DNA of 56,082 bases, counting the filler, from Stramenopiles sp. TOSAG23-6 (Eukaryota): the NCBI GenBank assembly GCA_900128565.1. It is 3 parts of 3 records of this genome, joined end to end, with 100 filler letters (N's around TTAATTAATTAA, not from the genome) between each part and the next. Parts side by side here need not be neighbours in the genome. Positions count along the whole stretch, not along the records: positions 37,653 to 56,082 come from LT636062.1; 2 more parts are not named here. One strand, given 5' to 3'. The notes beneath the pieces were generated by a model that made no database searches, was not told the origin of the DNA, and saw only the letters and a list, made by a program, of their open reading frames with translations. Below, piece after piece: positions 1 to 56,082 of this stretch. The position numbers were made by a program, and so were the translations under genes. Numbering within the stretch: the stretch's first letter is position 1; each line of letters opens with the position of its first letter.

Positions 1-1
1 T

Positions 2-2168
2 GTATTCTGTTGTGCACATGCGCAGCAGGTACAGGAATACTTGAGAAAATCGCATTTATGGAATACAGATGGTCGGGATAGCGAATTACCACCGCCTTTG
101 CACAAGCTTCCACTTGTGCGCATTATAAGTGACGAAACTAGTATGAGTGCTGGGGACGCACTGCGTGAAGTCGACCGCCGTCAAATTGTAAAGAGTGACC
201 CATTTGTATTAGTGAGTGGTGATGTGGTTAGTAATATTAATTTAAGAAACGTAGTCGAAGTTCATAAAACCAGACGTAAAAAAGATTCAAGCGCAATTAT
301 GACAATGGTTTTTAAGCCTGCGGCTCCAACGCACCCGACACGTCAACTTCACGAAGACCTTGTTATAAATATGAACTTGGAGACAAACCAAATTTTAGGT
401 TATGAAGATAACTCAGAGTGTGCCGTTGTTAATATGATGCGTGACACTTTTCGTGAGCACAGTCGAGTTTCAATTCGTCATGACTTGTTGGATTGTCATA
501 TTGATGTCTGCTCTCCCGAAGTGTTAGAACAGTTTTCAGCAAATTATGATTATCAGGATATTCGTAAGAATTATGTTCATAATGAAGTTGTTAATATTGA
601 GCTTGGTTGGAAATATTATGGGCATATTGTACGTGATAAATATGCAGCTCGCGTACAAGATCTACGAACATATGATGCTATTAGTAGAGATATCATTCAT
701 CGGTGGACATTTCCTGTAATGCCTGATTCGACTTTTGGTTTAGGTGCTAGTTACTCATACCATAGATGCGAGGGTGGTGGAGGATATTACAGGGAGCAAG
801 GTGTTTCAATTGCTAGAGGAGCTAAAATTGGAAAAGGGACTGTGCTTGGTGCTGGGTGTTCCATAGGAGAAGGAGCTTATATCAGTCAATGTGTTATGTA
901 CGTGGTTCAGCATGAATTTCAAATTTATTTATTTTTTTCGTACGAAATTGTATACCTAACATTTTTTTTTTTAACATATTTGTTCACAATACATTGGTAG
1001 GGGTTGTCTTGTCGGTGATAATGCAAATGTAAGAGGAAGTTATCTCTGGGATTCTGCAAGAATCGATGACAATGCTCAAGTTTTTGATTCGGTGATTTGT
1101 AATAGTGCTCATATTTGCAAAGATGTCATTATAAATTCTGGTTCAATTATTAGTTTTAATTGTGTTGTACGGTCTAGCATTGAAGTACCAAAGTTTACAA
1201 GGATTACTTTGATGCCGGAACAAAAAGATGAGTTTGATTCATTTGGCGATTTCGATGAAGATGTTAATACTACACAACAAAAAGTAAAAGAAACCGCTGA
1301 AACTGCAACACTTCCTGAACGTGTCAGTGGACGTATCTATACAAATAAAGAATGGGATTTTAACTTTTGTAGTGATGGTGAATCTGATAATGATGATGAT
1401 CAATTTGAAACACAATGTAGTAAAAAAACAAAGGCTTTACAAGCGACATTCATGGGAGCCGTCAAATCTCAACAACTTCGGGCACAACGATGGAACAAAT
1501 ATGATCATTCTTTGATGAAGACATTACAATTTGACAAAGAGTATAATAATAATAAACATGATAGAAACGACACTAAAGGTGATGAAGACGAAGGTGAAAG
1601 TAGATTTCGGAATGGAGTTCGCGATTATATTTTACATGGTATAGAAGAAGGTCATACATTTGATGAAATTGGAATGGAGTTAAAAAGTTTTAAACATTCT
1701 GAATTCAAAGATTTTACTGATTGTGTAGTGGCAATTGTTCCTGTGATTATCGACTTAGCAATAACAAAATATGCAGATAAAGATAAAATGCAGATACTCA
1801 AAGGCTTACAGCAAATGTTGAATGAGTATGCTCCTTTAATAAGCTTTTTCCAGGTAAACAGCGACGAGGAACCCCTCGAAGATTCAGTGTACATTGGGGC
1901 AATTTATTCATTGGAAGAATATGTTTTACATAGCAATTGCAGAGACGATATTCAATCGATGTTTGGTTTTATTCTACAATTCATGTGGGAATCTGATATT
2001 ACCACGATAGATGCAGTGACAGAATGGGCGAAGCAGCGAGAAGAAGATGACGATGACGTTCCAGAAAAGATTTTATTTTACAGTGAGAGAACACAGAAGT
2101 TTTTGGAAGAGATGAAGTCTATTAGCTCCGATGAAGAAAGCGAATACAGTGATAGCGATTCATCGTAA
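2..2168 (+). CDS. EIF2B5: Translation initiation factor eIF2B epsilon subunit (5'-partial; exons 2-897, 995-2168)
   Basis: NTP-transferase-like domain (GDALREVD, FVLVSGDVVSN), hexapeptide left-handed beta-helix and acidic W2/HEAT C-terminus. Removing 898-994 joins the two ORFs as SQCVIGRGCLVGDN. Confidence 0.93.
898..994 (+). mobile_element. Introner-like intron, GT-AT, 97 nt
   Basis: AT|GTACGT...TTCGTACGAAATTGTATACCTAAC...CACAATACAT|T. Restores the VIGRGC hexapeptide repeat. An in-frame TAG 6 nt further on would delete two repeat residues. Confidence 0.82.
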
Positions 2169-2308
2169 ACCATATAAATAAAATCTAATTACATTTTAAA
2201 AGTTTTAGAATTTATCATTGATTTTTTATTGATTTAAAGAGTGGAGTGTTTTATTTTGTTGATCTCCAAAATACCTTTTGACTTGAGGAAGGGAAGGTAG
2301 AGTAATTC

Positions 2309-3373
2309 TTAGTCAACCCAGTTTTTTCCTTCAGTATACGTCACGTTTTGGACAGCTTGAAATGCAGTAAATCCCATAGCTGTACTAGCCCCAGCTGTAC
2401 TAGAAGCAGCAAGTGCGGAAATACCTTCTTCCACACCAACAACTGGGCGAAGCCAATTGGAAGCACCAAACGAAACATCTGTCCCTACGAAGCAACCACA
2501 AGCTCCACCAATAGAAACGGACAAAGCTGCATCTGCCTTTAGATTGCCATATGAGGCATGCCCAACACCATCAAGCATATCGGAATAGAGGAAACGACCA
2601 CTGCGGAGACCTACAAAGAAAGCAAGGCCACAGCCAACTGTTGTGCCAAGAGCAGTTTGGTTAAAGGAGTAACCTGCATTAGAAAAAGCTGATACCAGTG
2701 GCTGCCAAGAAGTTCCCGAGAAAAGTGCGGCTGTTCCAAGAAGAAGACCAGTATGTATTTGTTCCTTGACATTAATCGTTTGATCAACTGCCACAGATTT
2801 GAGTGCGTAATATAAAGAATGACCAGCAAAGACACCCAAACCATCACCAATACCAGTATATAGTGCAAATTGTGCACTGTCAGCGGCAACGTTTTGCGAT
2901 TCTGCAAACGTACAAGCTGTTTGCCAACCAAAGCCAGCTGGAAATATTTTAGACACCATTACTTCTGCTGTAATGACAAAACGATCACGAAGCATCGCTG
3001 GGAATGATACCTTTTCTGATTCAGCAATAGCGTGCTTCAACATTATTTGACCTACGTCAGCTTTTAGAGATGGTTGCCGCGACAATTCATTTCGAGAAAT
3101 TGCGTGGTGCAAGGTGTGAATTTGATCGATTCCAACTTTTCGCATTGCGGATTCAAACTCTTCTTTGCTAAGAGAATTGTCTTTGTTCGTGTCAATTGAT
3201 CGAAAGAGGTTGTTTATCTCACTAGTGGTTCGAGAAAGTGTGCGTACAAGATTTGTGGCCTTTCCTTCAGACGTCTCTTCTGTTGTACTCAATCGAACGT
3301 CAGAGGAGAGAGTAGAAAATGTCGTAGTGCATCGGCGGCGTGAAGCCAAGAGCGCTTTGCGTACTAAAGCCAT
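2309..3373 (-). CDS. EF-hand-containing multi-pass membrane protein, likely organelle-targeted
   Basis: EF-hand DTNKDNSLSKEEF, Gly/Ala-rich hydrophobic helices, and an Arg/Ser-rich N-terminus from the ATG at 3373. Confidence 0.75.
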   Translation of the reverse strand: MALVRKALLASRRRCTTTFSTLSSDVRLSTTEETSEGKATNLVRTLSRTTSEINNLFRSIDTNKDNSLSKEEFESAMRKVGIDQIHTLHHAISRNELSRQPSLKADVGQIMLKHAIAESEKVSFPAMLRDRFVITAEVMVSKIFPAGFGWQTACTFAESQNVAADSAQFALYTGIGDGLGVFAGHSLYYALKSVAVDQTINVKEQIHTGLLLGTAALFSGTSWQPLVSAFSNAGYSFNQTALGTTVGCGLAFFVGLRSGRFLYSDMLDGVGHASYGNLKADAALSVSIGGACGCFVGTDVSFGASNWLRPVVGVEEGISALAASSTAGASTAMGFTAFQAVQNVTYTEGKNWVD

Positions 3374-3684
3374 TCTTTCGCAATGAATGAATAAGAGTGG
3401 TTTAAGATAACTTTGTGTTTGCAAAAATAATTATGTTTAGAAAATGAGCAAACTCGTGAAGGCAGGTACAAGTTGTTGATGTCAAAGGTACACTTTGCTA
3501 TCAAATTGCTGTTATATTCGTTCTAATTACTATCAATTTTAGCGCTGATCTCGTAACTGTTAACTTTTTGACCTTGACAACTTGTAATATAGTACGGAAG
3601 TTCCTTTAACTTTTACAATATGCAAATTTAACAACTGCCCAACTCGGGAACAAGTATTATTTTTCAGAAAAGTAGGACCACACA

Positions 3685-5838
3685 ATGGTACTTACTTCAA
3701 GAAAGAAACAAAAAGCTTCTCGAGAACTGCAAAGTCCAGTAAATCAACCAAATTCAACGACGAATGGTCGCAGATATACACTGTGCATAGTATTTGTCGT
3801 TTCTGTGATTTTGTTTTCAGTTGTATTTTTGCAAACCAGCTTGTGGATTCATCAAATGTTAGAAGGGAGTCAACGTAAAATGGGAGTTGTAGGATATGAT
3901 GCAATACAACAACGTGAGGGCAACAACTGGAAGAATAGTATAGGACTTCATAAAACAAACAAATTTAGCATGGATAATTCGACCCAACAAATTATAATAT
4001 TGGGCACCCCAGGCATTGGAGCGCATCATGTATCCCGTTACCTCGCTAAGATTGGTTGTTACTCTGATATAGCTGGTGATGCATTCAGTCGAATGAATAC
4101 TTCATCTAATAATCCATTTGGTCGCAGTGATAATAGCCGTCTTTTAAATGCCGCAGACAAGTTACTATCTAGTGGAATGAATCATTCGCGTAGCGAAGCG
4201 ATAAGAGGTGAAAGGAATGTGCCAGTGTGGTCATATTATGGCTACTTATCCGAAACAACGTCTATAATTGACCGTCGCCAATTCGAAGAGGTGGCTAAAG
4301 CAGTGATAGAGCAACTTGAAAAGTCAGCAACAATCGATCGAAACAGGCCATGGATGCTCAGGGATTATCGGATAACTCTTACAGCACCATTATTAATGCA
4401 ACAAATCGACCCAAGCAAGGGCTTGTGTATAATAATCGTTGAGAGTCCTACAATGTTTGCACAATCAATGCAAAAATACAGTAAATTATCAAGACTATCA
4501 GCCAGTGACTGGTCAAGTGTATGGGAACAATATCACAATGCTGCATATATGGGCTGCAAAGATTTACCTGTAATTAATGTTAACTGGGACAGAATGTCTG
4601 CGACTATAGATGATTATATTGAACATCTCCAAGATCTAGGAAATATCTTAATACAAAAATTCAACGCGAAAAATCTGCTTCCATCTCTCGCAAATACTAA
4701 ATTACCGAATGATTTAACTTGGATAGAACAACAGTATTCTCTAATCCCTGTTGTAAATTCAAAGAGTGATTACAACATGAAGTTTGTAATGCAATCCTTT
4801 TTTTCTGAAATTATTTCAAGAGAAATCAAAAAGACGTCAAAAGATTTATTTAACTTATTTAATAGTCCATATAATATTGATAAAAAGGAAACTGATAGAG
4901 TTGACTTGAATAAAAAATGGAGAGGGCGACTTATTTTTGATAGAGCCAAAGTAGAATATATTTGGACTGAAAAAAAACCATCTTGGAAATCACTGAAAAA
5001 AACTAAGAACGAAGCATATATCACAATAATAACTGGAAATGATTTTGGGTATATAGCAGGCGCCGCAGTTAATGCAGAATCTATTTATCTAATGGATGCA
5101 TCGCGTGATCTTGTTGCAATGGTTACAGATGTAGTTCACAAATCAAACCAAAATAAATTGGAAAGATTTGGCTGGAAGGTTCTCTCCATTGAAAGCATTC
5201 AAGAACCTTGGTGGAATAATCCGAAGTATAACACTCAGTGTAAAGTTGATGCTGATTCAAGTCAGAATGTGAGATGGGGTAGAATGTTTTCGAAACTTAG
5301 GCTTTGGCAACAAATTCAGTATAACAAAATATTGTATATGGATAGTGATTCATTTGGCATTGGTCCAATTTATGAAATTTTCGATGACGAAACTAGCATA
5401 ATTGTAGGCGAGCAATCTATGTCTAAACAAGATGTATTTCTTGCTGGCGTTATGCTAATGAGACCTTCAAATATTGATTTTAATGGACTGATGGCTATTT
5501 CTGAAAACGCCCCACCATTAATATGGGGTGATGTTGTCGACTGTACCGAAATGGCACTTTTGAATGTGTTTTTTAAAGGAAAATTTAAAACATTCAGCAT
5601 TAGTAGCAAACAACGAAATACTATTGCCAAACCAACAATATTCCGTAACTATGTAAAGTTTACTCCTTGGGTTGTACACTTCTCCACTCAATCTTGTGGG
5701 AAACCCTGGGCGTATTACATATTATCTGACTCATTAGGGATTCCACAATATTGTGATTTAACACCTTTTGAGCTTTGGAAATACCGAGCTGAGTTGATTG
5801 GACTTTCACAAAAAGACAACTTATTTGAGAAAATATAA
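3685..5838 (+). CDS. Type II membrane protein: sulfotransferase-like P-loop domain plus GT8 (glycogenin-like) glycosyltransferase
   Basis: N-terminal TM helix. IIILGTPGIG and PWMLRDYRITLT resemble sulfotransferase-family motifs. AYITIIT, FSKLRLWQ..YNKILYMDSD, AGVML and HF..KPW are GT8 motifs. Confidence 0.8.
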   Translation: MVLTSRKKQKASRELQSPVNQPNSTTNGRRYTLCIVFVVSVILFSVVFLQTSLWIHQMLEGSQRKMGVVGYDAIQQREGNNWKNSIGLHKTNKFSMDNSTQQIIILGTPGIGAHHVSRYLAKIGCYSDIAGDAFSRMNTSSNNPFGRSDNSRLLNAADKLLSSGMNHSRSEAIRGERNVPVWSYYGYLSETTSIIDRRQFEEVAKAVIEQLEKSATIDRNRPWMLRDYRITLTAPLLMQQIDPSKGLCIIIVESPTMFAQSMQKYSKLSRLSASDWSSVWEQYHNAAYMGCKDLPVINVNWDRMSATIDDYIEHLQDLGNILIQKFNAKNLLPSLANTKLPNDLTWIEQQYSLIPVVNSKSDYNMKFVMQSFFSEIISREIKKTSKDLFNLFNSPYNIDKKETDRVDLNKKWRGRLIFDRAKVEYIWTEKKPSWKSLKKTKNEAYITIITGNDFGYIAGAAVNAESIYLMDASRDLVAMVTDVVHKSNQNKLERFGWKVLSIESIQEPWWNNPKYNTQCKVDADSSQNVRWGRMFSKLRLWQQIQYNKILYMDSDSFGIGPIYEIFDDETSIIVGEQSMSKQDVFLAGVMLMRPSNIDFNGLMAISENAPPLIWGDVVDCTEMALLNVFFKGKFKTFSISSKQRNTIAKPTIFRNYVKFTPWVVHFSTQSCGKPWAYYILSDSLGIPQYCDLTPFELWKYRAELIGLSQKDNLFEKI

Positions 5839-5900
5839 TAAATGTAAATGAATAGCTCCTTACAAAATTATGTAAGTTGTTTATTGTTATCGTCGATAAA

Positions 5901-6012
5901 ATGCAACCATAGTGTTTTCTTCTTTATGAGCAAGTTTGAGATTTGTTAGATACAAAATTGTCCTAGTAGAAAAATAGTTGAAATTCCGTTGAAATTCAGA
6001 ATGAAAAGGTAC
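5901..6012 (-). mobile_element. Degenerate introner-like intron near the AIM24 3' end
   Basis: AG|GTACCTTTTCATTCTGAATTTC...AATTTTGTATCTAAC. The 3' end (GCAT or an upstream AAG) cannot be fixed from frame alone. Confidence 0.5.
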
Positions 6013-6716
6013 CTGTGAGCTGCTCTCATTAAATTCTGTGTGTGTCTGGCGATTGGAAGGCTTTGAATGTAGACTGTACCAGGTCCACAAACACGTGTCA
6101 TGAATAAGCCACTACCTCCAAAACAAACTTTTTTAATACTACCAACATATTTCACATCAAGCGAAACACTTTCAGAATATGCTACCAGGCAACCGCCATC
6201 CACAACCATTTTTTCATTCGGAGCCAAGTTTCTCTTAACAATTGTGCCACCAGCATGAATGAAGGCTATTCCATTACCACTTATTCTTTGCATGAGAAAA
6301 CCTTCACCTCCGAACATACCGACTTTGATTTTATTTTGGAGAAACGCTGATATTTCTATTTTGCCCATGCCACAAAGAAATGCATCTCGCTGACAAATTA
6401 ATGAACCTGCTGTAGAAAAATCAACGGCAACAATTTTACCAACGTGAGGTGCAGCAAAAGAAACGTACCCTGTGTTATTACTAGAATTCAAAAATTCATT
6501 TTGGAATAAACCTTCCCCAGAAATATATCTTGATATCGCCTTACAAATGCCACCACCTGTTGAAGTTTCAAAGGATATCTGCTCACTAGAATAGCAAAAT
6601 GAACCTGGTTCACCTATACACATTTCACCCGGACCAAGTATGCATTGCACTAATTGCATCTCGGAACCAAATATTTGATATCTAGAAGTCTGGATTGAAC
6701 TTTCATTATTGTCCAT
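5946..6716 (-). CDS. AIM24 / TRAP-like (TIGR00266-type) protein; 3' end uncertain because of an intron-like element starting at 6012
   Basis: EPGSF, ISGEGLF, CQRDAFL, FGGEGFLMQRISGNG, GPGTVYIQSLP motifs. Confidence 0.85.
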   Translation of the reverse strand: MDNNESSIQTSRYQIFGSEMQLVQCILGPGEMCIGEPGSFCYSSEQISFETSTGGGICKAISRYISGEGLFQNEFLNSSNNTGYVSFAAPHVGKIVAVDFSTAGSLICQRDAFLCGMGKIEISAFLQNKIKVGMFGGEGFLMQRISGNGIAFIHAGGTIVKRNLAPNEKMVVDGGCLVAYSESVSLDVKYVGSIKKVCFGGSGLFMTRVCGPGTVYIQSLPIARHTQNLMRAAHRYLFILNFNGISTIFLLGQFCI

Positions 6717-7014
6717 TCTTGTATTCAAAGAATGAAACATTAATAATATTTGTTTGTTGGCCCGTCTGTCGTCACTATGAAATGAAGCAGAATCGCACGA
6801 AATAATGAAATAATCAATCCTCAAAATCAAATTCGAAACGTCAAATGAAAAAAACGTATCTTCTTCGACTTCGATCGAGTATACAAATAATTATCAAATA
6901 TAGCTAATTGAATTGAATTCAATTCAATTCAATCAATCACATCAATTGGTACCACACTTAGTCATCACGATACGAAGCATAGCATAATCATAAAATCATT
7001 AGAAATTTCGAGTA

Positions 7015-10000
7015 ATGACGAGTGTATCTCGTTTCTTGATTGTGATATTACTCGCCAGTTTGCTGAGTATTACCAATGCAAGTTCACAAAGTTTTGGTGA
7101 AAATAAGGACAAAACGGGAGGCGGGCTATTCGTTATTTTAACCCTCATCGTAGGAGTGATCATCCAAGCGTTTTTCGATAATGGTCATCGTGAGATACTT
7201 CCATATACAACAATCATGCTTCTTTTTGGTGGAATCCTTGGAATTTTAAATGAAGAAGGAGAATGTTTGGGTCAAAGCACGAGCTGTCAGCTTCACGGAA
7301 AACAGAGTTGCACACTTCACCACCAGTGTGACTGGAATCGATCTTTTGATTTGGGTATGCTGCAATATTCAATCGAAATTTGGACAAATATTGACCCCCA
7401 TGTACTCCTTAATTTATTTTTACCTGCACTAATTTATGTATGTTTTATTTTTTTTCAAATTCTAATTTGTTTTTCGTACGAAATTTTGTACCTAACAAAT
7501 TGAAATTGTTTTTTGAAATATTTTTCCAAAATACATGCTTCGTCACACAAAGTTGACTATCATATTTTTCATCACGTTATATATCAAGTTTTTGCACTTG
7601 CTGGCCCTGGTGTCTTAATAGCGAGTAGTTTAATTGCCACATTTTCAAAATTGGCTTTTGACTACCAATGGAATTGGAATACAGCTTTTATGTTCGGCTC
7701 AATTTTAAGTGCTACTGATCCAGTCGCAGTAGTTGCTATTTTACACGACCTGGGTGCACCTCGTAAGTTAAGCATAGTTATAGAGGCAGAATCCTTGTTT
7801 AATGATGGAACAGCATTAGTTTGTTTTTCTGTATTTGTGAAACTCCTTATAGAAGAACAGAGTAATACAACAATCTTTTCTCAAATTCCTTTTTTTCTGC
7901 AATTGGCACTAGGCGGTGCTTGTCTCGGATACTTGAGCGGTCGTATAATGGTATTCTGTCTTCACCATATTCGACATTCTGTCCAACAAGCGATTGTAAC
8001 TTTAATTTTTGCATATAGCACTCACATACTCGCTGAACAAATTGAGGTATCAGGCGTAATTGCCACAGTGTGTCTCGGTTTGGTGTATGCAACGATGGGG
8101 CGTACTAAGCTAACTGATGCTGAAAAAANGAATGAATTCTGGGAGATGTTAGAGTGGATAGCAAATACTATCATATTTAGTATAGCAGGAATGATTATGT
8201 TCCAAAGTATATTCTCACAATCTGAATATATTACGCTCAGGGACTTTTTATTATTATTAGCTTTATATGCCGCCACAAACATAATTCGCGCTATTACTCA
8301 TTTAGTTTTGTTACCCATTCTATGTACTGGGTATGGCACAACAAGAGAAGAACTTGCAATGATGTCATGGTCAGGTTTACGTGGTGCTGTTGGACTAATA
8401 TTAGGATTAATGGTCTTTAGGCGACCTAATGGAGAATACAAGGGCCTTCTATCATCCGGTATGAGCCTTGAAGAAATCGAAAAAATGAAAGCAGAGATAC
8501 TTTTTCATGTAGCAGGTATTTCTGTGCTTACACTACTTATTAACGGAACAACCGTACCATATCTAGCGAAAGCATTAGGATTATCAAAGCAATCATCAGC
8601 TTCAAAGTTCACTTATAATGTTTGGTCAATGCATGTCACTGAGGAAAATGAAGAAGAATTGACTCGGATGCGACATCATAAATTTTATAGACATGCAAAT
8701 TGGAATGTTGTTTTGCAATATTTACCAGTACTCAATGAAGAAGTGTTAGAAAAAANGNANGNAAAAATTAGATCAGAATCTATATAAAAATATTAAAAAT
8801 GGTCATCTGAAGATGCTAAATTCGAAGTATCGTAATGAGAGACTTCCGACTGTGTTACAAGACATGGCTAAATTCCCTGTTCAATGGGCATTATTTACTT
8901 CTAAAAAACAAAGGCGTCAATTTATCCGTACACATTGGGAATTAGTCATTGAGGCCAGAAAACGTGCTTTAGATATCATGCAGGCTCATTATTGGAGTCA
9001 GTTTTATGATGGATTTGTTGGCGGTGAAGCTTTAAAACTCGTAATACAGTCAAAAAATATGGCGATGGATGATGTTACAGAATATGAACATCCGCCACAT
9101 GACAACAGCAGACTTGATAAATGTGAAATCAATGACTGGCACTACCTTGAACCTCATATGATAGTTGGAAAATTTGCAAGAAAATGTAATCATGCAATGC
9201 AAAATATCATTCATAAAATTCCTTTTCTTGAAAAGTTGACAAGACATCATATGTACAATAGAATGCATTTTATAATGGATACAATGCATGTACGATTTCA
9301 TAATGAATTTCAAATGTATTGTTTTTTCGATCGAAATTCCGTANCTAANGAGTTTTTTCTTTAAATATCCTTTCACGATACATTGCTTTATTCAAGCACA
9401 CGATGAAGTAATTCATCAACTTGGGGTTCAAGAAAAAGAATCTTTAGAAAGTCTTACGTCTGCAGCCGATGAGGATACTACAAATCAACGTTCACAACTT
9501 GCCATCAAAATGCGCGTCGCTGCAAAAGATCTGGATCATATTTGTCAGGTCAAACTTCATCACATTGCACAAGAAGCATATTCAAAAGTAGGAGACCATC
9601 TTGATTTGAAACATTTACAAATATATATTGAAAAAGCGTTTCCTACATTTGAACTTGGTAATTATGAAGATTATATCAAAGTGCTTCTTTCTACAATATT
9701 ATTCGAGTCTAATTTGAAGTCTCGCCTTAATTCCAAATCATTGAAAACAGAAGATCAGAAACAATCTATTGGTAGTGACCAGCAACAAAAGCTTCAACTT
9801 TTCGATCATGAAGCATATTTGCTTCTTTCAGATTATATGCATCACGATCACCATCCAGTGTTGCTTGGCCTCGTAAAAGCTGAGTTAGAATCAGCGAGGG
9901 TACCTTTTCATTATGAAATTTTTAAAATCTATTAATTTTTTTGAATGAAATTTTGTACCTAACGATTTAGTTTTTGAATATTTTCCACAACACAGGATAA

Positions 10001-12218
10001 AGCCAATGATTTATGGAATGATTATATCGTCTCTAGTTTAGGTACATTGCGTACTATTTCTACCCAGCATGTTATTCGCCATCTTATCAAGGATGTTGGA
10101 AATCAAGTTAATCGTATATATCACGAAGGTCAAATTGATCACGCTGAAATGGAATTAATGGAAAGTGCAGTCCATGAATGCCATAGACGCTTACGCAACA
10201 AGCCACCTACCTCGGGTGCTCCAAAGAAAAAAGAGCTCTTGAGATCTGTACCATTTATGCATTACCTTGAAGAGAGCCATTCTGAATATTTTGATAATTT
10301 ATTGAGCAAAATGACCGAAGAACATTTTGATCGCGGAAGTGCTTTGCTAAAGCAAGGAGATCCGGTAAGTGGTTGTTTTCTGATTACGTGTGGCACAGCT
10401 CGTGTCATGTATCACTCTGAAACTACACCACACGATGCTCGCACTTTAATTCACGAAAAAGGAGAGGAACAAAAGAAGAAACAAAAGAAGCGCAGAGGCT
10501 TCATCGGATCATATCCAAGCGAGGTGAAGAATGTAAAGAACCACAAGTTCAGTAATGAAATCCCCGATAGTAATTTAACGGATATTCAAGTAGTTATCAG
10601 TGACAAAGATGGTTTATCACCAAGGACCTTAAAGGTTGTCACTCCAAAGCGTTCAAAACTATCACCACGAAGGAGCAATATCGAAAAGGAAGGAGGAAGA
10701 AAAGGTAGCATGTATAATTTATCGTTGCCTGAAATTGAAGAGCGGTATGGTACATCTATGTTGCAACTAGGTCCGGGCCAAATAGCTGGGTCTTTGTGTG
10801 TTATAACCCATGGACACATTTTTGCATCAATTATTGCAAATACATATTGCATTGCATATTTTATTCCTGCAAGTGAAATATGGAAGATGTTTCGTGTTGT
10901 TAGTGGCAGCATCGAAGCCGAGTGTAGAGATACAGTGACTAATGGACATCATAGGCGATCACATAATAGACTATCACATAGACTTGTCAAAGCAACAAAA
11001 TTAGTTCGAACATTGTCACAATTTGCGTTGAAATCTATGAATAAAGCTGTAGAATCCATTTCTGGAAGTTCCAGTGTTGTTGCGATGAATAAAAAAGGCG
11101 AGGAAACGACAAGAGGGCAAATAATGAAGGGGAAAGTAATCGCACGTGAAGCCCAGGCTAGGCGCATGTTGCATACTGGAAATACAACCACTGAAATCAA
11201 CGAGCAAAGGCTTCATTCACCCAATAATACAAGACATCAAATTTCAAGAACGTATTCAAATCCTATGATAATTTCTTCGCCATCACCACCAGGATCACCA
11301 ACGTCAGAACTACCTCGATCACCAAGAAGCAGATCACCAGGATCGCCAACGTCAGAACTACCTCGATCACCAAGAAGCAGATCACCAAAATTTCGTTTCA
11401 ATAATGTGTCTACCACAGAAAAGGTTATTGAAGTTAAAAAAAGTGGGAGTGCAAATAGAGCATTGAATGAACAAAGTGTATTAAATGGGGAAGATACAGA
11501 TGATTCCATCATGTCTTTGGAAAATGTTCACCACTCTGAGAAAGAAGATCAAATACTTGTTGTAGAAGAAGCTTTCTGTAAGGAAGCTGCTGTTATGGCT
11601 TCAATAATTCTTCCTCACATCAGAGATCATTTTCCTGGTCAGAGTTATGATCGTCTTCGTGAGACGTTTGCTCTTTCAGAATTACGTTGCCCAACACCAG
11701 GTATCAAGTATAGACTACATACAGCCTTTCTATTAATTACAGGAAATTTAGTAAGTGAAAATGGATATAGTCATTCACCATTAAGCTTACGACAGAAGAA
11801 AGTTTCCCATTCTATTGTTCAATTTCATTCTCCACGAAATTGTCCTAATTGGAGGCTTGGATTGCCATGGGATTGTATCTTTGGATTTGATGAGCATGGA
11901 GAACATCCGCGTATTTTACAATTGAGATATTCCAAGGGATTTCGTACAATGCCTGGAATGGTACCAATGGGAGGAATAATGAACACTAGTATGAATCGCT
12001 CACCACCATCGCAGCTGGAGAAACATTTGAAAAACTTTTCTTGTACATTTTCATCAGGAATTTAAATTGTTTATTTTTGTACCAAATTTCGTACCTAACG
12101 ATTTTTTTCCACATAATTTTTTCACAATACATCGTCTGTCCACAAAAAGAAATTTGCTTCATCGGTTCCAAGTAAAAATAGAAAAAAGAAACACCTAACG
12201 ATTAATACACAGATATGA
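7015..12218 (+). CDS. CPA1 Na+/H+ exchanger with cyclic-nucleotide-binding domain (SOS1/SLC9C-like); 4 introns, plus a probable assembly frameshift at Ns near 8756-8762
   Basis: FLPALIY, SATDPVAVVA, EAESLFNDGTA, WSGLRGAVGL, TLLINGTT; CNBD with LLKQGD..GCFLIT.GTARV. Confidence 0.88.
7438..7536 (+). mobile_element. Introner-like intron, GT-AT, 99 nt
   Basis: TAT|GTATGT...AAATACAT|GCT gives in-frame LPALIY-ASSH. Confidence 0.87.
9290..9383 (+). mobile_element. Introner-like intron, GT-AT, 94 nt
   Basis: CAT|GTACGA...CACGATACAT|TGC joins ORF 8813 to ORF 9288 in frame. Confidence 0.8.
9900..9995 (+). mobile_element. Introner-like intron, GT-AG, 96 nt
   Basis: AGG|GTACCT...CAACACAG|GAT is in frame with ORF 10047 and has the same internal motifs. 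Confidence 0.85.
11289..11387 (+). repeat. 48-bp coding tandem duplication (PGSPTSELPRSPRSRS x2)
   Basis: Direct repeat visible in DNA and protein. Confidence 0.85.
12043..12132 (+). mobile_element. Introner-like intron, GT-AT, 90 nt
   Basis: T|GTACAT...CACAATACAT|CG opens a frame to TGA at 12216-12218. Confidence 0.72.
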
Positions 12219-12378
12219 TTGAATGTAAACATATATAAATTTCAGGAAGTCAAAATGTTTTTATTTTGTGTGAAATAAACTATTATAAAAACACGAAATA
12301 TGTTTTTNANTTTNTCTATTTTTNGTATCAGTCTTNATAAAAATACGAAATATGTTTTTAATTTTCTCTATTTTTGCA

Positions 12379-13233
12379 TCAGTCAATAATTTGGAGTAGT
12401 GCTGAAGCTAAGAGAGGAATGAGAGTGCGGTAAGTTTCAACGACTGCATTTTGAATTGCTTCATCCAAAATAGCTCTATCAGCAGTTAACGGAGGGAAGC
12501 CTGCTAATTCTCTATAATTTCTAATACGATTTCTTCTGGTTTCTTCAACCTCATCATCCGTTTTATCTGGAAGTGCCCTGTGTATGTCAAACACTTCTTC
12601 TAATATTCCATCGATCCTAAATATTTCTTCGTCTAGTTCTACACTGTCGCAAAGTGGTGTCGTTAAGTCTTTCCCTTGGTATATTTTCATTGACTTACCT
12701 TTAATCAACAGGTTGTCCACGCTTTTCTGTTCATTTATTGTTGTCACAGGAGTAAGACTTGTTTGAGTTGAACAAGTATTCGATAAACTCAAATTTCTAG
12801 ATATTTTGCTACCTCTTTTATCTTTTCTGAATTCCGTTTCATTCTGAAGATTTTGCAGAGCTTCTGCACTAGTGGAATTGTCACAATATTTATAATTGGG
12901 AAATATACCTTTACCGCAAACGCGTAGATATGGGAAATGAGAGGTCCACTCGGAACACTCTGGTTTTCGCTGTGTCCATATTTGTTGAGAACGTATATGC
13001 TCACGCAAGTCTAGAGCATGCACACCCTCACTTTGGTTGTTATCTAGAGTATTATATCGAGAAGTATCAATGTCTGTGCTCTTTTCCTCTGTACATTTAC
13101 CTTTCTGATTCTTATTGTTTCTATCAGGGAAAGAGCATGAAGCAAATAGTTCATCATCAATAGCTGCAATAATGTTTTCAACCTTGGTTGTAGAACGACA
13201 ATGCTCCTCTGCAAGGACTGATTCAAAATCCAT
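12379..13233 (-). CDS. FAM149-like (DUF3719) protein
   Basis: IDDELF and ECSEWTSHFPYLRVCGK resemble the FAM149 conserved block; EEIFRIDGILEE. Confidence 0.6.
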   Translation of the reverse strand: MDFESVLAEEHCRSTTKVENIIAAIDDELFASCSFPDRNNKNQKGKCTEEKSTDIDTSRYNTLDNNQSEGVHALDLREHIRSQQIWTQRKPECSEWTSHFPYLRVCGKGIFPNYKYCDNSTSAEALQNLQNETEFRKDKRGSKISRNLSLSNTCSTQTSLTPVTTINEQKSVDNLLIKGKSMKIYQGKDLTTPLCDSVELDEEIFRIDGILEEVFDIHRALPDKTDDEVEETRRNRIRNYRELAGFPPLTADRAILDEAIQNAVVETYRTLIPLLASALLQIID

Positions 13234-13373
13234 AAAGCATAAGAAGTTTCTTCAAAGAATGAGATTACTCTGTCTGTGTGTTGTTGTTTTTTCCCGATTT
13301 GTTCTGTTTTGAACTTTTGACAGACATCAAAATTTGAAATTTTTAAATTTAATTAATTTTTATTTGTTTGGTT

Positions 13374-15716
13374 TTAAAATCGTATTTTTCTTCGGTGTTT
13401 TTTTCTAGATAAGGGTTTCGATTCAAATACAAATTTATCATGATTAGGGTTAGGCTTACTACCCCTATTTTTTTCAAATTTATGTTTCTTAATTAACTCC
13501 CGCATGCTTNCATGTAAATGTTTTGTTTCCGTTCTATATTTTTCCGTTGAACTAGGGTTAGGGTTAGAACTTTCTCTATCACTGATAGCCATGCCATTAT
13601 TTTCATTGAATTCTTCATGCAAAATAGATAGTGAGTTTTCATATGAATTTTTATAAGAAAGATATTCTGCTTCTGTGATGATACCGTCTCCATTAAGGTC
13701 CATTGCACGAAATGAAGGAAGTTTTGTACCAAATTTCCTATTAGGGTTAGGGTTACCAACAAAATTATTACTATTTTTCGTTTTCAATCTTTTATTAGAT
13801 TTCTTCTTACCATCGGTCACATTAACGGGGGTTATATTGTACTTGTTACTACTGGGAACGTATAAAGACGAAGCGCGAATCATTTTTAAATTTTTCATAT
13901 CTTTTTGAAGCGTCTCTCCTCCAGACAATCCGAAATTGAGAATATCTTTACCCATTAGTGGAAGACTCTTTGTATGGCTTAACTTGTTGTTAAATGGTGT
14001 ATACCCAGAATATTTTCTGATACTGCTAGCATTACTCAAGTTACTCTCAGATCTACTAAATTCATAGACCCCTTTTTCTTGAGTAGGTTTAATCAATCCT
14101 TCACGTAAAGATTTCTGTATGAAATCATCACTATCTTCATCACTCAAATGTTTCCCCCTATTACCTCTATTTCTTGGTGTTGGCGGTGCCATTCTTGACA
14201 TTTTCTTTGTATTACTATCATCATTCCGACCAACATCCAACCCTAACCCCAACCCAAATCCAGATTGTTGAACTTCAGTATTCATCGTATCTAATTTACT
14301 TGAAATTCCTTGGAGAGATTCACTTCTACAAACTACTGCATGACTTCTGCGTCTACTGCCACGTCTCGTTTTCACATTTTTACCTCCACTTAAAGCAGAC
14401 GCCATTGTGGTTTTGGTTATGGTAGGCGAATTAACCCGGCGACTATGAAGCATTTTCCGCAGAGGGGACGGAAGTTTTGGTGCATCATCTACTACATCCT
14501 TTTTGGAATCAATTGATACAGCTAAATGGCTAGTTCCTTTTGCCGCAACGGCCAATTCAGCTACAGATGGAAGATTCGTTCCCGCTACAGGTAACGCTTC
14601 ATTATTATATTGAGCTAATGAAGATTTTTGAATTAACAGTACTTTGGCCTTATCAACCGCCTCACTAATGGATTCAACCCAAGCTTCTTTTGTAAAGACA
14701 GAATCTGCACGAAGAATATGAGCACCTGATGGACTAACAAGTGCAAAACAGCGAGCATCATTTGTATATTTCTCAGCCTCTCTCGAAGACAAATTTGTAA
14801 CAAGATCAACCACTCTTTGAATATCGCCTCTGACATCGATCGTTTCAAGTGCAAGAACATGCGACAGTGTGACAGTTCCTGAAAAATTGCCTGTAGTACC
14901 ATATGCTAAAGTATCATTGAAAAGCAAGAAAACCCGTTGGCTAAAACCACCACTGTGTTTTCGTTTCCAAAGAGTGCCTTCTTTGATAAGAGTTCTATTC
15001 AGCGATGGTTCCAATTTGACACTTTGTCCACGAAATCTGTGACGCAACTGTAGAGCAGCTGTTGCTTCTTCCTTGACTGCCATGAACTCTTCACATTTCT
15101 TTGTACTTTCCATCACACCTTCAATAGCTGCTTCTAAAGCCTTACGACGCGGATGGTCGGGCTGATCAGGGTGAGTAAATTTCAATAATTCCCTTAGTAG
15201 TAATGTATATCGAGGTAGACGTTGAACTGGCTTTATAAGTAAAGAACCCATTGATTGACCATGACCTAATGTTCGCCGTCGGTTAGTGGACTTGACATGC
15301 ATTCCACGGTTAGCACAAAACTTCGCAAAACGTCTATTCTTTCTTAGTAATTTGTCTACTAGATCTAAAGATTCTTCACAATTTTCGTAATACATATGAT
15401 ACATTTTGAAAAATGGTGAAAATTCACAAAAAACACGACCTACATCACCTTCAACACCTACCAATTCTAAATCTGAGAGCAATTTCTTATTCAATTCATA
15501 AATAAGTTCTACATTTGAAAATACGTCGCGGATATCATTAAGTGAAATGGTTGGTTTTCCATTCAGAGCCAAGTCACGCAAAGGCTGCACAAACTTCTCC
15601 ACTAAAGTTCGAAGATCGGCCACATAAGCCTTTTCACTGCGAATTGCTTCACTAGCAACTGCATTGAGCATTGATAAGATCTCATCAGGGTCATAATCGA
15701 GGTAATTAAACCCCAT
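13374..15716 (-). CDS. RhoGEF (DH-PH) protein with a C-terminal EF-hand-like motif
   Basis: EAIRSEKAYV, LIKPVQRLPRYTLLLRELLK (DH); LIKEGTLWK...FLLFND...EAWVESI (PH); MDLNGDGIITEAEY. Confidence 0.92.
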   Translation of the reverse strand: MGFNYLDYDPDEILSMLNAVASEAIRSEKAYVADLRTLVEKFVQPLRDLALNGKPTISLNDIRDVFSNVELIYELNKKLLSDLELVGVEGDVGRVFCEFSPFFKMYHMYYENCEESLDLVDKLLRKNRRFAKFCANRGMHVKSTNRRRTLGHGQSMGSLLIKPVQRLPRYTLLLRELLKFTHPDQPDHPRRKALEAAIEGVMESTKKCEEFMAVKEEATAALQLRHRFRGQSVKLEPSLNRTLIKEGTLWKRKHSGGFSQRVFLLFNDTLAYGTTGNFSGTVTLSHVLALETIDVRGDIQRVVDLVTNLSSREAEKYTNDARCFALVSPSGAHILRADSVFTKEAWVESISEAVDKAKVLLIQKSSLAQYNNEALPVAGTNLPSVAELAVAAKGTSHLAVSIDSKKDVVDDAPKLPSPLRKMLHSRRVNSPTITKTTMASALSGGKNVKTRRGSRRRSHAVVCRSESLQGISSKLDTMNTEVQQSGFGLGLGLDVGRNDDSNTKKMSRMAPPTPRNRGNRGKHLSDEDSDDFIQKSLREGLIKPTQEKGVYEFSRSESNLSNASSIRKYSGYTPFNNKLSHTKSLPLMGKDILNFGLSGGETLQKDMKNLKMIRASSLYVPSSNKYNITPVNVTDGKKKSNKRLKTKNSNNFVGNPNPNRKFGTKLPSFRAMDLNGDGIITEAEYLSYKNSYENSLSILHEEFNENNGMAISDRESSNPNPSSTEKYRTETKHLHXSMRELIKKHKFEKNRGSKPNPNHDKFVFESKPLSRKKHRRKIRF

Positions 15717-15878
15717 GCCAAATCTAATCTATGCTACTATATTATTCTATAGAATAGAGATCAGATCGGATCTATAGATCGAGAGATCTCAGTATTTTTC
15801 AAACGCAAACAAAGTTAAAAAAAAAAAATATGTTTGGAACAGGTTTGCGCCAAATTTTTATTTTTTATTTTTTATTTT

Positions 15879-17318
15879 TCAAAGATGATCACTCGATAAA
15901 AATAAATCATTAATTTCTTTGTCTGGATCCCCAAAAAAAATATCTTCACTACTAGATTCATTGCTACTACTATTAAAGGGAGGATCATTTTTTTTGTTAT
16001 TTTTAAAATGAATCGACATATTATTATGTGTAGAGCTTGAAATACTTGGATTCATTGTATTCTCATTAACAGTAGGGTTGTGGCTATTTATATTTATTTG
16101 ACTTTTAGTATCTTTTGTGTTTTCTATGTCTTTTGATTCATTTGTTTCATTTGATTCATTTGTTTCATTTGATTCATTCGTTCCATTTGATTCATTCGAT
16201 TCATTTGTTTCATTTGATTCATTCGTTTCATTTGATTTTAGTGGGATTTCTAAAGATTTATTTTCTAATGTTTCATGGGAACTCTGAATGTTAGTATTTT
16301 GATGGACAGTTTCGTTTACAGATATTAAAGGTATAGAATCTTCTGTTCTCATTGCAACGGCTACAGCAGCAGCTGAAGAGCCAATTCCGACTCGAGGTAA
16401 TGGAGACTTTGTATCCTCCGAAACACGAAATCCTTTTTCTTTACACTTTTTGAAATGATCACTTGCGATTTCTACAATGTCAAATGTTGATAGTAATTTA
16501 GATAAGACATTTTCAGGGACTATTTTAGCTTCAACGTTTCTCGCTGCTGCGTCAATAAGCCGTTTCAACCTTGGTTTGCTCTGCTGAAGAAAATCGACAA
16601 CATCATATAGTAACTCAGTCGGTTTTTCTTTTGAATCTAGCATCTCATTTACCATATCTCCATATAATTCAGCCTGAGATTCTACAACTAATAGGTCATT
16701 GAGGAGTTTCTGATTAGCATCAGATGGAATATTTTGGACCGTTTCGCTTAGAACAGACACATTTTCAACTGGCAATGCCGATATTTCACTTTTTTTCGGA
16801 GTTGCCGATATTTCACTTTTTTTCGGAGTTGCCGATATTTCACTTTTTTTCGAAGCTACCTTGTCGTGGGTTATGCCCATATTTTCCAATCTAGAGTAAA
16901 TATCATGAAATGCTCTACGGTTATCGTTACTATATTTGTCCTGTGGTGTATCTTCTAGTGTTTCTTTCCATTTTTTGATGAGTTGCAAAGCTTTACTTTG
17001 TGCAGTTGGACCTTTAGAGCAACGGGCAACTCCCTCAATAAGAATAAGAATATCGGAATTTACTATCATAGTGTGCACTTGAGTATCAGCTTTCTCCATT
17101 AGTTTTTCGATAAGTCCAAGAGTTAGTAAAATTATATTCTCATTTCGTTGGAGTAACCGTTGTGCTACTGTACTGAGTACAAGGTCCAAATTTTGCACGT
17201 CTTCTGCAATCAAATCACAAATATTTGTTTGTGTCTTACCTGTCGCCTCAACTTCACCTGTTGTTGCACGGAGGATGAGTTCTACAATAGGCAGATCTAC
17301 ATCCCCCTCTCTTGACAT
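15879..17318 (-). CDS. VHS plus GAT domain protein (TOM1/TOL-like)
   Basis: ILRAT, NICDLI, LTLGLIEKL, KALQLIKKW (VHS); helical GAT-like region; low-complexity tail. Confidence 0.7.
   Translation of the reverse strand: MSREGDVDLPIVELILRATTGEVEATGKTQTNICDLIAEDVQNLDLVLSTVAQRLLQRNENIILLTLGLIEKLMEKADTQVHTMIVNSDILILIEGVARCSKGPTAQSKALQLIKKWKETLEDTPQDKYSNDNRRAFHDIYSRLENMGITHDKVASKKSEISATPKKSEISATPKKSEISALPVENVSVLSETVQNIPSDANQKLLNDLLVVESQAELYGDMVNEMLDSKEKPTELLYDVVDFLQQSKPRLKRLIDAAARNVEAKIVPENVLSKLLSTFDIVEIASDHFKKCKEKGFRVSEDTKSPLPRVGIGSSAAAVAVAMRTEDSIPLISVNETVHQNTNIQSSHETLENKSLEIPLKSNETNESNETNESNESNGTNESNETNESNETNESKDIENTKDTKSQININSHNPTVNENTMNPSISSSTHNNMSIHFKNNKKNDPPFNSSSNESSSEDIFFGDPDKEINDLFLSSDHL
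16135..16236 (-). repeat. 9-bp coding minisatellite (NE[ST])n
   Basis: Alternating TTTGATTCA/TTTGTTTCA units. Confidence 0.85.
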
Positions 17319-17681
17319 CTTTGATTTCTTTTGAATTCAATTGATTACTTACTTCTTTTCTTTTTTACCCTCGCGACTGTGAATTATTTCTCAGAGTTTG
17401 CTAGATGGAATTGGACATCGACGAATTGACGACATCGATCAAAATCAAAAAAAATGACATTCGATTTATTTCACAGTTACAAAAAAGAACTGTATCCTTG
17501 CTATTATAGGTAGTAATAAGGATACTATCGCAAACAAGTATTCATTCAACCGTTGACCTTCACTCCTTACTAAGTGATCAGTCAAAAATATTACCGCTAA
17601 CTAAAGGTTAGAAATGTTAACGCAACTAGGTTTGATAAGTAAATAGTTTCAATATCTATCGATTGACTTTTTTTTTTATTC

Positions 17682-18751
17682 ATGCCACGTACTAAGACTC
17701 CAATACAACGAGCAGATTCTCTGCTTCGTTCTGAAAAACCGGAAGAGTCCTTCGAGATTGTTTCAAAAATATTAGAGACTGAACATGAAAACTGCGAAGA
17801 TCTTTTCCTTCGTTCGCGTATTCATCGAAAGCTCGGTAGATTTGCAGCTGCAGCTGAAGATTTGTCTCGTCTGATTCGTTTAAATGCAAAATATGATACT
17901 GCACTGGCGCACCGTGGGTCTGATTTAGCAGAACTTGGACTTTTCACATTAGCAATTCGCGACTTCTCTAGTGCTTTACGTTTAAATCATGAAGATTCTG
18001 CGACGTATTTCAATCGAGCCGAAAGTTTTATACAATTAAAAAAATGGAAGTGTGCGATAAAAGATTTTTCTCAATATATAAAGTATGAAAAGAAGGACGC
18101 GGAGTCTTATTGTCAAAGATCAAAGTGCTACAAAGCCATAGGTAATTACAAACTGGCGGCAGAAGATTTCAATAGAGCTGTCTTGATTGATCCAAGATGT
18201 GTGTCAAAATCATGTTATTCTCATTTACATCATTTTTTAGATTCAAAAAAGAAAATATCAAATACTAGTAACGAAGTAAAGAATACAAAGAACCAAAACA
18301 ACACAAGAAGCCCTAACCCTAATCCAGCAACTGTGGTTGAAGTAGGAAAAGAATCTAAATCGAATAAAATTTCATCAAAAAAGTTAAGTAATGTTAAAGG
18401 ACCAAAAAAGACCCCAAGAATCCAAGTTTCAAAGGGGAAAAAAAATGCGGGGACCAAACCTACAAATGACATTAAAGATGATATTGAAGCATATAGAAAC
18501 GACATGAAGGTGGTTATTGGTGATATTGAAGCATATAGAAAAGACATGGATGAGGAGGCTCAGAGGATTAGGGTTCGACCAGCCATAAAATATAGTAACC
18601 CTAACCCTAATCAAATAACATCCCCAAGAAGTAGAAAAAAACAAAAAATAAAAAGTAAAAACGAAAAAAGAGTTAAATTTGGTGAAGTTGTAGTACGAGA
18701 TTACAAACGGCAATTAGGAGGTAGCGGTGGAGTTCCAGAAAGAGGTGGGAT
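17682..18751 (+). CDS. TPR-repeat protein (3'-partial; interrupted by an intron at 18752 that runs into the contig end)
   Basis: Several TPRs (ALAHRG..A..DFS.A; TYFNRA; SYCQRS..A..DF). Confidence 0.8.
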
Positions 18752-18804
18752 GTATGTTTTATTTTTTTCAATTTCGAATTTATTTTTCGTACGAAATTTT
18801 GTAC
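18752..18804 (+). mobile_element. 5' part of an introner-like intron, cut by the contig end
   Basis: AT|GTATGTTTT...TTTTCGTACGAAATTTTGTAC. Confidence 0.8.
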
Positions 18805-18904
18805 NNNNNNNNNNNNNNNNNNNNNNNNNNNNNNNNNNNNNNNNNNNNTTAATTAATTAANNNNNNNNNNNNNNNNNNNNNNNNNNNNNNNNNNNNNNNN
18901 NNNN
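18805..18904. other. Artificial contig linker (Ns plus TTAATTAATTAA six-frame stop)
   Basis: 100-nt N spacer with the palindromic all-frame stop motif; an identical structure is at 37553-37652. Confidence 0.95.
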
Positions 18905-18963
18905 TTTTCGTACGAAATGTTGTACCTAACGATTTTTTTTTGAAATATTTTTCCAAAATGCAT
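18905..18963 (+). mobile_element. 3' part of an introner-like intron, ending CAT
   Basis: TTTTCGTACGAAATGTTGTACCTAAC...CCAAAATGCAT|AGA. Confidence 0.75.
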
Positions 18964-19731
18964 AGACCGCAAATTATGAGAACATTTTCGGAGCCTCCTA
19001 TTCGCTTAACTCAAAATAATTGGGCAAGAAAATCAAATAGTTCAAAGAGTAAATTGAGTATTAAAAGTCCCATGAGCTTTCACGGTGCCGATCTAAAAGT
19101 AGATAACACTTTAAAGAATCCTGTAAATATCGATGAAAATGAAAGCTGGAACTCTTCACTTGCAACATGTACTGAAGTGAGTTACGTGTATGAAGATTGT
19201 AGGAGGGGTACTGGTCATGCGAAAAATCTTAAAAGTCAACGTGATTTTTTAGAGCGAATAAGAATGCGCACTTGGGTAGCTGAACCTTGGAAAACTGTTC
19301 AAATTCGATCTGGTGCATGTTTTGATCTTGTATTTGAAGTAAAAGCAAATTGTCCAATCATGTGGGATTGGAAAATTATCATTGATAATCCAAAGTTGGC
19401 GTCAATTTATCGGTTTGTTCCTTCAATGTTGACATTAGACATCAAATTTACAGTGTACTTTGAATCTGAAATCTCTGCGAGGAAAAAGGCTTTTGCTGGA
19501 AGTCCTAATCGTTCTCGGAGTTTGAGAAGTAGCAGGACATCCGTTGGTGTTGATCATGGATTTAGGATATTTCCAATAAGAAGTAAGGATCGTAACCTTG
19601 TCCGACATACTGGATGTTTTGAACCGCCTGTTGATGGAACTTTGACACTGCTTTGGGACAATATGCAAAGCGTTGTTTGGCCGAAAACAGTATCATTTCG
19701 TAGTAGACAATGCGTACAAAGTTCAAAGTAA
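18964..19731 (+). CDS. Last exon of a GOLD-domain-like protein (5'-partial)
   Basis: WDWK..DIKFTVYF..G.FEPPVDGTLTLLWDN..S...PKTVSF fits a GOLD beta-sandwich. Confidence 0.65.
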   Translation, partial: RPQIMRTFSEPPIRLTQNNWARKSNSSKSKLSIKSPMSFHGADLKVDNTLKNPVNIDENESWNSSLATCTEVSYVYEDCRRGTGHAKNLKSQRDFLERIRMRTWVAEPWKTVQIRSGACFDLVFEVKANCPIMWDWKIIIDNPKLASIYRFVPSMLTLDIKFTVYFESEISARKKAFAGSPNRSRSLRSSRTSVGVDHGFRIFPIRSKDRNLVRHTGCFEPPVDGTLTLLWDNMQSVVWPKTVSFRSRQCVQSSK

Positions 19732-19887
19732 ATATATGTTTTCTATTTGTCTATTGTAATATCAGTATGCATCATCTATTTTGTAGAGTATAGTTCTTTA
19801 AATGAGATTTTTCAAGTATAAATTATAAATTGAATGTGATTTAATACTTTTATAAAGTTTTATTGAAATTATTCAAGGAAATTATAC

Positions 19888-22800
19888 TTAAATGAGTGGC
19901 AGTGAATCATCATTCTTCTTTGGTGATCTAGATGTAGATTTTGAACGTCGCCTTGCCGCAGCCTTTAATTTTCTTTGTTCACTAGGACAAGGCAGATTAA
20001 ATACCAACGATCCAAACATCTTAGTGTTACGCTGCCGAGCTTGTGCTTTTATCTTCTTATTATGCGCATCTCGTCTTCTTACGCGTTCCATTTCTCTATT
20101 ATCTTTCAATTTTGATGCATTGGGGGGGAAATGACTTCTCAAGGCAGTCACAGATCCTATGCTTAACTCATCATGCTGTATTTTAATTGGTTCTACTTGT
20201 GATTTTACTTTTGTGTTTTTTACTCTTTGTGTTTCAATATCATGTGTAAATTGTACAATGTTTCCTGTAGCTTCATGTTGATGTTGTTTCATCTTTTGTA
20301 CACTCTCCCTGAGATGCGACTTTTTCAATTGAATTTGATCTCCTATCCACGTGGCACACTTGACATATCCATAATATTCCGCTATATTTTGGGCACTCAT
20401 TCCATTGGCTGTGCACGACTGTAACCACGCTAGAGGTTGTGCATGTGCTAGTTCACATACATCAAGTAACCACTCTATGAATAATAAATGACCGCCTTCA
20501 GCAGCAGCGTGAAGAGCCGTAGCTTCTCTATTATCGCCCGTCCAAAGAAAATTTGCAAAACGTGAACCATCATGCAGGTCCTGCTGCTTTGCAATACTAG
20601 CTATCCATTTAGCGGTATTTATATGCCCACCAGCAGCAGCAAGAAGCATCGGAGTTTTACCATAATTATCTCGCGACTCAATTCTTGCACCATGTTTTAC
20701 TAAAATCTTGCATATTTCAAGTTGACCTCGTTTTGCAGCACAATGCAAAGGTTGAGAACCATTTTTATCGATAGAAATTGAACTTACACCAATGCCAAAT
20801 AAAACTTTAGCGACAGAGACACTACCACATAGAGCCGCAATGTGTAATGCAGATCGTCCTTGTTCATCTAATGGAGATCTCAAATCACTTTTCAAATTTC
20901 TACTTTTATCTCGTGTTAGTATTTCATGCACATGCCCTGCTTGCCCAGCAGAAACCGCACTATATAATTCTCTTTTCCATTTGACATTCAAAATTCCTCC
21001 TTTTTTTTTACCTTTATGTGGACTTCGACTTTTTCTAAGTGGACTTTTACTACTTGGACTTTTTCTACTTGGACTTTGACTTTTTCTACTTGGACTTTGA
21101 CTTTTTCTACTTGGACTTTGACTTCGTCTGCTTACACTTCGACTTTGTCTGCTTACACTTCGACTTCGTCTACTTACACTCCTACTGTTTGTACTTTTTG
21201 ATTTATGAAAACTTTCCGCACTGAGAACAAAAGATTCAGCTGTACAAGGTCTCATTTCTTCAGACGATGGAACATAATTTTTTTGTGTTGTTTTACCCAT
21301 AGCAACGGCTTGTTTACTTGCCGTATGTAGTGCATCAAGACTCACTAAGGACTGAAAATGAGGCCACGTTACTTTATCGATTCCACCAGAAGCACCCAAC
21401 TCACTGCCAAGATTACAAGTATGAAAGTAGGACCAAATATTCTTCATTTCCAGTTCATCCATTCGAATACCATTCATACGTAGTCCATGGACAAATCCCG
21501 GGTATGATACATGATCATCTTCGTCAGGATTCATACTCAACCATATCTGTTGTGTTGTTCGTCCTTTATTGTACAAACGGACGCGAAGCTTGTCTAACTG
21601 TGACATTCCTCCAGATCTCGAAGATCTTGAATGTGGTTGGTTATACTTATGTTTCGTAGGTACGGTCGAAAGATTATTTTCTTTAGAAAAATAATCATCT
21701 ATTTCATCAAAAGCTTTATCGAGAGAAGCTCCATGCGTACCATCTTCAGATACGATTGTCGACCAACCACTCGCTATTGTCTCTAGTATATGTGATGGCA
21801 TCAAAGGTGCTTCAGGAATACTATTTAAACTTTCATCACCACATATTTTGTTGGTTTGTTTTGGTTGTTTTGGCGAGCCAACTAAAACACTAGCACTATC
21901 ACCTATTTCATAACAATAATCCTCCTTTACTTTTTCTTGTCTTTCAAATTCAATATCCGTTGCAAGCAAGGCATTTAACTGTTCTTCGGTTTCCTTGGCA
22001 GCTTTTGACAATGATAGTGCATAAAGTTCTTCATGTGTATGATTCATATTTTGATCTACTAGTAATTTTAATCGATTTTCAACAAGCCATAATTCCTTTT
22101 GAATACGTCGTAGTTGAAACGTTAGAGATTCCCGTTTTGTCTTTTGTGAAAATTTTATCCTTTTTATATTTAATGCATTAGTATCCATGTTATTTTCAGA
22201 AAAAAGAGTGTCATCTCTTTCTGTTTTCAAATTTGTACTATTTTGAATTTTGTTTTGTGAGTTTTCGTTCCTTTGATTGTCATTATCGATTATGTTGAGG
22301 GCAGACAGGGATCCGTCCCTAGTTGAAATATCATGATCAAGCTCGATGTTTTCTGTTGATCTACCCCTAGTTGAAATATCATGATCAAGCTTGTTGTTTT
22401 CTGTTGATCTACCCCTAGTTGAAATATCATGATCAAGCTTGATGTTTTCTGTTGCATCATGTCTCATTAAAGATTCTGTTGATGTATTTGAAACTTTAAA
22501 ATCCACTTGCTCATCAAGAATGATTAAATCACCAATACTAACTTCATCTTCATCGCCATTACTATATCGCACAGCAACATCTCCATCGTCACATATTTGA
22601 ACTACAGTTCCAATGATTCGTTCGGCGTTTAGATCATATTCATTATAAACACTGACTTTTGTTCCTACTTTTATTTTTTCTACTCTTTTGTTGTCTATAT
22701 CTCTTACTATTGAATCGTTTGACTTTTTCCCACCAGAATTCTCCTCCTTTGCAATTGATACATCAATTACAGTGCTATTTGTGTTAGCCAATGCCGAATG

Positions 22801-23586
22801 TTTCGACTCTTTTTCACCCTCTTTTGCAACTGATACACCATTCACAGTATTATTTGGATTAGCTACTGCTGAACTTTTCGACTCTTTTATTTCATTTTGT
22901 GGAACTGTCTTCTCCGTTTTCATGTCCTTTTCTGCTTGTAAAGAATCAACAGTGGCAAAAAAACCGCTAGATTCGCCATTGGAATTATTTGAAGGACTTG
23001 ATGTTAATACACCAATTGCATAATTACTTGTGCTACTCTTAATGCCTTTTGGTTTATCTTTACTATATTTTGTTTCAATTTCATTGGTCTCTTCAAATAC
23101 AGAAGCTTTTACACTGTCATTACTTGAAATGGCTACATCATTATCTGCTCTAGCTCCAAACTTTAATCGTACTGTAGCAAGAGCTACTTTTGCTATCGTT
23201 CGAAGACGTTGAAGAGGCTTCTTCTTTTTCTTTTTACTATTTGACGGAAGGATAATCAAATCATTTATATTTACTTCATCTTCATCACCATTAGCATATC
23301 GTACAGCAACATCTCCATCTTTACACAGTTCAACGATAGTTCCTTCTATTCTTGGGGCACTTGCATCGAACTCATCTGGAACACTCACTCTTACACCTAC
23401 TCTACACTTCAAACGAACGGCAGCGAGTGCTACGGTCGATAATGTCCGTAAACTTGAAAGCTGCAGGTTTGGCGGAGGCATATGAAAAGGCTCTGTAACT
23501 ATACCATTTTTTATTTTAATTTCTGTAGAGTTGGAAGTATTCAGTTGTTTATCAACGTCGACAAGTTTTGACTCTGCCGCTGCCAT
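19888..23586 (-). CDS. Large protein with two SH3/Tudor-like repeats, an EF-hand-like region, an RS-rich tract and ankyrin repeats (copy 1)
   Basis: GRSALHIAA, GSQPLHCAAKRG, GKTPMLLAA; duplicated G.V...C.DGDVAVRY.NGDEDEV.I.DL module. Confidence 0.82.
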   Translation of the reverse strand: MAAAESKLVDVDKQLNTSNSTEIKIKNGIVTEPFHMPPPNLQLSSLRTLSTVALAAVRLKCRVGVRVSVPDEFDASAPRIEGTIVELCKDGDVAVRYANGDEDEVNINDLIILPSNSKKKKKKPLQRLRTIAKVALATVRLKFGARADNDVAISSNDSVKASVFEETNEIETKYSKDKPKGIKSSTSNYAIGVLTSSPSNNSNGESSGFFATVDSLQAEKDMKTEKTVPQNEIKESKSSAVANPNNTVNGVSVAKEGEKESKHSALANTNSTVIDVSIAKEENSGGKKSNDSIVRDIDNKRVEKIKVGTKVSVYNEYDLNAERIIGTVVQICDDGDVAVRYSNGDEDEVSIGDLIILDEQVDFKVSNTSTESLMRHDATENIKLDHDISTRGRSTENNKLDHDISTRGRSTENIELDHDISTRDGSLSALNIIDNDNQRNENSQNKIQNSTNLKTERDDTLFSENNMDTNALNIKRIKFSQKTKRESLTFQLRRIQKELWLVENRLKLLVDQNMNHTHEELYALSLSKAAKETEEQLNALLATDIEFERQEKVKEDYCYEIGDSASVLVGSPKQPKQTNKICGDESLNSIPEAPLMPSHILETIASGWSTIVSEDGTHGASLDKAFDEIDDYFSKENNLSTVPTKHKYNQPHSRSSRSGGMSQLDKLRVRLYNKGRTTQQIWLSMNPDEDDHVSYPGFVHGLRMNGIRMDELEMKNIWSYFHTCNLGSELGASGGIDKVTWPHFQSLVSLDALHTASKQAVAMGKTTQKNYVPSSEEMRPCTAESFVLSAESFHKSKSTNSRSVSRRSRSVSRQSRSVSRRSQSPSRKSQSPSRKSQSPSRKSPSSKSPLRKSRSPHKGKKKGGILNVKWKRELYSAVSAGQAGHVHEILTRDKSRNLKSDLRSPLDEQGRSALHIAALCGSVSVAKVLFGIGVSSISIDKNGSQPLHCAAKRGQLEICKILVKHGARIESRDNYGKTPMLLAAAGGHINTAKWIASIAKQQDLHDGSRFANFLWTGDNREATALHAAAEGGHLLFIEWLLDVCELAHAQPLAWLQSCTANGMSAQNIAEYYGYVKCATWIGDQIQLKKSHLRESVQKMKQHQHEATGNIVQFTHDIETQRVKNTKVKSQVEPIKIQHDELSIGSVTALRSHFPPNASKLKDNREMERVRRRDAHNKKIKAQARQRNTKMFGSLVFNLPCPSEQRKLKAAARRRSKSTSRSPKKNDDSLPLI

Positions 23587-24001
23587 TTCTGTCTTGAGAG
23601 AATCAGCAGTTCTATCTAGTGAAAGTAAAACATGACAACCATACCACAAATGAGTTTTAGAAAACTGCTATCCCAAATTAGTTTTAGAAAACTGCTATCA
23701 CTGTGAAGGGGTATACAATACGACTGTGAAGGGGTATACAATAAAGTACACTTGACAGTGTACTAGTAGATGGTGTCGGCGATATATATATGTTTTCTTC
23801 TAGTGTACTAGGAATGTATAAAGTGTAACTGTAACGTTTCAGTTAAATTAACGTTTTGTTTTTCCTCTTCTTTATGATTCCTTAGAAAATTAACGTTTTG
23901 TTTTTCCTCTTCTTTAAGATGATTTGCGAATGGAATTAAACTAAAGGTTTATCAAGTACAACCACAGCAAACGCAATTACTTTTACGTTTATCAATATTG
24001 T

Positions 24002-25609
24002 ATGACGATGAATTCTAAAGAGAATATTTTCGAATTAGTGGAGAATATTCTAAAGGAAGAAAATATATTGAATCTACAAGTAAACAACGAATCTCTAGAA
24101 GAAGAGGCAAAAGAGGCTATAGACTCGAACTTTTCAAGACAAAAGAAATATTTCAACTTACAAGTTGGAGTATTCTTTGCACAAATAAATAAGCACTTTT
24201 CTCTGTGCGATTGGAATGAAGCAATGGCGCTGGTAGCAAAGTTATCTATCAAGACTACTAGTACTACAAAATCAGTGAAAAATTTGACCCCAGAGAGTTG
24301 TAATCTCCTTCGAACAGACTATCGCTTAATAATGCTTGCAATCAATCTACTTCTAAACGCAGAAGAGAATCGATGGTCTTTTATTTTACCCCCACTTCAA
24401 TTCATCAGTAATATTTCAATACATGTTGAGAGTAAAATTTTACTCTGCAAATCAATTCCAATTTTTTCTACTCTTTTCGGTTTACTACGAAATAAAAGAC
24501 CCGATACGTTTTTTGATATCAGTGACTATTCCGATGCAAATACTAAAATTATGCAAGATTTGTCAAATATAAAAGAAATGTCTACAATTATGCAAGATTT
24601 GCATGCAAATTTAGCATTTTCTACGGTTAGATTAGAATCGCTCTTAGTACTTTGCGTATTTGCAACTTCTGGTGGGAATTTGATATCATGTAGGTTTTGT
24701 TTTATTTTTTTTTAATTACTATTTTGCTAGCAAAATTTTGTACCTAAACAAAAAATATTTATTTTTTTATTTTTTCACAATACATCATACGATGAAAAAT
24801 ATATTACTGGCATGTATAGCTATGATTCAAATAAAACTAGACCTATACTAGATAGTGAAGAAAACAATCGGAAAGAAACCGCAAAAACAAATAGGAATAA
24901 TAGCCAAGAAGATGTAAACGATAATATTGATGAAAAAAATAACTTTTCTTTGCATTTTACAGCTGAAAGCTTTCAAATTGTGCGTCTTATGCAGGAATGC
25001 GATGCAATATTTGTTTTAGTACAAAGTTTATCTAGAGAAATGCAATTTTTTGATAGTATGTCTAAATATATTGATAATTATAGACATCTGAAACCTGAGT
25101 ATTCTCAGTCTTTAACTACTAATAAGAATGATACCAATATACATGATCTATGTTGTAATTTAGATGACATTCATTGTGCAATTATTTCAGCTAGTAGAGA
25201 AATACTTTTAAGAACAATAAATCTTATTGTTCGTATTGCCCCTATCACCAACAACTACTTACAAAAATCAAATACGACTTTATCTGAAAAAGTATTATCA
25301 GATGTACCAGATGTATCAGAAATAGTACCATTAGATGTATCTGAAAAAGTACCATCAGATGTATCTGAAAAAGTACCATTAAATGTATCTGAAAAAGTAT
25401 CATCAGATGCACGAAAAATACGACTCCAGAGGAGAGCTAACTTACGTCAATGTAAATCATTGAAGATCTTATTTGAACTTTCCAAAGTTTCTGTTGAATT
25501 CACTGGAAAATCAACTTGTGTAAAGAAAAAGCAATTTATTTCATATATTCGAGACAAAATTAGAATGGCTGCTTTAGAATTACAAAAACATATTACTATA
25601 AAGAAATAA
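24002..25609 (+). CDS. Hypothetical helical protein, 2 exons (copy 1)
   Basis: Two ORFs joined in frame by removing 24690-24785. Confidence 0.7.
24690..24785 (+). mobile_element. Introner-like intron, GT-AT, 96 nt
   Basis: AT|GTAGGT...GTACCTAAAC...CACAATACAT|CA is in frame with the ATG at 24812. Confidence 0.8.
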
Positions 25610-25646
25610 ATCAATATACATTCATTAATATTATAAAGAAAATAAA

Positions 25647-26402
25647 TCACCATGCGTCTCTTCCAGATGGACCACGTCGTCCCGATTTTATATTCTTGCG
25701 ATGCTCCTTTTGACGTCTTCGTTTTGCCTTTGTTTTTTCACCAATTCCTTCCCAAATTTTTCGTTCCTTTGGCTCTACAATGGCCTTGTCAACTATCGAC
25801 TGCAACTTTTTCAAACAGTCACGTAAATTGCGACCCTGTGTACGTTCAGCGTCAGAATACAATACAATCTCGCCTGCTTTGTTTATACGAGTTGCTTGTT
25901 GAACTGCTAAACGTGAACGCACCTCCGCCGGTAACCACGGAACAGTATACACGTTAAACCGAACTTCTGCTTTTGTTGACAGTTTGTTCACATTTTGACC
26001 ACCAGGACCAGAACTACGAACATATTTTACATCTACCATGTCTTTTTCAACTATAATTCTATCGTAACTCTTCATTGTCATGCTTTCTTTTGTTGAAGGA
26101 TTTGTAAATGGCAAACTCAGAGATACAGTATTTATGAGAAGCTCGCGAACTTTACTCATATCTGCATGATCAATGTTCTCCCACAAATTCTTCCACACAT
26201 ATTTTAACATTTTGTTTGGAATAATGTGATGGTGGCAGCAATCGACTTTCCACGGAAAGAAGGATTTCTCCATCCTTTTTTTACACAAGACATTTCTTCC
26301 TGATTTGGGCCAATGGATCCAATTATCATCTTCTGGGCTATGTGATGATACAGAAAGAATACAACAAAGTGCAAATACTATAGATTGAATGTACATGTTC
26401 AT
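25647..26402 (-). CDS. Chimeric ORF: unrelated signal-peptide-bearing N-terminus fused to the ICT1 GGQ domain at the inversion breakpoint
   Basis: Identity with 30381-30810 starts exactly at the repeat boundary 26076. Confidence 0.5.
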   Translation of the reverse strand: MNMYIQSIVFALCCILSVSSHSPEDDNWIHWPKSGRNVLCKKRMEKSFFPWKVDCCHHHIIPNKMLKYVWKNLWENIDHADMSKVRELLINTVSLSLPFTNPSTKESMTMKSYDRIIVEKDMVDVKYVRSSGPGGQNVNKLSTKAEVRFNVYTVPWLPAEVRSRLAVQQATRINKAGEIVLYSDAERTQGRNLRDCLKKLQSIVDKAIVEPKERKIWEGIGEKTKAKRRRQKEHRKNIKSGRRGPSGRDAW

Positions 26403-27299
26403 ATCAATTGGCTACGTGATTATTGTAAAAAAATGTCAAACGATTCAGTAGATTATGGAGGTTTCACTAATGTTAATGATCCTCCAGAAGAAAAGCTTAC
26501 TTGGCACTTGTATGAAGCTGATTGCTTTTCAGACTGGACAATTGTAGTTGAGATTGAAGGATTCTTTTTCCTCGAAGGTATCGTATACGTAGTAGTTTAT
26601 AAAGGAAGAAATCAATTAAAATATGGCCACGACGTGACAATAATAAAATAAATCGACGCAAACGCAAACCTGCTTGTTTTTTTTTTGGGTCAAAAAATTT
26701 GCTACTATTTTTTTTCGACCAGCACCACACAGTGGCACACAGAACACTCAGAAAACTTTCTCTCTCTCTCTCTGCAGATAGATAATCCTAAAGTACACAA
26801 GACAACCACTACATTACAGACTTTACTGCTGCCACTATGGCAGCAGTATACCACAACATTTGGTAAGGAGTATAACCACTAAGGATATACTCCTAGTATG
26901 TTTGTAGTTGTGAAACATACTAATTGAATTGGTGCAGGGATTAGTGGAAAACATAGCCAACAAAAACTACGATTACATTTAACCTGGGAACCACAATGGT
27001 GTAACAGGAGTAACCACTATGGATACTTTATGGTCTAGTAAAGTGATAGATTGTGCATAACCCATATGGTTTTTGCATTGAACAATGTTTATTCCAGTAA
27101 AAACAAGTTGTGAAACTTATTTTCTGGAATTTTATTTTACTCAAATATGTACTGTAGGGTTAGGGTTATATACCTGTAAAAAAATCCACACAAAATCTGA
27201 AACCAGTTTCAAAAAAAAAATTGACGAAAACAGAAAACAAAAAAATTTGACAAAAAAAAAATTTCAAAAAATTTGACAAAAAAAAAATTTCAAAAAGTT

Positions 27300-29057
27300 T
27301 GATGTCAAAGCGGGTTTTGCAAATGAAAATGGAATGTACAATTTGATTGCGGTGCAGCTTCAAAGAAAAAAGGTGGTACAAGAAAAAAAGAACCACCAAC
27401 AAATGCAAATGGAAGATCACAGGGAAGAGGATTTGGCATAAACCCCACTGGGAAGGGGAATAATGGTATACTTTTTCATGTTTGCGTTGGATCATGTACA
27501 TCTGAAGATTTCAAAGCTCGCAAAATCGAAATCCAATACCTCAATGGCTCTGGGCTCGCGGATGTTAGAAACGCAGCAACTACAAACTATGGGGCGCGAA
27601 TGCCGCAACTACAAACTACAAAATCAGATAGGCAAACTGCAACATATGCTTATTTGACTTGGCAAAGTTTTGAAAATTTGAAACCTCCGATTTAAATTAA
27701 ATCTGAATCAGAGGTGCAGCAAATTATTTTAAATGAGTACAACAAGATTACACAAAATTGGGGATAAATGGAGGAGAACCCCCCTCCAAAACTCTGACAT
27801 TTTGTACAATCATTTGGACAATATGTCAGAGTTGAAGATGCTTATTTGACTTGGTCCCATTCTTCACCATGAAAACTTTCATTGGTAAAATGGATGCATC
27901 AGGTTTTCTGCCATCAGTGCATCAGGCATTGGCAAACCTTTGTGCCAAGATGAAACTACCTTACATCTTTGATGATAAGAAGGAGGTGGTTGTCCTCCAT
28001 TCATCGATGAATTCTTGGGCAGTGAAGGATGCCCTTCGAAAAAAAAGTGATGTCTATGAGATGTTTCCAGCCCCTGGTAGTTTTTATCTTAATGCTAATC
28101 CGGGAAGTCCACAGGAGGACAACTTTGGTTATTCGAAACAAACATATGAAACAATTGCTGTTTTCAACAAGGAAACTAAAAAATGTCATATAGTTTTGTG
28201 TGCAGTTCAGATGGGAGTCCAACTCCAGCCATTTGTTCCTTCTGATAAGGTCAAACTGATCAAATTGCTGTACTGTGTCATCAATCAATGTCTGATGATC
28301 AAATCATTGATCTGGCATCAACAAAACCAACAGGATATTTTCATGTCCGAAATAAATTTTGTAGTGATGAAAAATATGAAGAATGGCACTGCTCAAAGAA
28401 ATTTCAGATGATAAACTTTTTGATCTATTGTATACACAGCCAAATAGCTACTTTTCTGAGATGAACAGACTTGGTAGCGAAGCTGCATACATCAAATCCA
28501 AGACATAATATAATATTGCTTTAAATCCTTTGAAAATGCCAACTGTGTTCAGCAAAAATGTACCACCTAAGAAGTGGACCTTCTGGTTCATGGTTCAATT
28601 TGTTCAAGAAGACCATGTCTTGAGACAGAAAGGCATTCTTCAAAGCTCTCTCTCATACAAAAAGCTCAAAGAGAGGCACAATCGAACTGTTTCCATTCTC
28701 AAGGAATGGAATTTGAATCCACTCAATAAGCCTATCATTGGATTTTCTTGGACACCTGAGTCAACACTTCTTGGCAAAGGAACAGGAGTTGTATCTTACA
28801 ATACTCATCCTCAGCCTGATGTCAACAAGAACATTGTCTTTGGGTTACCTACATTGCCAGAGCAACAGCCAGATATTGAAGACAAAATTTTGCACAACAC
28901 GCAATGCAATTATTATTCTCCATTTGTCATTCAATTCGAACATGAAAAATTTAAACATGACAACCATTTGTGTGCTTCAGCAGCATTTAACTCTTGCCTA
29001 ATGAATACAAGGAACATGTGTGAAGGAAGTAAAAAAAAAAAAAAAAAAAATAGATAA
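27300..29057 (+). pseudogene. Fragmented coding-like region of unknown (possibly mobile-element or viral) origin
   Basis: Successive co-oriented open stretches broken by stops and frameshifts; no motif recognised; no introns. Confidence 0.3.
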
Positions 29058-29645
29058 AGAATGAAAAATAGATAAAAATGCATTGATGTACAACCATGTG
29101 TTGATCTTCAAGAAGAACAATTGTGTGTTGTGTCAAGCATTGAAGTTTTACATTGATGAAGAGCAATCACAAGAGCCACTGAAGAAAAAGGCAAAAAAAA
29201 CTATGTTTGATTTTTATGGTTAAAAAGTGCATATTTTCAAATAGAATAGTCTAGTATATCATAGAATAGTCTAGTGCATCATAGAATTAATTTTTGTATA
29301 TAATTTTATTTCAATTCAATAAAATTTTGAGATTTTACATTATACATTTTATTTATTTCAATGATTTTGAGTTTGAGATATTTTCAAAATTTTGTTAAAA
29401 AAAAATGATTTTTTGAATTTTTTTTTTCATATTCTTTTTTTTTTCATATTCTATTTTTTTTAGAATATTATAGTGGAGTATAGTACAGGAGTACATATTG
29501 TGTAGTTGGTATTTTGGTTTCCCTTACAAAATTTTGTATCAAATTAAAACTTTCAAAAAAGTATTGTATTTTTGACTTAAATTGAAAATAAACACCATAA
29601 ATGGATATATATACCTTTCGTTTGATTTAAGAGTACACCAAAAAA

Positions 29646-29718
29646 AACTCCGTAGCTCAGTGGTAGTAGCGACTGCTTAGTAAGCAGTAGGCCGTGGGTT
29701 CAATTCCCACCGGAGGCT
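29646..29718 (+). tRNA. tRNA-Thr(AGT)-like gene with acceptor pairs 1-2 mismatched
   Basis: A box TAGCTCAGTGG, anticodon arm ACTGC-TTAGTAA-GCAGT, T arm GTGGG-TTCAATT-CCCAC, downstream T-run. Confidence 0.8.
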
Positions 29719-30032
29719 TATGATTTTTTTTTCCTTTGACAAGGCCTTTTTACGCCAATGCACCACTACCGGGTAATCATTTGTGAGTGATATGTAGCTA
29801 CTAGCTATAGCTTCTCCAGAAAACAAAATACATTCATGAAGCTTCTTATGATATACTCTTTCCATTCCCCCCTTTAAATAAGTGATGATACATAATAATC
29901 AAAAATAATATAAGTACAAAATTTTGTATCAAAATTAAAACTTTCCAAAAAGTATTTTATTTTTGACTTAAATTGAAAATAAACACCATAAATGGATATA
30001 TATACCTTTTGTTGGATAGTACACCAAAAAAA

Positions 30033-30105
30033 AACTCCGTAGCTCAGTGGTAGTAGCGACTGCTTAGTAAGCAGTAGGCCGTGGGTTCAATTCCCACCGG
30101 AGGCT
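30033..30105 (+). tRNA. tRNA-Thr(AGT)-like gene, identical second copy
   Basis: Same 73-nt sequence as 29646-29718. Confidence 0.8.
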
Positions 30106-30288
30106 TATGATTGTTTCATTTTTATTTCATCACAAAGTTTCTTATTGACAAAATTTTTCTGCGGGTACCGGGTAACCACTTTGACCGCGATCAAAATTCA
30201 TGATTTTTTTTGTAACCTTCTACAAAATAGTTCTAATATATTAGCAAGTAGTACAAAGAATTACTATTTTAGTAATTTTACAGTTCAT

Positions 30289-30810
30289 ATGTTGTCCTTA
30301 CGGTATACATTTTCTTATGTCCGTCGCTCGCTCAATTCAAGTAATATTTTGAGTCGTCCTTTCCACGTTTCATCTTTATTAATGAAGAGTTACGATAGAA
30401 TTATAGTTGAAAAAGACATGGTAGATGTAAAATATGTTCGTAGTTCTGGTCCTGGTGGTCAAAATGTGAACAAACTGTCAACAAAAGCAGAAGTTCGGTT
30501 TAACGTGTATACTGTTCCGTGGTTACCGGCGGAGGTGCGTTCACGTTTAGCAGTTCAACAAGCAACTCGTATAAACAAAGCAGGCGAGATTGTATTGTAT
30601 TCTGACGCTGAACGTACACAGGGTCGCAATTTACGTGACTGTTTGAAAAAGTTGCAGTCGATAGTTGACAAGGCCATTGTAGAGCCAAAGGAACGAAAAA
30701 TTTGGGAAGGAATTGGTGAAAAAACAAAGGCAAAACGAAGACGTCAAAAGGAGCATCGCAAGAATATAAAATCGGGACGACGTGGTCCATCTGGAAGAGA
30801 CGCATGGTGA
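30289..30810 (+). CDS. ICT1: Mitochondrial peptidyl-tRNA hydrolase ICT1/mL62 (ArfB family)
   Basis: RSSGPGGQNVNK motif, RTQ.RN, basic C-terminal tail, and a targeting-peptide-like N-terminus (MLSLRYTFSYVRR). Confidence 0.9.
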   Translation: MLSLRYTFSYVRRSLNSSNILSRPFHVSSLLMKSYDRIIVEKDMVDVKYVRSSGPGGQNVNKLSTKAEVRFNVYTVPWLPAEVRSRLAVQQATRINKAGEIVLYSDAERTQGRNLRDCLKKLQSIVDKAIVEPKERKIWEGIGEKTKAKRRRQKEHRKNIKSGRRGPSGRDAW

Positions 30811-30847
30811 TTTATTTTCTTTATAATATTAATGAATGTATATTGAT

Positions 30848-32455
30848 TTATTTCTTTATAGTAATATGTTTTTGTAATTCTAAAGCAGCCATTCTAATTT
30901 TGTCTCGAATATATGAAATAAATTGCTTTTTCTTTACACAAGTTGATTTTCCAGTGAATTCAACAGAAACTTTGGAAAGTTCAAATAAGATCTTCAATGA
31001 TTTACATTGACGTAAGTTAGCTCTCCTCTGGAGTCGTATTTTTCGTGCATCTGATGATACTTTTTCAGATACATTTAATGGTACTTTTTCAGATACATCT
31101 GATGGTACTTTTTCAGATACATCTAATGGTACTATTTCTGATACATCTGGTACATCTGATAATACTTTTTCAGATAAAGTCGTATTTGATTTTTGTAAGT
31201 AGTTGTTGGTGATAGGGGCAATACGAACAATAAGATTTATTGTTCTTAAAAGTATTTCTCTACTAGCTGAAATAATTGCACAATGAATGTCATCTAAATT
31301 ACAACATAGATCATGTATATTGGTATCATTCTTATTAGTAGTTAAAGACTGAGAATACTCAGGTTTCAGATGTCTATAATTATCAATATATTTAGACATA
31401 CTATCAAAAAATTGCATTTCTCTAGATAAACTTTGTACTAAAACAAATATTGCATCGCATTCCTGCATAAGACGCACAATTTGAAAGCTTTCAGCTGTAA
31501 AATGCAAAGAAAAGTTATTTTTTTCATCAATATTATCGTTTACATCTTCTTGGCTATTATTCCTATTTGTTTTTGCGGTTTCTTTCCGATTGTTTTCTTC
31601 ACTATCTAGTATAGGTCTAGTTTTATTTGAATCATAGCTATACATGCCAGTAATATATTTTTCATCGTATGATGTATTGTGAAAAAATAAAAAAATAAAT
31701 ATTTTTTGTTTAGGTACAAAATTTTGCTAGCAAAATAGTAATTAAAAAAAAATAAAACAAAACCTACATGATATCAAATTCCCACCAGAAGTTGCAAATA
31801 CGCAAAGTACTAAGAGCGATTCTAATCTAACCGTAGAAAATGCTAAATTTGCATGCAAATCTTGCATAATTGTAGACATTTCTTTTATATTTGACAAATC
31901 TTGCATAATTTTAGTATTTGCATCGGAATAGTCACTGATATCAAAAAACGTATCGGGTCTTTTATTTCGTAGTAAACCGAAAAGAGTAGAAAAAATTGGA
32001 ATTGATTTGCAGAGTAAAATTTTACTCTCAACATGTATTGAAATATTACTGATGAATTGAAGTGGGGGTAAAATAAAAGACCATCGATTCTCTTCTGCGT
32101 TTAGAAGTAGATTGATTGCAAGCATTATTAAGCGATAGTCTGTTCGAAGGAGATTACAACTCTCTGGGGTCAAATTTTTCACTGATTTTGTAGTACTAGT
32201 AGTCTTGATAGATAACTTTGCTACCAGCGCCATTGCTTCATTCCAATCGCACAGAGAAAAGTGCTTATTTATTTGTGCAAAGAATACTCCAACTTGTAAG
32301 TTGAAATATTTCTTTTGTCTTGAAAAGTTCGAGTCTATAGCCTCTTTTGCCTCTTCTTCTAGAGATTCGTTGTTTACTTGTAGATTCAATATATTTTCTT
32401 CCTTTAGAATATTCTCCACTAATTCGAAAATATTCTCTTTAGAATTCATCGTCAT
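30848..32455 (-). CDS. Hypothetical helical protein (copy 2; GT-AT intron 31672-31767)
   Basis: Mirror of 24002-25609. Confidence 0.7.
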
Positions 32456-32870
32456 ACAATATTGATAAACGTAAAAGTAATTGCGTTTGCTGTGGTTGTA
32501 CTTGATAAACCTTTAGTTTAATTCCATTCGCAAATCATCTTAAAGAAGAGGAAAAACAAAACGTTAATTTTCTAAGGAATCATAAAGAAGAGGAAAAACA
32601 AAACGTTAATTTAACTGAAACGTTACAGTTACACTTTATACATTCCTAGTACACTAGAAGAAAACATATATATATCGCCGACACCATCTACTAGTACACT
32701 GTCAAGTGTACTTTATTGTATACCCCTTCACAGTCGTATTGTATACCCCTTCACAGTGATAGCAGTTTTCTAAAACTAATTTGGGATAGCAGTTTTCTAA
32801 AACTCATTTGTGGTATGGTTGTCATGTTTTACTTTCACTAGATAGAACTGCTGATTCTCTCAAGACAGAA

Positions 32871-35800
32871 ATGGCAGCGGCAGAGTCAAAACTTGTCGAC
32901 GTTGATAAACAACTGAATACTTCCAACTCTACAGAAATTAAAATAAAAAATGGTATAGTTACAGAGCCTTTTCATATGCCTCCGCCAAACCTGCAGCTTT
33001 CAAGTTTACGGACATTATCGACCGTAGCACTCGCTGCCGTTCGTTTGAAGTGTAGAGTAGGTGTAAGAGTGAGTGTTCCAGATGAGTTCGATGCAAGTGC
33101 CCCAAGAATAGAAGGAACTATCGTTGAACTGTGTAAAGATGGAGATGTTGCTGTACGATATGCTAATGGTGATGAAGATGAAGTAAATATAAATGATTTG
33201 ATTATCCTTCCGTCAAATAGTAAAAAGAAAAAGAAGAAGCCTCTTCAACGTCTTCGAACGATAGCAAAAGTAGCTCTTGCTACAGTACGATTAAAGTTTG
33301 GAGCTAGAGCAGATAATGATGTAGCCATTTCAAGTAATGACAGTGTAAAAGCTTCTGTATTTGAAGAGACCAATGAAATTGAAACAAAATATAGTAAAGA
33401 TAAACCAAAAGGCATTAAGAGTAGCACAAGTAATTATGCAATTGGTGTATTAACATCAAGTCCTTCAAATAATTCCAATGGCGAATCTAGCGGTTTTTTT
33501 GCCACTGTTGATTCTTTACAAGCAGAAAAGGACATGAAAACGGAGAAGACAGTTCCACAAAATGAAATAAAAGAGTCGAAAAGTTCAGCAGTAGCTAATC
33601 CAAATAATACTGTGAATGGTGTATCAGTTGCAAAAGAGGGTGAAAAAGAGTCGAAACATTCGGCATTGGCTAACACAAATAGCACTGTAATTGATGTATC
33701 AATTGCAAAGGAGGAGAATTCTGGTGGGAAAAAGTCAAACGATTCAATAGTAAGAGATATAGACAACAAAAGAGTAGAAAAAATAAAAGTAGGAACAAAA
33801 GTCAGTGTTTATAATGAATATGATCTAAACGCCGAACGAATCATTGGAACTGTAGTTCAAATATGTGACGATGGAGATGTTGCTGTGCGATATAGTAATG
33901 GCGATGAAGATGAAGTTAGTATTGGTGATTTAATCATTCTTGATGAGCAAGTGGATTTTAAAGTTTCAAATACATCAACAGAATCTTTAATGAGACATGA
34001 TGCAACAGAAAACATCAAGCTTGATCATGATATTTCAACTAGGGGTAGATCAACAGAAAACAACAAGCTTGATCATGATATTTCAACTAGGGGTAGATCA
34101 ACAGAAAACATCGAGCTTGATCATGATATTTCAACTAGGGACGGATCCCTGTCTGCCCTCAACATAATCGATAATGACAATCAAAGGAACGAAAACTCAC
34201 AAAACAAAATTCAAAATAGTACAAATTTGAAAACAGAAAGAGATGACACTCTTTTTTCTGAAAATAACATGGATACTAATGCATTAAATATAAAAAGGAT
34301 AAAATTTTCACAAAAGACAAAACGGGAATCTCTAACGTTTCAACTACGACGTATTCAAAAGGAATTATGGCTTGTTGAAAATCGATTAAAATTACTAGTA
34401 GATCAAAATATGAATCATACACATGAAGAACTTTATGCACTATCATTGTCAAAAGCTGCCAAGGAAACCGAAGAACAGTTAAATGCCTTGCTTGCAACGG
34501 ATATTGAATTTGAAAGACAAGAAAAAGTAAAGGAGGATTATTGTTATGAAATAGGTGATAGTGCTAGTGTTTTAGTTGGCTCGCCAAAACAACCAAAACA
34601 AACCAACAAAATATGTGGTGATGAAAGTTTAAATAGTATTCCTGAAGCACCTTTGATGCCATCACATATACTAGAGACAATAGCGAGTGGTTGGTCGACA
34701 ATCGTATCTGAAGATGGTACGCATGGAGCTTCTCTCGATAAAGCTTTTGATGAAATAGATGATTATTTTTCTAAAGAAAATAATCTTTCGACCGTACCTA
34801 CGAAACATAAGTATAACCAACCACATTCAAGATCTTCGAGATCTGGAGGAATGTCACAGTTAGACAAGCTTCGCGTCCGTTTGTACAATAAAGGACGAAC
34901 AACACAACAGATATGGTTGAGTATGAATCCTGACGAAGATGATCATGTATCATACCCGGGATTTGTCCATGGACTACGTATGAATGGTATTCGAATGGAT
35001 GAACTGGAAATGAAGAATATTTGGTCCTACTTTCATACTTGTAATCTTGGCAGTGAGTTGGGTGCTTCTGGTGGAATCGATAAAGTAACGTGGCCTCATT
35101 TTCAGTCCTTAGTGAGTCTTGATGCACTACATACGGCAAGTAAACAAGCCGTTGCTATGGGTAAAACAACACAAAAAAATTATGTTCCATCGTCTGAAGA
35201 AATGAGACCTTGTACAGCTGAATCTTTTGTTCTCAGTGCGGAAAGTTTTCATAAATCAAAAAGTACAAACAGTAGGAGTGTAAGTAGACGAAGTCGAAGT
35301 GTAAGCAGACAAAGTCGAAGTGTAAGCAGACGAAGTCAAAGTCCAAGTAGAAAAAGTCAAAGTCCAAGTAGAAAAAGTCAAAGTCCAAGTAGAAAAAGTC
35401 CAAGTAGTAAAAGTCCACTTAGAAAAAGTCGAAGTCCACATAAAGGTAAAAAAAAAGGAGGAATTTTGAATGTCAAATGGAAAAGAGAATTATATAGTGC
35501 GGTTTCTGCTGGGCAAGCAGGGCATGTGCATGAAATACTAACACGAGATAAAAGTAGAAATTTGAAAAGTGATTTGAGATCTCCATTAGATGAACAAGGA
35601 CGATCTGCATTACACATTGCGGCTCTATGTGGTAGTGTCTCTGTCGCTAAAGTTTTATTTGGCATTGGTGTAAGTTCAATTTCTATCGATAAAAATGGTT
35701 CTCAACCTTTGCATTGTGCTGCAAAACGAGGTCAACTTGAAATATGCAAGATTTTAGTAAAACATGGTGCAAGAATTGAGTCGCGAGATAATTATGGTAA

Positions 35801-46986: not shown

Positions 46987-47798
46987 TTAGCAGGTTGAAA
47001 ATTACATATGTAAAATTTTTATTTCAATAAATAAATGATTGAGCTAGTTTTTTATACAAAAACTGATGCTCATTTTACCGGCTGCTGCACTACAATTAAT
47101 TAAATTGTGATTAATATGTACAAAAGTCTAGAAAGCTGTCTTGAAGTTACGGTAATCTTGCCTGGGATTTTCGTCTTTGATAACGATACCAGCAAAAACA
47201 AAAAAACAGTATAATTACTAGCAAACCAGCAGATCCAATAAATATCCAATTAAGCGAACAATCACTCGCCCCAAATGCCTCATAAGGGAATTTACATTTG
47301 CACCCAATATCCAATTCATTATCCCCCCAGCATTCTTTACAATGGTGAATTTCAAAGTGTGCCTTTGGGTATTTAGTAGCCAGACCATTTATAACAATTT
47401 CTGTTTAGTGCGTTATAATTTGCGTAGGAACATGTTCCGTCCGTAGGGTCCCATTTCCATGGAGATTCACAATTTGACATTTTATGATTAGTAATCAAAA
47501 GTTGTGAAAATGATAAATCAATATCTATACAAGGACCCGAAAAGGATGAAAAGTGAAACGACAGTGAAACGGGGTATTGAGACACCTGATCTCACTGGAC
47601 AGACCTGTTCTTACACAACCTTTTTGGTTTTGAGTTTGAGACTCTGAGAGGCTTCGAATAGTACCGGGGTACCAGTACCTATACGTGGATATTTATTCCC
47701 ACACTTTAAATATAGTTTACTTATTTATACACAGAACATACTACAGTCGGCAATAAAGTCAATTTTCATTAACTAGTTTTGTCACTGCTTTTAACGTA

Positions 47799-49678
47799 AT
47801 GGATAGCGTACATCGTGGCAACGCATTCTTCGTTGATGGTAAATTTGAAGAGGCTATCAAGGAGTACGATGCTGCAGCTTCTTCTCACCCGCGTTTGGCG
47901 GATGTTTTCCTAAAACGTTCAGCCGCACACGCTCAGTTACAGAATTATGAGCAGTCATTAGAGGACGCCAATAGGGCAATCCAGTTGAATGAAGCATCCA
48001 ACTATTTAAGCTTCTATCGCAAAGGTTTTGCGTGTTTCTGGTTAGATGAGTTTGAGTCAGCAAAGACGTCTTTTGAGTCTGGTCTGAAACTTTTGGAGGG
48101 TAGTACAAACAATCTTTCTAATGCGCGTGTTTCGAAAGAGTTCAAACAGTGGGTGAGTAAGTGCAATGCTGAGATTGAAGAGGAAGAAGACAGTGATAGT
48201 GATGGTAGTAGTGATGGGGTAATTGAAGAAAAAGGTATTTCTCCAAAGTTGGCCCAAAAGTCTGGTATATCTGTTTCCTCAACGTCTGACCAGATAAAGA
48301 GGCAGGTTCGTGCTGCACGTCATGAGTTTTATCAGACTCCAACGCAAGTTGTTATCACAATCTTTGCGAAAAATATAAAGAAGGAAGACGTGCGTTTTCA
48401 TCATGAATTACATATTTTTTTTTTATTCGTACGAAATTTTGTACCTAACAAATTTCGAATTTATTTTTTTTTACAATACATGTACAAGTTGATTTTACCG
48501 AAACTAATTTCAATATTGAATTTCCACTTTCAACTGGGTCTTCCTATGCGTGTACGTATTCATCATGAATTTCTAATTTATTTTTCATACGAAATTTTGT
48601 ACCTAACAAATTTTTAAAATTTTTTTTTGACTTTTTTATTTCAAAACGTTTTCATCATGAATTTCAAATTTATTTTTCATACGAAATTTTTGTAGAAAAC
48701 AAAAACGATTTCTGTTTATATTTTTTTTCATAGAAAATTTGGTACCTAACAAAAGAAAATTGTTATATTTTTTAATTTTACATGGGATTTTGATACCTTT
48801 GGTAAAATAGTTCCCGAAAAATGTACATTTCGAACCTGTGCTCCAAAAGTTGAAATAAAACTAATAAAATCTGGTGCTTTGCATGAACGTTTCCACAGTT
48901 GAATTTTTGACATAATTTTTTTTTGGTACGAAATTTTGTACCTAACAACTTTTTTACAAAAAGAATATTTTTTCACAAAACATTGGCCATGTTTAGAAGG
49001 TCATGGGATTGCTGGTGGTGCTCATGCAGTTGCAGTTACAAAAAAAGTAAATTCGGCACCGACGCCTTATGTACATTTTCATCATGATTTTTTTCCTAAT
49101 TTGTTTTCATACGAAATTTTGTACCTAACGAATTATTTTTGGACCGAAAAAAAAAAGATATTTTTTCACAGTTCATGCCTCAAAACGAGATTGGTCAAAA
49201 GTTGAGAAGGAAATTGAAAAAGAGCTCGAGGCAGAGAAACCTGAAGGAGAAGAAGCACTACAGAAATTATTCAAAGATGTTTGTTTTAATCATGAATTTT
49301 AAATTTTTTTTTTTTTTGGTAGAAAATTTTGTACCTAACGAAAAAAAAAAATATATTTTTTTTTTTAATACAGATTTACTCCAAGGCGAGCGATGAAACA
49401 AGACGTGCAATGAATAAAAGTTTTCAGACATCTGGCGGCACTGTCCTATCCACTAATTGGGATGAAGTTGGAAAAACGGATTATGAGAAAGAGAAACAAG
49501 CTCCAGATGTACCTTTTCATCATGAATTTATTAATTTATTTTTTTTTTTTTTTTGGTAAAAAAATTTTGTACCTAACAAAAAATCAAATTTTTGAAATAT
49601 TTTTTCACTATACATGGTATGCAATGGAAGAGGTATGATGGGAAAAAAGTTGAAGGTTTAAAAAAGGAAGACAAATAA
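47799..49678 (+). CDS. SGT1: SGT1 co-chaperone (TPR-CS-SGS), 7 exons
   Basis: TPRs; RHEFYQT..V.ITIFAK (CS); [20 protein letters not shown] and APDGMQWK (SGS). Confidence 0.95.
48390..48481 (+). mobile_element. Introner-like intron, GT-AT
   Basis: GAC|GTGCGT...CAATACAT|GTA gives KKEDVQVDF. Confidence 0.85.
48552..48783 (+). mobile_element. Composite introner-like intron (2-3 internal units), GT-AT, 232 nt
   Basis: T|GTACGT...TTACAT|GG gives [17 protein letters not shown]. Confidence 0.8.
48885..48983 (+). mobile_element. Introner-like intron, GA-AT
   Basis: CAT|GAACGT...CAAAACAT|TGG gives [15 protein letters not shown] (conserved end of the CS domain). Confidence 0.8.
49071..49176 (+). mobile_element. 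Introner-like intron, GT-AT (skips CAG at -5)
   Basis: TAT|GTACAT...CACAGTTCAT|GCC gives [10 protein letters not shown]. Confidence 0.87.
49279..49373 (+). mobile_element. Introner-like intron, GT-AG
   Basis: GAT|GTTTGT...AATACAG|ATT gives KLFKDIYSKA. Confidence 0.88.
49509..49615 (+). mobile_element. Introner-like intron, GT-AT
   Basis: GAT|GTACCT...CTATACAT|GGT gives APDGMQWK. Confidence 0.88.
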
Positions 49679-49749
49679 GAATTGCTTCAAGTAATATTTT
49701 TCATGAAAAAAAAATACATTTGGAATTCTTTTTATTTCAAATTGATTTT

Positions 49750-50743
49750 TTATTTTTCATCTCTTAATAAAATCAATAATTTAGAAAAACAACTTCCTCT
49801 TGATATATTTTTGTGAATGTTATTAGAGAAAAATGTTGATAGTAATTGAACACACTGATGACTCAGTTTCTGGCAAAGCATTTCAGAGTCAATGTGGGAT
49901 AATACACAAAGTAGTTCAAAACTAGCAAGTGATAACTCATATTCTACATGTGTTGGACATGTATTGTGAAAAAACACGAAATTACAAAAACAATCGTTAG
50001 GTACGAAATTTCGTACGAAAAAAAAATAAATTTGAAATTGAAAAAAAATAAAACGTACATGGAGAACGCATTACCTCAATTATAGTTGCAATGCCGTCAG
50101 TCTCGCAGAAATATGGAAATAATGAATAATTTGTATTAAGGAAAGCTTGAAGACAATTAGCAGAAGCGATTCGAAGACTACAGGGGTTTGGTTGTGTTTT
50201 CAGTATGGTAATTAAAGACAATAAAAAGGATTTTTTATCAGAAAAAATGTATAGTGAAAAAATATATCTAAAAAAAACGTTAGGTACAGAATTTGGGTGA
50301 AAACTAAAAATGAAACAAATGATAAAAATGTACATGAATGCAGATTCTTTTGTAGGTAATGCACCCAAAAGAATAAAACCATTGACACATGTAATGAGGC
50401 GTGTGAGCAATATATCACTAGATTTATATGGGCTATGTGCACAGTTGACAATGACATTTATCATCTTTAAAAGTAAACTAGTGCTATTTAGCGAGCGAAA
50501 TAGCCGCATTGTTTCTAGTTGCTGACTGCACGACACTAAAATTTCAAGTAAATGGTCAAATGGGTGAATATCTACACTAAATAACGTTTTGCATGTCATT
50601 TCAGGTAATATGTTACAACAACTACTTAGAGCAGCAGTTATTTCGCCTACGTCGACTTGGGTCTTTAGCCAAGTATCTAATTCTAAATCTAGGGCATGAT
50701 GAACGGTTGTAACTTCTTCAGAACAAGATTTTTTTAAAGTCAT
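49750..50743 (-). CDS. Hypothetical ARM/HEAT-like helical protein; GT-AT introns at 50247-50333 and 49959-50058
   Basis: Leu-rich helical sequence. Both introns carry the family motifs and give an in-frame product. Confidence 0.6.
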
Positions 50744-51096
50744 TCAATAAACACTGTTTCAAGCAAAACACAGCCGTGAGAATAGCCTTTTAGAAAATAG
50801 AATGGCCTCAAGTTTTATCAATTTGCTTATAATATTCAATGCAGTGAGTCGGTCTAATAATATACGTAGGAGTGTAGGTGGGTGTACATTTTTCCTTGAT
50901 GTTTTTTCAAAGTTTGATGGTCAAAAAAAAAGTACTATTTCGTGTTTTTTTAAACTTTATATTCATTCAGTGCGGCAGGTAACAATTGCCACGTTGTTGA
51001 TGATTGTTTTTGGTACCACAGTCATTTCAATCAAATAATATTTTAAAGCATCCCCCGGCGTGACCCCATCGTCATTCTGTTTCCATTGATTTTATA

Positions 51097-52632
51097 ATGA
51101 CAATTATGAATACTCTTTTATTACTTTGCGCTATATTTACTGAAATTCACGCCTCGCAGCAAGGGCTAACACTGAAACCGGCACTGGAGCCAAAGGAACT
51201 CTTCATGATGCCTCCTTTTGCTGATATAGATATGGACAGAAAAGTTGGGAAAGGAGTGAGCACTGAGAAAGTATCTCCTCAGGATACAGCTGCTACAATG
51301 TCAGCTTCAGGCGTTCCCGATACATATACTTCGAAGAACCCATATTCTGAAAATATTGCCACAAATTTACCCGTGGCTATGCCCTTTGCTGATCACAACC
51401 CAGATATGGACGGAAGAGTTGGTGAAGTAGTGAGCACTGAAGAAGTACCTTGGCATGAAGCTCCCACCATTATGTTACGTCAGACAGCAAAGCAAGCTAA
51501 AACACGTGCGAGAAAAGATGAAATTCAAGAAGATTTTGAATCTGCTGCTTTTTGCGACAAAGATAATTGCGAGAGTTTGTTCGACATCATTGAATGGTTA
51601 TCACTTGAAAAAACACTTCACTTAGTGATTAACGAGAAGAAGGATAACTCGGAAGATGTACCTGTTGTGACAATGAATGCACTATTTCCTAAGAAAGCTG
51701 GCGATAAGGAGCCTGCAATTTCTCATCTTAGGAAAGCCAAATTACCTTTTCGTGTGAAAGTTGATAATTCGGAAACAGCACTATTTCATGCAGTTCGCCA
51801 CAAACAAATATTCAACGCTAGGTTATTATTAAATAATGGAGCACTCCCAGATATACCAAACAAAAACGGTTGGCGCCCTATCCATATATCAGTTATTAAT
51901 CGAGACACTGAAATGTTAAGTGCACTCTTGGAGTTCAAAGCTCAAGATGTTATGATCCAAATGCGCTCACATAGTAGTATACATGTGGATCCCGGGGAAA
52001 AGGTAAGTCGAGTTGGTATGTCAGCGATTCATTTGGCTGTAAAGTATAATCAAATGGATTTATTGGAACAACTTTTGAAGAGTCCCCAGCAAAAATCTAA
52101 AACAAGTACAATTAACTCCAAATCATTCCATGGTGGTGATACCCCCTTGCATTTTGCGGTAAAAAATAGTAATATTGTTGCTACTTATCTTTTACTTGAT
52201 GCTGGAGCATTTGTGGATATCAGAAATGCTGAAGGAATTACGGCCGAGGGCATTGCTGATGAAATATTTAATGGTGAGCTTGCTGCCGAGACCAGTTTGT
52301 TTAGTGAACAAGCTTTAGAAGTATTACGGCTAATACGAGTTAAAGGAATTAGAAAATCTTCAAAGAAACGCAGTGGTGTTGATGAAGGTAGTACTAAAAA
52401 AGGTACTAAAAAAAAACCAAAGACAATGCCTGCTGAATCAGAAGAACGTTTTGNTNTTGAGGGTATTATTGCCCATAGACTCTTTGGNANAGGACACAAC
52501 AAACAAATGAAGTANTTGGTTCATTGGAAAGGTTATTCTGAAAATGAAGCCACTTGGGAACCAGAAGAAACACTCCAGAGTGATGTAGAAAGTTTATTAA
52601 CAGCTTATAAACTGGAGAACGATCTTCTCTAA
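51097..52632 (+). CDS. Ankyrin-repeat protein with a C-terminal chromodomain and a signal-peptide-like N-terminus
   Basis: GWRPIHISV, GDTPLHFAV; EGIIAHR...LVHWKGYSENEATWEPEETL. Confidence 0.85.
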   Translation: MTIMNTLLLLCAIFTEIHASQQGLTLKPALEPKELFMMPPFADIDMDRKVGKGVSTEKVSPQDTAATMSASGVPDTYTSKNPYSENIATNLPVAMPFADHNPDMDGRVGEVVSTEEVPWHEAPTIMLRQTAKQAKTRARKDEIQEDFESAAFCDKDNCESLFDIIEWLSLEKTLHLVINEKKDNSEDVPVVTMNALFPKKAGDKEPAISHLRKAKLPFRVKVDNSETALFHAVRHKQIFNARLLLNNGALPDIPNKNGWRPIHISVINRDTEMLSALLEFKAQDVMIQMRSHSSIHVDPGEKVSRVGMSAIHLAVKYNQMDLLEQLLKSPQQKSKTSTINSKSFHGGDTPLHFAVKNSNIVATYLLLDAGAFVDIRNAEGITAEGIADEIFNGELAAETSLFSEQALEVLRLIRVKGIRKSSKKRSGVDEGSTKKGTKKKPKTMPAESEERFXXEGIIAHRLFXXGHNKQMKXLVHWKGYSENEATWEPEETLQSDVESLLTAYKLENDLL

Positions 52633-52875
52633 TGGAGTAATTTATTAAAAACTGATTCATTGAACAATAATCTATAAAAGGACTTTGAAAGAGATATATA
52701 TTTCCTTAATTACTTTTAAAGTCAAATAAAACATTAAATTCAGAATGTTTATTTGGATATTGTGAATAAATTTTATTCGCTATAGAACTTTCTGTATATC
52801 TTGGAAAAAAATAAAAACACGAAATACACTGTAATTTTCGTATTGCAAATCTATCCTTTGATATTTGATTCATTG

Positions 52876-54073
52876 CTATACACACGAAAATTCAACGATA
52901 TTTTTGACACATCCGACTGCCACACTATATCTACGAGGGTGAAAATCACATTGTAACGCCTTTTGTTGGAATGTATTGTGAAAAACAATGTTTTAGTAAA
53001 AAAAAAATTAGGTACCAAATTTCGTACAAAAAAAAATTGAAAAAAAAAATCATAATGAAAATGTACATATACTTGGAAGTAAATCGTCTGAAGTTGAATT
53101 ACTATAAGCACTAGGGGATGTCTTACCCTCACGTTGTAGAACATTTTGAAGATTTCCACTATTATCAAATAAACAAACTCGATTACCATTTCCTGTGAAA
53201 GAATATTTCAAAAATTCAAAATGTTTTAGTATATTGTACGAGTTAAAATCTTTAGAAATTTAGAAATTTAAGTTTAAATTTGGTAGGAAAAAAAAAAAAC
53301 AATACATTTGAAACAAAAGATTCGAAATTTATGATGTAAAACAAACATATGTACCTGTAACAAAGAATTTATCATCATGGGACACTGAACATAAAAAGTA
53401 AAACAATATGTCAAATTTGAAATTCGTTACATATGCAATTTTTTTTACGAAAAAAAAAAATGTTACGAAATTTTTTTTACGAAAAAAAAAATTGTTACGA
53501 AATTTACGTACACTTATACTTATCGAAAATTAAATCTTGTAAATAAAGGTTTTTCAATTTAGGTCTTAAATATTCCTGTACGTTAATAGTTAATACTGGC
53601 ATATGTTCCATCCGCGCATCCCATAATTTCAAAGACATGTATTGTGAAAAAATATTTTTGTTTTTTGTTAGGTACAAAATTTTCTACCAAAAAAAAAAAA
53701 AATCCAAATTGAAAAAACTAAACATACATGTATTGTGAAAAAAAAATTCAAAAATTGTTTTTGTTTTGTTAGGTACAAAATTTCGTATGAAAAAAAAAAT
53801 TCAAAAAAAAAATTAAACATACATATAATCACGCATTAGCAATTGATGACCTGCATTGGTAAATTTAATATCGGAGATACATTCCAAAATTTCTGCGAAA
53901 AATGCATGTGATGATTTTGCCGAAGCATCTTTAAATTCTTTAACACTATTATCGCATAAGGCGGCAGTGCGCCTGTATTGTGAAAAAAAAAAATTGGTAA
54001 AAAAAAAATTGTTACAATTTTTTTTTACAAAAAAAAAAAAAAAAAAAATGGGAAAAAAAAAAATTTTTAAAAT

Positions 54074-54104
<31 letters not shown>

Positions 54105-55149
54105 TCGTGTTAGGGTTAGGGTTGGATGAAAAAGTACATATCAGCAAGTCTTACAGAACCAGTCGAAGTACTGTACGCAAAAATATGTGATTGACTAGGG
54201 TGGAACGTTGCCGCTGTAAGAACTTCAGAGAGAGATTCCATATCGGTTGGTTTCATATCGACACAAGTAAAGCAAGTATCTGAACGGTCCATATGCCATA
54301 TATTGTGAAAAAATAAATTCGAAATTCAAAAAAAACAAAAAATGTTAAGTACGAAATTTGGTACGAAAAAGAAAATAAATTTAAAATTCATGATGAAACA
54401 CATACAAACATTTACTCGTAAGTCATCGGATGACAAGAAGCTTTCGCCATCGCTACATACTGAAAGAGAATTAATATGATATGCCTATAATTGAAAAAAT
54501 ATGTCAAAATGTAAAGTTCTTTAGTTACAGAATGTTTTTGAAAAAAATTCAATACATTCAAAATTGAAAAAAGTACATGAGCGTTTGCAAATACTTTTTT
54601 CTCTGTCGTCGGGCAGTCACTGTGTGTTACACTATCCGCCACACTACTCCTATCATCTTTATTCTCAGGATGTATTTTCCAAAGTTTTATAGTTTTATCA
54701 TTAGTTGTTAGTAAGAATTGAGACCGATTCGGTCGAGGTAACCAAGTTAGGTGATTGATTCGTTCTTCAATTTCGAGGCTCCTTAAGTAGTCAAATTCTC
54801 TATTATGTGATTGAAACGCAGTATGTCTTCTATAGATCCTATTTAAATGTTTTGCTTCCCCAGTGTAGTTTTCAATCGATCCCTTTTCACCACTACAATT
54901 ATACACGTAAACACCTCCAAGGGTGTCACCTGCAGCGACGAGTTCACCACAGTTGCTATATGCTAGTGCAGATATTTCATGAGTTACTGATTCTGTGTCT
55001 GTATCCATAGAATCGCCATTTGCTCCATTTGATTGTATTAAATCTGTATTCGTACAAGCAAGAACTTGACCTAGTTGCCACTGATGTGGAGAAGTTTTAT
55101 TAGCTGGTAGGCTTACAGTACTATCGATATCCATAGCACTAGTTACCAT
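52876..55149 (-). CDS. PPP2R2: PP2A regulatory subunit B55/PR55 (WD40); introns 54485-54576 (AG), 54298-54405, 53973-54137 (AG), 53728-53822, 53637-53727, 53391-53511, 53188-53346, 52971-53066
   Basis: FQSH..EFDYLRSLEIEERIN, TNDKTIKLWKI. Splicing restores NAHAYHINS, DDLRVNVW, DMRTAALCD, RDYMSLKLWD, IFDKYKC and FHP. Confidence 0.93.
53637..53822 (-). mobile_element. Two abutting introner-like introns with a zero-length exon
   Basis: AT|GTATGT..CACAATACAT|GTATGT..CACAATACAT|G; each unit has its own TACCTAAC. Confidence 0.85.
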
Positions 55150-55899
55150 GGTCTCGTCAATCTATATTTTTCATATATGGTAATTGAATAAAAGTTAGAT
55201 AGAAAACGTCACAAAACTGCAAGAAACAAAAAGAAACAGTACACGATAATAACGATAATAGCATACAACTGTGTATCTTTCTCATATGAAAAAGGAAAAA
55301 AATGGTGGGAAACAGTCTGAGTGATAGGACAACTTACTGCAAGCATTAATTAGGTCTACAAATATTGCATACACTTTTTGGACTTAAAAAGTATGAGCTA
55401 TTATAATATAGATTGATTTTTCAAGGTTTCCGTTCAGTAATCTTTTCTATGTGAATGAGAGAAATCGACTTTCTGGATTTTCCTTATCAGAAGATGAAGC
55501 TAAAATAAGTTTATTTTCTGGATCTCGATTGAAAATTGAAAAAAACATCAAAAAAAAAAATACAAAAATTTTCGAGAGATCTCAGATTCTCATTGATGTG
55601 ATGTCTTCAAAAATTTCGACAGGTTTGTTTGCGCGCTCAGAATAAATTCCGAAATTGGAAAAACGATGACGAAAAAAAATATATGAAGATTTGAATGATG
55701 ATTGAAGAAGTATGGTCCTCAGGACTATTATATATCATCAAGGATATCTTTTAGTTGCATTTTTCAAAATCAACGATGAGAACAAAAAAAGAGTTTCGTT
55801 TCATACAAAATTCAAACGGTTGTATTTGAAAAAATCCCAACCCTAAAAAAAATATTTTTTCAAAATACCATAAAATAATTTATATTTCAAACTTAATCA

Positions 55900-56016
55900 T
55901 TAATGCTCTAATACGTAATGACTTGGATATTTCGCAATATGTTTAAGCATTTCTTTTTTTTGTTCCTTCAAGTGCTCAGGTAGGTCAGCATATACATCAT
56001 TGAACATTTCGTTAAC
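55900..56016 (-). CDS. BCKDHA: Last exon of branched-chain 2-oxoacid dehydrogenase E1 alpha
   Basis: Translates VNEMFNDVYADLPEHLKEQKKEMLKHIAKYPSHY (not in the ORF track), like the BCKDH E1-alpha C-terminus. Confidence 0.75.
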   Translation of the reverse strand, partial: VNEMFNDVYADLPEHLKEQKKEMLKHIAKYPSHYVLEH

Positions 56017-56082
56017 ATGTGTTTTGTAAAAATATTTCAAAAAAAAAAACTAAAATTTGTTAGGTACAAAATTTCGTACGAA
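56017..56082 (-). mobile_element. 3' part of an introner-like intron, ending CAT
   Basis: TTCGTACGAAATTTTGTACCTAAC...CAAAACACAT|GTT. Confidence 0.8.

What the first reader, a model, noticed from the sequence alone, without database searches (positions are those of the whole stretch)
898..56082. Dominant family of non-canonical GT-AT introns: a splicing system that does not need the 3' AG
Seen: 30 complete non-redundant introns of one sequence family, placed by frame and motif restoration. Of these, 25 end in AT, 4 in AG and 1 in AA. All lie in the sense orientation of their host gene, have a U2-like donor (GTAYGT) and nearly all have a CTAAC-like branch motif about 35-45 nt from the end. They interrupt otherwise intact conserved genes (eIF2Be, SGT1, PP2A-B55, ABCA Walker A), so they must be removed precisely. 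Known: the U2 spliceosome almost always requires YAG (U2AF35, Prp8 docking). Mass non-canonical introns are known in Fritillaria, Amoebophrya and euglenids, but I know of no genome with mostly GT-AT introns. Inference: this lineage has a spliceosome relaxed at the last intron base, or an element-guided excision route.
Basis: partly seen in the sequence, partly recalled or inferred. Interest (0 to 1): 0.96.

Follow-up and report, generated by a model that had tools for sequence, protein, structure and literature searches.

The report
Transposon-born introns that end in AT
A small mobile element has seeded many genes of this marine protist with introns that begin with the usual GT but mostly end in AT instead of AG, so they must be cut out by a rule that standard gene finders, and textbook splicing, do not expect.

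Summary
One ~90-110 nt sequence family (GTAYGT ... TTTTGTACCTAAC ... TTTTTTCACAATACAT) interrupts genes throughout the window, always in sense. I catalogued 30 complete, non-redundant introns: 23 end AT, 6 AG, 1 AA; 29 start GT. Solved-structure and homologue alignments show residue-exact continuity only if the element is removed up to ...CAT (ABCA Walker A, eIF2B-epsilon, SGT1, PP2A-B55). Nearby AGs cannot rescue them; three copies carry a CAG 5 nt before the end that must be skipped.

The terminal AT is best read as one copy of a 2-bp target-site duplication of a MITE-like introner. That also makes GT-AT and AT-AC indistinguishable in 16 of 23 AT-ending introns. AG-ending members resolved by homology cleave at |GT, favouring GT-AT. 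AG-ending copies are more diverged, suggesting AT is the state at insertion.

No RNA data could be found, and no spliceosome genes could be inspected, so the mechanism is inferred. Two gene models held in a public protein set for SGT1 and B55 read into these introns. New variant of a known kind (introners with non-canonical ends); interest high, pending transcript proof.

The parts
898..994 (+). intron in eIF2B-epsilon, GT..AT, 97 nt, AT upstream
   Evidence: PDB adjacency 6caj_B 379|380, 6i3m_G 362|363, 5b04_I 350|351
5941..6012 (-). degenerate family copy near the 3' end of an AIM24 gene; 3' boundary unresolved
   Evidence: nhmmer E=0.0023, profile positions 1-64 only; Pfam AIM24
7438..7536 (+). 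intron in Na/H-exchanger gene, GT..AT, 99 nt
   Evidence: joins 145- and 416-codon frames
9290..9383 (+). intron, GT..AT, 94 nt
   Evidence: joins 180- and 183-codon frames; no GT-AG alternative within 30 nt
9900..9995 (+). family intron, GT..AG (CACAACACAG), 96 nt
   Evidence: joins 208- and 689-codon frames
12043..12132 (+). intron, GT..AT, 90 nt, TT upstream
   Evidence: no GT-AG alternative
18752..18804 (+). 5' half of a copy, cut by a contig end (linker follows)
18905..18963 (+). 3' half of a copy ending ..TGCAT, cut by a contig end; mirrored at 37494-37552 (-)
24690..24785 (+). intron, GT..AT, 96 nt; mirrored at 31672-31767 (-) in the inverted duplicate
37653..37712 (+). 3' half of a copy ending ..AACAT, cut by a contig end
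37734..37842 (+). intron, GT..AT, 109 nt, AA upstream
37983..38074 (+). intron, GT..AT, 92 nt; CAG 5 nt before the end is out of frame
38411..38514 (+). intron, GT..AT, 104 nt
38753..38850 (+). intron, GT..AT, 98 nt
39064..39155 (+). intron, GT..AT, 92 nt
   Evidence: 89% identical to 7438-7536
39311..39415 (+). intron, GT..AA as placed; equally GT..AG if both ends slide 2 nt
41047..41146 (-). intron splitting the ABCA Walker A (GLLGVN|GAGKTT), GT..AT, 100 nt; CAG 5 nt before the end skipped
   Evidence: PDB adjacency 7tby_A 1948|1949, 7lkp_A 1974|1975
44627..44729 (-). intron in ABCA, GT..AT (..CTCAT), 103 nt
   Evidence: joins 398- and 1180-codon frames
48390..48481 (+). SGT1 intron 1, GT..AT, AC upstream
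48552..48783 (+). SGT1 intron 2, GT..AT, 232 nt, two element copies in a row
48885..48983 (+). SGT1 intron 3, GA..AT as placed (AT..AC if slid 2 nt)
   Evidence: ALH|WP matches relative P0007
49071..49176 (+). SGT1 intron 4, GT..AT (..TTCAT); CAG 5 nt before the end skipped
   Evidence: APTPY|ASK matches P0007
49279..49373 (+). SGT1 intron 5, GT..AG, AT upstream
49509..49615 (+). SGT1 intron 6, GT..AT
49959..50058 (-). intron, GT..AT, 100 nt
   Evidence: 88% identical to the copy in L001
50247..50333 (-). intron, GT..AT, 87 nt
52971..53066 (-). B55 last intron, GT..AT
53193..53354 (-). B55 intron, GT..AG (ends at CACAG), degenerate family copy
53385..53511 (-). B55 intron, GT..AG, weakly family-like
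53637..53727 (-). B55, second of two tandem copies, GT..AT
   Evidence: unit 3
53728..53822 (-). B55, first of two tandem copies, GT..AT; shares one AT with the next copy
53973..54137 (-). B55 intron, GT..AG (CACAATACAG), AT upstream; holds CCCTAA repeats
   Evidence: unit 2: register |GT scores best
54298..54405 (-). B55 intron, GT..AT (..ATATAT), TT upstream
   Evidence: unit 1: 108-nt excision best, no GT-AG option
54485..54576 (-). B55 intron, GT..AG, AT upstream
   Evidence: unit 0: register |GT scores best
56017..56082 (-). 3' part of a copy ending ..CACAT, cut by the window end

Best explanation
A short non-autonomous DNA element (a MITE-like 'introner', about 90-110 nt) has spread through the genes of this low-GC protist. 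A public protein set names the gene models GSMAST32...; I read that label, from memory, as a MAST-3 stramenopile. The element carries its own donor (GTAYGT), a branch site (UACCUAAC) and a U-tract followed by CACAAUAC. It inserts at (Y)AT(G) and duplicates the AT. The upstream AT stays in the exon. The downstream AT becomes the last two bases of the intron, so removing GT...AT restores the original reading frame to the base. Removal is from RNA, by a U2-type spliceosome. Its first step is set by the strong donor and branch site, and its second step joins the exons after CAU rather than YAG. The A at -2 never varies; the last base is U in about three quarters of copies and G in the rest. With time the terminal U tends to be replaced by G, giving ordinary GT-AG introns. 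Shown: the family, its sense orientation, the exact excision needed, the AT repeat, the unused AGs, and the greater divergence of AG-ending copies. Inferred: removal at RNA level, the GT|...AT| chemistry, the target duplication, and any change in the spliceosome.
For: Exact excision. ABCA: the upstream exon ends at chain residue 1948 and the downstream exon starts at 1949 of 7tby_A (1974|1975 in 7lkp_A). eIF2B-epsilon: allowing for the split codon, 379|380 in 6caj_B, 362|363 in 6i3m_G, 350|351 in 5b04_I; an in-frame TAG 6 nt downstream would delete two aligned residues. SGT1: the reference excision length is the top or tied product at 3 of 4 junctions against relative P0007 and lies 3 points under an equal-length slide at the fourth. 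GT-AG options score 748 and 727 against 762, or do not exist. B55: in a test against a profile of 31 homologues, the 108-nt and 186-nt excisions are best and no GT-AG option exists within 15 nt.

AG not used. The first AG downstream is out of frame in 16 of 24 non-AG introns, in frame in 7, absent in 1. A CAG lies 5 nt before the end in 3. 8 of 24 have no in-frame, stop-free GT-AG alternative within 30 nt.

RNA-level signals. All 30 complete and 5 cut copies are in sense. Column conservation is 0.92 in the branch block, 0.90 in the 3' block and 0.83 at the donor, against 0.63-0.74 in the interior and 0.39-0.40 in the exons.

Target duplication. AT precedes GT in 21 of 30 (about 0.1 expected from base composition). 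Tandem copies share a single AT. Four of the six AT-ending introns without upstream AT differ from it by one third-codon-position change.

Register. Two AG-ending members with upstream AT score best at |GT (455.8 against 451.0 and 452.2 bits). GT is kept in 29 of 30, whereas AT..AC fits 16 of 23.

Age. AG-ending copies score lower against a leave-one-out family profile (median 21.3 against 36.0 bits, one-sided Mann-Whitney p=0.0008, n=6 and 23).

Spread. An independent metagenome contig, L001, has one more copy with AT|GTATGT...CACAATACAT| joining 178- and 46-codon frames. 11,052 of 99,615 contig records of run X1 and 13,376 of 119,919 of X2 pile on the element-bearing parts of a 14.8-kb stretch.

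Precedent. Some introners carry the 5' site and co-opt the 3' site from the duplication (passages of PMC9860276).
Against: No transcript, lariat or cDNA was seen, so every junction is inferred from proteins and frames. In 16 of 23 AT-ending introns the same mRNA arises from AT..AC or TG..CA cuts. One intron (48885-48983) starts GA in the GT-AT register but fits AT..AC. In solved spliceosomes the last G pairs with the first G (recalled, not tested here), so a U there is unexpected, and skipping a CAG 5 nt upstream has no ordinary explanation. The synonymous-drift argument rests on 4 of 5 single changes and is weak on its own. The age test has n=6, four of them from one gene. No empty site was seen, so the duplication is inferred from flanks only. 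At three less conserved B55 junctions the profile test preferred other lengths (units 4-6), so these rest on frame alone. All data come from one chained, amplification-type assembly plus one 3.2-kb contig.
Confidence: 0.55

Rival explanations
1. The same elements are AT-AC introns: the cut lies two bases upstream on both sides (|ATGTAYGT ... CACAATAC|AT), and they are removed by a spliceosome, major or minor, that accepts A...C termini, a known class.
For: 16 of 23 AT-ending introns are AT..AC in this register, and 19 of 23 keep A first and C last. The GA-starting intron 48885-48983 becomes a regular AT..AC. The products are identical, so no protein test separates the two registers.
Against: Seven of 23 are not AT..AC, while GT is kept in 22 of those 23. 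The upstream AT drifts like exon sequence; the downstream AT does not. AG-ending members with the same AT|GTAYGT context score best at |GT (units 0 and 2). The donor lacks the U12 motif RTATCCTT, and the branch motif lies 31-48 nt from the end, not about 10-15 nt as in U12 introns (recalled; passages of the Physarum preprint, give 9-12 nt).
Confidence: 0.15
2. The elements are 'nonconventional' introns of the euglenid, hemistasiid or Amoebophrya kind: the complementary ends (exon AT + GUAU with AUACAU) pair, bring the junctions together, and excision is set by the structure rather than by splice-site dinucleotides.
For: The six terminal positions can pair in 79% of cells. A direct repeat plus inverted ends is the layout described for Amoebophrya introners (passages of PMC7789003). 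High end-pairing is reported for hemistasiid introns (passages of PMC12621601).
Against: RNAalifold finds no consensus structure. No covariation: observed values equal the shuffles (255 of 500 shuffles reach the observed pairing) and only 2 cells change on both sides. The helix is 5-6 A-U-rich pairs. Unlike those systems, the ends here are uniform, with a U1-type donor and a strong branch motif.
Confidence: 0.12
3. The elements are removed from DNA, like ciliate internal eliminated sequences bounded by a short direct repeat, and the assembly shows an unprocessed genome.
For: A short direct repeat (AT) bounds most copies, one copy of which stays behind, and the ends are inverted.
Against: DNA excision is blind to gene orientation, yet all 35 copies are in sense. 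The conserved parts are RNA splicing signals. None of the 15 best-supported joints in the two DNA runs is a precise loss of an element (766 more joints were not shown).
Confidence: 0.03
4. The elements are not removed: the genes are dead, or the pattern is an artefact of assembly or base calling.
For: The assembly is chained from contigs and has a perfect 7172-nt inverted duplicate typical of amplification chimeras. Scattered N and a frame break at 8756-8762 show local low quality.
Against: Exons stay open and conserved across 30 insertions in at least eight genes. The terminal T recurs in 23 independent copies and in an unrelated metagenome contig. Two runs give the same letters over the unique parts, though they may be the source data.
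Confidence: 0.03

Closest known systems
Introner elements of algae and other protists (Micromonas, Aureococcus, dinoflagellates and others; PMC9860276 and PMC12130899, passages read)
   Same: A multi-copy, transposon-like family that creates introns. It shows short target duplication and weak inverted ends, carries one splice site and takes the other from the duplication, and its removal leaves the mRNA length unchanged.
   Different: The described families were found among annotated introns with GT/GC/GA...AG (or AC) ends. Here the co-opted 3' end is AT in 23 of 30. Neither paper's main text contains 'MAST' or 'stramenopile'; their supplements could not be opened.
Amoebophrya non-canonical introns and introners (PMC7789003, passages read)
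   Same: A majority of non-GT-AG introns in a marine protist, with repeated intron families that have inverted repeats at the ends and 3-5 nt direct repeats over the junctions, so exact borders are ambiguous.
   Different: Amoebophrya shows no dominant dinucleotide pair and has 8-20 nt hairpin-forming inverted repeats. Here the ends are uniform (GT...AT), the donor and branch motifs are U2-like, and no structure is supported.
Fritillaria borealis non-GT/AG introns (bioRxiv 10.1101/2025.08.15.670264, abstract read)
   Same: A genome in which most introns break the GT/AG rule. That work ties non-AG 3' ends to duplicated, divergent U2AF subunits, which is a concrete model for what might recognise CAU here.
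   Different: An animal lineage in which both ends are altered; from memory, not from this abstract, the 5' end is mostly AG. Here the 5' end stays GT. U2AF of this organism could not be examined.
Hemistasiid diplonemid and euglenid nonconventional introns (PMC12621601, passages read)
   Same: Mass non-canonical introns thought to derive from MITE-like insertions, with complementary ends.
   Different: Those have many different end pairs, each under 12%, G+C-rich pairing ends and no U1 complementarity. Here there is one end pair, A+T-rich ends and a U1-type donor.
Rare GT-AT introns of animals and Physarum (PMC1557818 and bioRxiv 10.1101/2020.10.12.336362, passages read)
   Same: GT-AT is a documented, splice-competent boundary pair. 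[quoted passage not shown] The Physarum preprint also proposes a TA-duplicating transposon as the source of introns.
   Different: There it is a fraction of a percent of introns and mostly U12-type. Here it is about three quarters of the introns seen, with U2-like donor and branch motifs and a 31-48 nt branch-to-end distance.

Membership tests
Introner (transposon-derived intron family) | Many copies of one sequence family, each forming an intron | tested here: met
   30 complete copies plus 5 cut ones in 56 kb; one more in L001; about a tenth of the contig records of two DNA runs align to the element-bearing bins
Introner (transposon-derived intron family) | Removal restores an intact conserved reading frame | tested here: met
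Introner (transposon-derived intron family) | Transposon signatures: target-site duplication and/or terminal inverted repeats | tested here: inconclusive
   AT before GT in 21 of 30 and AT as last bases in 23 of 30; tandem copies share one AT; ends ATGTAT/ATACAT are inverted. No empty site and no autonomous partner seen
Introner (transposon-derived intron family) | Spliced out of RNA | not testable with these tools
   no RNA holder listed; the protein searches found no near-identical product other than the two unspliced gene models
U2-type (major) spliceosomal intron | GT (GU) donor with extended U1-type consensus | tested here: met
   29 of 30 GT, consensus GTAYGT
U2-type (major) spliceosomal intron | Branch motif CTRAY followed by a pyrimidine tract | tested here: met
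   GTACCTAAC block 0.92 conserved; U-run before the end
U2-type (major) spliceosomal intron | YAG at the 3' end, first AG after the branch used | tested here: not met
   24 of 30 do not end in AG; AGs between branch and end in 6 of 23 AT introns are skipped
U12-type (minor) intron | Donor RTATCCTT | tested here: not met
   consensus GTAYGTTTTCAT
U12-type (minor) intron | Branch motif TCCTTAAC about 10-15 nt from the 3' end (recalled) | tested here: not met
   ACCTAAC at 31-48 nt in 26 of 30
Nonconventional introns (euglenid / hemistasiid type) | Variable borders without U1 complementarity | tested here: not met
   uniform GT start, GTAYGT
Nonconventional introns (euglenid / hemistasiid type) | Stable pairing that brings the two junctions together | tested here: inconclusive
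   79% of terminal cells can pair, but there is no covariation and no RNAalifold structure
Internal eliminated sequences (DNA-level excision) | Excision independent of gene orientation; eliminated form present in DNA | tested here: not met
   35 of 35 copies in sense; no precise-loss joint among the 15 joints listed

The most novel reading that the evidence does not exclude
In this lineage GT-AT, not GT-AG, is the majority intron type. An AT-duplicating introner has filled the genes with introns whose 3' end is CAU, and the spliceosome joins exons there while ignoring AGs a few bases away. Second-step 3' site choice would then no longer be AG-based, and a 16-nt conserved 3' block (U6-CACAAUACAU) would act as the signal, perhaps through a re-specified U2AF-like or second-step factor. 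Ordinary GT-AG introns would arise from these by later U-to-G change, giving a live view of how transposon insertions mature into canonical introns.
Probability: 0.5. Interest if true: 0.9.

Novelty: new variant of a known kind. Interest (0 to 1): 0.78.

Why it matters
If transcripts confirm it, this would be the first genome I can find in which a single non-AG boundary pair, GT-AT, dominates. The phrase 'GT-AT introns' occurs in 0 papers of the library. 23 papers hold GT-AT together with non-canonical and introns; I opened two, and both treat it as a rare class.

It would give a simple natural system for asking how the second step of splicing picks its site. The donor and branch site look like yeast's. 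Only the last base differs, and AGs 5 nt away are passed over.

It also shows a direct route from transposon insertion to canonical intron: AT at birth, AG later.

There is a practical side. The two gene models for this locus in a public protein set (P0001, P0008) run into the introns and are wrong. Gene counts, 'missing' proteins and pseudogene calls for such assemblies, when made with GT-AG-only predictors, need re-checking.

Tried and rejected
RNA evidence: the look-up of sequencing runs listed no RNA holder, only two DNA runs of one sample and a third of the same study. Read laying therefore showed DNA contigs only, and none of the 15 listed joints was a clean loss of an element.

Whole genome: none is held, so U1/U2/U5/U6 snRNAs, U2AF, Prp8, Slu7 and Prp18 could not be examined. 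Rfam on the window found two tRNAs and no snRNA.

Spliced products in the protein collection: searches with SGT1 exon 1 (near and longer lengths) and B55 exon 1 (longer) found no near-identical protein other than the two mis-spliced gene models. Shorter proteins were not searched.

Metagenome scan with a 21-nt core motif gave one contig only.

End-pairing and central-hairpin models: no support.

Nearby-AG rescue: rejected for the junctions with homologues, and impossible within 30 nt for 8 of 24.

Base-call error of T for G: rejected. 23 copies here and one in L001 share the T.

U12-type reading: rejected on donor motif and branch distance.

At three B55 junctions in less conserved stretches, the profile test preferred longer or shorter products, so it could not fix the boundary (units 4-6).

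Both were redone.

The main text of one paper on MAST single-cell genomes has 'intron' twice and 'splice' and 'canonical' not at all (PMC5778133, passages only). Its supplements are closed and may bear on gene models.

Full report
WHAT THE WINDOW IS. The window has 30-40% G+C and holds eukaryotic genes: eIF2B-epsilon, AIM24, a Na/H exchanger with a cNMP domain, RhoGEF, VHS, TPR and ankyrin proteins, ABCA, SGT1 and PP2A-B55. It is a chain of contigs. Two linkers (44 N, a 12-letter spacer, 44 N) lie at 18805-18904 and 37553-37652. The middle contig carries a perfect 7172-nt inverted duplication, 18905-26076 against 30381-37552, so I counted features in the arms once. A public protein set names the SGT1 and B55 gene models of this DNA GSMAST32.ASY1.ANO1.2601.1 and .2602.1. 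I read that label, from memory, as a MAST-3 stramenopile.

THE OBSERVATION. The repeat finder shows a family with the core TTTTCGTACGAAATTTTGTACCTAAC and the end TTTTTTCACAATACAT. A profile built from six copies finds 64 hits at E<=10, 40 of them at E<0.01.

I set boundaries from the family consensus only and then asked what excision does. There are 30 complete non-redundant introns of 87-232 nt.
- 5' ends: 29 GT, 1 GA.
- 3' ends: 23 AT, 6 AG, 1 AA.
- In 20 of 30, excision joins the longest open frame on each side (chance 1/3 each).
- The other 10 lie between short exons. Nine of them are in SGT1 or B55, where homologues were used; 37734-37842 rests on frame alone.
- A CTAAC-type motif lies 31-48 nt from the end in 26 of 30.
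- All 30, and five copies cut by contig or window ends, are on the strand of their host gene.

The difference comes from three degenerate AG-ending B55 introns that I include and from the cut copies that I leave out. The single AA intron (39311-39415) can be re-read as GT-AG by sliding both ends 2 nt.

ARE THE ELEMENTS REALLY REMOVED AT ...CAT?

ABCA. The exon before 41146-41047 ends ...FGLLGVN at residue 1948 of chain 7tby_A. The exon after it starts GAGKTT at residue 1949. The same adjacency holds for ABCA4 (1974|1975), ABCA3 (1439|1440) and ABCA7 (1829|1830). The CAG 5 nt before the intron end would shift the frame.

eIF2B-epsilon. Allowing for the split codon, the two exons abut at 379|380 of 6caj_B, 362|363 of 6i3m_G and 350|351 of 5b04_I. 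The in-frame TAG 6 nt downstream would remove two aligned residues.

SGT1. A 49%-identical relative, P0007, runs without a gap across four junctions. I scanned all in-frame, stop-free variants within 15 nt.
- At three junctions the reference excision length gives the top or tied score, 762.
- At 48552-48783 an equal-length slide of 6-8 nt scores 765.
- GT-AG options score 748 and 727, or do not exist.

B55. The spliced model gives one open frame. Tested against a profile of 31 homologues, the 108-nt excision (54405-54298) and the 186-nt excision of the tandem pair (53822-53637) are best, with no GT-AG option within 15 nt. At three junctions in less conserved stretches the test preferred other lengths, so these rest on frame alone.

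Across the 24 non-AG introns:
- the first downstream AG is out of frame in 16, in frame in 7 and absent in 1;
- 8 have no in-frame, stop-free GT-AG alternative within 30 nt;
- 6 of the 23 AT introns contain an AG between branch motif and end, and 3 of these have a CAG 5 nt before the end.

A further copy sits in an unrelated metagenome contig, L001. It reads AT|GTATGT...CACAATACAT| and joins 178- and 46-codon frames.

AT precedes the GT in 21 of 30 introns (17 of the 23 AT-ending ones). Base composition predicts about 0.1. The restored junction reads YAT|G.

This has two consequences.

First, GT..AT, TG..CA and AT..AC cuts give the same mRNA wherever AT is repeated. 16 of 23 are fully AT..AC-compatible.

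Second, the simplest origin of the terminal AT is a 2-bp target-site duplication, possibly up to CATG. The sequence reads AT[GTAYGT...CACAATAC]AT, and the intron equals the element plus one AT. Several observations fit this:
- Tandem copies in B55 share exactly one AT.
- Of the six AT-ending introns without upstream AT, four differ from it by one change at a third codon position, GAC, GCG, GTT and TCT. That is how exon sequence drifts.
- The downstream AT is kept or becomes AG.
- Introner families that carry the 5' site and co-opt the 3' site from the duplication are already described (PMC9860276, passages).

WHICH REGISTER? GT is kept in 29 of 30, whereas AT..AC fails in 7 of 23. Two AG-ending family members have the same AT|GTAYGT context. 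Homology resolves them to the |GT register, at 455.8 bits against 451.0 and 452.2 bits (units 0 and 2). In a two-step spliceosomal reaction the 5' cut is made before the 3' site is chosen (established knowledge). The same donor context should therefore be cut at |GT in the AT-ending members too, which forces ligation after AT. The one GA-starting intron (48885-48983) argues the other way. I put GT-AT at about 0.8 given spliceosomal removal.

HOW IT LIKELY WORKS. Column conservation in an alignment of 26 copies is as follows.
- Branch block: 0.92
- Last 16 nt (TTTTTTCACAATACAT): 0.90
- Donor: 0.83
- Exon positions -2 and -1: 0.85
- Intron interior: 0.63-0.74
- Other exon flanks: 0.39-0.40

Median pairwise identity of copies is 0.71 and the best pair reaches 0.89. 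So the copies are not young, and the blocks look held by selection in each host gene. The A at -2 is invariant (26 of 26), C at -3 is 24 of 26, and the last base is T in 22, G in 3 and A in 1.

This fits a U2-type reaction with a yeast-like donor and branch site, and a 3' site read as CAU/CAG within a longer motif. It does not fit a scan for the first AG.

Pairing of the ends is possible (79% of cells), but there is no covariation and RNAalifold predicts no structure. I therefore do not favour a structure-guided route.

AG-ending copies are more diverged from the family: leave-one-out profile scores without the last two bases have medians of 21.3 against 36.0 bits, p=0.0008, n=6 and 23. This suggests AT at insertion and AG later.

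The family is very abundant. 11,052 of 99,615 contig records of run X1 and 13,376 of 119,919 of X2 align to a 14.8-kb stretch, piled on the element-bearing bins. The tool warns that this depth is not a copy number.

WHAT COULD NOT BE DONE. Removal from RNA, the exact chemistry and any change in the spliceosome are therefore inferences.

COMPARISON WITH WHAT IS KNOWN. The nearest kind is the introner, including families with non-canonical ends.
- Amoebophrya: over 60% of introns are non-canonical, with no dominant end pair and 8-20 nt inverted repeats (PMC7789003, passages).
- Fritillaria: 95% are non-GT/AG, linked to divergent U2AF (preprint abstract).
- Hemistasiid diplonemids: about 97% are non-canonical, with each end pair under 12% (PMC12621601, passages).

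GT-AT itself is documented, but only as a rare pair. [quoted passage not shown]

The phrase 'GT-AT introns' occurs in no paper of the library. The two large introner surveys contain neither 'MAST' nor 'stramenopile' in their main texts, and they start from annotated introns. Supplements could not be opened.

One paper on MAST single-cell genomes has 'intron' twice and 'splice' and 'canonical' not at all in its main text (PMC5778133, passages).

The public gene models P0001 (SGT1) and P0008 (B55) translate into the introns and patch the frame with false splices.

VERDICT. This is a new variant of a known kind. It is of high interest, but it needs transcript proof.

Noticed in passing
window 18805-18904 and 37553-37652: Linkers of 44 N, a 12-letter all-frame stop spacer and 44 N. 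The window is a chain of separate contigs, and both joins fall inside a copy of the element, so the repeat breaks the assembly.
   Followed up: partly
window 18905-26076 and 30381-37552: A perfect (100%) 7172-nt inverted duplication reaching both ends of the middle contig, with a 4304-nt spacer. It looks like an amplification or assembly chimera rather than biology, and it duplicates an ankyrin gene and two element copies.
   Followed up: partly
window 29648-29715 and 30035-30102 (+): Two tRNA matches with identical scores (51.3 bits), 387 nt apart, in the spacer of the inverted duplication; the only Rfam hits in the window.
   Followed up: no
proteins P0001 and P0008 (SGT1 at 47799-49680, B55 at 52877-55149): The gene models held in a public protein set for these two genes read into the introns (for example ...[15 protein letters not shown]...) and are truncated or patched with false GT-AG splices. 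Other models of the same annotation may be affected in the same way.
   Followed up: partly
literature, PMC5778133 (passages only): A paper on MAST single-cell genomes reports few predicted genes for its two MAST-3 assemblies, too few complete protein matches to train a gene finder on one, and 'pseudogenised' dynein genes in the other. If those assemblies carry introns like these, GT-AG-only prediction could contribute. I did not test this and do not claim that the window comes from that work.
   Followed up: no
window 53973-54137 (-) and L001 about 880-960 on the strand shown: Telomere-like CCCTAA repeats inside a B55 intron (CAACCCTAACCCTAAC), and CCCTAA / TTAGGG units in the metagenome contig downstream of its element-bearing gene.
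   Followed up: no
window 8756-8762: Four single N in an A-rich run coincide with a frame break in the Na/H-exchanger/cNMP gene. This is a low-quality stretch, not an intron.
   Followed up: partly
window 48552-48783 and 53637-53822: Elements inserted next to or into each other: a 232-nt SGT1 intron with two copies, the second lacking its first bases, and two full copies head to tail in B55 with no exon between them. Removal could be in one step or recursive.
   Followed up: partly
window 16102-16255; 21001-21198 and its mirror 35261-35438; 25284-25427 and its mirror 31048-31200: In-frame tandem repeats of 9, 21 and 24 nt inside long open frames, giving repetitive low-complexity protein stretches.
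   Followed up: no
window 75-91 of the alignment A1 (for example 7464-7480): The centre of the element is a near-palindrome (CGTACGAAATTTYGTAC) just upstream of the branch motif. It can form a 5-6 bp hairpin in 72% of cells but shows no compensatory change. It may be a relic of the transposon rather than an RNA structure.
   Followed up: partly

Follow-up and report, generated by a model that had tools for sequence, protein, structure and literature searches.

A 186-nt interruption of the gene for the PP2A regulatory subunit B55, a conserved phosphatase gene, in the uncultured marine protist Stramenopiles sp. TOSAG23-6 is a twin of two GT-AT intron units with no exon between them. As the most probable account, at about three chances in four, we take the interruption for a head-to-tail pair of copies of one mobile intron (introner) of ~95 nt which spread within this genome. 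The larger finding, overlooked in the sequence-only reading that had singled out the twin, is that GT-AT is the rule for the whole intron family across the window, by which we mean the entire stretch of DNA analysed here (56,082 nucleotides).

A twin intron in the PP2A B55 gene

The B55 coding region contains introns 1 to 3, the twin (units A and B) and introns 6 to 8. The twin and its surroundings are as follows.

52876..55149, minus strand: modelled PP2A B55 coding region, 8 exons, 445 aa (PDB B55 alpha, E 5.7e-52 and 1.1e-26)
54298..54405, minus strand: intron 2, family copy, GTATGT...CACAATATAT, GT-AT, 5' flank TT
53973..54137, minus strand: intron 3, family-derived, GTACTT...CACAATACAG, last base G
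53823..53972, minus strand: exon upstream of the twin (...AGHQLLMRDY and the AT of a Met codon)
53822-53728, minus strand: unit A, 95-nt family intron, GTATGTTTAA...CTAAC (53772-53768)...TTTTCACAATACAT (nhmmer E 2.7e-10)
53727-53637, minus strand: unit B, 91-nt family intron, GTATGTTTAG...CTAAC (53671-53667)...TTTTCACAATACAT (nhmmer E 5.6e-12)
53512..53636, minus strand: exon downstream of the twin (the G of the Met codon and SLKLWDARMEHMPVL...), contiguous in relatives
52971..53066, minus strand: intron 8, family copy, GTACAT...CACAATACAT, GT-AT

Read along the minus strand, with slashes at the boundaries, the order is ...CGTGATTATAT / GTATGTTTAA...GTACCTAAC...TTTTCACAATACAT / GTATGTTTAG...GTACCTAAC...TTTTCACAATACAT / GTCTTTGAAATTATGGGAT... 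Both units have a GTATGT donor, a CTAAC branch motif and a CACAATACAT end, and the distance from CTAAC to the 3' end is 45 nt in unit A and 35 nt in unit B. The inner junction (53728/53727) is ...CACAATACAT/GTATGTTTAG, that is, ...CACAATACAT/GTATGT, with zero exon nucleotides in between, so that a 3' splice site stands directly against a 5' splice site and the exon is formally of zero length. The sequence-only reading had described two complete, abutting units of 95 and 91 nt, each with donor, branch motif and end, and had pointed to AT/GT rather than AG/GT at their junction; its coordinates and signals are borne out, and the junction reads CAT/GTATGT. Loss of either unit recreates the original donor or acceptor context.

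In translation, excision of all 186 nt gives ...LLMRDYM/SLKLWD... (HQLLMRDYMSLKLWDARMEH), and retention of either unit gives ...RDYMYV*, with a stop four codons on. The restoration of RDYM-SLKLWD, also proposed earlier, agrees with homologues, as this stretch is contiguous in human B55 and in all six relatives. Human B55 alpha has RDYLSVKIWD at the twin site without a gap, and the relatives (L001 and P0003-P0007) have RDYMSLKLWD. For B55, the gene to which this comparison applies, the same six have no insertion at the sites of intron 2, intron 3 and the twin. With all units removed, the 445-aa protein is colinear with three relatives across each junction. Exon 1 matches 3dw8_B / 8uo5_B with E 1.1e-26, and the contiguous 169 aa of a relative spanning the twin site match B55 alpha with E 5.7e-52. 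A metagenome scan with exon 4 recovered one relative only and no second copy of the locus from the same species.

An intron family across the window

The twin units belong to a ~95-nt intron family with 32 profile matches at E<1e-3 in 56 kb, a count that includes the 10 copies on which the profile was trained and two pairs inside a duplicated arm. All 32 matches lie on the coding strand of their host genes, which encode eIF2B-epsilon-like, Na/H exchanger, ABC transporter, SGT1-like, B55 and other proteins. The family form is AT/GTAYRT...CTAAC...TTTTCACAATAC-AT/, and the window has 12 occurrences of the motif CACAATAYAK where 0.69 would be expected, with no count above 3 in 100 shuffles. As with introners, the copies sit in unrelated genes and are absent at the B55 sites in relatives. 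The profile gave nothing significant in the relative L001 (best E 0.61), and no autonomous partner element or transposase was seen within the 56-kb window. A check for a viral vector of the family gave 0 exact matches to its core in viral_contigs.

The twin is accompanied by a second dimer of the same family, now decayed.

48552..48783, plus strand: second head-to-tail family composite, 232 nt, in the SGT1-like gene, with the inner junction decayed to ...CAAA/ACGT...

Both the inner donor and the inner acceptor of this composite are lost.

Termini and position of the cuts

Among 25 curated copies, 24 start with GT and one with GA, while 22 end with AT and three with AG. AT stands directly 5' of the intron in 19 of the 25, and the first exon base after it is G in 14, against 17.5% G in the window. 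The donors are GTACGT, GTATGT, GTACAT, GTAGGT, GTACCT, GTTTGT, GTGCGT, GTACTT, GTACGA and GAACGT. The branch motif is (A)CCTAAC. In 22 of the 23 copies having it the nearest one begins 35-52 nt before the end, and in the remaining one 26 nt before it; two copies lack the motif. In three copies a CAG 5 nt upstream of the end is bypassed.

In the coding sequence, cuts at GT...AT reopen long frames and rebuild a Walker A loop as well as an SGS domain. In 13 of 22 evaluable rows the cut chosen by a script had 50 or more open codons on either side, and for 12 of these 13 none of the four controls, displaced by 1 or 2 nt, reached 50. The 13 rows include one duplicate and one CAG-ending copy, and at 49071 the script picked the upstream CAG; in 9 of the 22 rows short exons keep this test from discriminating. 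At 41146-41047 only a cut after CAT restores the Walker A loop GLLGVN/GAGKTT. Pfam SGS positions 1-32 are matched by exon 49177-49278 and positions 33-72 by exon 49374-49508, and the exon after the copy at 49509-49615 begins GMQW, where homologues have APDGM(E/D)W. In B55 itself, intron 2 is preceded by TT rather than AT, and its cut is therefore fixed to GT...AT; intron 3, with G as its last base, has a canonical AG end.

Other ways of removing these units were examined and rejected. An AT-AC cut, 2 nt to the left, could be made in 19 of the 25 copies and is impossible in the six that lack AT, where the flanks are TT twice, GG, AA, AC and GT (five distinct); at intron 2 it is excluded because relatives fix N-V-W there. 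Ciliate-type excision at the DNA level was rejected because the exons are free of in-frame stops when read in the standard code and because the units have a donor and a branch site of spliceosomal type. As for excision guided by structure, RNA folding found no stem joining the intron ends, of the kind known from Amoebophrya and the euglenid nonconventional type: units A and B, three other single copies and the whole twin folded no better than shuffles (z-scores -0.92 to +0.88; twin -0.39).

The twin units are most improbably minor (U12-type) introns, a class in which GT-AT is a rare known variant, with 7 of 66 non-canonical U12-type introns in four species in the available part of PMC1557818. 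None of the 25 copies starts with [GA]TATCC or [GA]TATCT, nor has any of them the U12-type donor [GA]TATCCTT; the starts are GTAYRT instead, as in the GT-AG introns of L001. CTAAC also keeps the distance from the end given above, with no TTCCTTRAC close to the 3' end.

RNA-library evidence

One contig from an RNA library is missing exactly the twin. Record 19 of run X5, a polyA metatranscriptome, aligns with 53510-53638, continues for 3 letters and then aligns with 53828-54013, which is the arithmetic of an exact loss of 53637-53822 (186 nt), the joint being placed by the alignment positions. On the left the contig parts from the genome 2 nt away from the boundary predicted between exon 5 and intron 6, and 27 extra letters follow there; the next exon is 30 nt long. 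A DNA contig (record 11 of run X3) continues past this boundary to 53478. Together, the left end and the read-through of the DNA contig make record 19 look like spliced RNA rather than DNA. The RNA support for removal of the twin consists of this one short contig. No joint at any other GT-AT copy was found in the RNA contigs; that comparison used contigs only, with repeats masked, and the inner joints of the twin are not visible in it. X5 has no cover of exon 1, and X7 and X10 have none of several bins, holes that prove nothing, and contig depths (for example, 60,599 in the last X3 bin) are sums over organisms, not copy numbers.

The RNA libraries also hold contigs running from exons into introns 2, 3, 6 and 7 (records 1, 17, 18 and 24), indicating that unspliced RNA or DNA is present there. 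Record 19 might accordingly be contaminating DNA from an allele or strain into which the twin had never been inserted, in other words a presence/absence polymorphism. An empty site and a spliced product are identical in sequence, so an intron-free DNA allele would yield the same contig; moreover, 2 of 186 positions in the contig (53903 and 53976) disagree with the window, at least 41 nt of intron 3 are retained, and intron-covering contigs occur in X5, X7 and X10. We nevertheless think this unlikely, since the contig leaves the genome within 2 nt of an exon boundary through which the DNA contig reads, the library was polyA-selected and an allele lacking both diverged units requires two events. 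The B55 gene, in any case, requires removal of the 186 nt regardless of how this contig arose.

Origin of the twin

In the mechanism that we propose, each copy brings its own U2-type donor (GTAYRT), a branch site (CTAAC, lying some 35-52 nt short of the end) and TTTTCACAATAC, followed by AT. This final AT matches the AT usually found 5' of the element and may represent a 2-nt target duplication, although an insertion preference for AT/G would look alike. The spliceosome would cut before the GT and after the final AT, so that the element and one AT leave and the coding sequence is restored. AT is found at both ends in 19 of the 25 copies, two nucleotides that are inseparable from a preference of insertion or selection for AT/G, and the family ends (ATGTA...TACAT) are inverted over just ~5-6 nt. 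Still, the AT before 19 and at the end of 22 of the 25 copies makes a duplicated AT target, with a fresh target at both ends of a copy already in place, a reasonable reading. For the twin, two origins come into question: insertion of a second copy into the AT bordering the first, and an old event that duplicated the element with its AT.

In an identity comparison that took in 11 copies, unit A is 75% identical to unit B, with indels, 77% identical to the copy at 38753-38850 and 75% identical to that at 24690-24785. The two units are thus no closer to each other than to unrelated copies, a result that speaks against both an assembly duplication and a tandem duplication of recent date. Tandem Repeats Finder did not report the pair, because units of only 75% identity with indels escape it. 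A divergence of this size would fit two separate insertions into one AT as well as a duplication long ago.

Tandem duplication of the element and its AT in situ, by slippage or unequal exchange on the ATGT at the borders and with no second transposition, is a possibility to which we give limited weight. The AT/GT at both borders offers 4 nt of microhomology, both units begin GTATGTTTA and have AAATTTTGTACCTAACAA in common, and the arrangement AT-unit-AT-unit-AT is expected from either process. Against it, unit A is equally near copies in other genes, so that any duplication would be about as old as the spread of the family, and GTATGTTT starts recur in the copies at 7438, 37734, 39064 and 41146. 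The earlier suggestion that a second element had inserted at the AT of the first therefore stands in part: the shared family and the frequency of AT at both ends favour it, but it is not separable from an old duplication in situ.

An assembly artefact, in which a repeat-induced loop or a chimera produced the second unit, is very unlikely. The Ns in the window and a perfect 7,272-nt inverted duplication between N blocks mark weak spots in the assembly, and the family occurs in many copies. In the independent DNA run X3, 53676-53827 was masked as repeat, together with 53025-53074 and 54014-54112, in the contig comparison of 52516-56082, and the genomic existence of the twin for this reason rests on one assembly. 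On the other hand, the units differ at about one quarter of positions, with indels, both flanks are correct in-frame B55 exons, and a spurious loop too would need a real ...CACAATACAT/GTATGTTTAG join somewhere. In addition, a decayed second dimer lies 5 kb from the twin.

One intron or two

Because each unit is complete, the two may leave singly in either order, or they may leave jointly as one 186-nt intron, and all routes would give the same mRNA. The joint route, a single composite intron that combines the unit A donor with the branch site and acceptor from unit B, would keep the inner AT/GT silent, yield one 186-nt lariat and make the zero-length exon merely formal. We place its probability somewhat below even. 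A family-derived intron of 165 nt in the same B55 gene shows that length is no obstacle, and the 48552-48783 dimer lacks inner sites, yet its flanking frames demand its loss as one 232-nt intron. A U1 snRNP bound to the inner donor would extend over the inner acceptor, and the sole RNA form seen has both units absent. Separate removal is favoured, in turn, by the inner signals, which are both intact and the same as those in working single copies, and by the family-typical spacing of 45 nt between branch site and acceptor in unit A. In short introns the nearest matching donor, branch site and acceptor are normally paired, which likewise counts against the composite intron. Recursive splicing is a candidate route for the twin.

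Relation to known introns

Introners, which are transposon-derived intron families, are described from Micromonas, Aureococcus, dinoflagellates, fungi and others (PMC9860276, PMC12130899). The family resembles them in having related copies as introns in unrelated genes, empty orthologous sites (here in B55), short flanking repeats and, on the predicted removal, an unaltered mRNA length (PMC9860276, PMC12130899). The closest parallel for the ends is an introner family of Chrysochromulina, in which the element supplies the 5' splice site and the duplicated target supplies the 3' splice site (PMC9860276). The co-opted acceptor, however, would be AT here rather than AG, and the putative target duplication is 2 nt here in contrast to the 3-9 bp given for earlier families (PMC9860276, PMC12130899). 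The 2025 introner survey has only AG and AC as 3' splice sites, unfamiliar ones having been checked or discarded (PMC9860276/PMC12130899). Head-to-tail dimers are not described in the accessible text of these two accounts (PMC9860276, PMC12130899). Likewise, a search of PMC Creative Commons papers and bioRxiv met with neither a GT-AT intron family nor introners arranged head to tail in the text available, and the portions at hand of the marine stramenopile single-cell genome papers (PMC5269757, PMC5778133) report neither of the two. We take the observation as real and the GT-AT family as probable introners with a non-AG acceptor that differ from those described.

Zero-nucleotide exons are known from recursive splicing at Drosophila ratchet points (bioRxiv 10.1101/006163), and recursive splicing also occurs in a short (336 nt) intron of S. 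pombe SPNCRNA.445 (bioRxiv 10.1101/226894). The twin is similar in that an acceptor stands against a donor and upstream removal regenerates the donor. Unlike ratchet points, whose consensus is (Y)nNCAG/GTAAGT, the twin has AT/GT (CAT/GTATGT) instead of AG/GT, and it consists of two homologous mobile units, not of sections of a single long intron. For the twin, removal in steps is a possibility read from sequence anatomy.

Stwintrons, the spliceosomal twin introns of fungi, similarly place two spliceosomal introns in one intervening sequence and are tied to introner-like spread (PMC8469720). There, the inner intron breaks the donor, branch site or acceptor of the outer one (PMC8469720), and because it interrupts these signals the order of removal is forced. 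The twin units abut and each is complete, so that no order is forced and the twin falls outside the stwintron definition.

Many non-GT-AG introns are reported in other marine plankton, namely Fritillaria borealis (PMC13326754) and Amoebophrya (PMC7789003), and there, as here, gene prediction that assumes GT-AG fails. In Amoebophrya, a subset of introns are repeated elements with short direct repeats over their borders (PMC7789003). The present family differs from both in its normal GTAYRT donor, with only the last base deviant, and in having one dominant pair, GT-AT, rather than many. Amoebophrya introns also have inverted repeats of 8-20 nt (PMC7789003), whereas no terminal hairpin is supported here. 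Isolated GT-AT introns exist in animals, a U2-type one in DGCR2 and a few of U12-type, and their productive splicing is shown or inferred (PMC1557818). Each of these is a conserved exception on its own; in the present family, which is mobile, GT-AT is the usual type, with 22 of 25 copies in 56 kb. A non-AG acceptor at this scale, with a major-type spliceosome, is unusual, a point against our reading.

A possible AT acceptor and its consequences

A more far-reaching reading, which we offer tentatively, is that the major spliceosome may take ...CACAATACAU as the regular acceptor of a mobile family, and that head-to-tail arrays with zero-length exons may form repeatedly and leave one unit at a time by an AT/GT ratchet. 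If so, the three copies in which a CAG 5 nt upstream is bypassed would indicate that the 3' end is set otherwise than by the first-AG rule. Candidates for setting it are an altered acceptor-recognition factor and pairing of the family ends (AUGUAU with AUACAU). The duplicated AT would then serve both as acceptor and as landing site for the next copy, and an occasional change of T to G, as in 3 of the 25 copies, would make ordinary GT-AG introns.

Introners are the best current explanation of bursts of intron gain. To our knowledge, the known introner families all have GT/GC/GA-AG or AT-AC ends, and surveys filter accordingly. If the acceptor is the duplicated AT, a transposon would make working introns without bringing or finding an AG, a major-type spliceosome would routinely use U as the last intron base, and one substitution could later render these introns canonical. 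The twin itself is a natural zero-length exon made from two complete mobile units, and offers a compact substrate for studying the stepwise use of abutting splice sites.

The family also affects annotation. The database's own protein models for the locus (P0002 and P0008) translate intron sequence or are truncated at family introns. On this account the protein catalogues and intron statistics of this lineage are likely to be in error at every place where the family occurs.

Two abutting introns in the PP2A B55 gene

The first exon of the gene that hosts the twin introns (55149-54577, minus strand) aligns with PP2A B55 alpha chains of solved structure (E 1.1e-26). Further into the gene, the minus-strand sequence contains two abutting complete units of 95 and 91 nt, exactly as the sequence-only reading had described them.

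Exon 4 end, before unit A: minus strand, ...CGTGATTATAT
Unit A: 53822-53728, minus strand, 95 nt, GTATGTTTAA...GTACCTAAC...TTTTCACAATACAT
Unit B, directly after unit A: 53727-53637, minus strand, 91 nt, GTATGTTTAG...GTACCTAAC...TTTTCACAATACAT
Exon 5 start, after unit B: minus strand, GTCTTTGAAATTATGGGAT

Cutting out both units gives the translation ...HQLLMRDYMSLKLWDARMEH..., so the frame is restored as had been claimed, and a stop follows YMYV if either A or B is retained. Removal of A brings the exon against the next donor, and removal of B brings the acceptor of A against exon 5, with the context unchanged in each case. Human B55 alpha has an uninterrupted RDYLSVKIWD at this site, and all five relatives in the protein collection (P0003-P0007; exon 4 identity 67-84%) have RDYMSLKLWD. 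A metagenome contig of a relative (L001; exon 4 identity 69%, G+C 0.42 versus 0.35 in the window) has one open frame here, ...LLLRDYMSLKLWDARMEHRP..., lacks introns at the sites of B55 introns 2 and 3, and carries its own GT-AG introns at other positions. When introns 1, 2, 3, the twin and introns 6, 7 and 8 are cut out, a 445-aa B55 protein results that is colinear with P0004-P0006 at each junction. The 186 nt of the twin must leave the message. The twin is real and beyond chance, and consists of two GT-AT introners joined head to tail, apparently taken out of the message.

The GT-AT intron family

The twin belongs to a GT-AT family, which is the larger result. A profile made from 10 copies gave 32 matches (E<1e-3) in 56 kb, including the 10 training copies, which match by construction, and two pairs in a duplicated arm. 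All 32 lie on the coding strand of the host gene. For the end motif CACAATAYAK, the window has 12 occurrences versus 0.69 expected. From the matches we drew a curated set of 25 full-length copies, leaving out one duplicate, two whose ends were unclear and four interrupted by N blocks or by the end of the window, merging two matches as one composite and adding B55 intron 3 from the motif search. These copies start with GT (24/25) or GA (1/25) and end with AT in 22 (21 CAT, 1 TAT) and with CAG in three. AT lies immediately 5' of the intron in 19 of the 25, and in 14 the exon that follows begins with G, versus an overall G content of 17.5% in the window. Two copies lack a CTAA(C/T/A) motif; in the 23 others, the nearest one starts 35-52 nt (22 copies) or 26 nt (one copy) from the 3' end. 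The donors are of the GTAYRT kind, which is also found in the GT-AG introns of L001.

The copies with CAG in place of CAT are the following.

53973-54137: minus strand, B55 intron 3
9900-9995: family copy
49279-49373: family copy

They suggest that a GT-AT intron can become an ordinary GT-AG intron through a T-to-G change of the last base. B55 intron 1 (54485-54576, ...TTTTTTCAATTATAG) is a weak profile match (E 0.059).

Several individual copies are unusual (slashes between exon and intron mark junctions). The copy at 48885-48983 (+) has the donor GAACGT, with GA replacing GT; its removal is still required by the flanking frames ..GALH/WPCLEG.. (CS-domain-like), and the cut might also be placed as AT-AC. 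At 37713-37733 (+), an exon of just 21 nt lies between two family introns (...CCAAAAAACAT/gtctttggagtgttgaagcaa/GTATGT...), and the gene at 37650-39420 has at least seven copies. Inside the 165-nt family-derived B55 intron 3, a telomere-type TTAGGGTTAGGGTTGG is found at 54110-54125 (+ strand), beside very long A/T runs.

Where the introns are cut

For each match, a script selected the donor, and an end in CAT or CAG, so as to obtain the longest open frame over the join, and cuts moved by 1 or 2 nt (four per copy) served as controls. Candidate borders were found in 22 of the 32 matches. At least 50 codons were open on both sides of the chosen cut in 13 of these (up to 500 and 424), which include one duplicate, one CAG-ending copy and the copy at 49071, where the upstream CAG was chosen; the exons of the remaining nine are too short for the test. 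All four shifted cuts fell below 50 codons in 12 of the 13.

At 41146-41047, the CAT cut yields ...FGLLGVN/GAGKTTTL..., an ABC transporter Walker A loop; no other cut restores GLLGVN/GAGKTT, and a cut after the CAG 5 nt upstream breaks the frame. At 37983-38074, the CAT cut likewise keeps the frame open and the CAG 5 nt upstream breaks it. The open-frame test leaves CAT and the upstream CAG undecided at 49071-49176, where the Pfam SGS match is instead continuous across exons: positions 1-32 match the exon that starts at 49177, right up to the end of that exon, and positions 33-72 match the following exon, beginning with residue one. Transcripts of SGT1 homologues read APDGMEW or APNGMDW, and the window's last exon, after the 49509-49615 copy, starts GMQW. 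These three copies (3' ends 38074, 41047 and 49176) read ...CACAG(A/T)(A/T)CAT, with a CAG 5 nt upstream of the required CAT, and the acceptor is thus not simply the first AG past the branch site. B55 intron 2 has the 5' flank TT, not AT, and its joined N-V-W is fixed by relatives (VNLW), so that only GT...AT or, one base shifted, TG...TA can be the cut. An AT-AC reading is ruled out for this intron and five other copies by their non-AT flank. Judged from reading frames and homologous proteins, GT...AT is the cut used by the family.

A probable transcript without the twin

Words of the B55 gene are found in one organism's DNA runs, in seawater metagenomes and in seawater polyA metatranscriptomes; the source is thus a marine planktonic eukaryote. 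One DNA run (X3) and three RNA runs (X5, X7 and X10), all as contigs, were compared with the locus; 53676-53827 was masked in contig placement, and the DNA run is thus silent on the twin itself. In X5 record 19 (377 letters), letters 28-156 lie on 53510-53638 and letters 160-345 on 53828-54013, and the three unplaced letters stand, by coordinates alone as the letters are not visible, for 53825-53827. Because AT occurs at both 53637-53638 and 53823-53824 and 53676-53827 was masked, this arithmetic describes a molecule exactly without 53637-53822. DNA of an intron-free allele would look the same. The record extends at least 41 nt into B55 intron 3, and other contigs of X5, X7 and X10 continue from exons into introns 2, 3, 6 and 7 (records 1, 17, 18 and 24), so the libraries contain unspliced RNA or DNA. 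Against the DNA reading, the left end of record 19 departs from the genome at 53510, where the predicted exon 5/intron 6 border is 2 nt away, and 27 more letters follow, the next exon being 30 nt; the DNA-run contig X3 record 11 reads through to 53478. We regard record 19 as a partly processed transcript with a probability of roughly 85-90%.

At the borders of B55 intron 6 (53509-53513 and 53382-53385), record 19 tracks the genome 2 nt past the predicted GT donor, and relatives have KCS versus KLS in the predicted GT-AG model.

Origin of the twin and a second dimer

Units A and B share 75% identity and differ by several indels. Copies in two other genes match A at 77% and 75%, and pairwise identities among ten copies (intron 3 aside) are 62-77%. 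The A-B identity, typical of unrelated copies, rules out a doubled haplotype as well as a recent tandem duplication. What remains is either that two units were inserted at one AT or that a duplication occurred about as long ago as the family spread. The proposed insertion of a second unit at the AT of the first is plausible, and either process would yield AT-unit-AT-unit-AT, so that insertion is not separable from old duplication; the AT/GT borders at both ends would also serve slippage.

With 5,460 AT dinucleotides per strand in the window, a rough hand estimate (25 to 30 copies, two flanking ATs each, random hits) gives ~0.15 back-to-back pairs per window. A preference for AT/G would raise this a few-fold, since every copy's 5' border is AT/G. 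The window has the intact twin and a second composite.

48552-48783: plus strand, 232 nt, in an SGT1-like gene, with two to three head-to-tail unit cores

Against the expected ~0.15, dimers thus seem to form more frequently than by chance. The inner join of the second composite has decayed to ...CAAA/ACGT..., and with inner acceptor and donor both gone its removal is possible only in one piece. It resembles an aged counterpart of the B55 twin, and a dimer can persist as a single long intron.

Possible routes of removal

Each unit of the twin has a family-normal donor, branch site and spacing. By default, short introns would be expected to be recognised separately, so that A and B would leave one by one, in either order, each as its own lariat and by way of a zero-length exon. 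Simultaneous removal is unlikely, since a U1 particle bound to the inner donor would overlap with the inner acceptor. It is also possible that donor A pairs with the branch site and acceptor of B and that the twin leaves as one intron, as the decayed dimer at 48552-48783 illustrates. All routes would give the same mRNA, and our guess is a mixture in which unit-wise removal is somewhat more likely. The suggested likeness to a recursive-splicing ratchet point holds formally, with an acceptor directly against a donor. A hairpin-guided mechanism was rejected: units A and B, three other copies and the whole twin folded no better than their shuffled RNAs.

Comparison with known introns

The family resembles introners in copy number, in being spread over unrelated genes, in its lineage-specific presence and in its short flanking repeats. 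In another introner family, the element is described as bringing the donor while the duplicated target gives the acceptor (PMC9860276); the GT-AT family appears to follow this logic, but its acceptor is AT and its repeat is 2 nt. AG and AC are the sole acceptors named in a 2025 introner survey, where families with unfamiliar sites were checked or discarded (PMC12130899). Isolated GT-AT introns are described as rare exceptions, DGCR2 being a conserved U2-type case, and GT-AT accounts for 7 of 66 non-canonical minor (U12-type) introns in four species (PMC1557818). In Physarum, GT-AT makes up 17% of the non-canonical minor introns. The present family fails both minor-intron motifs and is very unlikely to be U12-type. 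Whole genomes can escape GT-AG, as reported for Fritillaria (PMC13326754) and Amoebophrya (PMC7789003), but the termini described there are diverse and those of Amoebophrya also have terminal hairpins. Zero-length exons are reported in Drosophila and in a 336-nt intron of S. pombe (10.1101/226894); unlike the twin, these carry AG/GT and, as described, are not made of two mobile units. In stwintrons as described, in contrast to the twin, the inner intron splits one of the outer intron's signals. Neither a GT-AT intron family nor head-to-tail introners were found in searches of main texts in the PMC Creative Commons and bioRxiv literature.

Gene models and other features of the window

The protein collection contains the window's own models, eukprot:GSMAST32.ASY1.ANO1.2602.1 and.2601.1; the letters 'MAST3' in these names may refer to MAST-3, a group of uncultured marine stramenopiles. 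In the B55 model (P0002, 386 aa; window 52876-55149), translation of intron 2 adds 16 residues and that of unit B 17, and the model ends after exon 5. The C-terminus of the SGT1-like model (P0008, about 47757-49678) is translated intron. The family was therefore not recognised in these models, which translate GT-AT introns or truncate at them.

The window also contains a perfect (100%) 7,272-nt inverted duplication (18805-26076 and 30381-37652) with a 4,304-nt spacer. It doubles several genes and two family introns, both arms have their outer ends in 44-N blocks, and possible explanations are an amplification chimera, a scaffolding artefact and a true palindrome. Two tRNA matches of equal score (51.3 bits) are found at 29648-29715 and 30035-30102 (+); the former lies in the spacer, and the latter also starts there.
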